NCBI GenBank assembly: GCA_026770705.1
Contig: JANJGN010000052.1
Span: forward strand, 434,001-498,000
DNA: 64,000 nucleotides
Origin: Isurus oxyrinchus
Lineage: Eukaryota
Reading direction: 5' to 3'
The notes below the pieces were generated by a model. The model was not told where the DNA came from and did no database searches. It saw only the letters and a list, made by a program, of their open reading frames with translations. Position 1 is the first letter of the stretch. Each line of letters starts with the position of its first letter. Made by a program: the position numbers and the translations under genes. Positions 1-64,000 of the stretch are shown here, one piece after another.

Positions 1-69
1 GGTCTCCCCCTCGCCAGTTGCGTCTCTCTTTGTGTTCTGGGGCTCAGTAATCAGCACGTTCTGTTTACC
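1..69 (-). CDS. Siglec-like gene A, start of terminal cytoplasmic exon (runs off the window)
   Basis: Acceptor ttctctgtag at 70-79, phase 0; reads GKQNVLITEPQNTKRDATGEGET, paralogous to the tail exons at 53158-53406 and 56083-56331. Confidence 0.85.
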
Positions 70-211
70 CTACAGAGAAATCGAAACAGAAGTTATCCTC
101 ACATCATTTACTGGCACTGATAGGGTTAAATTATTGTGCAGCCTTGTTAATGTCAGTCGTGTCTCAGTTGGTTTAACCCTCTCTCTCATGTCATATGAAA
201 GATACCACCTA

Positions 212-430
212 TGGCAGTGCAACGCTCCCTCAGGACTGACCCTCCGACAGTGCAGCACTCCCTCAGTACTGACCCTCCGACAGTGCAGCGCTCCCTCATT
301 ACTGACCCTCCGACAGTGCAGCGCTCCCTCAGTACTGACACTCCGACAGTGCAGCTCGCCCTCAGTACTGACCCTCCGACAGTGCAACACTCCCTCAGTA
401 CTGACCCTCTGTCAGTCTTGCACTCCCTCG
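212..430. repeat. 33-bp tandem minisatellite (cagtactgagggagtgctgcactgtcggagggt family), intronic
   Basis: Unit seen directly; gives 11-aa periodic ORFs (TDPPTVQHSLS). From memory it resembles a segment of shark Deu-domain SINEs. Confidence 0.9.
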
Positions 431-579
431 GTAATGGTTCTGGTGAGTGACAGTTGGATTCTGCACTCAAGTGTCTGGTGTGAAGCTCATTAACATGCAC
501 CTTGTAATCAGAGAGAGGATGAGAGAGAGAGAAAGAGAGAGAGAGAGAAAGAAAGGGAGGTTGGGATAGAGAGAGAGAC

Positions 580-1333
580 TGTCATGATGCGATTAATAAA
601 TATCATGTTATTGGAAATTATTTTTATTCACATCGGGGTTTAGTCTGTGGGTGTGTCTGTGTGTGTTTTAATTGGATTAAAGCCAGCCAGTCTGGGTATT
701 TGATGTATAGTAGTTTTGAGATGTAAACTGAGGCATAAAAATTTGTATTTTTAAACAGAGCATTCAAAACCTGAGAGTGAAATCTTAAACCAATCAATAT
801 TTATTTTATTGATAAAATTGATACTATGACAGAGGATTTATTGTTTGAAGGGATGGAGTTCAAAGGTCCTGATGATACAATTAGAATTTACATTCAAAGA
901 GAAGAGCTGGGTATAACTTGAGCAGTTTTGTGTGTGCAGAGCAGAGGCTTGTAACATCAAAGCAGCTGTAAGCCTACACCTGTCTGCAAAGGAACCAAAG
1001 TGAAAGGAACCTCATTTGGAATTTGTGAGGTGAAAATGCTTTGCCTGGGTGTCTGCTTAAATTCTATGGGTTATCTTAGAGGAGATTAGTTTGGGAATTT
1101 GTTAAAAAGTTATGATAATACTAGTTTGTAGCCATGTGCATATGTTTAACTTGTGTTAATTAATAAATGGCTCATGTAGTTTGATATAAAACCATCTCGA
1201 GAACTGGTGGTCTTATTCCTGAATTTAGAGCTGCATCTCAAACATTCCACTGGGAAATATAGGTTATGACAGTTGTTTAAAGTTTCCCTCTGGGATTTTA
1301 AACAACAGTCTTTACCAGTTGCTGTGTCATAAC
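580..1333. mobile_element. Probable solo LTR in tail intron
   Basis: Begins tgtcatg and ends cataaca (TG...CA); related copies at ~48408-49220, ~53950-54684 and ~56902-57650. Confidence 0.6.
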
Positions 1334-1469
1334 AGAGAGACAGCATGATACTGAACCATTGCTGACTCCACAGGTACAAATCAGTGGGTAACTGGGCTGG
1401 GAATCTGGGACATGTGTTGTCTACACACTGAGATTGAAGCTTTGGAGTGAGTGTAAACAGCTCCTGTAC

Positions 1470-1551
1470 CTGGTGCTTCACAGAGAGTGAACTGGGGCTC
1501 AATGCAATGTCACTGGTCCCTGAAACTCTCTCCTCCATCGCTGTCTTTCTC
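1470..1551 (-). CDS. Gene A cytoplasmic exon 1
   Basis: 82 nt, ttgcag acceptor and CAG|gtacag donor, phase 2 to 0; (K)RKTAMEERVSGTSDIALSPSSLSVKHQ; joins the TM and terminal exons in frame. Confidence 0.85.
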
Positions 1552-1684
1552 CTGCAATAACACAATATCACACTGTGGTTATCATATAGCAGAGAGTCAG
1601 TGCAGCACAGACACAGAGCCCACTGTTAGCTTACACCAACGACTGGACTGTCTCTTTAAATCACTTCTGCACAAAGCACAGAAT

Positions 1685-2150
1685 CAAGAAGCTTGACACC
1701 ATCCACAACAAAGCAGCTCGATTGATCAACACCCCATCCACCACATTAAACATTCACTCCCTCCACCACGAACACACAGTGGCAGCAGTGTGTGTACCAT
1801 CTACAAGATGCACTGCAGCAACTCAGCAAGGCTCCTTCAACAGCACCTTCCAAACCCACGACCTCTACCATCTAGAAGGACAAGGGCAGCAGACACATGG
1901 GAACACCACCACCTGGAAGTTCCCCTCCAAGTCACTCACCATCCTGACTTGGAAATATATCACCGTTCCTTCACTGTCGCTGGGTCAAAATCCTGGAACT
2001 CCCTCTCTAACAACACTGTGGGTGTACCTACACCTCATAGACTGTAGTGGGTCAAGAAGGCAGCTCACCACCTCTTTCTCAAGGGGCAATTGGGAATGGG
2101 CAATTAGTATTGTCCACGCCAATGACAGCCACATTCGATGAAAGAATTTA
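1685..2150 (+). mobile_element. Non-LTR retrotransposon 3' fragment
   Basis: CTIYKMHCSNS..LLQQHLPNPRPLPSRRTRAAD peptide recurs at ~37150-38220, ~50920-51640 (minus), ~55040-55500 and ~58010-58470. Confidence 0.75.
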
Positions 2151-2273
2151 AAATCTCACAGCTTAGGAGGAAGCCACTCAGCCCATCGTGCCTGTGCTGG
2201 CCTTTTGTAAAAACTGTCCAATTAGTCCTAAGCAAATGTTTAGATTAAAATCAAGTTAAATCTTCAGACTTAC

Positions 2274-2370
2274 TTTCTCACACAGATGAAGATGAAGATT
2301 CCAGCCAGGAAAACACTCAACATGATCCCAGCCGTGAACAATCCTACTGTCCATTTACTGGAGTCTCTAC
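2274..2370 (-). CDS. Gene A transmembrane exon, uncharged (inhibitory-type)
   Basis: 97 nt, ttttacag acceptor and AA|gtaagt donor; (G)RDSSKWTVGLFTAGIMLSVFLAGIFIFICVRK; identical to 58840-58936. Confidence 0.9.
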
Positions 2371-2899
2371 CTGTAAAAACAGCCATTAATTACTGCACTA
2401 CAGGTTTACAATGATGCTCCGATGTATCTCGAGAAGCGATACACTCACTCAATGTTTAAATACTCATTCTCGGGCAATGCTGACATTTATTGTCCATCCC
2501 TAGTTTCCCCTTGAGAAGGTGGTGGGGGGTCTTCCTCCTGAACCACTGGTTTGTCCCAAACTGGAAGACCAGTTCAGAGGGCAGGTAAGAGTTAACCATG
2601 TTGGTGTCTGAGACTGGAGTCACATATACACCCAGACCTGTTAAAATGGACAGGTTTCGCTCCCTTAAGATCATTAGTGACCCATATTATATATGTAATT
2701 TCTATATATATGTATCAACTACCCTCCCTAAAATAATCAATTATCACCTCAATTTCACGCTGTTGTTTGTGGGATCTTGCTGTGCACAAATCAGCTGTTG
2801 CGTTTCCAACATGATAACAGTGAGCTCACTTCGAAACTGCTTTACTGGTTATCAAGAGTTTTGGGAATTCCTAAGTATTTTATCAACGCAAGTCTTATA

Positions 2900-3310
2900 T
2901 TTCGATTTAATCCATGTAACATTTATATATAATATTTATCAATGTGATCCCTATAGCATAAATTTATAATATTTATCAATATAATCTATGTAACATTTAT
3001 ATATAATTTTTATCCATTTAATTTCTGTAATATTTATATATAATGTTTCTCGATTTAATCCATGTAACATTTATATATAATATTTATCAATGTAACATAT
3101 GTAACATTTATATATAATATTTATCCATTTAATCTGTGTAACATTTATATATAATTTTTATCAACGTAATCTATGTAACATTTATATAAAATGTTTCTCG
3201 ATGCAATCGATGTAACATTTATATATAATATTTATCAATGTAATCTATGTAACATTTATATATAATGTTTCTCGATGTAATCTATGTAATGTTTATATAT
3301 AATATTTAGT
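2900..3310. repeat. AT-rich ~40-bp tandem repeat
   Basis: Repeated tgtaacatttatatataatatttatc core, about 10 copies. Confidence 0.85.
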
Positions 3311-3656
3311 CGTTTGGGAGGAGAACCTGAGTATTGCTGAGAAAGGACATTTTGTCAAAGCTTTCTGTCTTGCACCCAATGAAGCAGCTTATCTGGGGGA
3401 GAGGGTTCCAGATTTCCACTCCCCTTTGTGTGAAGAAGTGTTTCCTGACATCACCCCCTGAACGGCCTGGCTCCAATTTGACCAAGTGTTGCCATTGTCA
3501 CATGAGGTCAGGTGATTCAAAGCTTGGTCAAAGGGTTATGTTGTAAACAGCATCTTAGAGGAGGTAGAGAGAGAGGTGGAGTGGTTGAGGGAGGGAATTC
3601 TCGAGTTTAGGGATCAATCCAGCTGAGTGGAGATCGATCCTGAGCGAGTCTCTCAC

Positions 3657-3950
3657 CTTTGACCCACAGATACATCTTGAACATGGCTTCCCCATGTGGG
3701 TTTTGAACCGAGCAGGATGCAATCACTCCCCCCTCATCCTGGGGTCTCATCAGGGTGAGGAAACCAGTCACCAGATGCCCATCTCTGACCTGCCACGACA
3801 CAAAACCTCCGTGTGTTTGGTTACCACTGATGTTCGCACTGGGCAGGTGCCAGGTGAGGTCTCCGGGTGGGTTGGAGGTGGCCACACAGACGCAGGTGAC
3901 CCCCTCTGATCTCCGAGTGCACTCCGACTGCTGGGAAATCTCCGGCTTAT
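3657..3950 (-). CDS. Gene A membrane-proximal C2-set Ig exon (MAG domain 5 / Siglec-5/10-type)
   Basis: 294 nt, phase 1-1; KPEISQQSECTRRSEGVTCVCVATSNPPGDLTWHLPS...SCSVQNPHG; the C-x8-CxC..SNP pattern resembles MAG domain 5. Confidence 0.85.
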
Positions 3951-4539
3951 CTGAGGAGGGAAGGACAACAATGAGACAACGTCATAGCAAAGTTAGAGCG
4001 TAAGATAGAATCTTCACACTGAAACACTCATTCCTGCCTTTGTTACCTCTGCACTCAACTATCCCAACACTCTCCTGCCCGACCTCCCATCTTCCACTCT
4101 CCGTAAACATCAGCTCATCCCAAACTCTGCTGTCCCCATGTCCTAACTCACACCGAGTCCCGTTCACACATCACTCCCTGTTGGTCACTGAGCTACACTG
4201 GCTCCCGGTCCGACAATACCACAATTTTAAAATTAACATCGTTTCAAATCCCTCCTTACTCCCTCCCTATCTCTGTAACCTCCTCCAGAACCTTCAACCC
4301 TCCCTATCTCTGTAACCTCATCCAGCCGCTTCAACCCTCTCTATCTCTGTAACCTCCTCCAGCCCCTACAACCTTCCTTATCTCTGTAAACTCCTCCAGC
4401 CTCTACAACCCTCCGAGATCTCGATGCACCTCCAATTCCAGCCTCTTGACCTTCCCCCGATTCCTATCGCTCCACCATTGGCAGCCGTGCCTTCAGCTGC
4501 CTGGATCCTAACCTCTGGAATTCCCTCCCTCATTTCTCA

Positions 4540-5610
4540 CCTCCTTCGGACAAAATCTGACCACCATCAAAAGCATCTTCCCTTCACCCCCACCCCGTTG
4601 GCATTCCACAGGGATCATTCCCTCCAGGACACCCTGGTCCACTCCTCCATCACCCCTAGCACCTCAACCCTCTCCGATGACATCTTCCCATGTATTTGCA
4701 GAAGGTGCAACACCTGCCCCTTTACTTCCTCCCCCCTCACTGTCCAATGACCCAAACACTCCTTCCAGGTGAAGTAGCGCTTCATGCAGACTTCCTTCAA
4801 TATAATCTACTGCATTCATTGCTCCCAGTGTGGTTTCCTCTACATTGGAGACACCAAACACAGACTGGGTGATCGCTCTGATGAACACCTTCGGTCTGTC
4901 CACAAGCATGACCCAGACCTCCCTGTCGCTTGCCATTTTAACACCCCACCCTGCTCTCTTACCCACATGTCCGTCCTTGGCCTGCTGCATTGTTCCAGTG
5001 AAGCCCAACGCAAACTGGAGGAACAGCACCTCATCTTCCGACCAGGCACTTTACAGCCTTCCGGACTGAATATTGAGATCAACAATTCCTGGTCATGAAC
5101 TCTCTCCTCGATCTTCACTGCTTTTTGAACTTTTTTTTATGTATTCATTTTAATTGTTTTATTTGTTAACTGTTTTCCACTTATTTTTATTATTACTATT
5201 TGAAATTCATTTCCATTTTTCTTGATTGTTTTATCCGCAGATTTTAGTCTATTTTCGATCTTTATTCCCTCCACCGTCCCCTCCCCCTGCCACACCCCCA
5301 CGAGGGCCATCTGTCTCTTTCCAGAGTGCTTACCCTGGTCCGCCCATTATCACACTCTGCTTAATGTCACCATTAGCACCTCCTTTATCCAATACCACCA
5401 CTGTTAACAACCCTTTGACCTTTTGTTTATGACATCTTCCACAATCTCTCCATTGCCTCCACCTATCGCTGGTTTTCTATCCAGCTCCACCTGTCCCATC
5501 GCCCCCCCTTAGACAGGATATATTTCACCACATGTCTACTTCCCTTTAGCTCTGAAGAGGAGTCTTACGGACTCCAAACGCTAACCCTGTCTTTCTCTCC
5601 ACAGATGCTG
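4540..5610 (+). mobile_element. Penelope-like element remnant (GIY-YIG endonuclease)
   Basis: IYCIHCSQCGFLYIGDTKHRLGDRSDEHLRSV...PVACHFN; second copy at ~30805-31650. Confidence 0.8.
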
Positions 5611-5942
5611 CCAGATGCTCAGAATCAGCTGGATGGACAGAAAGACCAATGAGTGACTTAGATCAAGAGGAGACGTTCAGCAATTAAAAGGGTTGTTCAG
5701 GACAGTTAGAGAGAGAAAGGTCGTCAAGTATGGAGATTGGAAACGAAGACCTGACAGCCTTGTCCTCACAACCATTGAAGGAGAAACTGAGAGCAAAAAC
5801 AGAAAGGGAGAGGAAAAATTGGGTGTGTGGATAACGTGGACTGAGCGAGGATTGAAGAAAACTGGATTAAAAACAACACGATCCCAATGGCTCCACGGAG
5901 ACCACGGAGACAACAAACAAACAAATGTATCTCCACACTCAC

Positions 5943-6222
5943 GTTCCACAGTGATGGTTATGAACCCCTCCACTGCTCCATGTTCATTCTCTGCCACACA
6001 CTGATAGTCTCCAGTGTCCCTGGATGTAACGTGAGGAATCACCAACCACAGCTCATTGTTGCAACTTGTTCTGTTCATTGGGACATTAAGATGTCGCCAC
6101 GTCAGGTTAGAAGCTGGGAAGCTCTCGACAGAGCAGATTATCACTGCAGAATTCCGCTCAATTATGTTGATCGATGAAGCGTTAATCATATCAAGAGAAG
6201 TAATTGATGGGTTCCGGTGCAT
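5943..6222 (-). pseudogene. Gene A C2-set exon with a 2-nt deletion (frameshifted)
   Basis: 280 nt versus 282 nt in paralogs; splice sites intact; in phase 1 it reads HAPEPINYFS*. Confidence 0.75.
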
Positions 6223-7064
6223 CTAAATACAAATAAAGGTTTCATTGTGAGCAAACACAGTGCACAGCAAGACTCCAGGTATCATCTCTCTCCATCTGGT
6301 GTCTATGTGCATGTCAAGGCTTCTTTCTCCATTATAAGTTTCTATGTCACCATTTGTAACAGACACTGCCAGTGTGTTCCTTTTTGCATATTCATGGGAA
6401 GTGGATGTATCTATCTAGACCAGCATTTATTACCCATCCCTAATTGCCCTTGAGGAGGTGGTGGTGAGTTATTCACCCCCACAGAATTCCCAGCCTCTGA
6501 CCGGCTCCTGTAGCCACAGTATTTATGGCCGGTCCAGTTAGTTGTTTGGTTAACATCCCCCAGGATGTGGATCGTGGGGGATTCAGCGATGGGAAAGTGA
6601 TTGAATATCAAGGGGAGATGGTTAGATTCTCTCTTGTTGGAGATGATCACTGCCTGGTACTTGTGTGGTGTGAACATTACTTGTCATTTCTCAGCCCAAG
6701 CTGAGTGTTGTTCAGCTCTTGCTGCGTGTGGATATGTAAACTGTCACGCTGTAATTACAGCCTTCCACCAGAGGAGACACTGTCAGGCTAGAAGAAAAGA
6801 AAGTGTCTTTCACATGATCAGGATGTTCACGGAGATTTCACCATGGAGGAATTGCTTTGGAATAATGGGGTAATGGGTGATAAACCTACAATTCACTGTT
6901 CAGGAGGTTGCTCCATCCAATTCAGTGTCTTGATGATCTGGAGTTTACCTTCCTTCGACACAGAATCAGAGCTGCTACCGAGACTCGAGTGCAGCACTGA
7001 GACAGGAGAGGGAGCTGACACGTGTGTGTGTATGTGTGTTTGTGTGTGCGTGTCTGTGTGTGTG

Positions 7065-7102
<38 letters not shown>

Positions 7103-7124
7103 GTTGAAGTTTGCAGTAACTCAC

Positions 7125-7406
7125 GTTCCACAGTGATGGTTATGAACCCCTCCACTGCTCCATGTTCATTCTCTGCCACACACAGATAGTCTCCAGTGTC
7201 CCTGGATGTAACGTGAGGAATCACCAACCACAGCTCATTGTTGGAACTTGTTCTGTTCATTGGGACATTAAGATGTCGCCACGTCAGGTTAGAAGCTGGG
7301 AAGCTCTCGACAGAGCAGATTATCACTGCAGAATTCCCCTCAATTATATTGACCGATGAAGCGTTAATCATATCAAGAGAAGTAAATGAGAGATTCTGTG
7401 GAGCAT
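7125..7406 (-). CDS. Gene A C2-set Ig exon (type b)
   Basis: 282 nt, phase 1-1; DAPQNLS...IICSVESFPASNLTW...DTGDYLCVAENEHG. Confidence 0.9.
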
Positions 7407-8379
7407 CTAAGAACAAATCAAGTATTTAATGTGAGCAAGCACTGTGCACAGCAAGACTCCATGCATCATGTCTCTGTATCTGATGCCTGTGTGCATTTCT
7501 AGGCACCTTCCCTCAAGATAAGTTCCTATGTCACATTTACAATGGGCACTGCCTATGTAAACTGTCACACTGCAGGAGCATTCTCCCACCAGAGACCCTG
7601 CCCATCCGGATTTAAAGAAACTCCCTTTCACATCCTCAGGATGTCCCCAAGGGCTTGACAGGCAATGAATTATATTTAATCGATGGAGCACTGAGGGGTA
7701 AATCTACAATTCTCTGTTAAGGATTTTGCTCATCCAATTCAGGGTCTTGTTGATCTGGAGTTTACCTTCCTTCAGCACAGAATCGGAGCTGACACCGAGA
7801 CTCCAGTGCAGCACTGANNNNNNNNNNNNNNNNNNNNNNNNNNNNNNNNNNNNNNNNNNNNNNNNNNNNNNNNNNNNNNNNNNNNNNNNNNNNNNNNNNN
7901 NNNNNNNNNNNNNNNNNNNNNNNNNNNNNNNNNNNNNNNNNNNNNNNNNNNNNNNNNNNNNNNNNNNNNNNNNNNNNNNNNNNNNNNNNNNNNNNNNNNN
8001 NNNNNNNNNNNNNNNNNNNNNNNNNNNNNNNNNNNNNNNNNNNNNNNNNNNNNNNNNNNNNNNNNNNNNNNNNNNNNNNNNNNNNNNNNTGTGTGTTGTC
8101 TGTGTGCGCGTGTGCATGTGNNNNNNNNNNNNNNNNNNNNNNNNNNNNNNNNNNNNNNNNNNNNNNNNNNNNNNNNNNNNNNNNNNNNNNNNNNNNNNNN
8201 NNNNNNNNNNNNNNNNNNNNNNNNNNNNNNNNNNNNNNNNNNNNNNNNNNNNNNNNNNNNNNNNNNNNNNNNNNNNNNNNNNNNNNNNNNNNNNNNNNNG
8301 TGTGTGTCTGTTGGTGCGTGTGTGGTCTGTGTAACCTGTAAACCTAACCCTTCCACACTGATGGTCACGAACACCCCCC

Positions 8380-9390
8380 ACTGCCAACAAATTTATCTCA
8401 GTAAGGAACATGGCACTGCCAACCCCGTCAATACCATCTTCTAAACGGGGGATTGGGTAGGAATCTGGTTTTATTGCTGCATTAACCTTTCTGTAATGTA
8501 TGCAGAATCTGGTTGGAAATGAAATACCTGCTCCTTTTTACCTCCCTCCCTACGATGGTATCGTTTTAACATATTGATGTGTCACAGCCGATTCTTTATT
8601 CTACAATCTGGGGTGTGTATCAAATAATTTACTTGACCAACCCTCCTAATTACCTTGTGGGGACCACTGAACCGCGCTTTCAGAGGCTCCCCCTGCCAAG
8701 GCAATGATACTAACACGTCATCCCCCTGGTTGAGATGTTCGGGTCACAGCTTGCCTGTCTACCCCATTCCTTCATCTCTGTTTGAGAAACTATAAGATGT
8801 TCTTGTGCCACTTTGGAGGCTCCCATGAGCCGTTCCTGAAACATGGACACATCATCTGAAATAGAGGATTCATCCCTCTGTCCGGAATATCTTTCTTTGA
8901 TGAATTTCAGACAGCCTCTTATCTCGTGTCCATAAGTTATTCCAAAAAGACTAAAACCTGCCGATTCAGTTGGTGAATCTCGTGTGGGAAATGCAAGAAA
9001 ATCCAGTCCTTTGTCCCAGTCATGGGGAGTTCATGACAATAGCTTCAATCATTGTTTTGAGGGTTTGTTGGTCCCTCTCTAAAGATCCCCGTGTCTATGG
9101 ATGATATGCTGTGGACTTTAACTGTTTTATACCCAAATTACTCATTATGTTCGGAAAATTTTAAGACATAGAGATGGAACCTTGATCTGACTGGATCTCC
9201 AGCGGTAATCCATAATGGGTAAAAAATTGGGTTAACTTCCCTATTACTACTTTAGCTGTAATTGTTCCTAAAGGGATGGTCTCTGGAAATCGAGTTGTCA
9301 TATCCATCATAGTGAGGCCATACTGGAGTCCGGCTTTCATTTTCGATAATGGTCTAACACAGTCCACTAATGCTCGTATCCAATGGTAAC
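8380..9390 (-). mobile_element. Gypsy-type LTR retrotransposon integrase remnant
   Basis: LTMMDMTTRFPETIPL...KLTQFFTHYGLPLEIQSDQGS matches the integrase core; degraded. Confidence 0.75.
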
Positions 9391-9519
9391 GGACAATTAG
9401 CTCACTGGAGGAGGGGAATCCACAAATATCCCCATCCTCAATGAACGGGGAGCCCAGCACATCAGGGCAAAAGATAAGGCTGAAGCATTTGCTACAACAA
9501 TTATCCATTTCTGTCTGGC

Positions 9520-11560
9520 GTAAAAATAAGTCAGGAAATGGTGCTCAACCAGGGCTTACAAAAGAAATTAGGGATAGTATTAGATCCAGAGAGGAGACAT
9601 AAAATTGCCAGGGGAAGCAGCAATGCTGAGGATTGGGAGCAGTTTAGAATTCAGCAAAAGTGGACAAAAAGATTGATCAAGAAGGGGAAAATGGAACATG
9701 GGAGTAAACTTGCAGGGAACGTAAAAACCGACTGTAAAAGCTTCTATAAATATGTGAAGAGAGAAAGATTAGCAGTGACCGATGTAGGTTCCTTGCAGTC
9801 AGAAATGGGGGAAATTCTAATGAGAAACAAAGAAATGGCAGAAGAACTGAACATATATTTTGGTTCTGTCTTCACAAAAGAGGACACAAATAATTTCCCA
9901 GGAATGTTAGGGAACCAAGTGTCTAGTGAGAGGGAGGAATTGAAGATAATCAGGATTAGTTTTAAAAAATGGAGCTGGAGAAATTAATGGGTTAAAGGTT
10001 GAACAGTCCCCAGGGCCTGAAAATCTACATCCCAGAGACTAACGGAAGTGACCCTGGAAATATTGGAAGCACTGGTGGTCATCCTCCAAAATTCTATAGG
10101 CTCTGGAGCAGTTCCTATAGATTGGAGGGTGGCAATTGTAACCCCACTATTTAAAATAGAAGGGAGAGAAAAAAACTGGGAATTACAGATCAGTTAGTCT
10201 AACATGGGGAAAACGCTAGAGCCTATTATATAAGGTGTGCTAACGGAACGCTTGGAAAGCATTAATGGGATTAGACAAAGTCAGCATGGGTTAATGAAAG
10301 GAAAATCATGCTTAACTAATCTACTGGAGATTTTGAGGATGTAACTTGTGGAATAGATAAGGGATAACCAGTGGATGTGGTGTATTTAGATTTCAAGAAG
10401 GCTTTTGATAAGGTCCCACATAAGAGGCTAGTGGGCAACATTAAAGCCCATGGGATTGGGGGTAATTTACTGGCATGGATTGAGAATTGGTCGACAGACA
10501 GGAAACAGAGGGTCAGAATAAATTAGTCTTTATCTGAGTGGCAGGCGGTGACTAGTGGTGTACCACAGGGATCCGTGCTTGGGACCTAACTATTCACGAT
10601 ATATTTAAATGACTTGGGTGAAGGAGCCAAGTGCAATATTTCCAGGTTTTCTGATGACACAACGCTGGGTAAGGGTGTGAGCTGTGAGGAGGATGCAAAG
10701 AGGCTTCAAGGCGATTTAGACAAGTTGTGTGTGTGGGCAAACACATGGCAGATGATGTGGATGAATGTGACATTGTAGGCTTTGGTGTGAAAAACAGAAA
10801 GGCAGAGTATTATTTAAATGGTGATATAATGGGAAATGTGGATGTATAAAGGGATCTGGGTGTCCTTGTGCACTAGCCAATGAAAGTAAACAGGCAGGTG
10901 CAGCAAGTAATTCGGAAGGCAAATGGTATGTTGGCCTTCATTGCAAGAGGATTTGTGTTCAGGAGTAGGGATGTCTTACTGCAGTTATACAAGGTCTTGG
11001 TGAGACTGCACATGGGGTACTACGTGCCGTTTTGGTCTCCCTCCCTAAAAAAGGATAGACTTGCCGTCGAGAGAGTGCAGAGAAGGTTCTCTAGGCTGAT
11101 ACCAGGGGAGGCAGGACTGTCGTATGAGGAGAATTGGTACGACTGGGTCTGTATTCACTAGAGTTTAGAAGAATGAGAGGAGACCTGAATAAACGTAAGA
11201 AATTCTAACAGAGATAGACAGACTGGATGGAGGGAGGATGCATCCCTTGGTTGGGGAGTCTAAAACCAAGAGCCACAATCTCAGGATACAGGGCAGGCCA
11301 TTTTGGACTGAGATAGGGAAACATTTCTTCACTCAGAGGGTGGTCAATCTGTGGAATTCTCCATCACAGAGGCTGTGGAGGCCGGGTCACTGAGTGTATT
11401 CAAGAAAGAAACTGATAAATATTTTGATATTAGGGGCATCAAAGGGTACGGAGAGAAAGCGGGAATAAGGCTTTGAGATAGAGGGTCAGCCATGATCATA
11501 TTGAATGGCGGAGAAGGCTTGAAGGGCTGAATGTCCTAATCCTGCTCCTAGTTTCTATGT
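9520..11560 (+). mobile_element. CR1 LINE, 5'-truncated and decayed
   Basis: KLAGNVKTDCKSFYKYVK, QHG..KGKSCLTNL, YLDFKKAFDKVPH, GVPQGSVLG, KANGMLAFIARG and a CR1-type 3' tail. Confidence 0.9.
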
Positions 11561-11932
11561 ACCTAGGTATCTATAGAACTATCTCTCTCCGTGTTCTATT
11601 CTCATGTGACCTTGAGTAACTGATGATAAATACTATCTATTTACATTGTTAATATTAAACTTTTATACTACATCTCCCCCAAAATCTTTGACATCAATGA
11701 AGACAATATTTATATTATCCTATATTGTCTTTTAAGTTCAACCTTGGCCCCCTCTGCCCTATCAGGTAGGCATAAACAATCCCAAGGCTCAATACAGGAA
11801 GAGCTCTCCCTGGTCAATATCACTAATAAAAAAGGACCTGTTTTGTCTTCAACCCAGTGATGTTTGTGGGATCTTGCTCTGCACATTGTAACCTATTACA
11901 GCTAATATAGAATCAAGGGTTTCAGTACTTAC

Positions 11933-12229
11933 CTTGTACAGTTAGTACAAGGGTCCGCTCCGATGAAACAGATGGATATCTCACTCTGCAGCTGAGAGTG
12001 TGTCCGTGGTGTTTGAGTGATGGGATCAGGGTTAGAACAGAAGTATAGGTCAGAGTGACACCATGCTGAGTTACAGTGTTTGACACTGATCCAGGTACGT
12101 CAGTGGGAGTGTCCCAGGTTAAGACAGGTGCTGCTGTTCCATTGCACGTTGTGTTGAAGGTGCAGCTTACATCCACACGCTTTCCTGCAATAATTTCAGC
12201 AGGGAATATCATGGGTTTATCTGTGAAAT
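11933..12229 (-). CDS. Gene A Siglec domain-2 C2-set exon (type a)
   Basis: 297 nt, phase 1-1; DFTDKP...VSCTFNTTCNGTAAPVLTW...YTSVLTLIPSLKHHGHTLSCRV, with the extra BC-loop Cys typical of Siglec domain 2. Confidence 0.92.
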
Positions 12230-13042
12230 CTAACACACAGAGAATGGATCCTTTTAGAGAAATATAACATGAAGCATCAGTTCAAATAGAAATCACAGTC
12301 CCACAAGAGAAAGCACTTTTACAAGGATGATATCAGAACTGAGAGATTACAACGATCAGGAGAGACTTTCCTATTTTCAGACTTAGTGGAGTTTCTGTCA
12401 CTCAGATGAATTCACTTCCACTTTGAGACAATTGAATTGACAATCCTGGGTGAGGGTGGGGGATCAGCTCACAGTTCCTGGCACACTGGCTTGTTACTTT
12501 CTCCGAAATCTGCCAGATTTAAATTCTATCCAGTTCCCAGCAGGAGAGAATCCATTTGAACCAATCACTGAACCGGCATCTAAAGCAGATGATCAGGTTA
12601 TTGATCACATTGCTGTTTCTGGGAGCTTCCTGTGCACAAATTGGCTGCTGTGTTTCCTATATTACAACAAGGGCTACATTTCAAGAATTATTTCAATGGT
12701 TGTGAATCCATTTGCGACGTCCAGAGGTGGTGAAAGGCGCTATAGAAATGCAAATCTTTCTTTTGTTGATATGTAAGAATTTTAAACAGGATTAGGGAGA
12801 TTGATATAAGTGGATAACCTGATAACATTGATGGACACAGTCAATACATTTAATCATTGATATTAAAGTGAGTATTAGAGGTTGTTTTAGGACTCAACTG
12901 GAAGCTATTAGCAGGTTATTGAGAATCAGACAGTGTGTTATAATAAGCTGTGTTTTGTGCTAATATGTAAACGTCACAGTTTGTGTTATTTCCCATTGAG
13001 TGTTGAATGTGAATTGTTGAGTAATTATAACACAGCACTTAC

Positions 13043-13411
13043 CAGAAACGTGAAGCTGGGTTACAGGGTAATAGTTATGGCTCCGACCATTGTCAAATTC
13101 TATTCTGAAAAAATAAGGTCCTGCATCTTCCCGTCTGATGTTGTTTATAATCAGGGAACAGTCGCCATCTTTCAGGTCTCCAGACGGCCGGGTCCGATGG
13201 CGGAACCGTGGTAACTCGTGACTGTGATCCTTGGAGTGAAAGGCAATGGGAGCCCAGGGAATCTGTTCCTCATTATTAAACCAGAGTCCACCTCGCGGTT
13301 CGTTTTCCAGACACGATGGATAACTGTAATGACATGGAATCTGTACACACGAACCTTCCTGCGCTGTCACCTCTCGTGGAGTGTCACCTTTCCACTCTTG
13401 TGAGGGTTGAG
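13043..13411 (-). CDS. Gene A Siglec V-set exon (intact, second position)
   Basis: 369 nt; EGSCVQIPC, GDCSLII and DAGPYFFRIE with the essential sialic-acid Arg; ccccag acceptor and G|gtaagt donor. Confidence 0.93.
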
Positions 13412-13464
13412 CTGGGGAGAGAAATATCAATATTTAACTCTGGATGGTTTGTGGATCCACTAGA

Positions 13465-14300
13465 CTCAAAATTTACTGATGAGGCTGAATTGGGGGGATG
13501 GTCAATACTGAGGAAAATGGCAACAAATTATTTTGGCAGGAAGAATAGAAAAACAGGATATTATTTAAATGGAGACAGGATGCAGAATGCAGTACAGAGG
13601 GATCTGGGTGTCCTTGTACATGAATCACAGAAAGTCAGCATTCAGGAACACCACGGAATGAGGAAGGCAAGTGGAATGTTGGCCTTTATTGCAAAGGGAT
13701 GGAGTATAAAAGGAGGGAAGTCTTGCAACAGCTGCACAGGGTGAGATTGTATCAGGAGCAGTGTGTACAGTTCTGGTCTCCTTACTTAGGGAGGGATAGA
13801 CTTGCATTGAAGGCAGTTCAGAGGAGGTTCACTGGGCTGATTCCCGGGATTAAAGGCTTTGTCCTGTGAGGAAATGTTGAGCAGGTTGGGCCTGTATCCA
13901 TTGGAGTTTAGAAGAATGAGGGGTGAGCTTATTGAAACATATCCGATTCCGAGGGGGCTTGACAGGGTGGATGCTGGGAGGATGTTTCCCCCTCGTGGGG
14001 GAATCTAGAACCATGGAGCACAGTTTCGGAATGAGGGCTCCCCCATTTAAGACTGAGATGAGGAGGAATTTCCTCTCTCAGAGGGGCGCTAGCCTGTGGA
14101 ATTCTCTTCCCCAGAGAGCAGTGGAGGCTGGGCCATTGAATAGACTCAAGGCTGAGTGAGGCAGGTTTTTGATCGACAAAGGAGTCAAGGGTTTGGGGGA
14201 CAGGCAGGAAAATGGAGTTAAGGCCACAACCAGATCAGTGAGAGCAGGCTCGAGGGGCCGAATGGCCTGCTCCCGTCCCTATTTCTTATGTTCCTACATT
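13465..14300 (+). mobile_element. CR1 LINE 3' fragment
   Basis: QRDLGVLVHESQK...RKASGMLAFI; duplicated at ~62700-63490. Confidence 0.85.
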
Positions 14301-14371
14301 CTTACCTTCTTAAAATATTAAAGCTGCAGAATAAACATGCAAGTGACTGACCCGCTCGACCCACCTTCCAT

Positions 14372-15330
14372 CAGGGGCTGGAGGAGGTTACACAGATAGG
14401 GAGGTTTGTGGGGGCTGGAGGAGGTAACAGAGATAGGGAGGGCTGTAGATACTGGAGGAGGTTACGCAGAGAGGGAGGGTGGTAGGACCTGGAGGAGGTT
14501 GCAGAGATAGGGAGGGCTGTAGGGATTTGAGGAGTTTGTGGAGATGGGGAGCGTGTAGGGACTGGAGGAGGCTGCAAGGGCAGAGCGGTTTTTAGGGGCA
14601 GGAGGAGTTTACAGGGATAGGAAGAGTTGTAGGGGCTGGATGGATTGCAGAGGTAGGGAGGGTTGGAAAGGCTGGTGGAGGTTCCAGAGGTAGGGAAGGT
14701 TGCAGGGACTGGAGGAGTTTACAGAGAAGGGGGAGTTTTTGGGGCAGGATGGGGTTACAGAGATAGGGAGGGTTGTAGGGGCAGGACGAGGTTACATAGA
14801 TATGGAGTGTGGCTGGGGCTGAGGGAGGATACAGAGATAGGGAGGGTTATAATGGCAGGAGGAGGTTACAGAGATAAAGGAAACTCTTAGGGACTGGAGG
14901 AGGTTACAGAGATAGGGAGGGTTGTAGTGGGCTGGAGGAGGTTACAGAAATATGAAGGGTTGTAAGAGATGGAGCAGCTTACAGAGATAGGGAGAGGTAT
15001 TCGGTCTGGAGGAGGTTGCAGAGATAGGGGAGGTTGTTAGGACTGGAGGAGGCTACAAATATCGCAAGGGTTATCGGGGCTTGAGGAGGTTAAAGAGATA
15101 GGGAAGGGTGTTGGGTCCGGAGGAGTTTGCAGTGATAGGAATGGTTTTCGGGATTGGAAGAGGGTACTGAGATAGGAGGGTTGTAGGGACTGGAGGAGTC
15201 TCCTGAGATAGGGAGGATTGTAGGGACTGGAGGAGGCTCCTGAGATAGGGAGGGTTGTAGGGACTGGAGGAGGCTCCTGAGATAGAGAGGGTTGTAGGGA
15301 CTGGAGGAGGCTCCTGAGATAGGGAATGTT
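14372..15330. repeat. ~37-bp purine-rich minisatellite next to an L2 3' region
   Basis: Units like gggactggaggaggttacagagatagggagggttgta; same motif in reverse orientation at ~4255-4420. Confidence 0.85.
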
Positions 15331-16340
15331 GCCGTGGATGAAGATAAAGGAGGAGATTACTGTAATAGGGAGGAAAAATATTCAAAAATTGTGACATTGA
15401 GACTTTGCTTGACCAGGAGCCAGTCTCGGTCATTGAGCAGAGCGGGTGATAAGGGAACAGGACTTGGTGTGAGTAAGGACGTGGTCAGCAGTTTTGGATA
15501 GCCTCAAGTTTATGGAGTGTAGACCGTGTGTTGGAACAGTCGAGTCTGGAGGTAATGAAGGCGTGGATGAGGGTTTCAGCAGCAGATGAGCTGAGACAGG
15601 GTGAAGTCGTACGACGTTATGGAGGTGGAAATAGACGGTGTTAGTGAGGGCGCAGATATGAGGCCGGAAGCTCATCTCAGGATCAAATGGGACAACAAAG
15701 CTGTGAACAGATTGGCTTCAATCTCAGAGAGCTGCCAGGGAGAGGAATGGAGTTGGTAGCGAGGGAACAGAGTTTGGAGCGGGGAATGAAGCCAATGGCT
15801 TCAGTCTTTCCAATATTTAATTGGAGGGAATTTCTGCCCATCCAGTACTGGATGTCGGATAAGCAGCCTGATAATTTAGCAGCAGTGGAGGAGTCGAGAG
15901 AGGTGGTGGTGCGGTAGAGCTGGGCATCCTCAGTGGACAGGTGAAAACTAACACTGTTCAGATGATGCTGCAAAGCCATTGCAAGTGATTCTCTGGCTAC
16001 GATGAGATGGATAAGAATGGAGCCAGGGGAGAGCAGTCCCACCCAGCTGGACGACAGTGGAGAGGTGTTGGAGGAGGATGGTGTGGTCGAGCGTGTCAAA
16101 GGCTGCAGACAGATCGAGAAGGACGAGGAGGGAAAGTTGACCTTTGTCACAGCCACACAGGATGCCATTTGTGACCTTGATAAGAGCTGTTTCAGCACAG
16201 TGGCTGGGGTGGGAACCTGATTGGAGGGATTCAAACATGGAGTTCCGGGAAAGATGGGAACGGATTCGGGAGATGGAAACACGTTCAAGGACTTTGGAGG
16301 GGAAAGAGGGGCTGGAGATGGGACGGGAGATTACACAGAC
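15330..16340 (-). mobile_element. L2-clade LINE reverse transcriptase fragment
   Basis: RPISSPSFPSKVLER...FESLQSG...ETALIKVTN...LLVLLDLSAAFDTLDH; LQLNIGKTEAI. Confidence 0.85.
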
Positions 16341-16471
16341 GAGCAGAAATAGACAAATCATTAAAAATAGTGACGCTGGTTAACACGGCCAAAAAACAAG
16401 CAAATCAAACACTATTATTTCCCATTGAGTGTTGGATGTGAATTGTTGAGTAATTATAACACAGCACTTAC

Positions 16472-16849
16472 CAGAAACGTGAAGCTGGGTTACAGGGTAA
16501 TAGTTATGGCTCGGACGATTGCCAAATTTTATCATGAAAAAATAATATCCTGCATCTTCCCGTGTGATGTTGTTTATAATCAGGGAACAGTCGCCATCTT
16601 TCAGGTCTCCAGACAGCCGGGTCCGATGGCGGAACCATGGTAACTCGCGACTGTGACCCTTGGAGTGAAAGGCTATAGACCATTTAGACCATTTGTTCCG
16701 TATGTATCTTCTCATTTTCCAGATTCCGACCTGTGGTTTCTTTATCAAATCTGATGGCTAACTGTAATGACATGGAATCTGTACACACGAACCTTCCTGC
16801 GCTGTCACCTCTCGTGGAGTGTCACCTTTCCACTCTTGTGACAATCCAA
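16472..16849 (-). pseudogene. Gene A first V-set exon, inactivated
   Basis: 378 nt with intact splice sites, but an in-frame TAG at 16758-16760 (Y to stop) and the essential Arg replaced by Met (YFFMIK, 16533-16535). Confidence 0.85.
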
Positions 16850-17079
16850 CTGGGGAGAGAAATATCAATATTTAACTCTGGATGTTTTGTTGATCCACTA
16901 GACTCGATATCCACCCCCTCCATCACTGGGGCACAGTGGCTGCACTGTGGACCATCTACAGGACACACAATGAACTCCACAAGGTATCACATCAGATGGA
17001 AGAGAATCCTGGACACAAAAGTGGAAAAGTTCATTCTACATTGGTTCATGGTCCTCAGGACCCTGTTTGTGCAGAAGTC

Positions 17080-18770
17080 TGCTCTCCAACAGAACTGAAG
17101 TTGGGGACAATGCATTTGGAATTCCACTGTCCGGGGCATTGGGTTAACTTGCTGATTTTGTTTTAAATCTAACATCTATTTTTGGTCTGTTGCCTTAAAG
17201 GGAGTGTAACTGGGAGTCAGGTTAATTAGGAATTTTAGGAGTTATGATAGCAGTAATTGTAGTTATGTATGTGCTTGAAATCTTTTATTTTGATGACAAA
17301 TATGTTAATTTATTGTTTTAAATCTCTAAAGGTATTGGTGGAGTTATTGCTTCTGAATTAAGTGCACACATCTCATAATAAATACAAATTGCAAAATCAT
17401 TATGATAGTGTGGCCAGGTTTCTCTCAGGGACTTGGTCTGCCTGGCACACATCACCTGCCAGTGATAACACTGTTGTAATATGCCTTTCAGGGACAGCAG
17501 CATGACATCACTCGAGAGGAAGTGTGTCATGTGATTTTTAGGAACTGGTGTTCGCTTAAGTAAGTTCTATGTGTATTTGTGTGCATTAGGCAAAAGGTCT
17601 ATCTTTAAGTTCAAGTTTAGTTTGTATTTCTGTATTTGGGTGTTGAGAAAAGGGGGAACTTGAGTTAAAAAGAAGCCAGCATTCCATTGAGGTTTAATGA
17701 CTGTTGAAGGGAAGTCAAAACAAATACAAGGTGTAAGAAACTGTGCTGTTGCCTAGTAACAGTGATCCAGAGGGAAAGACCCACAGAGACAGAGAAAAAC
17801 AGAAAAGTACTTTCAGTTCTGTTGAAAGGAGTTGCCAGGAGAAGCAGCAAAGGAGCGGGACAGATAGTCAGTCCCAAAGTAAAGAAGAAGCCAAAACTGT
17901 CGAGTTTGACAGGAGAAAGGGCCCAAGAAAACCTTCTAGTCAAATCTGGAAAAGGCCCTGTAAAATGAAGTTAAGAATGAGGAGCAGTAGAAGGCTTCAA
18001 GCATAAAGGGAGAAGCAGCAGGACACAGGCCTAAAGCAAAATAGGCTTGTGAGAAGCCAGAAGATCCTAGGAGACACCACAGGTTGGTGACTCATTACTA
18101 CGGCCATGTGAAGCCATGGTGTTCCATTGACACGGCTGAGCATTGGAGAGACAGGGCGTGGAAGGAAGGCTGAATGCACGTGGCGATCCAAGGGGCAGGA
18201 ACATGGGAAGGAGAGTTTGAAATCGTGAAAGTGGACCCTTGTGGAAGGTGTCTGAGTGAAAGTGTCATGTTGGAGAAGATTCCAAAGAGGGTTCTTGGAG
18301 AGTGGAGATTGGAAACCCTCATATGAAAGAAGCTTTTCAGTGAGACTGGTTGGCTCACAGTGCAACAAGCGTCTGGGGACAGATGAGACATAGAATTTGT
18401 TTCAAGTGGGCTCTGCCACTTGCTTTCAGAATGTGGTGTCCCTGACCACAGGTCGTCTATTGGTTTACATCGACTGTGTACTTAGTGTGAACATGAGAGT
18501 ATAAGATAGTTATCGTAACTTGTGTTCTACTTATGAATCTGCAAAGGTATAGATCTGGGTGAATGAGTAATGTCATATAGTTTGTCTTTCCTAGTTTAAT
18601 AAATGTTTTATTCTTTTGTTAGAAGTTCATCAGATGACTCCTGTGACTCTGTTCAGTAGCCGCACTCCACATTCCTAAATAAAAAATAAAAGTTAGGACC
18701 TGTCAAGCTGAGTTCCACCCTGGGATCTGACTTGCCCAGTAGTAACCACAGCTGGGATGGTAACACCATC
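17080..18770. mobile_element. Nested or adjacent LTR-like sequences
   Basis: Segments ending gataaca (~17470) and tgtcatg...ggtaaca (17525-18764), with AT-rich LTR-type tails like the other solo LTRs. Confidence 0.5.
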
Positions 18771-18779
18771 CAGTCCAAG

Positions 18780-20760
18780 TCTCACTTTGGCCTGTGAGCA
18801 GAACACAGCTCACACAGTTTGGCTGCAGGTGTCTCCCAGCTTTCTATCCTTGTATATCTGTTCTCATGTCCCTATTCCAAATAAATGAACCCACAATGTA
18901 TTTACCCAATTCCGTATCAGTGGCTGGTGCCTTTATATCATTATAAAAACACAACATGGTGATCAGCGGTGGCCAAACATTCTGGCAGCAAGATTCAGTA
19001 CAGGTATGATGTGGTGAACAGCCTTAGATCGAGCTAGATGACATGAGACGATCCTCGATGCTTTGGTCAGACCACAACAGAGACACAGCATCAGAGAGGG
19101 TTGAAATCGCAGTGTACTGACTGCTCAGGAAACCTTTGAAGACACAGTGACGGGAAAGAGCTCAAGTAAAGAGCTGGGGAGCAGACGGATCCCTGGTGGG
19201 GAGATTACAGCACACGGCCTGTAGGTCAGTGAGTGGGACAGTGTGTATCGCCAGGACCAGCAGCGGGTTAGCTCAGTCAGGGAAGGCGAGTGACCAGGGT
19301 GTGGGCTGGATCGATAGTGAGCGAGGGAGAGTCAAACACACAAAAACCATTATAAAAATCAGCCCAGAGAAGTTAGTGATTATAACCGGCAGCTTTGAGT
19401 TTGATGAACAGCAAATTGAATAAAAAACAAAGACTCCATTACTCCGTGGTGTGTTCCTGCCACAACCCGTCTCCGTGGGCAGAGCTTCGGAAAAGCGCAC
19501 AAAAGGGGCTAAAGCGACACTCATCCCAGGTCCTGTAGGAGAAGGAAGGTCAAAGGAATATTGTCAGAATGTCCACAAAATTCCCCAGTTTGAACTGGGA
19601 TGTAGCTGACCGACTATTTGAATTCAGAATGTTTAAACAGCGTACAGAGCTCTGGTTTCCTGATTCAGGTGTGACTGAACCAGACGAGCAAGCCATAAAA
19701 ATTCACCTCGCGATTGGGAATGAAGGTCTACACAGGCTGAACACGTCAGGATTAACAGCAGAAGAGCGAAAGGATCCCCAATAGATATGGACGACATTGG
19801 AAGACAGGTTCAGAATCAGGTGAAACTCCATATTCATCAACTAGAGTTTATGTCATTTCATCAGCCTACACAATCCATAGACCACTTCATCAGCCGATGT
19901 AGAGAAAAGGGTACGCACTGTGATTTCAAACACAGAGTCTGCAGACAGAGTTGTTGAGTTGGTGATCACATCCACTCCCATGGAAGCCTTCCAGAAAGAT
20001 CTGCTAGATAAGACCAAAACCTATAGCATTGAAGAGTTACTCTAGGATGGACATAAATACGAAGTGATCCTCGCAGGTCAACGAAGCTTACAGGTCCTCA
20101 GTACAACATCAATTGTTGACACACTCACTAGAACATCGAAACCTAGTGAGACGTGTGGAAGTTGTGGCCTTCTGCAGGCACCAAGGAAATGCCCAGCTTT
20201 CCACCAATCCTGCAAGGCTTGTGGCAGAAAGGGCCATTGACAGAGGCAGGGCACTAGAGCAAAGGCTGATGCAGCTACAAAGAGCCGTGCGCTGATCCAA
20301 ACAAACCCTGCACAATGGGGTACCTTCAAGCAATAAGAATGACCATCCGCTATCCCATCAGGAACATATACATGTGGTGACTGACAAACCAGGAAATGGC
20401 GATGATGTACATGACGAGACTAGGAGCGGTGATCGATATTCCACCTCTCACACATATCCTGACGTGGCTTGCCAATAAATTGTGGATTGTGGTCTTTATT
20501 GATCTCTCTGGGCACATCAAATAAACTGAAAATGTTCCCATAGGGGTGGGATTTTCTGGCCCCACCCACTTCCAAGATTGTCCGGTCCGGCTGAAAGCCA
20601 ATGGATTTATGTCTGTCCCAGTCTCAGAAACTATCCCATAAACTCAGTTCATGACATAACATTGAAATATGCAGAAAGATTCAACAATATTGGCAGTTTC
20701 AAGGGAGCTGCAACATTACACCTGCAGGAGAATGCAAGTCTGTCAGACTCCTTGCATTAA
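18780..20760 (+). mobile_element. Gypsy-like element 5' part (LTR end, PBS, decayed gag)
   Basis: aaca-tggtgatcagcgg PBS-like junction at ~18953; gag-like peptide at 19569-19784; Cys knuckles CGSCG...CPAFHQSCKACGRKGH. Confidence 0.65.
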
Positions 20761-22130
20761 AATTAATACAATCCAACTTTGCCACGCTATCTTGAGCCTT
20801 AAATGGCCAATAATTTCTATGCCTTCCAGGTTCATTTGCTCTCTTCTAATTTTGGCTGTGCATCTCTCTCTGTTGAACCTCCTCTTGGGATCCCATCCCC
20901 TGCCATATTAGTTTAAAGCCTCCTCAATTGCATCATGAGTGTAATGTCAATTGAAACCAGGGACAACATCAAAGAATGACAATCCCACAGATCAATGTGA
21001 GCAATTAAAGAAACCTCCAGACAATTTTGGCACCACAAGATCTCGACATAACAGCAGATTACCTCTACGCTTTAGAGACTCAAATATTCAACAGATCTAT
21101 ACACTTATGTAATTGTCAAGAAATATGAAAATGATACCAGGAACCTCTTGTTCCCTGTCCTTCTCAAAGATCTATCCCTGCAACGGGAGCCTGAAGAGTT
21201 ACTGATGTGGGGCTTAATTTATCAGATTGTAGAATGATCCGGATCAGAAGGATGCCATTTGGCCCATCGAGCCTGTGCTGGGCCTTTGAAAGATCTGTCC
21301 AATTAGTCCCACTCTAACCTCTGCTCTCTCCTCCACAGCCCTGCAAAATGTCACCTTCAAGTATTTATCCAGTTCCCCTTCTGAAAGTTCCTGTTGAATC
21401 TGCTGCCACCGGCCTTTCAGGCAGTGAGTCAATGGTCTCTCTCTGAGCTGCAAAGTGCTAATGTTCTGAGAACTTTAAACACTGCAGCAGATCAGAGACA
21501 CTCATGATAACTCAGAATACTTGACAGTTTTACACACAGACAGCTTTGCCTTCCTTCTCTCTTTCAGTTATCTTGCTCCCTTATTGAAGTATCTAGCAAG
21601 GTGAGAATGGACAGGAAGTGTGACACTGAACAGCCTGTCTATTCTAGGAGCTGCTGTGTTGTCTTCATGGGAAATTCTGACAACATCAGCAAAAGAGACA
21701 AAATTTCAGGGCATTGTTATCCGAGTCCCAGCATCAGGATAGACTTCATCCCCCAGTTGGTATTCCTGATTCTCTATTCAGCCGATCCCTCCCCTGTCAC
21801 TGGCTGAGCTACACTGACTCCCAGTCCAGCAATGACTCAAATTTCAAATTCTCATCATCGATTTCTTACCCCACCATCCCCCCTCTACACTCCCGATCCC
21901 TGTAACCTGCTCCAACCCTAAAACCCTCTCAGATCTCTGCTCTCCTCCAATTCTGCTGTCAGACAGGGAGTCAGTGTATATCAGTGAGCACAGGGGTGAT
22001 GGGTGAATGGGACTTGGTGTCAGTTTGTACACTGGCTCACTGCTGAATCGGTTCCCAATCACACTCAATAAGAATGATCTTTTACAAAGACTATTAGCCA
22101 TAAACCTGTCCGAGCTGATGATGTTATTAC

Positions 22131-22170
22131 CTTGGAGAAGTGACAGGAGGAAGTAAGATTTCCCGATCAT
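22131..22170 (-). CDS. Gene A signal peptide exon (coding part)
   Basis: MIGKSYFLLSLLQ+G, donor AAG|gtaat, phase 1; upstream acceptor ttctctttcag at ~22213. Confidence 0.85.
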
Positions 22171-22620
22171 TGTCCACTCCCAGATATTTCATAAGCTTCT
22201 GACTCTCAAACTCTGAAAGAGAAAGGAGTTAATGAGACCTCACCTCTTGTCCGACAGCTCTCAAGAGATCAGAACTGCTTTTGGACAATGTCTTGACAGA
22301 CTAATTTGATTCTCTGTGGGATGATAGGTGCTCTGCAGAGAGTTACAAGGCTTTAAGAAAGAAAAACATTGAAGGATTTGCATTTCTATAGCACCTTTCC
22401 CCAGCTCAAGACGTCCCAAAGCTCATGTCTCTGCACTTCCCTCATCCCTTGAGCTAGAAAGATGTTCTGTACAACAGACTTGAGTCTCACACCCAGATCT
22501 CAATAATCAGTAGAAATCTTTCAAAGGCATCAATCATTGGAATCTGTCTTTATAAAGTCACAACATCAACAAAGGACGGTGTTGGTGGTGGAAGTGAATT
22601 CCAATCGTTCCGTTACTTAC

Positions 22621-22765
22621 CCAGGACCTGTCCGACTGCTCGCCTGGGGAGGAACTGCCCACACGCTCTGCTTGGGCTGAATGACCTCTTCCTGTGCTGC
22701 TCCCTCTGTGTGTTTATTTAGAAAGGGTGGATGTGTCACTGTGAGACAAAATGAGGAAGTGGGTA
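22621..22765 (-). promoter_or_regulatory. Putative promoter and non-coding exon 1 of gene A
   Basis: Donor TGG|gtaagt at 22621; AT-rich TATA-like stretch ~22713-22721; PU.1/Ets-type AAAATGAGGAAGTG at 22748-22761; five copies in the window. Confidence 0.6.
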
Positions 22766-22989
22766 ACCAGTGAGAAGATCGAGGATGTTTTGTGCTCTCA
22801 GCAAAACGTTTACCATGTGATGATCTGTCAGCTCAAATTTGGCAGCTGTAGTCATGAAGCTTCTCCATTGGCTCCGTGGGTTTAGACTCCTCCCCCTCAC
22901 CTCGGAGGCTGAAACTCAGGCGATAAGAGTTCCCAATACAGGTCTCTGGCCTTATGATACATTTCAACGATCCCTGTTATCATTACGGA

Positions 22990-24440
22990 GGGAGTGCTGC
23001 ACTGTCAGCGGGAGTTTACTGTGGGATTGCTGCTCTATCAGAGGGTCAGTACTGAGGGAGTGCTGCACTGTCAGAGGGTCAGTACTGAGGGAGTGCTGCA
23101 CTGTCGGAGGGTCAGTCCTGAGGGAGTGCTGCACTGTCATAGGGTCAGTAATGAGGGAGTGCTGCACTGTCAGAGGGTCTGTACTGAGTGAGTTCCGCAC
23201 AGGTGGAGGGTCAGTATTGAGGGGGTGCCGGACTGTGGGAGGGTTTGTACTGACGTAGAGCGGAGTGCGAGGAGATATCCTTTCATGACAAAGTTTAACT
23301 GGAATTCATTTAAACAGAATTTAAACAGTACTGTGTGTTATTGCAAAAGAAAGGATTTGAGGAACTAACTCTTGTTCCCGTAAGCCTAAAAATAATTTTC
23401 ACTGATTTCTATGATTTAGCATTGAAACCTCCCTCTTTGGGCACCAGTCTTGATTGAAACAACTCACACAGCACTGTGGGAGGGTGAGTACTGAGGGAAT
23501 GCTGCACTGTGGGAGGGTGAGAACTGAGGGGGTGCTGCACTGTGGGAGTGTGAGTACTGAGGGAGTGTTGCACTGTGAGAGGGTCAGTACTGAGGGAGTG
23601 CTGCACTGTGGGAGTGTGAGTACTGAGGGAGTGCTGCACTGTGGGAGTGTGAGTACTGAGGGAGTGCTGCACTGTGGGAGAGTGAGTACTGAGGGAGTGC
23701 TGCACTGTCAGAGGGTCAGTAATGTGGGAGTGCTGCACTGTCACAGGGTCAGTAATGAGGGAGTGCTGCACTGTCACAGGATCAGTAATGTGGGAGTGCT
23801 GAACTGTCGGCGGGTCTGTACTGAGTGAGTTCCGCACAGTCGGAGGGTCATTATTGAGGGGGTGCTGGACTGTGGGAGGGTTAGTTCTGAGGTAGAGTGG
23901 AGCGTGAGGAGATATCCTTTCATGGCAAAGTTTAACTGGAATTTATTTAAACAGAGAGTCTTGTACTGTGTGTTATTGCAAAAGAAAGGATTTGAGGAAC
24001 TAAGTCTTGTTCCCGTTAGCCTAAAAATAATTTTCAACGATTTCAATGATTTAGCAATGAAACCTCCCTCTTTGGGCATCAGTCTTGATTGAAACAACTC
24101 ACACAGCACTTCGGGAGAGTGAGTACTGAGGGAGGGCTGCACTGTGGGAGAGTGAGTACTGAGGGAGGGCTGCACAGTGGGAGGGTGAGCACTGAGGGAG
24201 TGCTGCACTGTGGGAGCGTCAGTACTGAGGGAGGGCTGCACTGTGGGAGGGTGTGTACTGAGGGAGTGCTGCACTGTGGGAGGGTGAGAATTGAGGGAGT
24301 GCTGCACTGTGGGATCGTCAGTACTGAGGGAGTGCTGAACTGTTGGAAGGTCAGTAGTGAGGGAGGGATACAGTGTCAGAAGATCAGTCCTGTGGGAGTG
24401 CTGCACTGTCAGAAGGTGTGTACCGAGGTAGTGCTGCACA
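22990..24440. repeat. Three 33-bp minisatellite arrays separated by a duplicated ~210-bp unique spacer
   Basis: Arrays at ~22990-23260, ~23470-23900 and ~24110-24440; spacer 23260-23470 is repeated at 23900-24110. Confidence 0.9.
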
Positions 24441-24639
24441 CAGCCAGACAATGCCGTGGTTATGATGTGTCCACACAGCAGGACTGGGGAGCACCAGGTA
24501 TAAGGAAAAGTTTCAGCTTGCTGAGGAGAAGAAGGAGAATCTCTCGTTCCAGGTTTCTCTCCGTACATTAAGAAGCAGACATGCCGATGTTTCATTGCAC
24601 TCTGTCTGCTGATGGGAGTCCGCTTGGAAATTGCTGTTT

Positions 24640-25270
24640 GTGCTGATGGAAAGAATAAGCTTTTCATAAATTGAGGGATTGAGTACAAACACAGGGAGGT
24701 TATGCTGAACATTTATAAAGCTCTGGTTAGGTCACAACTAGAGTATTGTGTCCAGTTCTGGTCTCCTCACTTTGGGAAGGAAGTGAGGGTCCTTGAGAGG
24801 GTGGGGAGGAGATTGAGCAGAATGGGTACAGGGATGAGGGATTTTAGCTACAAGGTTGGGTTGGAGAAGCTGGGGTTGTTCTCCTTGGAGCAAAGGAGAT
24901 TGAGGGGGGATCTGATCGAGGTGTACAAGATGATGATGGGTTTAGATACGGTAGACAAAGAGAAGCTGTTGCCATTAGCTGATGGGACAAGGACTGGGGG
25001 ACACAGATTGAAGGTTTTGGGCAGAGGGGGATGTGAGGAGGAACTTTTTTACACAGCGAGTGGTAATGAGCTGGAACTCACTGCCTACGAGGATGGTGGA
25101 AGTGGAGACGATGAATGATTTCAAAAGGAAATTGGATGGACACTTGAGGGGAAATAAACTCACAGGGATACGGGGATAGAGAGGGGGAATGGGACTGAGT
25201 GGATTGCTCTACAGAGAGACAGCATGGACTCAATGGGCTGAATGGGCTCCCACTGTGCTGGAATGCCTCT
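24640..25270 (+). mobile_element. CR1 LINE 3' fragment
   Basis: YKALVRSQLEYCVQFWSP...LGLFSLEQRRLRGDLIEVYK. Confidence 0.9.
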
Positions 25271-25381
25271 CTGATACGAAGGTGATTCTAACCAGGACAC
25301 TGACCAGTTTCATTGCAACTTAACCCAACATCACACATTATTTGTCCGCACTGACTGACCAGATTGTTGCTGTACAAAGCT

Positions 25382-25521
25382 TCAAACAGTCTGTCGACTT
25401 CCTTTCACTGTTTGTCTCTCCCAGACACAGACTCCAGTGATAGTGATAACCACAGCCACAAGGAATATCACAGCTCGTATTCCCAGGATCAGGATCACGT
25501 GCAGAATCTCTCCTCCACTGT
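25382..25521 (-). CDS. Activating-type TM and short-tail terminal exon (gene D)
   Basis: Acceptor tgttctctag, phase 1; (Y)SGGEILHVILILGIRAVIFLVAVVITITGVCVWERQTVKGSRQTV*; Arg codon at 25475-25477 lies inside the hydrophobic span. Confidence 0.8.
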
Positions 25522-27184
25522 CTAGAGAACACACAGAAAGAAATCATCACTGACTCTCCGCTTTCAATCTCTCACTCTGGCTGAACAATCAAGCTTCATA
25601 TCACTGCAACATTTGCTGTAATATTGACCCATCCACTGGGATTCAATGTGGAATGAATGTTTTCATTGTAAACACTCGAAGAGTGGACAATCGGAACTTT
25701 CCCCTTAGCGTGGAACATTGGTGAGAATGGATCATTGTGCTGTTGGACTCCCTGTCCAATGTTTCTCTCCATCGCTGTGTACAGGATTGTGCTGTAGAAA
25801 ATTCTGGAAACGTTTAGTGCAGGGTGGAAATCCATCTCGGATGCGTGTGCGAATCGGGCAGGATCGAGATGGACTCCCCCACGGACTTACACACCCCGCT
25901 AAATAAACAGTTCCAATCTTTACCCAGAGAGAGGGGAGAATGTGGAACTCACTCCCACTGGGAGTGGTTGAGGTGAACAGTATCGATGTATTTAAGGGGC
26001 AAGAGGGTCGGTAACCAGAGGGGCACAGATTGACGAACCGGAGGGGGAGATGAGGAGAATTTGTTTTGACAGAGCGAGTTGTTGTGATCTGGAAGGTGCT
26101 GCCTGAAAGGGCGGTGGAAGCAGATTCAATAGGAACTTTCAAAAGGGAAATTGGATAAACACTTGAAGGAAGAAGATGGGGGCAAAGTGGAGTGGTGGTT
26201 AGTGGATCTGATTGGATAGAACATTGAAAGACCTGGCACAGGCACAATGGGCTGAATGGCCTCCTCCTGTGCTGTATCATTCTCCGCTTCCATGATCTCT
26301 CCCCCAGTCAGTAACCACTCCAGATCCCTCTTGAAGGTGACAGAGAGACAGCAACCACCACACCCACTGACAGCACATTCCCGAGGATCACTACTCTCTG
26401 GGAAAAGATGAACTCCCCAACATCCAGCCTATTCCTGCTTCCCGGAGAGTGTAAACCCTTCAGGGATGCGCTGAGGAAGTTCTCAATAAAATGAATTATC
26501 AAATCTACCGTTTGAGAAATAATTGAATTCCGATGAACTCACAGCTTGTGTAGCAAACTGGGAAGTAGAGTTGCTGGGAAAGCTGGGAAACACAAGGATT
26601 AAGTGCTACAATGCCACCACTGGTGGGAGGCTGTAACTACAGTGTGACGTTTACATAGGCAGTCATCACTATAAACAGGGGCTTTGGACATAATGGGCAC
26701 GGAAATAGTGAGAACAGGATGTAAGCTTTTCATCAGCAGGAATTCTCTTACTAAACCTCTCCACCTCTCTCTTACTCTCAGATTCACAAAAAAATCACAG
26801 AATCAGATAAAGAGGAGTTGGGACTAGTTATTCGTCAAAGGGTTAGGTTTCAGGTAGCTCCTTAAAGGGAGAGAGAGAGTTGGAGAAGCAGAGAGTATCT
26901 ATGAGTGCCTCTATGCATCTGAGTGTTTGTACGAGTAATTTCCATATTCTTCCATAAATATGAATGGGAACACAAATCCCAGAATTCAGCCCACGCTCCA
27001 GTGCAGTACTGAGGGAGGTCAGGTAACCCATGAGGGAGTCTTGTGCTAGTGTGTTTGTTTGTGAGTGTGTCTTTGTGTGTGGTCATATATGTGTGTCTGC
27101 ACGTGTCTATTTAGGTCTGTACGTTTGAGGGTGTTTGTGTAGTATTCGAATCTGAGAGAGATGTTGAAGTCTGTGTACACTCAC

Positions 27185-27337
27185 ATTCCACAGTAATGGT
27201 TATGAACCCCTCCACTGCTCCATGTTCATTCTCTGCCACACACTGATAGTCTCCAGTGTCCCTGGATGTAACGTGAGGAATCCCCAACCACAGATCATTG
27301 TTGGAAATTCTTCTGTTCATTTGGACATTCAGATGTC
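27185..27337 (-). pseudogene. Gene D 5'-truncated C2-set exon
   Basis: Only the 3' half (HLNVQMNRRISNNDLWLGIPHVTSRDTGDYQCVAENEHG...TVE) and the gtgagt donor remain; the 5' half is replaced by unrelated sequence. Confidence 0.8.
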
Positions 27338-27860
27338 ATGGCAGGAATCAAGAACCCCGTTCGCACGATTACCAACAGAAAGTGAACAACAATTTATACT
27401 TCATGGAAAGACAGTGCTGATTGGTTGGCAAGTGGTCTCTGATAGGTGGAGGTGTTACCGTGGAGAATGGTGTGTGCGAGATGTAAAGTTTAGACAGCTT
27501 GTCTCTTCATTCAGCAATAATCAAATAAAGATCAATTAACTTCTATCGACTGTGAAGCACTTTGAGAGGACTGAGAATGTGGATACTGAGAACGGGCTGC
27601 ACTGTCAGAGGGTCAGCGCTGAGGGAGTGCTGATGTAGAATGAAAGATGTCGGTACAGTTAATGTTTTTCATCATTGATATTAAAGTGATTTTTAGAGGT
27701 TGCTTTAGGACTGAACTGGAAGCTATCACCAGGTTATTGAGAATCAGACAGTGTGTTATAATAAGCTGTGTTTTGTGTTAATATGTAAATGTCACAGTTT
27801 GTGTTATTTCCCTTTGAGTGTTGGATGTGAATTGTTGAGTAATTATAACACAGCACTTAC

Positions 27861-28234
27861 CAGAAACGTGAAGCCGGGTTACAGGATAATAGTTATGGCT
27901 CGGACCATTGTCAAATTCTATTCTGAAAAAATAAGGTCCTGTATCTTCCCGTCTGATGTTGTTTATAATCAGGGAACAGTCGCCATCTTTCAGGTCTCCA
28001 GACAGCCGGGTCCGATGGCGGAATCTTTGATCCCTGTGACTGTGACCCTCGGAGTGAAAGGCTATAGACCATTTAGGCTGTGGGTTCCCATCTATTCCTT
28101 TCAACCAGATTCCGCACGTGATCTCCCTACGAAATTTGGTAAGTAACTGTAATGACATGGAATCGGTACACATGAACCTTCCTGTGCTGTCACCTCTCGT
28201 GGAGTGTCACCTTTCCACTCTTGTGACAGTCCAA
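27861..28234 (-). pseudogene. Gene D V-set exon, frameshifted
   Basis: 374 nt; 1-nt loss near 28113 splits the domain across two frames; YFFRIE Arg retained. Confidence 0.85.
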
Positions 28235-28937
28235 CTGGGGAGAGAAATATCAACATTTGACTCTGGATAGTTTGTAGATCCACTAGACTCGATATCCACC
28301 CCCTCCATCACTGGGGCACAGTGGCTGCAGTGTGGACCATCTACAGGACACACAAGGAACTCCCCAAGGTTTCACAATGGATGGAACAGAATCCTGGACA
28401 CAGGAGTGGACAATTTCATTCTACATTGGCTCATGGTCCTCAGGACCCTGTTTAGTGAAGCCAGTCTTCCACCCAACACAGTGTCCACAAGATACACAGG
28501 GAAACTGTGTAAATATCTCATCTCTCAACACTGAATGGGCTGAGCTTCAGTTTAACTTTCAGTATTGTTAAATTTCCTTATTGTGGTTGCTATGGTGAAA
28601 CTGTGCAGGAAGTGCGAGGGCTGGACTCTCTGTCTATTCTCACTGCAGCTGTGATGTGGTCGTGGTGATTCTCAGTAAAATGAAACCCTCTGATCTCCTC
28701 AATCCCCGAGGTTTAGGGAGTGAATTCCAGAGCTCAGGCCCCAGGCAGCTGAAGGCACGGCCGCCAGTATTGGAGTGATGGGAATTGGGGGATGGTCAAG
28801 AGGCCGGAATTGCAGTAACACAGAGATCTGGGAAGTTGATTGGTTGCGTTGCAGGAGGTTACAGAGATAAAGAGATAAGAATGATCTTTTACAAAGACTG
28901 TTAAATATATATCTGTCCAAGCTGACGATGATATTAC

Positions 28938-28977
28938 CTTGGAGAAGTGACAGGAGGAAGTAAGATTTCCCGATCAT
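28938..28977 (-). CDS. Gene D signal peptide exon
   Basis: MIGKSYFLLSLLQ+G, donor gtaata. Confidence 0.8.
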
Positions 28978-29427
28978 CGTCCACTCCCAGATATTCCATC
29001 CACTTCTCGCTCTCAAGCTGTGAAAGAGAAAGGAGTTAATGAGACCTCACCTCTTGTCCGACAGCTCTCGAGAGATCAGAACTGTTTTTAGACAATGTCT
29101 TCACAGACTAATTTGATTCTCTGTGGGATGATAGGTGCTCTGCAGAGAGATACAAGGCTTTAAGAAAGACAAACAATGAAGGATTTGCATTTCTATAGCA
29201 CCTTTCACCACCTCAGGACATCCCAAAGCTCATGTCTCTGCACTTCCCTCATCCCTTGAGCTAGAAAGATGTTCTGTACAACAGACTTGAGCCTCACACC
29301 CAGATCTCAATAATCAGTAGAAATCTTTCAAAGGCATCATTCATTGGAATCTCTCTTTATAAAGTCACAACATCAACAAAGGACGGTGTTGGTGGTGGAA
29401 GTGAATTCCAATCGTTCCGTTACTTAC

Positions 29428-29570
29428 CCAGGACCTGTCCGACTGCTCGCCTGGGGAGGAACTGCCCACACGCTCTGCTTGGGCTGAATGACCTCTTCCT
29501 GTGCTGCTCCCTCTGTGTATTTAATGAGAAAGGGTTGATGTGTCTCTGTGAGACAAAATGAGGAAGTTGG
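29428..29570 (-). promoter_or_regulatory. Promoter and non-coding exon 1 module, gene D proximal copy
   Basis: gtaagt donor; AAAATGAGGAAGT at 29555-29567. Confidence 0.55.
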
Positions 29571-30075
29571 ATCAAAGTGACAGAGCAGCTCATGTTTTGA
29601 GATGTTGGTGAACTGTTAACCCTTTGTGTCCTGACCCTGTGTTGATATTTCTGCTGACAGGTGGACAGTCATTGACCAGGAGTTTCTCCTCTGGGTCAGT
29701 GGGTTTCACAGCCAAATTCAGGGGGTCAGAATGTTGTGGGATTCAAGACCCCATTCAGGGGACGTCTGCCCCACAGACTAGACTGAAACTGCCCAGTGTC
29801 AGTACTGAGGGAGTGCTGCACTGTCGGATGGTCATTACTGCACTATTGTAAGGTCAGTACTGAGGGAGATCTCCACTGTTTGAGGGTGAGTACTGAGGGA
29901 GTGCTGCACTGTCAGAGGGACATTAATCAGGGAGTGCTGCAATGTTGGAGGATCAGTACTGAGGGAGTGCCGCACTGTTGAAGGGTCAGTATTAAGGTGC
30001 TGATTTACAAGACAGGACAATGGATTAGGAGCCCTCAGAACTCCCCCCGTGATTTCCAATCATTCCGTTACTTAC

Positions 30076-30215
30076 CCCGGACCTGTCCGACTGCTCGTTG
30101 GGGAGGAACTACCCACACGCTCTGCTTGGGCTGAATGACCTCTTCCTGTGCTGCTCCCTATTTGTGTTTAATTAAAAAGGGTGGATGTGTCACTGTGAGA
30201 CAAAATGAGGAAGTG
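30076..30215 (-). promoter_or_regulatory. Promoter and non-coding exon 1 module, gene D distal copy
   Basis: gtaagt donor; AAAATGAGGAAGTG at 30202-30215. Confidence 0.55.
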
Positions 30216-30324
30216 CTTGGTACCAAGTGAGAAAGCAGCTCTTTGCCTCACACTGTTAGAAAACTGTTAACCCTTTGCGTGCCAAGAATGTTTTTGAAGG
30301 GCCATTGACTGTTCACATGCAACA

Positions 30325-32610
30325 AGCTCGAGGGGTTGACTGGGCCTCCTCCTGTTCCTGTGTAACAATCTCGAGGGGCTGAATGGGCCTCCTCCTGTTT
30401 CTGTGTAACAGGCTCATGGGGCACAATGGGTCTCCTCCTGTTTCTGTGTAACAAGCTTGAGGGGCTGAATGGGCCTCCTCCTGTTCCTGTGTAACAGGCT
30501 TGAGGGGCTGAATGGGCCTCCTCCTGTTCCTGTGTAACAGGCTCGAGGGGCTGTATGGGCCTCCTCCTGTTCCTGTGTAACAGGCTCGAGGGGCTGAATG
30601 GGCCTCCTCCTGTTCCTGTGTAACAGGCTCGAGGGGCTGAATGGGCCTCCTCCTGTTCCTGTGTAACAGGCTCATGGGGCTGAATGGCCTCCTTCTCTCA
30701 CTGTGTACCAGGCTCATGGGGCTGAGTGGGCCTCCTCCTGTTCCTGTGTAAAAGGCTAAAGGGGCTGAATTGGCCTTCCCCAGTTCCTGTGTACCAGGCT
30801 CGAGTACATTAGGAGCATCATTGGAAGCAGCATTTCACTTGCACTTCCCTCAATTTAATCTACTGCCTTCACTGCTCCCAATGTGGTCTCCTCTACATGG
30901 GACAGACCAAACACAGACTGGGTGATCGCTCTGATGAACACCTTCGGTCTGTCCACAAGCATGACCCAGACCTCCCTGTCGCTTGCCATTTTAACACCCC
31001 ACCCTGCTCTCATGCCCACATGTCCGTCCTTGGCCTGCTGCATTGTTCCAGTGAATCCCAACACAAACTGGAGGAACAGCACCTCATCTTCTCACCTGGC
31101 ACTTTACAGCCTTCCCGACTGAATATTGAGTTCAACAATTTCAGATCATGAACTCTCTCCTCCATCCCCACCCCCTTTCCAATCTCCCTTTTCCATTAAT
31201 TTATCATTTTTAATATTTATTTTATTGATATATTTTTCTTTTCCCACCTATTTCCATTATTTTTAAATGTTTTACATCTGTTGTTGTATCTCTACCTTTT
31301 AGCCTATTTCAATCCTTTCCCCCACCCCACCCCCACTAGGACTATCTGTCTCTTGCTCGTCCTGCTTTCTACCCTTAATGTCCCCATTAGCACATTCCTC
31401 AGATAATATCACCACCGTCAACACCCCTTTGTCCTTTTGTCTATCACATCTTTGGCAACCTCTTCTTTACCTCCACCTATCACTGGCCCACAATCCAGCT
31501 CTACCTGCCCCACCCCCTCTACCAGCTAAAACGTCACCTCATTTCTCGATTTACCTAGTTCAGATGAAGAGTCATACAGACCCAAAACTTCAAGTTGTTC
31601 CTCTCCACAGATCCCGTCAGACCTGCTGAGTTTTTCCAGCTATTTTTGTTTTTGTTCCCGTTCATGTGGAACAGGCTTGAGTGGCTGAATGGAGCCCCTA
31701 ATGTTCCTGTGTAACAAGCTTGTGGAGGCTGAATGGGCCTCCTGTACCTGTGTAACAGGCTCAAGGGGACAGAATGGGCCTCCTCCTCTTCCTGTGTAAC
31801 AGGCTCGAGGGGACAGAATGGGCCTCCTCTTCATCCTGTAAAACAGGCACGAGGGACAGCATAGGTTTCCTATTCTTGTGTAAGAGGGTTGAGAGACTGA
31901 ATGCGCTCTTCCTGTTCCTGGGTAACAGGCTCAGGTGACTGAATGGCCTCCTCCTGTTCCTGTGTTAAAGGCTCTATGGGGCTGAATAGGACTCCTCCTT
32001 TTCCTGTGTAACAGGCTCGAGGGGCTGAGAGTCTCTCCTGTTCCTGTGGAAGGGTGTTGAGGGACTGAATGTCCTCTTCCTGTTCCTGTGTAATAGGCTC
32101 ATGAGGCTGATGGGCCTTCTCCTGTCCTCATGTAACAGGATTGAGTGGCTGAATGGGCCTCCTCCTGTTCCTGTGCAACAGGCTTGAGGGGCTGAATGGG
32201 CCTCCTCCTGTTCCTGTGTAACAGGCTCGAGGGGCTGAATGGGCCTCCTCCTGTTCCTGGGTAACAGGCTTGAGGGGGCTGAATGGGGCCTCCTCCTGTT
32301 CCTGTGTAACAGGCTTGAGCTGCTGAATGTCCTCCTCTCATTAAAAATAAATACTGCAGATGCTGTAAATCTAAATAAAATCAGAAAATGCTGCATTAAC
32401 TCAGCAGGTCTGGCAGCAGCTGTGGAGAGAGAAACAGTTTTTGCTTTGAGACTCTGAAGAAGGGTCATACGGACTCGAAATGTTAATTCTGTTTATCTCT
32501 GCACAGATGCTGCCAGAACTACTCAGTCTCCAGCATTTCTGTTTTTGTTTCAGGTGCCCTCTTGTTCCTGAGTAGCAGGTTCGAGGGGGCTGAATGGCCT
32601 CCTCCTGTTC
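30325..32610. repeat. 43-bp minisatellite derived from a CR1 3' tail, split by a Penelope remnant
   Basis: Unit ctgttcctgtgtaacaggctcgaggggctgaatgggcctcctc; arrays at 30325-30805 and 31665-32340; matches the CR1 end at ~60421-60465. Confidence 0.88.
30805..31650 (+). mobile_element. Penelope-like element remnant (GIY-YIG)
   Basis: CSQCGLLYMGQTKHRLGDRSDEHLRSVHKHDPDLPVACHFN. Confidence 0.8.
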
Positions 32611-33666
32611 CGATTCAATGGGCAGTCAAAGCATGTGTCTGATTTTGGACATGGAACCCAATTCTGTCCTCAGGACATTGATAGAGGGAGAGACCAGATA
32701 CAGATCAATGCAGGAGGATTATTTATTTTCCCAATCTTTGATCCAAGCATCTCATCAAACACAGAGCGGAACCAGGATCGAGTATGTTGGTCTCTGTGAT
32801 CTGTAACACATCGCACAGTCCACCCATCCACTCAGCCATCAGGATGGATGCTAATTGTACTCTCCAAGTGTGAAAGACTAAAATGATGGTTTATTGCAGC
32901 TCTGTCTCATTCTGTTATCAAAGCTGTCTCATCCATCCATCACATATTGAAGAAGATAAACCTGCAACCAAATTTTCACATCATAATTTCCTATGTTCAT
33001 TGGCTATATCAATGTAAACATGTCACGTTGTACTGATGAACTCCCATCATTGGTGGCACTGTAGCACAAGTTATCCTCTAAGCTGCAGAGAATTTCTCAA
33101 ATCTCCAATCAAATTGCTTCCCTGTTTCCCAGATTGTTATTCGTTTCGCTGTTTAACGATGAAGTGTAAAATCCAAATATATTTCTGAAAATACTTTTGA
33201 CTACAAAATGGTGAGTAAATTTTAACAATCTCCTCTGCTCCAATTATCCACCGATGCTGCATTTCCTGAAGTCTACACTGGCTGATGAATATTCTGTAAA
33301 CACTGACAGACAGGAAGGTGAATAACAGAATGAAAATTAACTCATAATCACGGACACGGGATTGAATTTGTCCATTCTGTCCTGGTACATCATCGAACGA
33401 TATCTAAAGATATTTACAATCAGATTGGAGAGAAGGATGTTTCCAACAGGGAGGGACAATTCTGAAGGAGGATGTTCGAATTGAAACCCACAGACAATCA
33501 TCCTGGATAGATCATTCCGAAGAAATTCCATCAGATTGTAACAAGAGGTTTAAATCTATTTCCTGGGAGTGAGTTCCTGTGGATATTAGGAAGGTAAATT
33601 GGAGTTTTGAATGATTCTCCCATTCTGTATTCTCCCCACACTGTGTGTGTCTCATTCTTGCTCAGT

Positions 33667-33783
33667 TTATAAATTCCCATAAACAGAATCCTTGGCAAAA
33701 TCACAGTTTGCGTAAAGATCATCATCTGTATCAGGATTGACTCCGCGGTTAGATTTCATTTCCAGATCCTTCTCATCTTTCTT
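33667..33783 (-). CDS. Putative terminal cytoplasmic exon of gene C with two Tyr motifs
   Basis: Acceptor tttctattacag; phase 0 reads KKDEKDLEMKSNRGVNPDTDDDLYANCDFAKDSVYGNL*; downstream AATAAA at 32890-32895 and 32722-32727. Confidence 0.7.
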   Translation of the reverse strand, partial: KKDEKDLEMKSNRGVNPDTDDDLYANCDFAKDSVYGNL

Positions 33784-33877
33784 CTGTAATAGAAACAGAA
33801 ATGATCAGAGTGACAATCAGAGTGATCAGTGTTTAGTATTATTGATCCAAATCGAAAATTCCACCCACAATAGATAC

Positions 33878-35295
33878 ATTAATTATTGATACTGAACAGG
33901 GTTTGATTATTGATACTGAACAGTGTTTGATTATTGATTGTGAACAGTGTTTGATTATTGATACTGAACGGGGTTTGATTACTGATTCTGAACGGGGTTT
34001 GATTATTGATACTGAACGGAGTTTGATTATTGATTCTGAACGGGGTTTGATTATTGATTCTGAACGAGGTTTGAATATTGACACTGAATGGGGTTTGATT
34101 ATTGATCCTGAACAGGGTTTGATTATTGATCCTGAAAGGGGTTTGATTATTGATACTGAACAGTGTTTGATTATTGATACTGAACAGGGTTTGATTATTG
34201 ATTCTGAACAGTGTTTGATTATTAATTCTGAATGGGGTTTGATTATTGATACTGAACGGGGTTTGATTATGGATTCTGAATGGGGTTTGATTATTGATTC
34301 TGAACGGGGTTTGATTATTGATCCTGAACAGGGTTTGATTATTGATTCTGAATGGGGTTTGATTATTGATACTGAACGGGGTGTGATTATTGATACTGAA
34401 CGGGGTTTGATTATTGATACTGAACGGGGTTTGATTATTGATACTGAACGGGGTTTGATTATTGATTCTGAAAGGGATTTGATTATTGATTCTGAAAGGG
34501 GTTTGATTATGGATTCTGAACGGGGTTTGATTATTGATCCTGAACAGGGTTTGATTATTGATACTGAACGGGGTTTGATTATTGACATTGAACGGGGTTT
34601 GATTATTGATTCTAAATGGTGTTTGATAATTGATTCTAAACGTTGTTTGATTATTGAACCTGAATGGAGTTTGATTATTGATTCTGAACTGGGGTTGATT
34701 ATTGATACTTAACGGGGTTTGATTATTGATTCTAAACGGGTTTTGATTATTGATACTGAACAGTGTCTGATTATTGATACTGAATGGTGTTTGATTATTG
34801 ATTCTGAACGGGGTTTGATTATTGATTCTAAACGGTGTTTGATTATTGAACCTGAACGGAGTTTGATTATTGATACTGAACAGGGTTTGATTATTGATTC
34901 TGAAAGGGGGTTGATTATTGATACTGAACGGGGTTTGATTATTGATTCTGAATGGGGTTTGATTATAGATACTGAATGGTGTTTGATTATTGATTCTGAA
35001 TGGGGTTTGATTATTGATACTGAACGGAGTTTGATTATTAATTCTGAACGGGGTTTGATTATTGATTCTGAATGGGGTTTGATTATTGATACTGAACGGG
35101 GTTTGATTATTGATTCTGAACGGGGTTTGATTATTGATACTGAACGGGGTGTGATTATTGATTCTGAACGTGGTTTGATTATTGATACTGAACGGGGTTT
35201 GATTATTGATACTGAACGGGGTGTGATTATTGATTCTGAACGGGGTTTGATTATTGATACTGATCGGGGTTTGATTATTGATTCTGAACGGTGTT
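33878..35295. repeat. 24-bp minisatellite, about 59 copies, intronic
   Basis: Unit ttgattattgat(a/t)ctgaacggggt; explains the 8-aa periodic ORFs. Confidence 0.95.
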
Positions 35296-35424
35296 GGGTG
35301 TGAGTTTGGTTGGGTTTGGGAGTGACTGTATAAAACATTGCAGATACAGGACTGGAGCAGCCATATCAATTACCAGGCTACTGGAGCAGCTGAGAGGCTG
35401 GGGATCCTGTGGTGTGTGACTCAC

Positions 35425-35529
35425 CTGATTCCTCAAAGCCCAATCACGATCACAGTTTTCATAAACAGGACCTCGATATTCATCAACACGATGGTTCGAT
35501 TTGATTCCTGCTTTCACCTCGCCTCTCTT
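35425..35529 (-). CDS. Putative penultimate cytoplasmic exon of gene C
   Basis: 105 nt, phase 0-0, ctattacag acceptor and CAG|gtgagt donor; KRGEVKAGIKSNHRVDEYRGPVYENCDRDWALRNQ; paralogous to 33667-33783. Confidence 0.6.
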
Positions 35530-35879
35530 CTGTAATAGAGATGGAAATGGACAGAGTGACAATCAACATGATGTGTATTCGGTGTTGGGTTTGATTACTG
35601 GGGAGAGAGTTCCAGATTTCCACTCCCCTTTGTGTGAAGAAGTGCTTCCTGACATCACCCCTGAACGGCCTGGCTCCAATCTGAAGTTCCAGCCCCCTTG
35701 TTCTGGACTCCACCCGACCCCCACCACCCACCCCCACCCGAGGGAATAGCTTCTCTCTATCGACCCTATCGAGTGTTTAATCAGTTTGAACCCCTCAATT
35801 AGATCCCTCCTTAATCTTCTAGACCCGAGTGAATATAATCGTAGACTGTGTGTAACCTGTCTGCATAATTTAACCAGAA

Positions 35880-36290
35880 AGATGTTCTGTACAACAAACC
35901 AGAGCCTCACACCCAGATCTCAATAATCAGTAGAAATCTTTCAAAGGCATCAATCATTGGAATCTGTCTTTATAAAGTCACAACATCAACAAAGGACGGT
36001 GTTGGTGGTGGAAGTGAATTCCAATCGTTCCGTTACTTACCCAGGACCTGTCCGACTGCTCGCCTGGGGAGGAACTGCCCACACGCTCTGCTTGGGCTGA
36101 ATGACCTCTTCCTGTGCTGCTCCCTCTGTGTATTTAATGAGAAAGGGTGGATGTCTCTCTGTGAGTCAAATCAGGAATTGGGGAACAATTGTGAAAACCC
36201 TTTCTCTGAAACGTAGGCCTTAGTGTTGTATTGTAAGCAAACTGTTAACCCTTTGTGTCCTGACTCTGTGACGTGATTCCTGTGTAAAGC
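35880..36290 (-). promoter_or_regulatory. Orphan copy of the promoter and exon 1 module with a degenerate PU.1 site
   Basis: Near-identical to 22460-22765 with donor at 36041; the site reads aaatcaggaattg; no leader exon follows. Confidence 0.55.
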
Positions 36291-36880
36291 TGAGCAGTCG
36301 TTGAGCGACTTTCAATTCACTGCTCACTCCAGGTGTTGAGGTGGATCTTCTGAAGGAGCAGATGTTGCTCAGCGCTCCTTAAAAATGTCAGATACTGAAC
36401 ATTGTGTCAGAGGACGAGAGAGAGAATGAGAAGGAGAGCATTATTGGAGATTGGAGAGAGAATGAATGAGAGAGAGAATGAGAAGGAGAGCATTAGTGGA
36501 GATTGGAGAGAGAGTGAATGAGAGAGAGAATGAGAAGGCGTGCATTAGTGGAGATAAGAGAGAGTGAATGAAACATGGAAAATGGAAAGAGATTGCATTC
36601 ACTAACAAAAGAAAGGTTTTCATTTATATAGCACCTTTCACATCCTCAGGAGGTCACAATGTATTTTATGGTCCGGGTCAACACTGCCAGTTACAGGACT
36701 GAGTTGTGAAACAGTGAATGTTGGATGAGATGTTAAACAGTAGGTGAACATCAAAACTCTTCAGGGGCTGTGAAGGGTTTTGGGTTGTGAAAGGTGCTAT
36801 AGAAATGCAAGTTCTTTCTATAAGGGGAGAAGGTTGAAGAAAAAATGTTTGAAATCAACCAATTAAACCTTCACACTTAC

Positions 36881-36977
36881 TTTCTCACACACTTGAAAAT
36901 GAAGAATCCACTCAGTCCAACATTCAAACAGATTCCAGCTCCAAGCAATCCTGCTTTCCATTCATTGGAATCTCGCC
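36881..36977 (-). CDS. Gene C transmembrane exon (divergent)
   Basis: 97 nt, ttttacag acceptor and AA|gtaagt donor; (R)RDSNEWKAGLLGAGICLNVGLSGFFIFKCVRK. Confidence 0.85.
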
Positions 36978-37149
36978 CTGTAAAATCAGCCAATGAATGA
37001 CTCCGGTACAGTTTGAGAATGGTTCCCTATGTACATGTAGTAATTCTGAACTTGTGAAGTGATATTGTCTATGCATGAAAGGTCTATACAAATAACATAT
37101 ATCTATGTAATATTTATTGGTAATATCCATGTACATGCAGGTTTCTATA

Positions 37150-38220
37150 AGGAGGATTCACATATAACAGAGGTGCCAAGCTGCTGAGGTGACACACAGG
37201 ACTACATACACACCAAACAGCGGAAACAACATGCTATAGACAGAGCAAAGCGATCCCACAACCAACGGGTCAGATCTAAGCTCTGCAGTCCTGCCACATC
37301 CAGTCATGAATGGTGATGGACAATTAAAGATCTAACAGGAGGAGGATGTTCCACAAATATCCCCATCCTTAACGATGGGGGAGCTCAGCACATCAGTGCA
37401 AACGACAAGGCTGAAGCTTTGGCAACCATGTTCAGCCAGAAGTGCTGAGTGGATGCTCCATCTCGGCCTCCTCCAGAGGGTCCCAGCATCACAGATGTCA
37501 GCTTTCAGACAATTCAATTGACTCCACGTGACATCAGGAATCAGCTGATGATACTGGATACAGCAAAGGCTATTGGCCCTGGCAACAACCCAGCAACTGG
37601 AAATAATGTGGCTACAAGAGCGGGTAAGAGGCTGGGAACTCTGTGGTGAGTAACTCACCTCCTGACTCCCCAAAGCCTGTCCACCATCGGACAAGGCACA
37701 AGTCAGGAGTCTGATGGAATAATCTCCACTTGGCTGGATGAGTGCAGCTCCAACAACACTCAAGAAGCTTGACACCATCCAGGAGCAGCTTGTTTGATCG
37801 ACAGCCCATCCACCAGCATAAACATTCATACCCTCCACCACTGGCACACAGTGGCAGCAGTGTGCATCATCTACAAGATGCACTGCAGCAACTCACCAAG
37901 GCTCCTTCGACAGCACCTTCCAAACCCTTAACCTCTTCCACCAAGACAGTTCCAAGTCAGTGTGGTGTGTGACTTGGAGGCGAACTTGTGGTGTTGGTCT
38001 TCCATGAGATTTGGAAATATATCGGCCGTACCTTCACCGTCGCTGGGACAAAATCATGGAACTCCCTCCCTAACAGAACTGTGGGTGTACCTACACCACA
38101 TGGACTGCAGTAGTTAAAGAAGGCAGCTCACCACCACCTTGTCAAGGGGCAGTTACAGATGGGCAATAATTTCTGGCCTTGTCAACAATGCCCATATCCC
38201 ATGAGCTAATAAAAAAAGAA
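37150..38220 (+). mobile_element. Non-LTR retrotransposon fragments
   Basis: Same family as 1685-2150, with decayed ORF2 segments. Confidence 0.75.
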
Positions 38221-38242
38221 TGTTCAATTCTGTGTAACTCAC

Positions 38243-38524
38243 GTTCCACAGTGATGGTTATGAACCCCTCCACTGCTCCATGTTCATTCTCTGCCACACA
38301 CTGATAGTCTCCAGTGTCCCTGGATGTAACGTGAGGAATCACCAACCACAGCTCATTGTTGGAACTTGTTCTGTTCATTGGGACATTAAGATGTCGCCAC
38401 GTCAGGTTAGAAGCTGGGAAGCTCTCGACAGAGCAGATTATCACTGCAGAATTCCCCTCAATTATATTGATCGATGAAGCGTTAATCATATCAAGAGAAG
38501 TAATTGAGAGGTTCTGTGGAGCAT
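38243..38524 (-). CDS. Gene C C2-set exon (type b, second copy)
   Basis: 282 nt, phase 1-1, open frame DAPQNLSITS...YQCVAENEHG. Confidence 0.9.
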
Positions 38525-39544
38525 CTAAATACAAATAAAGGTTTCATTGTGAGCAAACACAGTGCACAGCAAGACTCCATGATACATCTCTCTCTATTTG
38601 GTGTCTATGTGCATTTCAAGGTTTCTGTCCAGTTTTAAGTTCCTATGTCAACTTTTATAATGGTCACTGCCGGCGTTTTTCTTTTTGTACATTCATGGGA
38701 AGTGGATGTATCTATCTAGACCAGCATTTATTACCCATCCCTAATAGTCCTTGAGGAGGTGGTGGTGAGTTTTTCACCCCCGCAGAATTCCCAGCCTCTG
38801 ACCGGCTCCTGTAGCCACAGTATTTATTGGCCGGTCCAGTTCGGTGTTTGGTTAACATCCCCCAGGATGTTGATTGTGGGGGATTCAGTGATAGGAAACT
38901 CACTGAACATCAAGGGGAGATGGTTAGATTCTCTCTTGTTGGACATGATCACTGCCTGGTGCTTGTGATGCATTAATTGTCTCAGCCCAAGCTGAGTGTT
39001 GTTCAGCTCTTGCTGCGTGTGGATATGTAAACTGTCATGCTGTAATTACAGCCTTCCACCAGAGGAGACACTGTCGGGCTAGGAGAAAAGAAAATGTCTT
39101 TCACATCATCAGGATGTTCACAGGGATTTGACAGTGGAGGAATTGCTTTAGAATAATGGGGTATTGAGTGATAAACCTACAATTCTCTGTGCAGGGGGCT
39201 GCTCGTCCAATACAGGGTCTTGTTCAGCTGATGTCATCAGTGTTTCAGAGCAGAATCTGGAGCAACACTCCAGTGCAGCACAGGGAGAACAGACAACTCA
39301 CACATGTCTGTGTGTGTGTTTGCAAGCACACGTGTGAATCTGTGTATGTTTCCTTCTGCGTGTGAGCATGCAGGTGTACACACCTGTGCACATGTGGGAT
39401 TGCGNNNNNNNNNNNNNNNNNNNNNNNNNNNNNNNNNNNNNNNNNNNNNNNNNNNNNNNNNNNNNNNNNNNNNNNNNNNNNNNNNNNNNNNNNNNNNNNN
39501 NNNNNNNNNNNNNNNNNNNNNNNNNNNNNNNNNNNNNNNNNNAC

Positions 39545-39826
39545 ATTCCACAGTGATGGTTCTGAATCCCTCCACTGCTCCATGTTCATTCTCTGCCACA
39601 CACTGATAGTCTCCAATGTCCCTGGATGTAACGTGAGGAATCACCAACCACAGCTCATTGTTGGAACTTGTTCTGTTCATTGGGACATTAAGATGTCGCC
39701 ACGTCAGGTTAGAAGCTGGGAAGCTCTCGACAGAGCAGATTATCACTGCAGAATTCCCCTCAATTATATTGATCGATGAAGCATTAATCACATCAAGAGA
39801 AGTAATTGAGAGATTCTGTGGTGCAT
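39545..39826 (-). CDS. Gene C C2-set exon (type b, first copy)
   Basis: 282 nt; GT donor at 39543-39544, right next to the N run. Confidence 0.88.
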
Positions 39827-39959
39827 CTAAAAACAAATAAACATCAATTACGTTACACTGACTGTGAAGCACTTTGAAAGACACTGAGAATGTGAAAGGT
39901 GTGATATCAATATAGGTTCTTTCACCGCAAAGCCCATAATCCAGCCAGACACCTCAGTT

Positions 39960-40650
39960 CAGTACTGAGGGTGTGCTGCACTGTGGGAGGGTCAGTACTG
40001 AGGGAGTGCTGCACTGTCAGAGAGTCAGTACTGAGGGAGTACTGCACCATCAGAGATTCAGTACTGAGGGAGTGCTGAACTGTCAGAGGGTCAGTACTGA
40101 GGGAGTGCTGTACTGTCGGTGGGTAAGTACTGAGGGAGTGCTGCACTGTCAGACAGTCAGTAAGGAGGGAGTGCTGCACTGTCAGAGGTTCAGTACATAG
40201 GGACTGCTGCACTGTCTGATGGTCAGTACAGAGGGGTTGTTGCACTGTCGGAGGGTCAGAAATGAGGATGTGCTGCACTCTCAGAAGGTCAGTACTGAGG
40301 GGGTGCTGCACTGTCGAAGAGTCATTACTGAGGGGGTGCTGCACTGTGGGAGGGTCAATACTGAGGGAGCACTGCACTGTTGAAGGGTCAGTACTGAGGG
40401 AGTGCTGCACTGTCGAAGGGTCAGTAATGAGGGAGTGCTGCACTGTTAGAGGGTCAGTACAGAGGGAGTGCTGCACTGTCAGAGGGTCAGTACTGAGGGA
40501 GCACTGCACTGTTGAAGGGTCAGTACTGAGGGAGTGCTGCACTGTCAAAGGGTCAGTACTGAGGGAGTGCTGCACTGTCAGAGGATCAGTACTGAGGGAG
40601 TGCTGCAGTGTTGGAGAGTCAGTATTCAAGGACTGCTGCAGTGTCAGAGG
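39960..40650. repeat. 33-bp minisatellite array
   Basis: About 21 units of the cagtactgagggagtgctgcactgtc family. Confidence 0.9.
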
Positions 40651-40769
40651 CGGATTTGTATCAGTTAAAGACTATTGATTTGTTGCTAAACACAATGCAG
40701 TTGTGGGATCTTGCAGTGTACTATGAAGAGCATTCTAGCTAATATAGATGGAAGGGTGTCCGTTCTTAC

Positions 40770-41066
40770 CTTGCACAGTTAGTATGAGGGTCTTTTCCGA
40801 TGACACAGATGGATATCTCACTCTGCAGCTGAGAGTGTGTCCGTGGTGTTTGAGTGATGGGATCAGGGTCAGAACACAAGTATAGGTCAGAGTGACACCA
40901 TGCTGAGTTACAGTGTTTGAGACTGATCCAGGTACGTCAGTGGGAGTGTCCCAGGTTAAGACAGGTGCTGCTGTTCCATTGCACGTTGTGTTGAAGGTGC
41001 AGCTTACATCCACACGCTTTCCTGCAATAATTTCAGCAGGGAATATCGTGGGTTTATCTGTGAAAT
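40770..41066 (-). CDS. Gene C Siglec domain-2 C2-set exon (type a)
   Basis: 297 nt; as 11933-12229 but with a Ser-to-Cys change (YTCVLTL). Confidence 0.92.
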
Positions 41067-41437
41067 CTAACAGACATGGAATGGATCCTTTTAGAGAAAT
41101 ATAATGTGAAGCATCAGTTCAAATAGAAACCACAGTCCCATAACAGAAAGCACTTTTACAAGGATGATATCAGAACTGAGATGTTTTAACGATCCTGATA
41201 GACTGTTAGACACGATTCGAGAGATCGATGGGAGTGGAATACATTTAATCATTGATATTAAAGTGAGTTTTAAATGTTGCTTTAGGACTGAACTGGAAGC
41301 TATCACCAGGTTATTGAGAATCAGACAGTGTGTTATAATAAGCTGTGTTTTGTGTTAATATGTAAACGTCACAGTTTGTGTTATTTCCCATTGAGTGTTG
41401 AATGTGAATTGTTGAGTAATTATAACACAGCACTTAC

Positions 41438-41806
41438 CAGAAACGTGAAGCTGGGTTACAGGGTAATAGTTATGGCTCGGACCATTGTCAAATTCTATTC
41501 TGAAAAAATAAGGTCCTGCATCTTCCCGTCTGATGTTGTTTATAATCAGGGAACAGTCGCCATCTTTCGGGTCTCCAGACAGCCGGGTCCGATGGTGGAA
41601 CCGTGGTAACTCGTGACTGTGATCCTTGGAGTGAAAGGCAATGGGAGCCCAGGGAATCTGTTTCTCATTATTAAACCAGACTCCACCTCGCGGTTGGTGT
41701 TGCAGACACGATGGATAACTGTAATGACATGGAATCTGTACACACGAACCTTCCTGTGCTGTCACCTCTCGTGGAGTGTCACCTTTCCACTCTTGTGAGG
41801 GTTCAG
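41438..41806 (-). CDS. Gene C second V-set exon (intact)
   Basis: 369 nt; CVQIPCHYSYPSC, DCSL, YFFRIE. Confidence 0.92.
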
Positions 41807-42099
41807 CTGGGGAGAGAAATCTCAATATTGAACTCTGGATGGTTTGTGGATCCACTGAACCCGATATTTACAGATGAGGCTGAATTGGGGGGATGGTCAA
41901 TACTGAGGAGGACTGCAACAAATTACAGGAAGATATACATTCTGATGAAGAGTCATACAGACTCGAAACATTAACTCTGTCTTCCTCTCCACAGATACTG
42001 TCAGACCTGCTGAGTTTTTCCTGCAGTTTTTGTTTTAGTTACAGATTTCCAACAGCTGCAGAATTTTGCTTTTACATTACAGAATGATATTAATAAACT

Positions 42100-42740
42100 T
42101 GCAGAATGGGCAGGTCATTGACAAATGAGTTTCTACGTTAATAAATGTGAGGCATTACATTTTGTTCAGGAAAATGAGGAGCTTGTATCTTACCTCGAAA
42201 ATAAGAATCTAATTGGGGTAGAGGAACAACGTGATCTGGGCCGGAAATACAGGAATCAGTAAACGTGGGGACGCAGGTTAACAAGGGAATTAAACAATCA
42301 AACTAAACACTCGAGATTATTTCTCCAGGGATTGAATTGAAAAGTAGAGAAGTGATGTGAAACTTGTCCTGATCCTCGGTCTGACTGCACCTGGAGTTAC
42401 GTGTGCAGTTCCAGTCCCCATATTGTAAAAAGGATATGGAGACACTGGAGAGGGTGGTAAAAAGCTTCACAAGGATGATCTCAGCAATGTGAGGCTTTAC
42501 CTATCAGGAGAGGCTGAACAGGCTGGGTCTCTGTTCTCTTGAACAGAGAAGGTTGAGGGGTGACCTCATTTGACCTTTGAAGTAATGAAAGGTTTTGATC
42601 GAGTAGACATGGAGAGAGTGTTTCCACTCCTCACAATGAACAAAACCAGAGGCTGACAATATAACATCCTCACTAATAAATCCAATGGGGAATTCAGAAG
42701 AAAATTATTTTCCCAGAGACTGGGGAGAATGTGTACTTAA
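42100..42740 (+). mobile_element. Decayed CR1 fragment
   Basis: RLNRLGLCSLEQRRLRGDLI-like segment. Confidence 0.75.
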
Positions 42741-43463
42741 AGAATCACTTCATTGGCTGTGAATCAGTTTAGGATCGTCCTGAGGTGGTGAAAGGCGCTA
42801 TGGAAACGTGAGACTTGCTTTTGTATTTTGAAAGCAGGTTTCCAAGATTGAGATGGGAACTGAGAGGTAACAACAATCAGCAGCAACTTTCCTATTTTCA
42901 AACTTGGTGGGGAATGTGTCACTGAGCTGAATACACTTTCACTCCCAGACCCTTGAATTGCCAACACTGGGGTGTGGGTGATGGAGCAGCCCACAGCTCA
43001 TGGAACCCTGGCTCATCATTCTCTCAGAGATCTGGGTCACTGATCCCATTGCTCTCTGTGGGAGCTTCCTGTGAACAAACTCACTGCCACGTTAGACAGT
43101 GACTATACTTCAAGAATTTCTTCATTGTCTGTGAAGTGATTTGGTACGTGGTGAAAGGTGCTTTAGAAATGCAAGTCTTTACTTTGTCGATTTGCCAGAC
43201 TTTTAAATAGGGATTAGAGAGTTCTATGGGAGTGGATAACCTGATAACATTGATGGACACAGTCAACACATTTAACCATTGATATTAAAGTGAGTATTAG
43301 ACGTTGCTTTAGGACTGAATTGGAAGCTATCACCAGGTTATTGAGATCAGACAGTGTGTTATAATAAGCTGTGTTTTGTGTTAATATGTAAACGTCACAG
43401 TTTGTGTTATTTCCCACTGAGTGTTGAATGTGAATTGTTGAGTAATTATAACACAGCACTTAC

Positions 43464-43832
43464 CAGAAACGTGAAGCTGGGTTACAGGGTAATAGTTATG
43501 GCTCGGACCATTGTCAAATTCTATTCTGAAAAAATAAGGTCCTGCATCTTCCCGTCTGATGTTTTTTATAATCAGGGAACAGTCGTCATCTTTCAGGTCT
43601 CCAGACAGCCGGGTCCGATGGTGGAACCGTGGTAACTCGTGACTGTGATCCTTGGAGTGAAAGGCAATGGGAGCCCAGGGAATCAGTTTCTCATTATTAA
43701 ACCAGACTCCACCTCGTGGTTGGCTTTCCAAATGTGCTGGATAACTGTAATGACATGGAATCTGTACACACGAACCTTCCTGCGCTGTCACCTCTCGTGG
43801 AGTGTCACCTTTCCACTCTTGTGACAGTCCAA
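43464..43832 (-). CDS. Gene C first V-set exon (intact)
   Basis: 369 nt; CVQIPCHYSYPAH, DCSL, YFFRIE. Confidence 0.92.
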
Positions 43833-45189
43833 CTGGGGAGAGAAATATCAATATTTAACTCTGGATGTTTTTTCGATCCATAATTCTTGATATCCACTCC
43901 CTCCATCACTGGGGCACAGTGGCTGCAGTTTGGACCATCTACAGGACACACAAGTAACTCCCCAAGGTTTCACAATGGATCGATGAGAGTCCTGGACACA
44001 GGAGTGGACAAATTCATTCTACCTTGGCTCCTGGTCCTCAGGACTCTATTTAGTTTTTTCAAATTATTCATTCATGGGATTTATTACCCATCCCATGTCC
44101 ATCAGAGGCATTTAATAGTCAACCACATTGCGGTGGGATTGGAGTGACATGTAGGCCACACTGGGTAAGGGTGGCAGATTTCCTTCCCTGAAGGTGATCA
44201 GTGAACCAGGCTTTTTAATCCCATTCATCTGCCATGATGGAATTCACACCCAGGGCCCCAGAGCATCACCCTGGGCCTCTGGAATACTAGCCCAGTGACA
44301 ATACCTCTCTGCTACCGCTTCCCCTTAGTGAAGCCAGTCTTCTACCCAACACAGTGTCTACAAGACGCACTATTTGAGATCCATTCAATGCTGATTTACA
44401 AGACAGGACAATGGATTAGGAGCCCTCAGAACTCCCCCCATTATCACCGTCATGAATCACTAATTAGCCTAACATTCCTGTCTGCTCTTCAACACAGCTG
44501 ATTGAATCAGATTAGCCAATCTGATTGGTGTTCATTCCCTCTTCAACTTTTAAGGAATCACCAATCACTCGGCCTCTAGTTATTCTCCTGCCCACAAGAG
44601 GGAACATTCTCTGTCTACCCAGTCAATCAAAACCTTCATCTAATCCTAGTGGTGCTTGAGTATATAGTCGGGAATCCAGGGCAATGGAGCCTCAGGAGAA
44701 GAGATGGAAACCCTGTGAGGTGGAACGTCACTGAGGCCATCCGAGTTGAAGCAACTTTTGGAGAGAATTCCAAGGCAAGATCTTCGAAGTTGAAGACTGG
44801 AATCCCTCATGAGAGAAACAGAGTTTCAGTGAGATTGGTTGACTGACAGTGTTCACTGATGTCCGGGTGGGTTGTTGTGAAATCCATGGGCTCTATCTTG
44901 GTTGCGTTTACAATTTAATGAGTAATGTGGCTGTGAGACCACAGTTTGTCTGTTAATTCACATGAGCTAATGTTAATCCAGAATGTTAGGGTATAAGGTG
45001 GATATTGTAAATTATTTTATCTTTCTGAGCTGGTGCAGTCAAGTTTATTTTTGTTTGTTTAAAATCCATGGAATTTTGTAGCTTTATTCTCTTCGCAAGT
45101 GTCTTAACTCTCAAACCTCGTCTACTTGAAACAAAATATTATTGGTTCCTAACTATAAATTTTCAAAAAAATTGGGTGTCTGTTCCTCC

Positions 45190-46390
45190 ATCAGCAACTC
45201 TTCAGAATCCTGCTGAAGTCACGGATATTTCAGAAGGACAGGGAACAAGAAGTTTCTGGTATCAGCGTTTTGTGTGGGGCCCAGTTCAGTTTGAACAAAT
45301 AAACAACACCATCTTTGAAAGTCATGAACCCACCACAGCGGCACCTCCGACACATGCAGAGCTCAGGCGAGAGGCGCTTTGTTAGTGTGTTTCACAGTGT
45401 CTGCTGGAGTAGGGTCAGTGCTGAGAGGGTCTGCTCAAGGATCATAACAACCTGCACTTGCACCTTCCAAGTAATAAGATTTTGTAAATGTATTCATTCA
45501 TGGGATGTGGGCGTCGCTGCCAAGGCCAGCATTTGCTGCCCATCTCTAATGTCCCGTGACATAATCTCTGTAGCAGAGTAGAGACAATCATGATCACTCA
45601 GGATATTTGACATCTATCCACATGAGCAGCTTTACCTTCCTTCTCTCTTTCAGTTATCTTACTCCCTTATTGAAGTTTCTAGCATGGTGAGAACTGGATG
45701 GTTTGCTCGGACATTTCAGAGGAACCACGTTGCTATGAGTCTGGAGTCACATGTAGGCCAGACCAGATATAGACGGCAGATTTCCTTCCCTAAAGGCCAT
45801 TAGTGAACCAGATGGGTGTGTATGACAATCGATGATAGTTTCATGGTCTCCATTACTGAGACTAACTCCCATTAGTGTAAACAGAGTGAACAGTTTTCCA
45901 TTGATCCCACCTTTCCCGTTCTCTCCGGTATTTTACACACTATTGCTCGATAATTTGATTCTGCCAAGGACCCCTTGGAAAATTATGGACACCAGTTAGA
46001 CAACCGATGGAATAAGGAATCTCTTTGGATCCTCATTGTCTAAGGAATCTCTTTGGATCCTCATTGTCAAAGGGATTATTTCTGATCCAAACCCCATATT
46101 GTTGTATTGTTGATTCCGATGCAGCATTGTAGACTGACTTGTCCCCAAGCTCAGCACTGACCCTACTCCAGCTGACACTGTGAAACACACTAACAAAGTG
46201 CCTCTAGCCTGAGCTCTGCATGAGTCGGAGGTGCTGCTGTGGTGGGTTCATGACTTTCAAAGATGGTGTTGTCATTTTTTTTGTTCCAACTGAACTGGGC
46301 CCCACATGAAGTGTTGATACCAAAAACCTTGTGTTCCCTGTCCTTCTGAAACATCTGTGATTCAGCAGGATTCTGAAGATTTGCTGATAA
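45190..46390. repeat. Long imperfect inverted repeat (arms ~45190-45425 and ~46150-46390)
   Basis: The same peptide NTIFESHEPTTAAPPTHAELR.EALC is read on plus (ending 45385) and on minus (ending 46190). Confidence 0.85.
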
Positions 46391-47260
46391 GGGTCTTAAA
46401 TTGTCTGATTGTTGATTGATACAACACAGGAGGAGCTCATGTGACCCATTGTGCATGTGCTGATTCTTTCCCAATTCCTCTCCAACACCTTTCGCACATT
46501 CCTGCAAATTTCCCTTCAAGAATTTATCCAGTTCCCCTTCTGAAAGTTCCTGTTGAATCTGCTTCCACCGCTCTTTCAGGCAGTGAGGCAATGGTCTCTC
46601 TCTGAGCTGCAAAGTGCCCAGATTCCGTGAAATTTAAACTATGCAGCAGATCAGAGACACTCATGATAACTAAGAATATTTGTCACCTTTACACACAGAC
46701 AGTTTTGCCTTTCTTCTCTCTTTCAGTTATCTTGCTCCCTTATTGAAGTATCTAGCATGGTGAGAATGGACAGGAAGTGTGACACTGAACAGCCTGTCTA
46801 TTCTAGGAGCTGCTGTGCTGTCTTCATGGGCAATTTTGAATAAAGGCAGCAAAGGATACAAATTTCAGGCCATTGCTATCGGAGACCTAACATTAGGATA
46901 GACTTGATCCCCCAGTTTTTATCCGTGCTTCTCTACTCAACCCATCACTCCCCATCGCTCACTGACCAACGTCTGACAGCACCTGAATTTTAAGATTCTG
47001 CTCTCGCTGCTACAAACCTGCCTATCCCTGTACACTCCTCCAGCCCCTACAACTCTCCAAGACCTCTGGTCTCCTCCAATTCTGCTGTCAGACAGGGAGT
47101 CAGTGTATATCAGTGAGCACAGGGGTGATGGGTGAATGGGACTTGGTGTGAGTTTGTACACTGGATCACTGCTGAATCAGTTCCCTATCACAGCTCAATA
47201 AGAATGATCTTTTACAAAGACTATTAACCATAAATCTGTCCGAGCTGACAATGGTATTAC

Positions 47261-47300
47261 CTTGGAGAAGTGACAGGAGGAAGTAAGATTTCCCGATCAT
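47261..47300 (-). CDS. Gene C signal peptide exon
   Basis: MIGKSYFLLSLLQ+G, donor gtaata. Confidence 0.85.
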
Positions 47301-47750
47301 TGTCCACTCCCAGATATTTCCTCAGCTTCTAACTCTGAAGTTCTGAAAGAGAAAGGAGTTAATGAGACTTTGCCTCTTGTCCGAATGCTCTCGAGAGATC
47401 AGAACTGCTTTTAGACAATATCTTCACAGACAAATTTGATTCTCTGTGGGATGATAGGTGCTCTGCAGAGAGATACAAGGCTTTAAGAAAGAAAAACAAT
47501 GAAGGACTTGCATTTCTATAGCACCTTTCACCACCTCAGGATGTCCCCAAGCTCATGTCGCTGCTCTTCCCTCATCCCTTGAGCTAGAAAGATGTTCTGT
47601 ACAACAGACTTGAGCCTCACACCCAGATCTCAATAATCAGTAGAAATCTTTCAAAGGCATCAATCATTGGAATCTGTCTTTATAAAGTCACAACATCAAC
47701 AAAGGACGGTGTTGGTCGTGGAAGTGAATTCCAATTGTTCCGTTACTTAC

Positions 47751-47892
47751 CCAGGACCTGTCCGACTGCTCGCCTGGGGAGGAACTGCCCACACACTCTG
47801 CTTGGGCTGAATGACCTCTTCCTGTGCTGATCCATCTGTGTATTTAATTAGAAAGAGCTGATGTGTCACTGTGAGACAAAATGAGGAAGTTG
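47751..47892 (-). promoter_or_regulatory. Promoter and non-coding exon 1 of gene C
   Basis: gtaagt donor at 47751; AAAATGAGGAAGT at 47878-47890. Confidence 0.6.
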
Positions 47893-47989
47893 GAACAAAG
47901 TGAGTGAACAGCACTTTGCTGTGCACTGTCAGTAAACCCTGTGTCTGTATAAGAATATAAGAACAGAACAAGTAGGATCAGCTGGACAC

Positions 47990-50890
47990 CCTGACATTTT
48001 CCCTCCTTATATTCCATCCACTCATTTTTTTATCCACTCACTGAAACTATTTATCTCCCTCTGCAGCCTCTTTGTGTCCTCCTCACAACTTGCTTTCCTG
48101 CCCAGCTTATATATTTCCTACCTATCTTCACCATACAGTCAGAAAATCTGCCGACAGTACAGTCAGTCCCTTCATCCAAGTCACTAATGTAGATTGTGAA
48201 TAGTTGAGGCCTCAGCACTGATCCCTGTGGCTCTCCACTAGTTACAGTTTACCAAGCTGAAAATCACCCATTTATCCTGGCTCTCTGTTTCCTGTCAGTT
48301 AGCCAGTCCTCTATCCATATTAATATATCCCCCCCAACACCATCCAATTTCACCCTGTGCAATATCCTTTGATGTGGCTCCTTATCGAATGCCTTTTGGA
48401 AATCCAATGTCACGAAGAGATATTTGTGTGTAAAATGTGCTTGGAAATTATTAATAAAATAGAATTCTAGTGGTGGTCCATGAATAGGTGTGTGTCTGGG
48501 TGTGTCTTAATTGGATTAAAGCCAACTGGTCTGTGTGTTTTGATGTTTAATAGTTTTGAGATGTTAATTGGGTGAATTGTGAGGAGAACAGTAAATTGTT
48601 CATTTGCAATTGTTGAATAAACCATTCCAGACTGGGGGTAAAATTTTGCACCTAGTTAGAAGGAGCCAAAAGATGTGTTTTTTCTTGAACTTACTAATGA
48701 AATTGGTGCTATGAAAGGGGGTTTTATTGTTCGAAGAGGTGGAGTTCAGAAGACCGAGTGATACAATGGAAAATTTACATTCAAAGGGAAAGCTAGCTAT
48801 ATAAAGGAAGGAGTTTGTGTGTGTGAGGCAGGAGCATTTCAGACCGAACCAGCCTGTAGCCTCCAACCAACTTGCAAAGGAACCTCGTTCGGAATTCGTA
48901 ATGTCAAATGTGCTTTGCCTGGTGTTTATATTATGTCAATGGTTCATTGTTGCCTTAGTAGAGATTTACGTGGGGGTGATTAATTGGTGATTTGTTAAAA
49001 AGTTATTATAGTAGTTATTTGTAGCCAATGTGTATGTGTTAAATTAATAAATGGTTTATTTAATTTTATATAAAAAACCCTCAATCCTCGGTCGTCTTAT
49101 TCCTACTGAATTCAAAGTCTTCATCTCGAAATTACAAACAGCAAAATTGCGTTACGACAGTTGTTTCAATTTTCCCTCTGGGATTTGAACAACTCAGCCT
49201 TTACCCTTGGCTGTGTCATAGTCCCTAATACACCACATCTACAGGTTCCACTTTATCCAATCCACTTGTTACATCCTCGAGGAAATCTAATTATTTTTTC
49301 AAACATGATATCCCTTTCACAAACCCATGTTGACTCTGTCTGATTGAATTATGGTTTTCTAAATGTCCTGCTGCTCCCTCCTTCATAATGAATTCTGGTA
49401 TTTTCCCAATGACAGATGTTAGACTAACTGACCTGTAGTTTCTTGCTTTCTGCCTCCTCCCTTTATTGAACAGAGGTGTTTCATTTATGTTTTTCCAATC
49501 CGCTGGGACCTTCCCATAATCTAAGGAATTCTGGAAGATTACATCCAATGCATCCACCGTCTCTGCAGCCATTTCCTTTCAGACCCTCACATTCAGGCCG
49601 TCTGCTCCATGGGACTTGTCAGCATTTGTCTCATTAGTTTTCTTAATACTTTTTCTCTGGTGATAGTGATTGTTTTATGTTCCTCCCTCCTTGTTGCACC
49701 GTGACTTTCTCCTGCTATTGGGATGGTTTTAGAGATTTTTACTGTGAAGACAGACATAAAATTCTTGTTGAAAGTCTCTGTCATTTCCTTGTTTCCCATT
49801 ATTAATTCCCCAGTCTGATTTTCTCTGTGTCCCATTATTACTGTAGCTTCTCTCTTATTTTAATGTACAACATCTCACTGTCATTGTTTATGGTTCTTGC
49901 TAGTTTACTCTCATATCATCATTTCTGCCTCCTGATATTTCTTCCCTCACTTTTCTGGTTTCTCAAATATTCCCAATCTCCAGCCTATCACTAAGCATCC
50001 CAACATTGCCGGCTTTATCTCACAATTGGATACCGTCCTTAGCTTCCTGAGTTAGCCGCCGATGCTCCATCCTTCTTATAGATTCTTTCTTTCTTACTGG
50101 AAAATATCTTCATTGGAATTTATGAACGATCTCTTTAGATGCCTATTACTCTTCACCTACCCACCCCTCCCCCTTTAACCTGCTGTCCCACTCTATTTGG
50201 GCCAACTCTACTTTTAACCCTTGTAATTGTCTTTAGATAAGTTTATGACACTAGTTTCAGACCCAAGTTTCTAACTTGAATATTAAATTTCAACACCGTA
50301 TGATTACTCTTCCCTTGAGCGTCCTTTACAATGAGATGTTAATTAGTCTTGTCTCATTAAACATTGCCAGGTCTAAAACAGCCTCTTCGCTGGTTTGTTC
50401 CATGTTGGATTGTTCTCAAATACTGTCCTGAATACAATCTGTATAATCTCGCTGAAAGCTACATTTGCTAATCTGATTTGTCTAATCTATACGACGATTG
50501 AAAACTCCCATGATTAATGTGGTGCCTTTCTCACAGACCTCCTGATGTATTGATTTACAATCTATCCCTGCAGTGTAACCACTGTCAGGGGGGAATATAA
50601 ACCAACCCATCAGAGATTTCTTTCCCTTGCAATTTCTTATATTCACCCAAACTGACTGTGCATCTTGACATCTGAGCCAAAATCATTTCTCACTACTTTA
50701 CAGGTCTCATCTTTTATTAACAGAGCTACCCCACCTCCTTTTCATTTTTCCTATCCTTTCAAAGATTCCAAATATCCTTCAATTTTCAATTTCCAACCTT
50801 GGTCACCTTGCAACCAACTCTCTGCAGTGTCCATCTTATCGTACCCATTAATCTCTATTTGTGCTATAACTTCATTCATTTTGTTCCAAC
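47990..50890 (-). mobile_element. CR1 LINE interrupted by a solo LTR (~48408-49220)
   Basis: VIFQNSLDYGKVPADWK...NYRSVSLTSVIGK...QSQHGF; CR1 sequence resumes on both sides of the tgtca...gtcata block. Confidence 0.8.
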
Positions 50891-50919
50891 TTTATGTTTT
50901 ATATATTCATTCTTCCATG

Positions 50920-51640
50920 GGAAGTGGGCATCACTGGCTAGGCCAGCATTTATGGCCCATCCCTAATTACCTTGAGAAGGTGGTGGTGAGCTGCCTTCCT
51001 GAACCTCTGCAGTCCATGTGGTGTAGGTACACCCACAATGCAGTTACAGGAGGAATTCCAAGATTTTGACCAAGTGGCAGTGAAGGGACGGCGATATATT
51101 TCAAAATCAGGATGATGTGTGGCTTGGAGGGGAACTTCCAGGTGGTGGTGTTCCCCTATGCCTGCTGCCCTTGTCCTTCTCAATGGCAGAGGTTGTGGGT
51201 TTGGAAGGTGCTGTTGAAGGAACCTTGCTGAGTTGCTGAAGTTCATGTTGTAGATGGGACACACTGCTGCCACTGTGCATTGACGATGGAGGGAGTGATG
51301 GTTGCTGTGGTTGACGGGGAGCCCATCAAGCGGGGCTGCTTTGTCCAGGGTGGTGTCGAGCTTCTTGAGTGTTGTTGGAGCTGCACTCATCCGGGCAAGT
51401 GGAGAGTATTCCATTCACACTCCTGCCTTGTGCTATGTTGATGATGGACAGGATTTGAGGAGTCAGGAGGTGAGTTAATCACCGCAGGATTCCCAGCCTC
51501 TGAGCTGCTCTTGTAGCCACAATGTTTATGTGGCTGACCCAGTTCAGATTCTCGTTAATGGTGATCCCCAGGCTGTTGATATTCTGGGATTCAGTGATGG
51601 TGCTGCCATTGAATGTCAAGGGGAGATGGTTAGATTCTCT
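50920..51640 (-). mobile_element. Non-LTR retrotransposon 3' fragment
   Basis: MEYSPLARMSAAPTTLKKLDT...LQQHLPNP. Confidence 0.75.
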
Positions 51641-53157
51641 CTTGCGTGCATTCAGATTAAGAACCTTTCTGTCTTTTCCCCATTTCCCCTACTCTGACCT
51701 TATTTGCTGGGACACTGGTTGATGCTGGTTTCAGTCTCAGTTTGTCTCAGTTGGTCACACTCTGGCCTCTGTCTCGAGACTGATGTTCCCTCTTGGTAGT
51801 GACAGTGATGGGGGTGTTGGGGAGGGTGTGGATATTGACCCCACTGGTCCCCCTCCCCCACTCCGCCATTCTATCCTGGGAGACCCGCCAGGATCCTTGT
51901 TCCAGCTGCGATGGGCAGCCCTTCCACATTTTCCTGTGGGCCCTGCACTTCATGTCTAAAAGCGCTAAGTTAGAGCAGGGATGGGGAATTGAACAGGGGG
52001 CGTGGGACGAGTGTGGGGGTTTCACAGCCAGAACTGACCCTGCCCACAACTCTGTGGAGGGGGAGAGGTTTCACCAGCTCTCTGTCTTTACAACATCGTA
52101 ACCACAGTGTGAAGATTGTCCCCATTCCCTGTATCTTAATAATATTGTAAAGACAACTGGGAGATGTCCTGCAGTCTCTGAGAAAGAATTTGGTGCGTCT
52201 ACAGCACCACCACTGGCAAGAGAGTGTAAGTACAGTGTGACATGTTTACATGGGAAATTTTCATGATAAATGTGGACACAAGAATTTTTGATAATTTGGT
52301 GGGGAAATGCAATGACATGAATTAACAGATTGGAGCAGGAAGGTTGTCCTGGAGTAAGATGTTTAATAAAAATATATCTGTACAGAGTTATCTGGGCATT
52401 TCAATCCCTTGTGACAATAAATGTAATATTATAGAAAATGCAAAAGCTTCTTGTAATCTATCACAGAATAAACAAATTGCAGAATTCAGAAAGCACATTC
52501 TGAAATGTTAACAAAGTTCAGTGACGTCACATTTCTGCTAATTACTATTCGGCCATGTTGGCTGCACGCAGTCAGGCAGTCCCTCGGTTGTGATGTGTCC
52601 ACACAGCAGGACTGGGATGTATCAGCATCAAAGGACATGCTTAGTTGTTGCCGTGCAATGCATTTATTGTGAGCCTGTTGCACATACGCCCTGTCGAAGG
52701 ATTCTCCGTGTTTGCATTCTGAATCGAGACAGATCAAAGTTACTACAACAACTTGCATTTATATAGCACCTTCAATGTAGCAAAATGTCCAAAGGCTCTT
52801 CAGGGGATTGTTCACTACATATAAATCCATCTCTGAGACACATAATGAGATATTAGGGACAGATGACCAAAAGCTGAGTTAACAAAGGCAGTTAATAAGG
52901 ACCATGTTAAAGGAGGAGAGAGAGAGAGACAGACTGATAGAGAGAGACAGAGAGAGACACTGAATATCTTTCCCCAATGGATCATCATCAAGTTGTCACT
53001 GGGTAAGAATTTCATTTCAAACCACGACAACCACAGACCCATTCAGTCCCTTCCTCCCTCTGTCCCCCTCTCCCCCAGTGGGTTGTCTCATGTTCCCAGG
53101 AATCATAATCCCTGCCCCCACCCACACACCTCCTCACCCCCTCTCCCCGTTTCACAC

Positions 53158-53406
53158 TCAGTTTCGCTTGAATCTGATCTGTGCGTATTCCGTCTCCTCT
53201 TCCCTGTGGACAGACCCATCACCACTGGACACCCTCAAAACTTGGGGATTGGCGTAGAGAAGCTCGTCGGAATTTTCGATGTGCCAATATCCAGCATTGC
53301 CTCCCACTGGACCTTCAGAGAGACCCTGGGGAGCTGGGGTCTCCCCCTCACTAGTTGTGTCTCTGGTTGTGTTCCGGGGCTCAGTAATCAGCACGTTCTG
53401 TTTACC
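53158..53406 (-). CDS. Gene B terminal cytoplasmic exon, distal duplicate
   Basis: 249 nt, phase 0; ...DELLYANPQ...ETEYAQIRFKRN*; AATAAA at 52663-52668. Confidence 0.85.
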   Translation of the reverse strand, partial: GKQNVLITEPRNTTRDTTSEGETPAPQGLSEGPVGGNAGYWHIENSDELLYANPQVLRVSSGDGSVHREEETEYAQIRFKRN

Positions 53407-54820
53407 CTACAGAGAAATGGAAACAGAAGACATCCTCACATCATTTACTGGCACTGATAGGGTTAAATTATTGTGCAGCCTCGTTAGTGTCAGTCGTGGC
53501 TCAGTGGGTTTAATCCTCCCTCATGTCATCTGAAAGAAACCACCTATGGCAGTGCAGTGCTCCCTCAGTACTGACCCTCTGATAGTGCAGTACTTCCTCA
53601 ATTCTGACCCTCCGACAGTGAAGCACTCCCTCAGTACTGACCCTCCGACAGTGCGGCACTCCCTCAGTACTGACCCTCTGTCAGTGCAGCACTCCCTCAG
53701 TACTGACCCTCTGTCAGTGCAGCACTTCCTCAGTACTGACCCTCCGACAGTGCAGCACTCCCTCAGTACTGACCCGCTGTCAGTCCCGCACTCCCTCGGT
53801 AATGGCTCTGGTGAGTGACGGCTTGGATTCTGCACTCAGGTACCTGGTGTGAGGCTCAATAACATGAACCTTGTAATCAGAGAGAGGATGAGAGAGAGGG
53901 AGAGAGAGAGAGGAAGGGATAGACACAGTGTTACTAACCTATTAACATATGTAATGTAATTGGAAATTTTCTTTTTAATAGAGGTTTAGTGTGTGGATGT
54001 GTCTGTGTGTGTTTTAATTGGATTAAAGCCAGCCAGTCTGGGTAATTCGATGTATAATAGTTTTGAGATGTAAACTGAGGGGTAAAGAAGCAATTTGTAT
54101 TTTTAAACAGAGCATTCAAGGCCTGAGAGTGAAATCTTAAACCAATCAACATTTATATTACTAATAAAATTGATACTATGACAGAGGATTTATTGTTAGA
54201 AGAGATGGAGTTCAAAGGTCCTGATGATACAATGAGAATTTACATTCAAAGAGAAGCATTGGGTATAACTTGAGCAGTTTTGTGTGAGCAGAGCAGAGGC
54301 TTGTAACAGCAAAGCAGCTGTAAGCCTACACCTGTCTGCAAAGGAACCAAAGTGAAAGGAACCTCATTTGGAATTTGTGAGGTGAAAATGCTTTGCCTGG
54401 AATCTGCTTAAAGTCTATGGGTTGTCTTAGAGGACGTTAGTTTGGGAATTTGTTAAATAGTTATGATAGTACTAGTTTGTAGCCATGTGCATATGATTAA
54501 CTTGTGAAAATTAATAAATGTCTCATGTAGTTTGATATAAACCCATCTCAAGAACTGATGGTCTTATTCCTGAATTTAGAGATGCATCTCAAACATTCCA
54601 CTGGGAAATATAGATTATGACAGTTGTTTAAAGTTTCCCTCTGGGATTTGAAACAACAGCCTTTACCAGTTGCTGTGTTATAACAGAGAGACAGCATGAT
54701 ACTGAACCATTGCTGACTCCACAGGTACAAATCAGTGGATAACTGGGCTGAGAATCTGGGACACGTGTTGTCTACACACTGAGATTGAAGCTTTGGAGTG
54801 AGCGTAAACAGCTCCTGTAC

Positions 54821-54902
54821 CTGGTGCTTCACAGAGAGTGGACTGGGAGTCAATGCCATGTCTCTGGTCCCTGAAACTCTCTCCTCCGTTGCTGTCTTTC
54901 TC
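54821..54902 (-). CDS. Gene B cytoplasmic exon 1, distal duplicate
   Basis: 82 nt, phase 2-0; RKTATEERVSGTRDMALTPSPLSVKHQ. Confidence 0.8.
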
Positions 54903-55848
54903 CTGCAATAACACAATATCACACTGTGGTTATCATATAGCAGAGAGTCAGTGCAGCACAGACACAGAGCCCACTGTAACCTTACACCAACGACTGGACT
55001 GACTCTTTAAATCACTTCTGCACAAAGCACAGAATCAAGAAGTTCGACATCATCCAGGACAAAGCAGCCCGATTGATCTACACCCCATCCACCACATTAA
55101 ACATTCACTCCCTCCACCACGAACACACAGCGGCAGCAGTGTGTGTACCAGCTACAAGATGCACTGCAGCAACTCAGCAAGGCTTCTTCGACAGCACCTT
55201 CCAAACCCACGACCTCTACCATCTAGAAGGACAAGGGCAGCAGACACATGGGAACACCACCACCTGGAAGTTCCCCTCCAAGTCACTCACCATCCTGACT
55301 TGGAAATATATCACCGTTCCTTCACTGTCGCTGGGTCAAAATCCTGGAAATCCCTCCCTAACAGCATTGTGGGTGTACCTACACCATATGCACTGCAGCG
55401 GGTCAAGAAGGCAGCTCGCCACCACCTTCTCAAGGGCAATTAGGGATGGGCATTAACGCTGACATCACCAGTGACAGCCACATTCGATGAAAGAATTAAA
55501 AATCACACAGATCAATGTATTTATTGTGACCCTGCTGCACACACGCCCTGTCGAAGGAGCCTTTGTGGTTCCATTGTTAATCGAAGCAGATCAGAGTTAC
55601 TACAACTACTTGCATTTATATAGCACCTTCAATGTAGCAAAATGTCCCAAGGCTCATCCGGGGATTGTTAGTCCATCTTCACCTGACTCTGAGGCACATG
55701 AGGAGATATTAGGGACAGGAGACCAACAGCTGAGTCAACAAAGTCAGTTATTAACGGGCATCTTAAAGGAGGAGCTGGAGATAGAGAATGAGAGACAGAC
55801 ACAGAAAGAAAGACAGAGACAGGGAGAGAGAGAGAGAGAGAGAGAGGG

Positions 55849-55883
<35 letters not shown>

Positions 55884-56082
55884 CAGTGAATCTCGGTCCC
55901 CAATGGCTCAGCATCCAGTCCTCTCTGGAGAAGCATTTCATTCCAAACCACACCAACCGCAGCCCAATTCCATCCCTTCCTCCCTCTCCCCCCTCTCCCC
56001 CAGTGGGTTGTTTCCTGTTCCCAGGAATCTCGATCACTACCCCCACCTTGATACCTCCTCACTCCCTCTCCCCGTTTCTCAT

Positions 56083-56331
56083 TCAGTTATGCTCGAACCT
56101 GATCTGTGCGTATTCCGTCTCCTCTTCTCTGTGGACAGACCCATCACCACTGGACACCCTCAAAACTTGGGGATTGGCGTAGAGAAACTCTTCAGGTTTG
56201 TCGATGTGCCAATGTCCAGCATCACCTCCCACTGCACCTTCAGAGAGACCCCGGGGAGCTGGGGTCTCCCCCTCACTAGTTGTGTCTCTGGTTGTGTTCC
56301 GGGGCTCAGTAATCAGCACGTTCTGTTTACC
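56083..56331 (-). CDS. Gene B terminal cytoplasmic exon, proximal copy
   Basis: 249 nt; ...EEFLYANPQ...ETEYAQIRFEHN*; AATAAA at 55520-55525. Confidence 0.88.
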   Translation of the reverse strand, partial: GKQNVLITEPRNTTRDTTSEGETPAPRGLSEGAVGGDAGHWHIDKPEEFLYANPQVLRVSSGDGSVHREEETEYAQIRFEHN

Positions 56332-57784
56332 CTACAGAGAAATGGAAACAGAAGCCATCTTCACATCATTTACTGGCACTGATAGGGTTAAATTATTGAG
56401 CAGCCTCATTAGTGTCAGTCTTGTCTCAGTGGGTTTAACCCTCTCTCTCATGTCATCTGAAAGATACCACCTATGGCAGTGCAGTGCTCCCTCTGTACTG
56501 ACCCCCCCGACTGTGCAGCACATCCTCAATAGTGACCCTCTGTCAGTCTCACACTCCCTCATTACTGACCCTCTGTCAGTCTCACACTCCCTCATTACTG
56601 ACCCTCTGTCAGTCTCGCACTCCCTCAGTACTGACCATCTGACAGTGCAGCACTCCCTCAGTACTGACCCTCTGACAGTGCAGCACTCCCTCAGTACTGA
56701 CCCTCTGACAGTGCAGCACTCCCTCAGTACTGACCTGCTGTCAGTCCCGCACTCCCTCGGTAATGGCTCTGGTGAGTGACAGATTGGATTCTGCACTCAG
56801 GTGTCTGGTGTGAGGCTCAATAACATGAAACTAGTAATCAGCAACAGGATGAGAGAGAGAGAGAGAGAGAACGAAAGGGACGTAGGGATGGAGACAGAGA
56901 CTGTCATGATGCGATTAATGAATATCATGTTTTTGGAAATTATTTTTGTTAAAATAGAGGTTTCATCTGTGGATGTGTCTGTGTGTGTTTTATTTGGATT
57001 AATTGGGTGCTTTGATATAAAGTAATTTTGAGATGTAAACAGGGAGGTAAAAAGGCAATTTGCATTTTTAAATAGAGCATTCAATGCCTGGGAGTGAAAT
57101 CTTAAATCAATCAACGTTTATATTACTAATAAAATTGATACTATGAAATCAGATTTATTGTTAGAAGAGATGGAGTTCAAAGGTCCTGATGATACAATGA
57201 GAATTTACATTCAAAGAGAAGCACTGGGTATAACTTGAGCAGTTTTGTGTGTGCAGAGCAGAGGCTTGTAACATCAAAGCAGCTGTAAGCCTACACCTGT
57301 CTGCAAAGGAACCAAAGTGAAAGGAACATTATTTGGAATTTGTGAGGTGAAAATGCTTTGCCTTGTGTCTGCTTAAAGTCTATGGGTTGTCTTAGAGGAG
57401 GTTAGCTGGAGAATTTGTTACAATGTCATGATAATACCAGTTTGTAGCCATGTGCATATGTTTAACTTGTGTAAATTAATAAATGTCTCATGTAGTTTAA
57501 TATACAACTATCTCGAGAACTGGTGGTCTTATTCCTGAATTTAGAGCTGCATCTCAAACATTCCACTGGGAAATATAGGTTATGACAGTTGTTTAAAGTT
57601 TCCCTCTGGGATTTTAAACAACAGCCTTTACCAGTTGCTGTGTCATAACAGAGAGACAGCATGATACTGAACCATTGCTGACTCCACAGTACAAATCAGT
57701 GGGTAACTGGGCTGGGAATCTGGGACACGTGTTGTCTACACACTGAGATTGAAGCTTTGGAGTGAGTGTAAACAGCTCCTGTAC

Positions 57785-57866
57785 CTGGTGTTTCACAGAG
57801 AGTGGACTGGGGGTCAATGCAATGTCACTGGTCCCTGAAACTCTCTCCTCCATCGCTGTCTTTCTC
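57785..57866 (-). CDS. Gene B cytoplasmic exon 1, proximal copy
   Basis: 82 nt, phase 2-0; RKTAMEERVSGTSDIALTPSPLSVKHQ. Confidence 0.85.
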
Positions 57867-58839
57867 CTGCAATAACACAATATCACACTGTGGTTATCAT
57901 ATAGCAGAGAGTCAGTGCAGCACAGACACAGAGCCCTCTGTAACCTTACACCAACGACTGGACTGACTCTTTAAATCACTTCTGCACAAAGCACAGAATC
58001 TAGAATCTCGACACCATCCACAACAAAGCAGCTCGATTGATCTACACCCCATCCACCACATTAAACATTCAGTCCCTCCACCATGAACACACAGTGGCAG
58101 CAGTGTGTGTACCATCTACAAGATGCACTGCAGCAACTCAGCAAGGCTTCTTCGACAGCACCTTCCAAACCCACGACCTCTACCATCTAGAAGGACAAGG
58201 GCAGCAGACACATGGGAACACCACCACCTGGAAGTTCCCCTCCAAGTCACTCACCATCCTGACTTGGAAATATATCACCGTTCCGTCACTGTCGCTGAGT
58301 CAAACTCCTGGAGCTCCCTCTCTAACAGCACTGTGGGTGTACCTACACCACATGGACTGCAGCGGGTCAAGAAGGCAGCTCACCAACACCTTCTCAAGGG
58401 GCAATTAGAGATGGGCAATTAATAGCGGCCTCACCAGAGACAGCCACATTCAATGAAAGCATTTAAAATCTCACAGCTCAGGAGGAAGCCACTCAGCCCA
58501 TCGTGCCTGTGCTGGCCCTTTGTAAAAACTGTCCAATTAGTCCCACTACCCAGACTGTTCAATCTTTCCTGATGGTTATAACCACCACTCCGGTTGTGTG
58601 GAATCACAAGGTGACCTGATACAATCCAGGAGTAATCGTGCAGAGTGAGGAATCTCTGGGTCTCGTGATCGTTTACCTGGATACAGGACAATGAAAGGTT
58701 CTCTCCGGATCACAGTGGACACAGGGATCACTTACGGAGAGGGAATTGGTGCTGATCCCAAGGGAAACAATCACCGACTTAAGGAAAGAACATTGAAGCA
58801 AATGCTTATATTAAAATCAAGTTAAATCTTCAGACTTAC

Positions 58840-58936
58840 TTTCTCACACAGATGAAGATGAAGATTCCAGCCAGGAAAACACTCAACATGATCCCAGCCG
58901 TGAACAATCCTACTGTCCATTTACTGGAGTCTCTAC
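58840..58936 (-). CDS. Gene B transmembrane exon, uncharged
   Basis: 97 nt, identical to 2274-2370. Confidence 0.9.
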
Positions 58937-59589
58937 CTGTAAAAACAGCCATTAATTACTGCACTACAGGTTTACAATGATGCTCCGATGTATCTCGAGA
59001 AGCGATACACTCACTCAGTGTTTAAATACTCATTCTCGGGCAATGCTGACATTTATTGTCCATCCCTAGTTTCCCTTGAGAAGGTGGTGGGGGGTCTTCC
59101 TCCTGAACCACTGGTTTGTCCCAAACTGGGAGACCAGTTCAGAGGGCAGGTAAGAGTTAACCATGTTGGTGTTACAGACTGGAGTCACATACACACCCAG
59201 ACCAGTTAAAATGGACAGGTTTCCCTCCCTAAAGGGACATTAGTGACCCACCCTATACATGTGATCTCTATATACGTATCAACCAACATCACTAAAATAA
59301 TACATTATCAGATCACTGTCACCTTGCTTTGTGGGATCTTGCTGTGCACAGGTTGGTGCCGTGTTTCCTACATTACAACATGACATTGCTTCAAACATAT
59401 ATCGTTGACTGTAAAGTGTTTCGGGACGATCTGATCATTCAATAAATACAGGTCACCCTTTTCAATGCATCATTTATTGATAATGTTATCAATGAAATAT
59501 ATGAATATTAATCAATCTCCAATTTCTGCCTGTTTACTGTTGACTAAAACCTGTCAAGACCCTGAGTCACATGAGGTGATGTCAGGGAC

Positions 59590-60480
59590 AGATGACCTTG
59601 TGAAGAGGGTGTAAGGAGGCTACAAATTGACAGAGAGAGGTTAAGTGAATGGGCAAAAAGTGCACAATGTGGGGAAATGTGACATTGTCCATTTTGACAG
59701 GGAGAATAAAAAAGTAGCTTATTATCTCAATGGTGAGAGATTGCAGAGCTCTGAGATTCAGAGGGATCTGGGTGTCCTAGTGCATGAATCGCAAAAGGTT
59801 AGTGTGTAGGAACAGCAGGTAATTCGGAAAGCGAATAGAATGTTATGATTTACTGTGAGGGGCATTGAATCCAAACGTAGGGAGGTTACACTTCAGTTAT
59901 ACAGGGGGCTGGGGAGACCACATCTGGAGCTTTGTGTTCAGTATTGGCCTCCTTATTTAGGGAAAGGTGTAAATGCATCAGGAGCAGTTCAGAAAAGGTT
60001 TATTGGACCAACACCAGGAATGGGCGGGTTGTCTTATGAGGACGGGCTGGACAAGTTAGACTTGTATCCACTGGAATTTAGAAGAGGAAGGGGAGACCTG
60101 ATTGAGAGATTTAAGATCCTGAGGGGCCTTGACAGGGTGGATGTCGGGAGGATGTTTCCTCTTGTGGAAGAAGCTAGAACTAGGCGTCACTGATTAAAAA
60201 TAAGGGTTTGATCATTTATGACAGAGATGAGGAGAAAATGTTTCCTCTCAGAGGGTCGTGAGGCTTTGGAACTCTTCCTGAAAAGGCAGGAAACAGAGTC
60301 TTTGAATATTTTTAAGGCGCAGCTCGATAGATTCTTGATTCACAAAGGGGTGAAAGGTCATCAGGGGTGAGCAGGGAATGTGGGGTGGAGGTTACAATCC
60401 ATGACCTTATGGAAAGGTGGAACAGGCTCGAGGGGCTGAGTGGCCTCCTCCTGCTCCTCATTCCTGTGTTCGTATGTTTG
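59590..60480 (+). mobile_element. CR1 LINE 3' fragment
   Basis: LQLYRGLGRPHLELCVQYWPP...RGDLIE. Confidence 0.88.
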
Positions 60481-61242
60481 TTTCACCAAAAGCTTTGTCA
60501 AAGAGATTGGTTTTAAGGAGCGTCCAAACTGAATGTTTCAACACAGCCCAAAAACCAGGACAGTGATCCAGAGTGATCCAGTGTGGNNNNNNNNNNNNNN
60601 NNNNNNNNNNNNNNNNNNNNNNNNNNNNNNNNNNNNNNNNNNNNNNNNNNNNNNNNNNNNNNNNNNNNNNNNNNNNNNNNNNNNNNNNNNNNNNNNNNNN
60701 NNNNNNNNNNNNNNNNNNNNNNNNNNNNNNNNNNNNNNNNNNNNNNNNNNNNNNNNNNNNNNNNNNNNNNNNNNNNNNNNNNNNNNNNNNNNNNNNNNNN
60801 NNNNNNNNNNNNNNNNNNNNNNNNNNNNNNNNNNNNNNNNNNTCTAGGTGTGTATGTGTGCGTGCGTCTGTGTNNNNNNNNNNNNNNNNNNNNNNNNNNN
60901 NNNNNNNNNNNNNNNNNNNNNNNNNNNNNNNNNNNNNNNNNNNNNNNNNNNNNNNNNNNNNNNNNNNNNNNNNNNNNNNNNNNNNNNNNNNNNNNNNNNN
61001 NNNNNNNNNNNNNNNNNNNNNNNNNNNNNNNNNNNNNNNNNNNNNNNNNNNNNNNNNNNNNNNNNNNNNTGACAGCTGCACTATCGGGGGGTCAGTAGGA
61101 AGGGAGCTCTGCAATGTCAGAAGTGAATTTTTATCAATAAAAGCAGATGCTCTATTGTTAAACAAACTGTAGTTTATGGGTTTTTACTGTGTACCATGTG
61201 GACTATAATGGCCAAATTAGAATAAAGGGTGTCTGTACTTAC

Positions 61243-61539
61243 CTTGTACAGTTAGTACGCGGGTCCGCTCCGATGAAACAGATGGATATCTCACTCTGCA
61301 GCTGAGATTGTGTCCGTGGTGTTTGAGTGATGGGATCAGGGTCAGAACAGAAGTATAGGTCAGAGTGACACCATGCTGAGTTACAGTGTTTGAGACTGAT
61401 CCAGGTACGTCAGTGGGAGTGTCCCAGGTTAAGACAGGTGCTGCTGTTCCATTGCACGTTGTGTTGAAGGTGCAGCTTACATCCACACGCTTTCCTGCAA
61501 TAATTTCAGCAGGGAATATCGTGGGTTTATCTGTGAAAT
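61243..61539 (-). CDS. Gene B Siglec domain-2 C2-set exon
   Basis: 297 nt, phase 1-1, open frame. Confidence 0.92.
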
Positions 61540-62267
61540 CTAACACACAGAAAATGGATCCTTTTAGAGAAATATAACGTGAAGCATCAGTTCAAATAGA
61601 AATCACAATCCCACAAGAGAAAGCACTTTTACAAGGATGATATCAGAACTGAGAGATTACAATGATCAGGAGAGAATTTCCTGCTTTGACACTTTGGTGT
61701 TTCTGTCTCTCAGCGTAATACACGTTCACTCCGAGACACTTGAACTGATAATAGTGGGTGAGGGTGGTGGAGCAGACCAGAGTTTGGAGTGCACTACCCC
61801 ATCATTCACTCAGCGATCTGGGCCATTTATTACTTTGCAATTTGTGGGAGCTTGCTGTGTGCAAATTGGCTGCTGTGTTTCTCACATTACAACAGTAAAT
61901 ACAATTCAGGAATCAGCTCATTGGCTGTGAAGTGATTTGGTACGTTCTGAGGTGGTGAAAGGCGCTATAGAAATGTGAATCTTTCTTATGTCGATATGTC
62001 AGACTTCGAGACAGGATTAGAGAGATCGATGGGAGTGGATAACCTGATAACATTGATGGACACAGTCAATATATTTAATCATTGATATTAAAGTGAGTAT
62101 TAGAGGTTGCTTTAGGACTGAACTGGAAGCTATCACCAGGTTATTGAGAATCAGACAGTGTGTTATAATAAGCTGTGTTTTGTGCTAATATGTAAATGTC
62201 ACAGTTTGTGTTATTTCCCACTGAGTGTTGAATGTGAATTGTTGAGTAATTATAACACAGCACTTAC

Positions 62268-62636
62268 CAGAAACGTGAAGCTGGGTTACAGGGTAATAGT
62301 TATGGCTCGGACCATTGTCAAATTCTATTCTGAAAAAATAAGGTCCTGCATCTTCCCGTCTGATGTTGTTTATAATCAGGGAACAGTCGCCATCTTTCAG
62401 GTCTCCAGATAGCCGGGTCCGATGGCGGAACCGTGGTAACTCGTGACTGTGATCCTTGGAGTGAAAGGCAATGGGAGCCCAGGGAATCTGTTTCTCATTA
62501 TTAAACCAGACTCCACCTCGCGGTTGGTTTTCCAGACACGATGGATAACTGTAATGACATGGAATCTGTACACACGAACCTTCCTGCGCTGTCACCTCTC
62601 GTGGAGTGTCACCTTTCCACTCTTGTGACAGTCCAA
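62268..62636 (-). CDS. Gene B V-set exon (intact)
   Basis: 369 nt; CVQIPCHYSYPSC, DCSL, YFFRIE. Confidence 0.93.
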
Positions 62637-62699
62637 CTGGGGAGAGAAATATCAATATTTATCTCTGGATGGTTTGTGGATCCACTGAACCCAATACTT

Positions 62700-63490
62700 A
62701 CAGATGAGGCTGAATTGGGGGGATGGTCAATACTGAGGAGAATGGCAACAAATTATTTTGGCAGGAAGAATAGAAAAAACAGGATATTATTTAAATGGAG
62801 AGAGGCTGCAGAATGCAGTACAGAGGGATCTGGGTGTCCTTGTACATGAATCACAGAAAGTCAGCATTCAGGAACACCACGGAATGAGGAAGGCAAGTGG
62901 AATGTTGGCCTTTATTGCAAAGGGATGGAGTATAAAAGGAGGGAAGTCTTGCAACAGCTGCACAGGGCGTTAGTGAGATTGTAACAGGATCATTGTGTAC
63001 AGGCAGTTCAGAGAAGCTTCACTGGGCTGATTGCTGGGATTAAAGGGTTTGTCCTGTGAGGAAATGTTGAGCAGGTTGGGCCTGTATCCATTGGAGTTTA
63101 GAAGAATGAGGGGTGACCTTATTGAAACATATCCGATTCCGAGGGGGCTTGACAGGGTGGATGCTGGGAGGATGTTTCCCCCTCGTGGGGGAATCTAGAA
63201 CCAGGGAGCACAGTTTCGGAATGAGGGCTCTCCCATTTAAGACTGAGATGAGGAGGAATTTCCTCTCTCAGAGGGGCGCTAGCCTGTGGAATTCTCTTCC
63301 CCAGAGAGCAGTGGAGGCTGGGCCATTGAATAGACACAAGGCTGAGCGAGGCATGTTTTTGATCGACAAGGGAGTCAAGGGTTTGTGTCAGGCAGGAAAA
63401 TGGAGTTAAGGCCACAACCAGATCAGTGAGAGCAGGCTCGAGGGGCCGAATGGCCTGCTCCTGTCCCTATTTCTTATGTTCCTACATTCT
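62700..63490 (+). mobile_element. CR1 fragment, segmental duplicate of 13465-14300
   Basis: Near-identical sequence including the unique flank up to ~63560. Confidence 0.85.
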
Positions 63491-64000
63491 TACCTTCTTA
63501 AAATATTAAAGCTGCAGAATAAACATGCAAGTGACTGACCCGCTCGACCCACCTTCCATCTGGGGGTCCCATGGGGAGGACCCTTCCTGAGCCAGATCCA
63601 CCAGCCAACATGGTCTGGATCCGAGCACAGGAGACACGGGGGGGAGTGACTAACAGGCTCCTTGTGACAGGCCCCGTCTGTCCAATGGCTGGCTTTCAGC
63701 TGCCAAGGCCAGAGTGGTCCTTGCTAAAACCGGCTCAGGACAGGCCAGGACCCCTGTGCAGACCCCCTCCAGCGCTGCAGCCTCTGTACAAATCCCTCAT
63801 GCGCTTGTGGAGAGACACAAACAAGGCTGCACATTACCGAGGAGAATCCCCTCTACGGACTAAGGGGCTGACTCATCACCTTAAACTCAGCAAATGAGGA
63901 GGCTCTCGCTCGGTATCGGGGCTTGGCATTCGCTCAGTAAAAATAATCAAATTACATTTTGGTCAGAAATCTAAGGAGGTTGTACATTCCCTCAAAAATA

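Follow-up and report, generated by a model that had tools for sequence, protein, structure and literature searches.

The window analysed here, a stretch of 64,000 nucleotides from Isurus oxyrinchus, carries four Siglec-type genes (A to D) arranged head to tail on a single strand, which draw on one exon kit and end in three different modules. Judging from the sequence, we consider it probable (roughly 0.7) that it represents part of a large, elasmobranch-wide family of Siglec-type receptors, whose ectodomain exons are homogenised by gene conversion and whose likely ligands are sialylated glycans. The kit comprises a leader exon, V-set exons (either one or two) and the exons C2a, C2b and C2c, followed by one of the three end modules.

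Analysis of the minus strand, in which all searches were run exon by exon, revealed six Siglec-type V exons (62268-62636, 43464-43832, 41438-41806, 27861-28234, 16472-16849 and 13043-13411), all with the same splice sites and phase 1-1. Of these, four are intact, another carries a stop codon together with an Arg-to-Met change, and the sixth contains a 1-base frameshift. The preliminary description was right about four minus-strand genes, but the V exons number six, not four. The motifs it had listed (CVQIPC, DCSL and YFFRIE) were found repeatedly on this strand. The leader MIGKSYFLLSLLQ is identical in genes C, D and A (47261-47342, 28938-29017 and 22131-22212, respectively), whereas the 5' end of gene B, leader included, lies outside the window, and the common C2 exons reported earlier are found in A, B and C, but gene D has only the 3' half of one. 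The exon map and phases are consistent with RefSeq shark models. The features are as follows:

62268..62636, minus strand, gene B V-set exon, V2 type, 369 nt, intact (98.4% amino acid identity to great white model P0168)
61243..61539, minus strand, gene B C2a exon, 297 nt
58840..58936, minus strand, gene B neutral membrane-span exon (RDSSKWTVGLFTAGIMLSVFLAGIFIFICVR)
57785..57866, minus strand, gene B cytoplasmic exon 1
56086..56331, minus strand, gene B cytoplasmic exon 2 (FLYANPQV, TEYAQI, then stop), with an internal GT donor after TEYAQIR at 56100
54821..54902, minus strand, gene B second tail cassette, cytoplasmic exon 1'
53161..53406, minus strand, gene B second tail cassette, exon 2' (LLYANPQV, TEYAQI, then stop)
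47261..47342, minus strand, gene C leader exon, ATG at 47300
43464..43832, minus strand, gene C first V exon, intact, a mosaic of V1-type 5' flank and V2-type body
41438..41806, minus strand, gene C second V exon, V2 type, intact
40770..41066, minus strand, gene C C2a exon
39545..39826, minus strand, gene C C2b exon 1, 282 nt, its donor GT abutting the gap 39405-39542
38243..38524, minus strand, gene C C2b exon 2, 282 nt
36881..36977, minus strand, gene C neutral membrane-span exon (RDSNEWKAGLLGAGICLNVGLSGFFIFKCVR)
36041..36125, minus strand, gene C cytoplasmic exon 1 (GSSTGRGHSAQAERVGSSSPGEQSDRSW)
35425..35529, minus strand, gene C cytoplasmic exon 2 (DEYRGP, VYENC), phase 0-0; same exon in basking shark model P0180
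33667..33783, minus strand, gene C last coding exon (LYANC, SVYGNL, stop)
28938..29017, minus strand, gene D leader exon, ATG at 28977; RNA-like runs show splice joints at both ends (28938 and 29017)
27861..28234, minus strand, gene D V exon, V1 type, 374 nt, with a frameshift as assembled
27185..27332, minus strand, gene D C2b exon, 3' half
25382..25521, minus strand, gene D Arg-bearing membrane-span exon (LGIRAVIF), which also encodes a 12-residue tail lacking Tyr and a stop
22131..22212, minus strand, gene A leader exon, ATG at 22170
16472..16849, minus strand, gene A decayed V exon, V1 type, with in-frame TAG and the key Arg changed to Met (YFFR to YFFM)
13043..13411, minus strand, gene A V exon, V2 type, intact, downstream of the decayed V exon
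11933..12229, minus strand, gene A C2a exon
7125..7406, minus strand, gene A C2b exon 1, 282 nt
5943..6222, minus strand, gene A C2b exon 2, 280 nt, containing stops and a broken frame as assembled
3657..3950, minus strand, gene A C2c exon, 294 nt
2274..2370, minus strand, gene A neutral membrane-span exon, protein as in gene B
1470..1551, minus strand, gene A cytoplasmic exon 1
1..69, minus strand, gene A cytoplasmic exon 2, start only, truncated by the window edge

Genes A and B share the neutral span and paralogous tail previously ascribed to them: the span-exon proteins are identical and the tail DNA is 89% alike. The YxN and ITSM motifs claimed for gene B are read there as YANP and TEYAQI. 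A canonical ITIM is absent from the tails of both genes, the proximal motif being [FL]LYANP with Pro at +3, and the distal ITSM TEYAQI is kept; relatives from catshark, basking shark and epaulette shark retain LLYASI or LLYINV at the proximal position. By its motifs, therefore, the A/B tail departs from the CD33-related type (proximal ITIM plus distal ITIM-like motif or ITSM), since the proximal ITIM is lost. With YANP as a decayed ITIM beside the ITSM, such a tail would most likely recruit SH2 phosphatases or adaptors and dampen signalling; the inhibitory role proposed earlier keeps its ITSM and YxN motifs, but not its canonical ITIM. Doubled tails like that of gene B are also present in RefSeq models P0160, P0181 and P0183, and in gene A two decayed exons would need to be skipped. 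A reverse-transcriptase fragment lies just downstream of the decayed V exon of gene A.

Gene C possesses two intact V exons in tandem and a neutral span that differs from that of A and B. Its tail is encoded by three exons, and the motifs YENC, YANC and SVYGNL are located on exons with real AG/GT sites, which bears out the divergent span and unrelated tail of the preliminary description. The three YxN motifs would most likely couple this tail to Grb2-type adaptors; the last of them, SVYGNL, fits an ITIM too.

The span exon of gene D reads LGIRAVIF and, further on, W followed by ERQTVKGSRQTV and a stop, i.e. the Arg-containing span and 12-residue tail without Tyr are as first described, and it is 82-93% identical to an exon of great white, catshark and bamboo-shark models. 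Given its buried Arg and minimal tail, the product would most likely pair with an acidic ITAM adaptor (of the DAP12 or FcR-gamma type) and activate. An alternative explanation is that, within a genuine cluster, a working activating partner is lacking from this window, gene D being a decaying remnant and pairing existing only family-wide, on other loci. Its V exon is indeed 374 nt long in the assembly, there is no C2a exon and no intact C2 exon, whereas great white activating models have the arrangement V-C2a-span, and in the C2b remnant the 5' half is absent and no in-phase acceptor was found; gene A has decayed exons too. Moreover, a joint from the D V exon (27861) to the Arg-span exon is absent among the 15 joints listed, 218 more being outside that list. 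However, all contigs of a same-species DNA run and those of the RNA-like run X6 carry an extra base behind 28114, which makes the V exon 375 nt long and fully open, so that it encodes SRxGIW, like V1 of the basking shark. A good phase-1 acceptor, which fits the V donor, precedes the Arg-span exon, and the depth of this exon is 10-20 fold above the flanks in RNA-like runs and flat in the DNA run, with the window's own variant at 25438 included in the coverage; three RNA-like runs, but not the DNA run, show a GT-AG joint between the D leader (28938) and V exon (28234). These public runs consist of short contigs, their "RNA" label is a guess, and at 93% likeness contigs may derive from close paralogs. 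RefSeq models of the form V-V-span without C2 also exist (P0002). We regard a mere remnant as the less likely reading. What stands of the activating gene postulated at the outset is the Arg span and Tyr-free tail, on a gene reduced to a leader, one V exon and half a C2 exon; since it has no intact C2 exon and the V-to-span splice is not seen among the joints listed, activating/inhibitory pairing inside the window is something that we infer.

Siglec V-set domains are characterized by a strand-F Arg that contacts the sialic acid carboxylate and by two Cys in strand B (CxxxxC) and one in strand E, while the first C2 domain carries an extra Cys for an inter-domain bond. Comparison of the V exon with PDB returned exclusively Siglecs as the top 17 distinct chains (E 1.3e-15 to 2.3e-12), in the order Siglec-5 (1.3e-15), Siglec-7, Siglec-8, CD33, MAG, Siglec-10 and sialoadhesin; the best non-Siglec match, pIgR, scored 9e-9 over 39 residues only. 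The Siglec identity assigned earlier is supported by these matches and by Pfam (V-set 3e-12, Ig_CD22 5e-9, C2-set_2 6e-9; V-set above its cut-off, Ig_CD22 at 37.1 bits against 27), and grouping of the V exons with non-Siglec V-set families was not observed among the top chains. In the alignment with Siglec-5, CVQIPC and DCSL correspond to CVLVPC and NCSL, i.e. to both B-strand Cys and the E-strand Cys, and the Arg of YFFR, present in five of the six V exons, aligns with that of Siglec-5 and Siglec-7. The C2a, C2b and C2c exons match C2-set_2, Ig_3 and I-set, with the exception of gene D (half C2b); C2a matches domain 2 of MAG and CD33, and its SCTFNTTC and SCRV fit the extra first-C2 Cys, the disulfides being predicted only.

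Because the cysteine pattern of Siglecs and the Arg that contacts sialic acid are both conserved in the V exons, their ligands are likely to be sialylated glycans. The V domains might instead be Siglec-like in sequence without binding sialic acid, i.e. belong to lineage-specific Ig receptors for other ligands (proteins, pathogen structures), the RefSeq Siglec names being best-hit labels. Similarity to mammalian Siglecs is 30-40%, the majority of differences between V copies alter the amino acid, and the RefSeq names vary (Siglec-5, 7, 8, 10, 11, 12, 13, 14, 15, CD33-like, MAG-like), from which it follows that there is no one-to-one orthology. In the V-domain tree (13 named tips) an elasmobranch clade (SH-like 0.905) and a clade of tetrapod sequences with Xenopus (0.995) are joined at a support of 0.46, a weak link to the CD33-related group, and the nearest named tips are shark MAG/SMP-like proteins (0.48). 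Against this, the YFFR Arg, the B- and E-strand Cys and the extra C2 Cys are kept in all intact copies and in relatives, the sole copy without the Arg (16472-16849) also has a stop codon, and the Siglec-specific Ig_CD22 model is matched above its cut-off; we find the absence of sialic acid binding improbable.

Identity between the copies is highest at the V and C2 exons (95-100%), while intron cores are below 85% or unalignable. The V exons of A, B and C are 95-98% identical, that of D is of the more divergent V1 type, and exon dS between copies is 0.01-0.09. Gene conversion is indicated by these identity islands together with the mosaic V exon of gene C, and would keep the V and C2a exons near-identical across genes with different endings, in agreement with the homogenisation suspected initially. 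The window contains five N gaps, each intronic and flanked by CA-rich simple sequence, and no reading frame crosses any of them; the C2b exon that ends at 39545 lies right beside the gap 39405-39542, with just its donor GT (39544-39543) read between the two. An exon may be concealed within a gap. That the gene copies result from faulty assembly (haplotypes left uncollapsed, or mis-joining near gaps) is scarcely credible: although each of the three multi-exon genes is interrupted by one of the five gaps and the 1-base difference between assembly and reads at 28114 shows that the assembly is imperfect, the copies are 4-13% apart in DNA, differ in introns, transposon insertions and exon content, end in unrelated exons and run head to tail on one strand, and the same three-ending arrangement occurs on single great white scaffolds.

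The database searches identified 1386 relatives; the nearest come from about 20 sharks and rays, as RefSeq models named Siglec, CD33-like or MAG-like. They support the cartilaginous-fish origin presumed at the outset, with great white as the species closest to this shark. The great white and basking shark models (XP_041037177-80, XP_078389734 and others) have the same exon kit and three endings, with 88-98% amino acid identity per exon, but are automatic predictions with inconsistent names. All three endings occur in great white, and model P0168, whose V domain is 98.4% identical to that of gene B, is of the activating type. The Arg-span exon also occurs in catshark and bamboo-shark models, which sits well with the independent or very old expansion envisaged before and supports an expansion that is lineage-specific and old within elasmobranchs. 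We found no paper that describes or analyses the shark Siglec-like gene family, so the earlier remark that such clusters are poorly described is true for papers, but RefSeq names Siglec or CD33-like genes in many sharks and rays. Since RefSeq already predicts orthologous genes in great white and others, the value of this window in itself is limited. Tentatively, Siglec-based sensing with three states may have evolved independently in elasmobranchs, one state being served by a dampening tail, another by a YxN tail of Grb2 type and the third by an Arg span coupled to an ITAM adaptor, all on tandem-V ectodomains that gene conversion keeps alike. The system would be at least as old as the last ancestor shared by lamniform, carcharhiniform and orectolobiform sharks. 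If so, paired sialic-acid sensing would be recurrent in jawed vertebrates and not mammalian only. According to a paper centred on teleosts, the Siglecs of fish are limited to Siglec-1, CD22, MAG and Siglec-15, and the CD33-related ones are missing (PMC7226832); in contrast to that picture, sharks and rays have dozens of CD33-like genes with inhibitory-, YxN- and activating-type endings. If the endings function in line with their motifs, paired sialic-acid sensing had more than one origin, and sharks would provide an independent natural experiment for studying how sialic-acid-mimicking pathogens drive receptor pairing and gene conversion.

Human Siglec-5/Siglec-14 and Siglec-11/Siglec-16 are paired receptors (PMC4042635, PMC5701461). 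The shark cluster resembles them in having near-identical V/C2 ligand-binding exons on genes with opposite-type endings, an activating form with a basic span residue and a very short tail, and outer exons homogenised by gene conversion; the highly similar V exons of A, B and C lie in one cluster with the Arg-span exon. It differs in its presumably independent origin (the shark genes form their own clade in the V-domain tree), in a third, YxN-rich ending, in two genes with tandem V exons, in inhibitory-type tails without a canonical ITIM and in an activating gene without C2 domains.

With CD33-related Siglecs in general the shark genes share the V-set plus C2-set architecture, a clustered, fast-evolving organization with pseudo-exons, a distal TEYAQI that resembles the TEYSE[IV] type, and the best PDB matches of the V exon (Siglec-5, -7, -8 and CD33), although the score of MAG is near (54.7 vs 55-61 bits). 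Primate Siglec-12 (Siglec-XII) likewise has two tandem V-set exons before C2, as in gene C and, with one of them decayed, in gene A, and many shark models are labelled "Siglec-12" in RefSeq because of such tandem exons. Unlike in primate Siglec-12, however, both V exons of gene C keep the key Arg, and some RefSeq shark models possess three or four V domains.

The cluster of four head-to-tail Siglec-type genes (A-D), with its three different endings, is real and not a product of chance. Exon maps were obtained by aligning database proteins to the window exon by exon and by reading the splice sites.

Exon composition of the four genes (C2a, C2b and C2c are types of C2-set exon)
Gene B, minus strand: V, C2a, gap, neutral membrane span, two tail exons, tail cassette once repeated; 5' end outside the window
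Gene C, minus strand: leader (47261-47342), two intact V, C2a, two C2b, neutral span, three tail exons
Gene D, minus strand: leader (28938-29017), V, 3' half of a C2b exon, Arg-containing span with 12-residue tail
Gene A, minus strand: leader (22131-22212), decayed V, intact V, C2a, gap, C2b, frame-broken C2b (280 nt), C2c, neutral span, tail

The tail exons of gene A continue past the window start. A scan for an ATG and a hydrophobic run found no leader directly upstream of any V exon; the leaders sit 0.7-5.3 kb upstream and were located only via homologues. The span of gene C suggested by the first hydrophobicity scan (37188-37250) was rejected in favour of 36881-36977, because the latter is matched by relatives and has proper splice sites. 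Each of the five N runs in the window is intronic and adjoins CA-rich simple sequence, and no reading frame crosses a gap. The last bases read before the gap 39405-39542 are the donor GT (39544-39543) of a C2b exon that ends at 39545. An exon may be hidden inside a gap, the most plausible case being a C2b exon of gene B.

A motif scan of the window recovered, on the minus strand, every motif quoted in the preliminary description, which had described four genes sharing V exons; the window contains six V-set exons rather than four, with a common acceptor (TCTCTCCCCAG), a common donor (CACGTTTCTG/GTAAGT) and phase 1-1 throughout.

V exons of the window
62268-62636, minus strand: intact, 369 nt, gene B
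43464-43832, minus strand: intact, 369 nt, gene C, first (V43)
41438-41806, minus strand: intact, 369 nt, gene C, second
27861-28234, minus strand: 374 nt and therefore frameshifted, gene D (V28)
16472-16849, minus strand: decayed, in-frame TAG, YFFR changed to YFFM, gene A (V16)
13043-13411, minus strand: intact, 369 nt, gene A

Most differences among the V copies sit in the B-C loop and the next loop. One of the two V-exon types, V2 (62269-62634, 41439-41804, 13044-13409), carries an extra Cys in the B-C region (SYPSCLEN), at which V43 (43465-43830, the first-position V) has AH. Directly downstream of V16 lies a reverse transcriptase fragment (RVT_1, 1e-8, 15951-16379, minus strand), where the 3' flank of this exon stops resembling the other copies. 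In the large intron of gene A, next to the gap, lies a weak integrase-core fragment (9164-9544, minus strand).

The proposed Siglec-type V domain is borne out by searches run exon by exon. For the V exon searched alone, the top 17 distinct PDB chains are all Siglecs, with Siglec-5 (1.3e-15) followed by Siglec-7, Siglec-8, CD33, MAG, Siglec-10 and sialoadhesin, and the best non-Siglec match is pIgR (9e-9, 39 residues). In the PDB alignments both strand-B Cys, the strand-E Cys and the YFFR Arg line up with those of Siglecs. The Pfam V-set and Siglec-specific Ig_CD22 models score above cut-off for the V exon, the remaining Ig exons match C2-set or Ig models, and for C2a, the first of the C2 exons, the match is to domain 2 of MAG and CD33. 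Judged by these comparisons, the predicted assignment to Siglecs holds. The family has 1386 relatives among 1.84 billion representative proteins and is already predicted in RefSeq: the nearest relatives are models of about 20 shark and ray species, which go under the names Siglec-5, -7, -8, -10, -11, -12, -13, -14, -15, CD33-like or MAG-like, and per-exon identity peaks with the great white shark at 88-98%, in keeping with a source among sharks near the lamnids.

Elasmobranch proteins alone, and no mammalian anchors, came back from a length-limited homologue search that started from a great white model; the named anchors for the V-domain tree were drawn from ten sequence-cluster look-ups, and only 13 tips of the tree carry names. 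The V exons of the window fall into an elasmobranch clade (SH-like support 0.905), tetrapod CD33-related Siglecs group with Xenopus (0.995), and teleost CD22 lies outside both. Support for joining the two clades is weak (0.46), and the tree favours a putative independent, lineage-specific expansion over orthology with the mammalian pairs. Fish have been reported to possess four Siglecs and to lack CD33-related ones, in an account that does not mention sharks (PMC7226832); we found no description of shark or ray Siglec clusters in the literature.

The claim that the ligand-binding exons are homogenised agrees with the alignment of genes A, B and C. Across the V exon, with about 120 bp upstream and about 200 bp downstream, identity reaches 95-100%, and it does so again over C2a with about 100 bp upstream; it drops to about 65% just beyond C2a, and the intron core is 25-85% identical or unalignable. 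The six V regions have two kinds of 5' flank, and V43 is a mosaic whose 5' flank is of V1 type but whose body and 3' flank are of V2 type. For the exons, dS lies at 0.01-0.09, and the V differences are mostly amino-acid-changing. The combined pattern is the one that gene conversion predicts, as described for Siglec-11/16 (PMC5701461). The copies are not uncollapsed haplotypes, because they are 4-13% apart and differ in their introns and endings.

Genes A and B have identical membrane spans at the protein level. The tail of gene B reads ...FLYANPQV...TEYAQIRFEHN, and its second cassette ...LLYANPQV...TEYAQIRFKRN. TEYAQI matches the ITSM, but LLYANP is no ITIM because of Pro at +3; LLYASI or LLYINV is retained in relatives from catshark, basking shark and epaulette shark. 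In great white and basking shark models (automatic RefSeq predictions) cassette 1 is joined to cassette 2 after TEYAQIR, and an internal GT donor follows TEYAQIR at 56100 in the first cassette of gene B, which therefore may produce a doubled tail. The two-exon cassettes are tandem duplicates (52916-55514 and 55842-58480, 89% identity). The tail of gene C carries DEYRGP, VYENC, LYANC and, at its end, SVYGNL; its three exons have proper splice sites, and all of them recur in a basking shark model. The gene D exon encodes ...ILILGIRAVIFLVAVVITITGVCVW-ERQTVKGSRQTV-stop and is 78-93% identical to the last exon of RefSeq models from great white, cloudy catshark, small-spotted catshark and bamboo shark, a distribution that makes the Arg-span ending older than the split of those shark orders. 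Of the paired inhibitory/activating system put forward in the preliminary description, the cluster and the three endings stand, but the inhibitory-type genes of the window have lost the canonical ITIM, and gene D, the activating type, is reduced there. Functional pairing of the shark receptors is suggested by motifs and by analogy.

For the gene D region (24900-29600) read data comprised short contigs from one same-organism DNA run and three public runs guessed to be RNA. A GT-AG joint from 28938 to 28234 on the minus strand occurs in all three RNA-like runs and is absent from the DNA run, which confirms the leader-to-V splice for gene D or a close paralog. In two RNA-like runs, binned coverage at the Arg-span exon exceeds that of the flanks 10-20 fold, and in the DNA run it is flat; position 25438 shows both variants. 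The V-to-Arg-span joint was not found among the 15 joints listed, with 218 more left unlisted, which does not argue against its existence. Every DNA-run contig, as well as those of one RNA-like run (X6), has one base more behind 28114. When a placeholder is inserted at that point, V28 becomes 375 nt long, is open throughout and reads SRxGIW as does basking shark V1, so its frameshift probably stems from an assembly error or represents an allele.

Each leader is preceded, at a distance of 410-490 bp upstream, by a near-exact copy of the first cytoplasmic exon of gene C (47751-47835, 29428-29512 and 22621-22705, minus strand); the copy preserves its two splice sites, and identity is >=97% along about 300 bp. 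The RNA-like runs contain a joint from the donor of the copy at 29428 to the leader acceptor at 29017, and another from the leader donor at 28938 back to the copied-exon acceptor at 29512. Possible readings are a co-opted 5' UTR exon, read-through from the upstream gene, a two-exon circular RNA or paralog reads. Derivation of the leader exon from a tail exon was considered and dropped, the gene C tail homology ending about 250 bp before the leader. Among the three leader exons (segments concerned: 28977-29017, 22170-22212 and 47300-47342), two, 28938-29017 and 22131-22212, have an additional ATG further upstream that opens a different frame (MEYLGVDDD... and MKYLGVDND...); the great white RefSeq isoform XP_041037179 starts in the upstream-ATG frame and reaches the V exon at an internal site. 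A minisatellite (24 bp x 59 copies, 88% matches, 33882-35295) fills the intron between the last two coding exons of gene C, and seven distinct arrays built from one 33-bp satellite unit (TCAGTACTGAGGGAGTGCTGCACTGTCAGAGGG or its complement) lie in the cluster's introns and spacers (215-433, 22980-23253, 23471-23892, 24106-24439, 39959-40650, 53543-53801 and 56487-56762).

Follow-up and report, generated by a model that had tools for sequence, protein, structure and literature searches.

An arginine inside the membrane part of an immune receptor is tolerated only if a dimeric ITAM adaptor (FcR-gamma, DAP12 or CD3-zeta family) offers an aspartate to pair with it; the adaptor then does the signalling. 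LILRA, Fc-alpha-RI, NKp46 and GPVI are receptors of the leukocyte receptor complex that are coupled to FcR-gamma; in these the arginine stands near the outer end of the transmembrane (TM) helix, in a context resembling (L/I)-I-R-(M/A), and the tail behind it is very short. The position of the arginine alone does not tell which adaptor is used.

Among Siglecs, the closest described systems are the human pairs of an activating and an inhibitory member, namely Siglec-14 with Siglec-5 and Siglec-16 with Siglec-11. Human Siglec-14 couples to DAP12 (PMC4042635). Null alleles of the activating members are also described: the SIGLEC14-null fusion, and SIGLEC16P, which carries a 4-bp deletion in exon 2 (PMC4042635, PMC5701461). 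In sharks, the automatic annotation of NCBI already shows proteins that end in an exon of the type studied here. We found no experimental study of the Carcharodon carcharias or catshark models in the literature, and in the literature on shark Siglec activating receptors or adaptors we found no description of the exon family.

In this paper we analyse one more copy of that exon, which lies in a window of 64,000 nucleotides (by 'window' we mean the whole stretch of Isurus oxyrinchus DNA that was analysed). We call it the TM-Arg exon. It is like the corresponding exon of the white shark models (C. carcharias P0011, P0012 and P0014) and of the catshark models (P0001, P0002, P0013 and P0015) in the arginine of its ILGIRA motif, in its 12-residue tail, and in the phase in which it is entered. 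The difference lies upstream: in the white shark and catshark models an intact V exon and a C2-set_2 exon come before the exon, whereas the locus studied here offers a V exon whose frame is shifted in the assembly, lacks a C2-set_2 exon, and retains only a dead C2 half.

The likeness to the human pairs is of another kind. Both systems have a Siglec-type V domain on a short-tailed chain with a charged TM residue, beside inhibitory relatives. The V exons within the human pairs are very similar, much as the V exon of the locus is 92-100% identical to the neighbouring V exons at its ends. A null allele of the activating member is known for human SIGLEC14 and SIGLEC16, and the window locus has a 1-nt deletion in its V exon alongside an intact allele. 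The TM exons, however, have no sequence relationship to one another; the likeness is one of design, not of descent. The shark exon type is also shared with CD22-like and other Ig families. The receptors of the leukocyte receptor complex resemble the window exon in the position of the arginine and in the short tail, and there is no detectable homology between them.

The reading that we consider most likely, and that we hold with some reservation, is that the TM-Arg exon sits behind a damaged Siglec-like gene copy, and that the spliced RNA seen over it stems from near-identical paralogues with the build V - C2-set_2 - TM-Arg.

The TM-Arg exon and its relatives in sharks

The features of the locus are collected in Table 1. 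The acceptor of the TM-Arg exon reads TTTCTTTCTGTGTGTTCTCTAG/AC, where the slash marks the splice site and the first base of the exon is 25521. Entry into the exon is in phase 1: two bases finish a split codon, and positions 25519-25385 of the minus strand then encode 45 residues, so that the coding part extends from 25521 to 25385; it is followed by a TGA stop at 25384-25382 and by 22 nt of 3' UTR up to the donor.

Table 1. Coordinates of the TM-Arg exon, of the exons upstream of it, and of the C2-set_2 exons elsewhere in the window (a slash marks a splice site).
Feature	Positions	Strand	Basis
Coding part of leader exon; ATG at 28977-28975, MIGKSYFLLSLLQ, phase-1 donor, intact	28938-28977	minus	sequence and homology
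Siglec-like V-set exon, 374 nt where 375 are needed	27861-28234	minus	alignment; Pfam V-set, E=6.9e-9
Relic: 3' half of a C2/I-set Ig exon, with intact phase-1 donor T/GTGAGT	27185-27337	minus	homology; Pfam I-set, 49-90 of 90
Polypyrimidine tract and AG acceptor of TM-Arg exon	25522-25545	minus	sequence; spliced contigs end there
TM-Arg exon, 162 nt	25360-25521	minus	translation, contig ends, and homology (E=3e-13)
CGA codon of the intramembrane Arg, residue 15 of the exon peptide, in ILGIRA	25475-25477	minus	invariant in 15 of 15 aligned sequences
Donor of TM-Arg exon, G/GTCAGT	after 25360	minus	contigs and sequence
Intron of 717 nt inside the 3' UTR; GT at 25359-25358, AG at 24644-24643, acceptor TTATTCTTTCCATCAG	24643-25359	minus	X2 contig and sequence
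Start of non-coding last exon, first 30 nt confirmed; runs towards a 33-bp minisatellite	24613-24642	minus	X2 contig
C2-set_2 exons (LVLTVQ type), all in neighbouring genes	11934-12242, 40771-41067, 61244-61546		window

The encoded peptide starts with a short polar stretch that contributes a few stalk residues, and continues as one hydrophobic helix of about 26 residues whose hydropathy peaks at 2.95 (Kyte-Doolittle scale, 19-residue window). The arginine is roughly the 8th of these 26 residues; that is, it lies in the outer third of the helix. The cytoplasmic tail comprises 12 residues without any tyrosine, and thus lacks the tyrosines of an ITIM, an ITSM or an ITAM. Hydrophobicity alone does not set the exon apart from chance, since a six-frame scan of the 64-kb window yields 11 hydrophobic stretches of comparable strength, several of them derived from microsatellites. 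Within the window we found no second copy of the exon or of its flanks, and the three TM exons carried by the neighbouring genes (2285-2347, 36880-36975 and 58851-58913), all uncharged, are not related to it. No Pfam family was found for the 45-residue peptide.

We compared the 45 residues with 1.84 billion representative proteins by means of phmmer (E<=0.001). Of the nine matches, eight align end to end with the extreme C-terminus of shark Ig-superfamily proteins; the C-termini in question, those of P0001-P0007 and P0009, are 68-82% identical to the exon peptide, with E-values from 3e-13 to 4e-5. The catshark matches include P0001 (XP_072325011.1) and P0002 (XP_072326180.1). Under the names given by their sources, the matches comprise a CD33-like protein, a Siglec-12 and an unnamed Ig protein from Scyliorhinus torazame, a Siglec-13 and a CD22-like protein from Chiloscyllium punctatum, and a sialoadhesin-like protein from Rhincodon typus. 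In all eight homologues the match to the exon forms the last residues of the protein; the exon of the window, correspondingly, has a phase-1 acceptor and a stop inside it.

A word-based protein search restricted to the exon region added only models from C. carcharias and S. canicula, and none of the models from the region-restricted searches is identical to the TM-Arg exon of the window. The closest are the C. carcharias 'Siglec-12' models P0011 and P0012, with 42 of 45 residues identical, together with the 'CD33-like' model P0014 of the same species (40 of 45). The added S. canicula models, P0013 and P0015, are named 'Siglec-13' and 'Siglec-14'; the terminal exon of the catshark models agrees with the window exon at 30-37 of 45 residues. 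The homologous models come from six shark species in all. Across 15 sequences the pattern L....ILGIRA.IF...V.....G.CV is invariant, and the window copy keeps every one of its columns. At least three ectodomain families are closed by this type of exon, namely Siglec-like V/C2 proteins, CD22-like multi-Ig proteins, and another Ig family (P0007 and P0009). The Ig exons of the window itself have 91-98% protein identity to models from C. carcharias and Cetorhinus maximus.

The TM-Arg exon is a genuine and intact exon for a type I membrane anchor, of the activating type by its sequence pattern. Its homologies assign it to a conserved shark family, the last coding exon of activating-type Ig-superfamily receptors. 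Much of the sequence-only reading of this DNA is borne out by these results. It had described an open frame hidden in phase 1 behind a good acceptor, and the acceptor is indeed strong and 25519-25385 translates exactly as written there; it had placed a basic residue in the N-terminal half of a TM segment without a signalling tail, as we find; and it had seen no similarity to the other three TM exons, which are indeed unrelated. The hydrophobic frame, whose conservation it had proposed as a check, is conserved in the homologues. The span that it gave to the exon, 25382-25521, was right as to the acceptor at 25521 and the stop at 25382, but the exon itself runs on to 25360, is internal, and has a UTR intron next to it.

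With regard to function, the exon encodes stalk residues, one TM helix with the invariant ILGIRA arginine, and a tyrosine-free tail of 12 residues. The partner of the intramembrane arginine would be an acidic residue in a dimeric adaptor with an ITAM (FcR-gamma, DAP12 or CD3-zeta type), and this adaptor would supply the signalling and allow surface expression. It is the pattern of residues, taken together with general knowledge of immune receptors, that suggests such a coupling. The exon shows cartilaginous fish attaching one shared membrane cassette, activating and adaptor-type by its pattern, to Siglec-like, CD22-like and other Ig receptors, which would push the paired inhibitory/activating design of CD33-type Siglecs back to the base of the jawed vertebrates. 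What the window copy adds is an exon that is internal, with a UTR intron behind it; an intact cassette that persists behind decayed Ig exons; and a frameshifted V allele beside an intact one, reminiscent of the null alleles that are common in human SIGLEC14 and SIGLEC16.

Splicing around the TM-Arg exon

We mapped the Logan contigs of four runs to positions 25000-29100. Three of the runs (X1, X2 and X3) come from one sample of organism A, and the fourth (X4) from organism B. That the four runs represent RNA is a guess, and contigs of this kind can merge paralogues and drop rare forms. Loose ends of contigs lie at 25523 in X1-X3 and at 25360 in X2, and a contig of X4 spans exactly 25360-25523. 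The depth over the TM-Arg exon is 4-30 times that over the flanking intron.

On the downstream side, a contig of X2 leaves the exon after 25360, and its next 30 letters agree at 30 of 30 positions with 24613-24642 of the minus strand, directly behind TTATTCTTTCCATCAG. The depth of X1 is 0 at 25325 and at 25337, which fits a donor after 25360. The TM-Arg exon is, in other words, an internal exon of 162 nt, followed by an intron of 717 nt in the 3' UTR and then by a non-coding exon that starts at 24642.

On the upstream side, contigs of X1, X2 and X3 cross 25521 into letters that are not those of the intron. They read the end of an Ig exon (…SERTLVLTVQ), a split Asp codon, and SGGEIL; the same junction is found, identically, in the white shark model P0014. 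Every contig that crosses the acceptor carries a C2-set_2 exon, and paralogues at least 95% alike could supply such contigs. The 29 letters available from this upstream partner differ from the C2-set_2 exons of the window at 2 positions (exon at 11934), 4 positions (40772) and 2 positions (61245). Inside the TM-Arg exon no mismatch to the window is listed for X1-X3. At least two to three versions of the intron at 25.5-26.1 kb are present among the contigs of one sample.

A joint from 27861 or from 27185 to 25521 is absent from the contigs of all four runs, even though joints with sides of 21 nt are listed. Contigs that reach 27186 do not enter the TM exon; they continue into letters (…CATGCACCACGGAA) that the window lacks and that resemble the beginning of a further, paralogous C2 exon. 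These contigs stem from the abundant paralogues. The joint of leader to V exon, 28938 to 28234, occurs in X1, X2 and X4 and is not specific to the locus. The depth that is specific to the local V exon amounts to 12-43 in X1-X3; over the TM exon, X1 reaches about 10,000.

Two minor features of the contigs may be mentioned here. The depth of X1 is about 1,000 at 25.5-26.4 kb and about 30 further upstream; the drop, from about 500-1000, lies at 26390-26570 and could mark the start of headless transcripts, or the end of the homology with an expressed paralogue. Moreover, contigs of X2 at two unrelated places, 25424 and 28286, carry an identical overhang of 27 letters (TGAGAAATCTGTGGATTCCCCGGACAC, plus strand). 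The window does not contain these letters; a chimera, an adapter or the variant C-terminus of some paralogue may account for them.

The upstream gene copy and the source of the spliced RNA

The local exons were searched one by one. The S. canicula models P0013 and P0015 begin with a sequence identical to the leader. Alignment to the window's five other V exons reveals a 1-nt deletion in the local one, between 28115 and 28114, and the resulting frameshift leads to a stop after …GRSRAESG in the assembled haplotype. At 28114/28115 an additional base, present in contigs of X1, X2 and X3, restores one open frame, and one contig of X2, with a depth of 4.6, spans the site without it. Because contigs with the deletion and contigs without it are both seen, the deletion is probably real, and probably exists in the species alongside an intact allele. 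The V exon keeps CVPIPC, DGDCSL and PYFFRIEF, that is, the cysteine pattern of the Siglec type and the arginine of the F strand (YFFR), and it matches Pfam Ig_CD22 with E=2.6e-4. Its centre (28150-27998) is only 40-77% identical to the neighbouring V exons whose ends it matches so closely.

The half C2 exon is 94-95% identical to four intact C2 exons of the window, and the homology starts at 27337; beyond that point, upstream, nothing related follows. Neither the 5' half nor the first Cys remains, and the paralogues' AG acceptor has been lost; TGA and other stop codons stand directly upstream, and within the open part we found no AG that would give phase 1. On this evidence from the sequence, we read the half exon as a relic, unusable as a spliced exon. 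Between 24.0 and 29.6 kb no C2-set_2 exon or remnant of one was found, either by a DNA pattern with at most 3 mismatches or by a sensitive tblastn search with 101 relatives. What stands behind the V exon in place of a C2-set domain is only the acceptor-less 3' half, and the assembled haplotype contains no intact ectodomain in the same gene; an intact-V allele appears in the contigs. The local exons as assembled cannot make a receptor, because of the frameshift in the V exon, the halved C2 exon and the missing C2-set_2 exon. Homology to the neighbouring genes is confined to 28875-29991, 27655-28478 and 27075-27337, and the TM-Arg exon lies in otherwise unique sequence. By these comparisons the locus is a mosaic, a rearranged copy of a Siglec-like gene.

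It is important to ask, given such a locus, where the spliced RNA arises. In the closest annotated homologues and in the RNA contigs alike, a C2-set_2 exon precedes the TM-Arg exon; the locus offers an intact leader, a V exon with a deletion, a dead C2 half, and no C2-set_2 exon. In the account we favour, most or all of the spliced RNA over the TM-Arg exon would come from paralogues of the V - C2-set_2 - TM-Arg build, since the partner letters mismatch the window, several versions of the intron occur, the V-specific depth is low against the depth over the TM exon, and the depth of X1 falls off upstream of the TM exon. This very copy may be transcribed as well, as the list of X1-X3 holds no mismatch in the exon and the downstream exon agrees at 30 of 30 letters. 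The locus may also be functional in some haplotypes: an intact-V allele exists, and a V-only build is annotated in the whale shark. The latter model, 'sialoadhesin-like' P0006 (XP_048476508.1, 171 aa), has a leader and one V domain directly on the same exon type, with 27 of 41 residues identical. Its build is what the local exons could give if the half C2 were skipped, but its V domain is of a different lineage and the model is automatic.

One extension of this last point deserves separate weight. Haplotypes with an intact V exon might produce a one-domain activating receptor, in which the leader (28938) is spliced to the V exon (28234-27861) and the V exon to the TM-Arg exon (25521), with the half C2 ignored. 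On this view the frameshifted reference allele would be a null that segregates in the species, as SIGLEC14-null and SIGLEC16P do in humans. V donor and TM acceptor share phase 1, and joining them would give …HVS-D-SGGE, in which the Asp is the one found in P0011 and P0014. No decay is visible in the TM exon, the frame-restoring base occurs in contigs of X1-X3 and the deletion in one contig of X2, whale shark P0006 combines leader, V and the same exon type, and null alleles are common in human activating Siglecs (PMC4042635, PMC5701461). We nonetheless think such a receptor unlikely: its diagnostic joint, 27861 to 25521, is absent from the four runs, the depth specific to the local V exon is about that of its introns, and in every one of the closest homologues a C2-set_2 domain separates the V domain from the TM-Arg exon. 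It is still less probable, to a marked degree, that the TM-Arg exon serves as an alternative 3' end of an upstream Siglec gene of the inhibitory type, whose C2-set_2 exon, located at 40772 or 61245, would reach 25521 by a splice of 15-36 kb. The contigs do join a C2-set_2 exon to the TM-Arg exon, and upstream on this strand only those two are available; the exon and the partner downstream of it are exact matches to the window; and C. carcharias P0011 and P0012 have the order V-V-C2-set_2-TM-Arg. Against this, the loose letters differ from both candidates, at 4 positions for 40772 and at 2 for 61245, and entire genes would have to be passed over by such a splice, another leader and V exon among them. 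Were it true, one gene would place the same ligand-binding head either on an inhibitory tail or on an adaptor-coupled activating anchor, and a paired receptor would arise through splicing and not through gene duplication.

The sequence-only reading had itself pointed to the upstream C2 donor at 27185 as matching in phase; on that model the C2 exon that ends there is spliced to 25521, giving a V-C2-TM(Arg) Siglec. The phases do match, all Ig exons here ending in phase 1; the joint T/AC would give Tyr, as in P0003 and P0015; and P0002 and P0003 join a similar C2 exon directly to the TM-Arg exon. The donor, however, belongs to half an exon, with a TGA upstream, the acceptor lost, no phase-1 AG and the first Cys missing, and the contigs at this donor go into the other C2 exon described above. 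No contig has the proposed joint, and the intact hidden gene that the proposal implied is contradicted by the state of the V exon, of the C2 exon and of the missing C2-set_2; we consider this model very improbable. As to the expectation that an Ig exon is spliced into 25521, the contigs show an Ig exon joined exactly at the acceptor, and this Ig partner is absent from the locus. The suggestion that the frame is a hydrophobic ORF that arose by chance within an intron or repeat could appeal to the equally hydrophobic stretches that occur some 10 times in the six frames of the window, and to the blank Pfam result on 45 residues. We reject it as having next to no probability, because the peptide aligns end to end with the C-termini of eight shark proteins (E=3e-13 for the best) and the exon is spliced precisely at both ends.

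Further features of the window

Several repeats surround the TM-Arg exon. SINE-like repeats at 25024-25260 and 26041-26274 flank it in direct orientation and are 69% identical to each other, and further copies lie at 21231-21424 and 46414-46583; these copies explain several spurious 'joints' as well as a peak of depth at 26.1-26.3 kb. Within the intron of the 3' UTR there is a repeat-derived ORF of 138 codons (24702-25118, plus strand; …LEYCVQFWSPHF…LRGDLIEVYK…). It has no Pfam match, and it resembles the tail of a LINE reverse-transcriptase ORF, of a kind common in shark genomes. Blocks of a 33-bp minisatellite occupy 22867-24537, 29805-30035 and 39846-40300, and both of their strands hold long open frames (…TVQHSLSTDP…). 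Immediately downstream of 24642, where the non-coding exon starts, comes the block at 22.9-24.5 kb.

A block of 300 nt is found four times in the window with 96-97% identity (22449-22748, 29256-29555, 35869-36168 and 47579-47878, minus strand). It matches residues of the cytoplasmic tail in Cetorhinus models (residues 266-324 of P0020), and three of its four copies lie 200-500 nt upstream of a leader exon. From the position of these blocks near leaders, the unit of duplication in the cluster seems to span from a tail exon to the leader of the next gene.

The remaining observations concern the neighbouring genes. Upstream of the V exon designated V_13 there is a further V exon copy (16471-16865, minus strand), with an in-frame stop (…CHYS*PSD…) and changes in length relative to the other copies; from its sequence it looks like a pseudo-exon in a tandem V-V gene. 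A run of N at 39405-39542 starts at the donor of the C2 exon 39543-39835, and the 3' junction of that exon is unreadable. Finally, the TM exon of the middle gene (36880-36975, minus strand; …GLLGAGICLNVGLSGFFIFKCVRK) has diverged from the identical pair at 2285-2347 and 58851-58913, and its helix contains one Asn and no charged residue.
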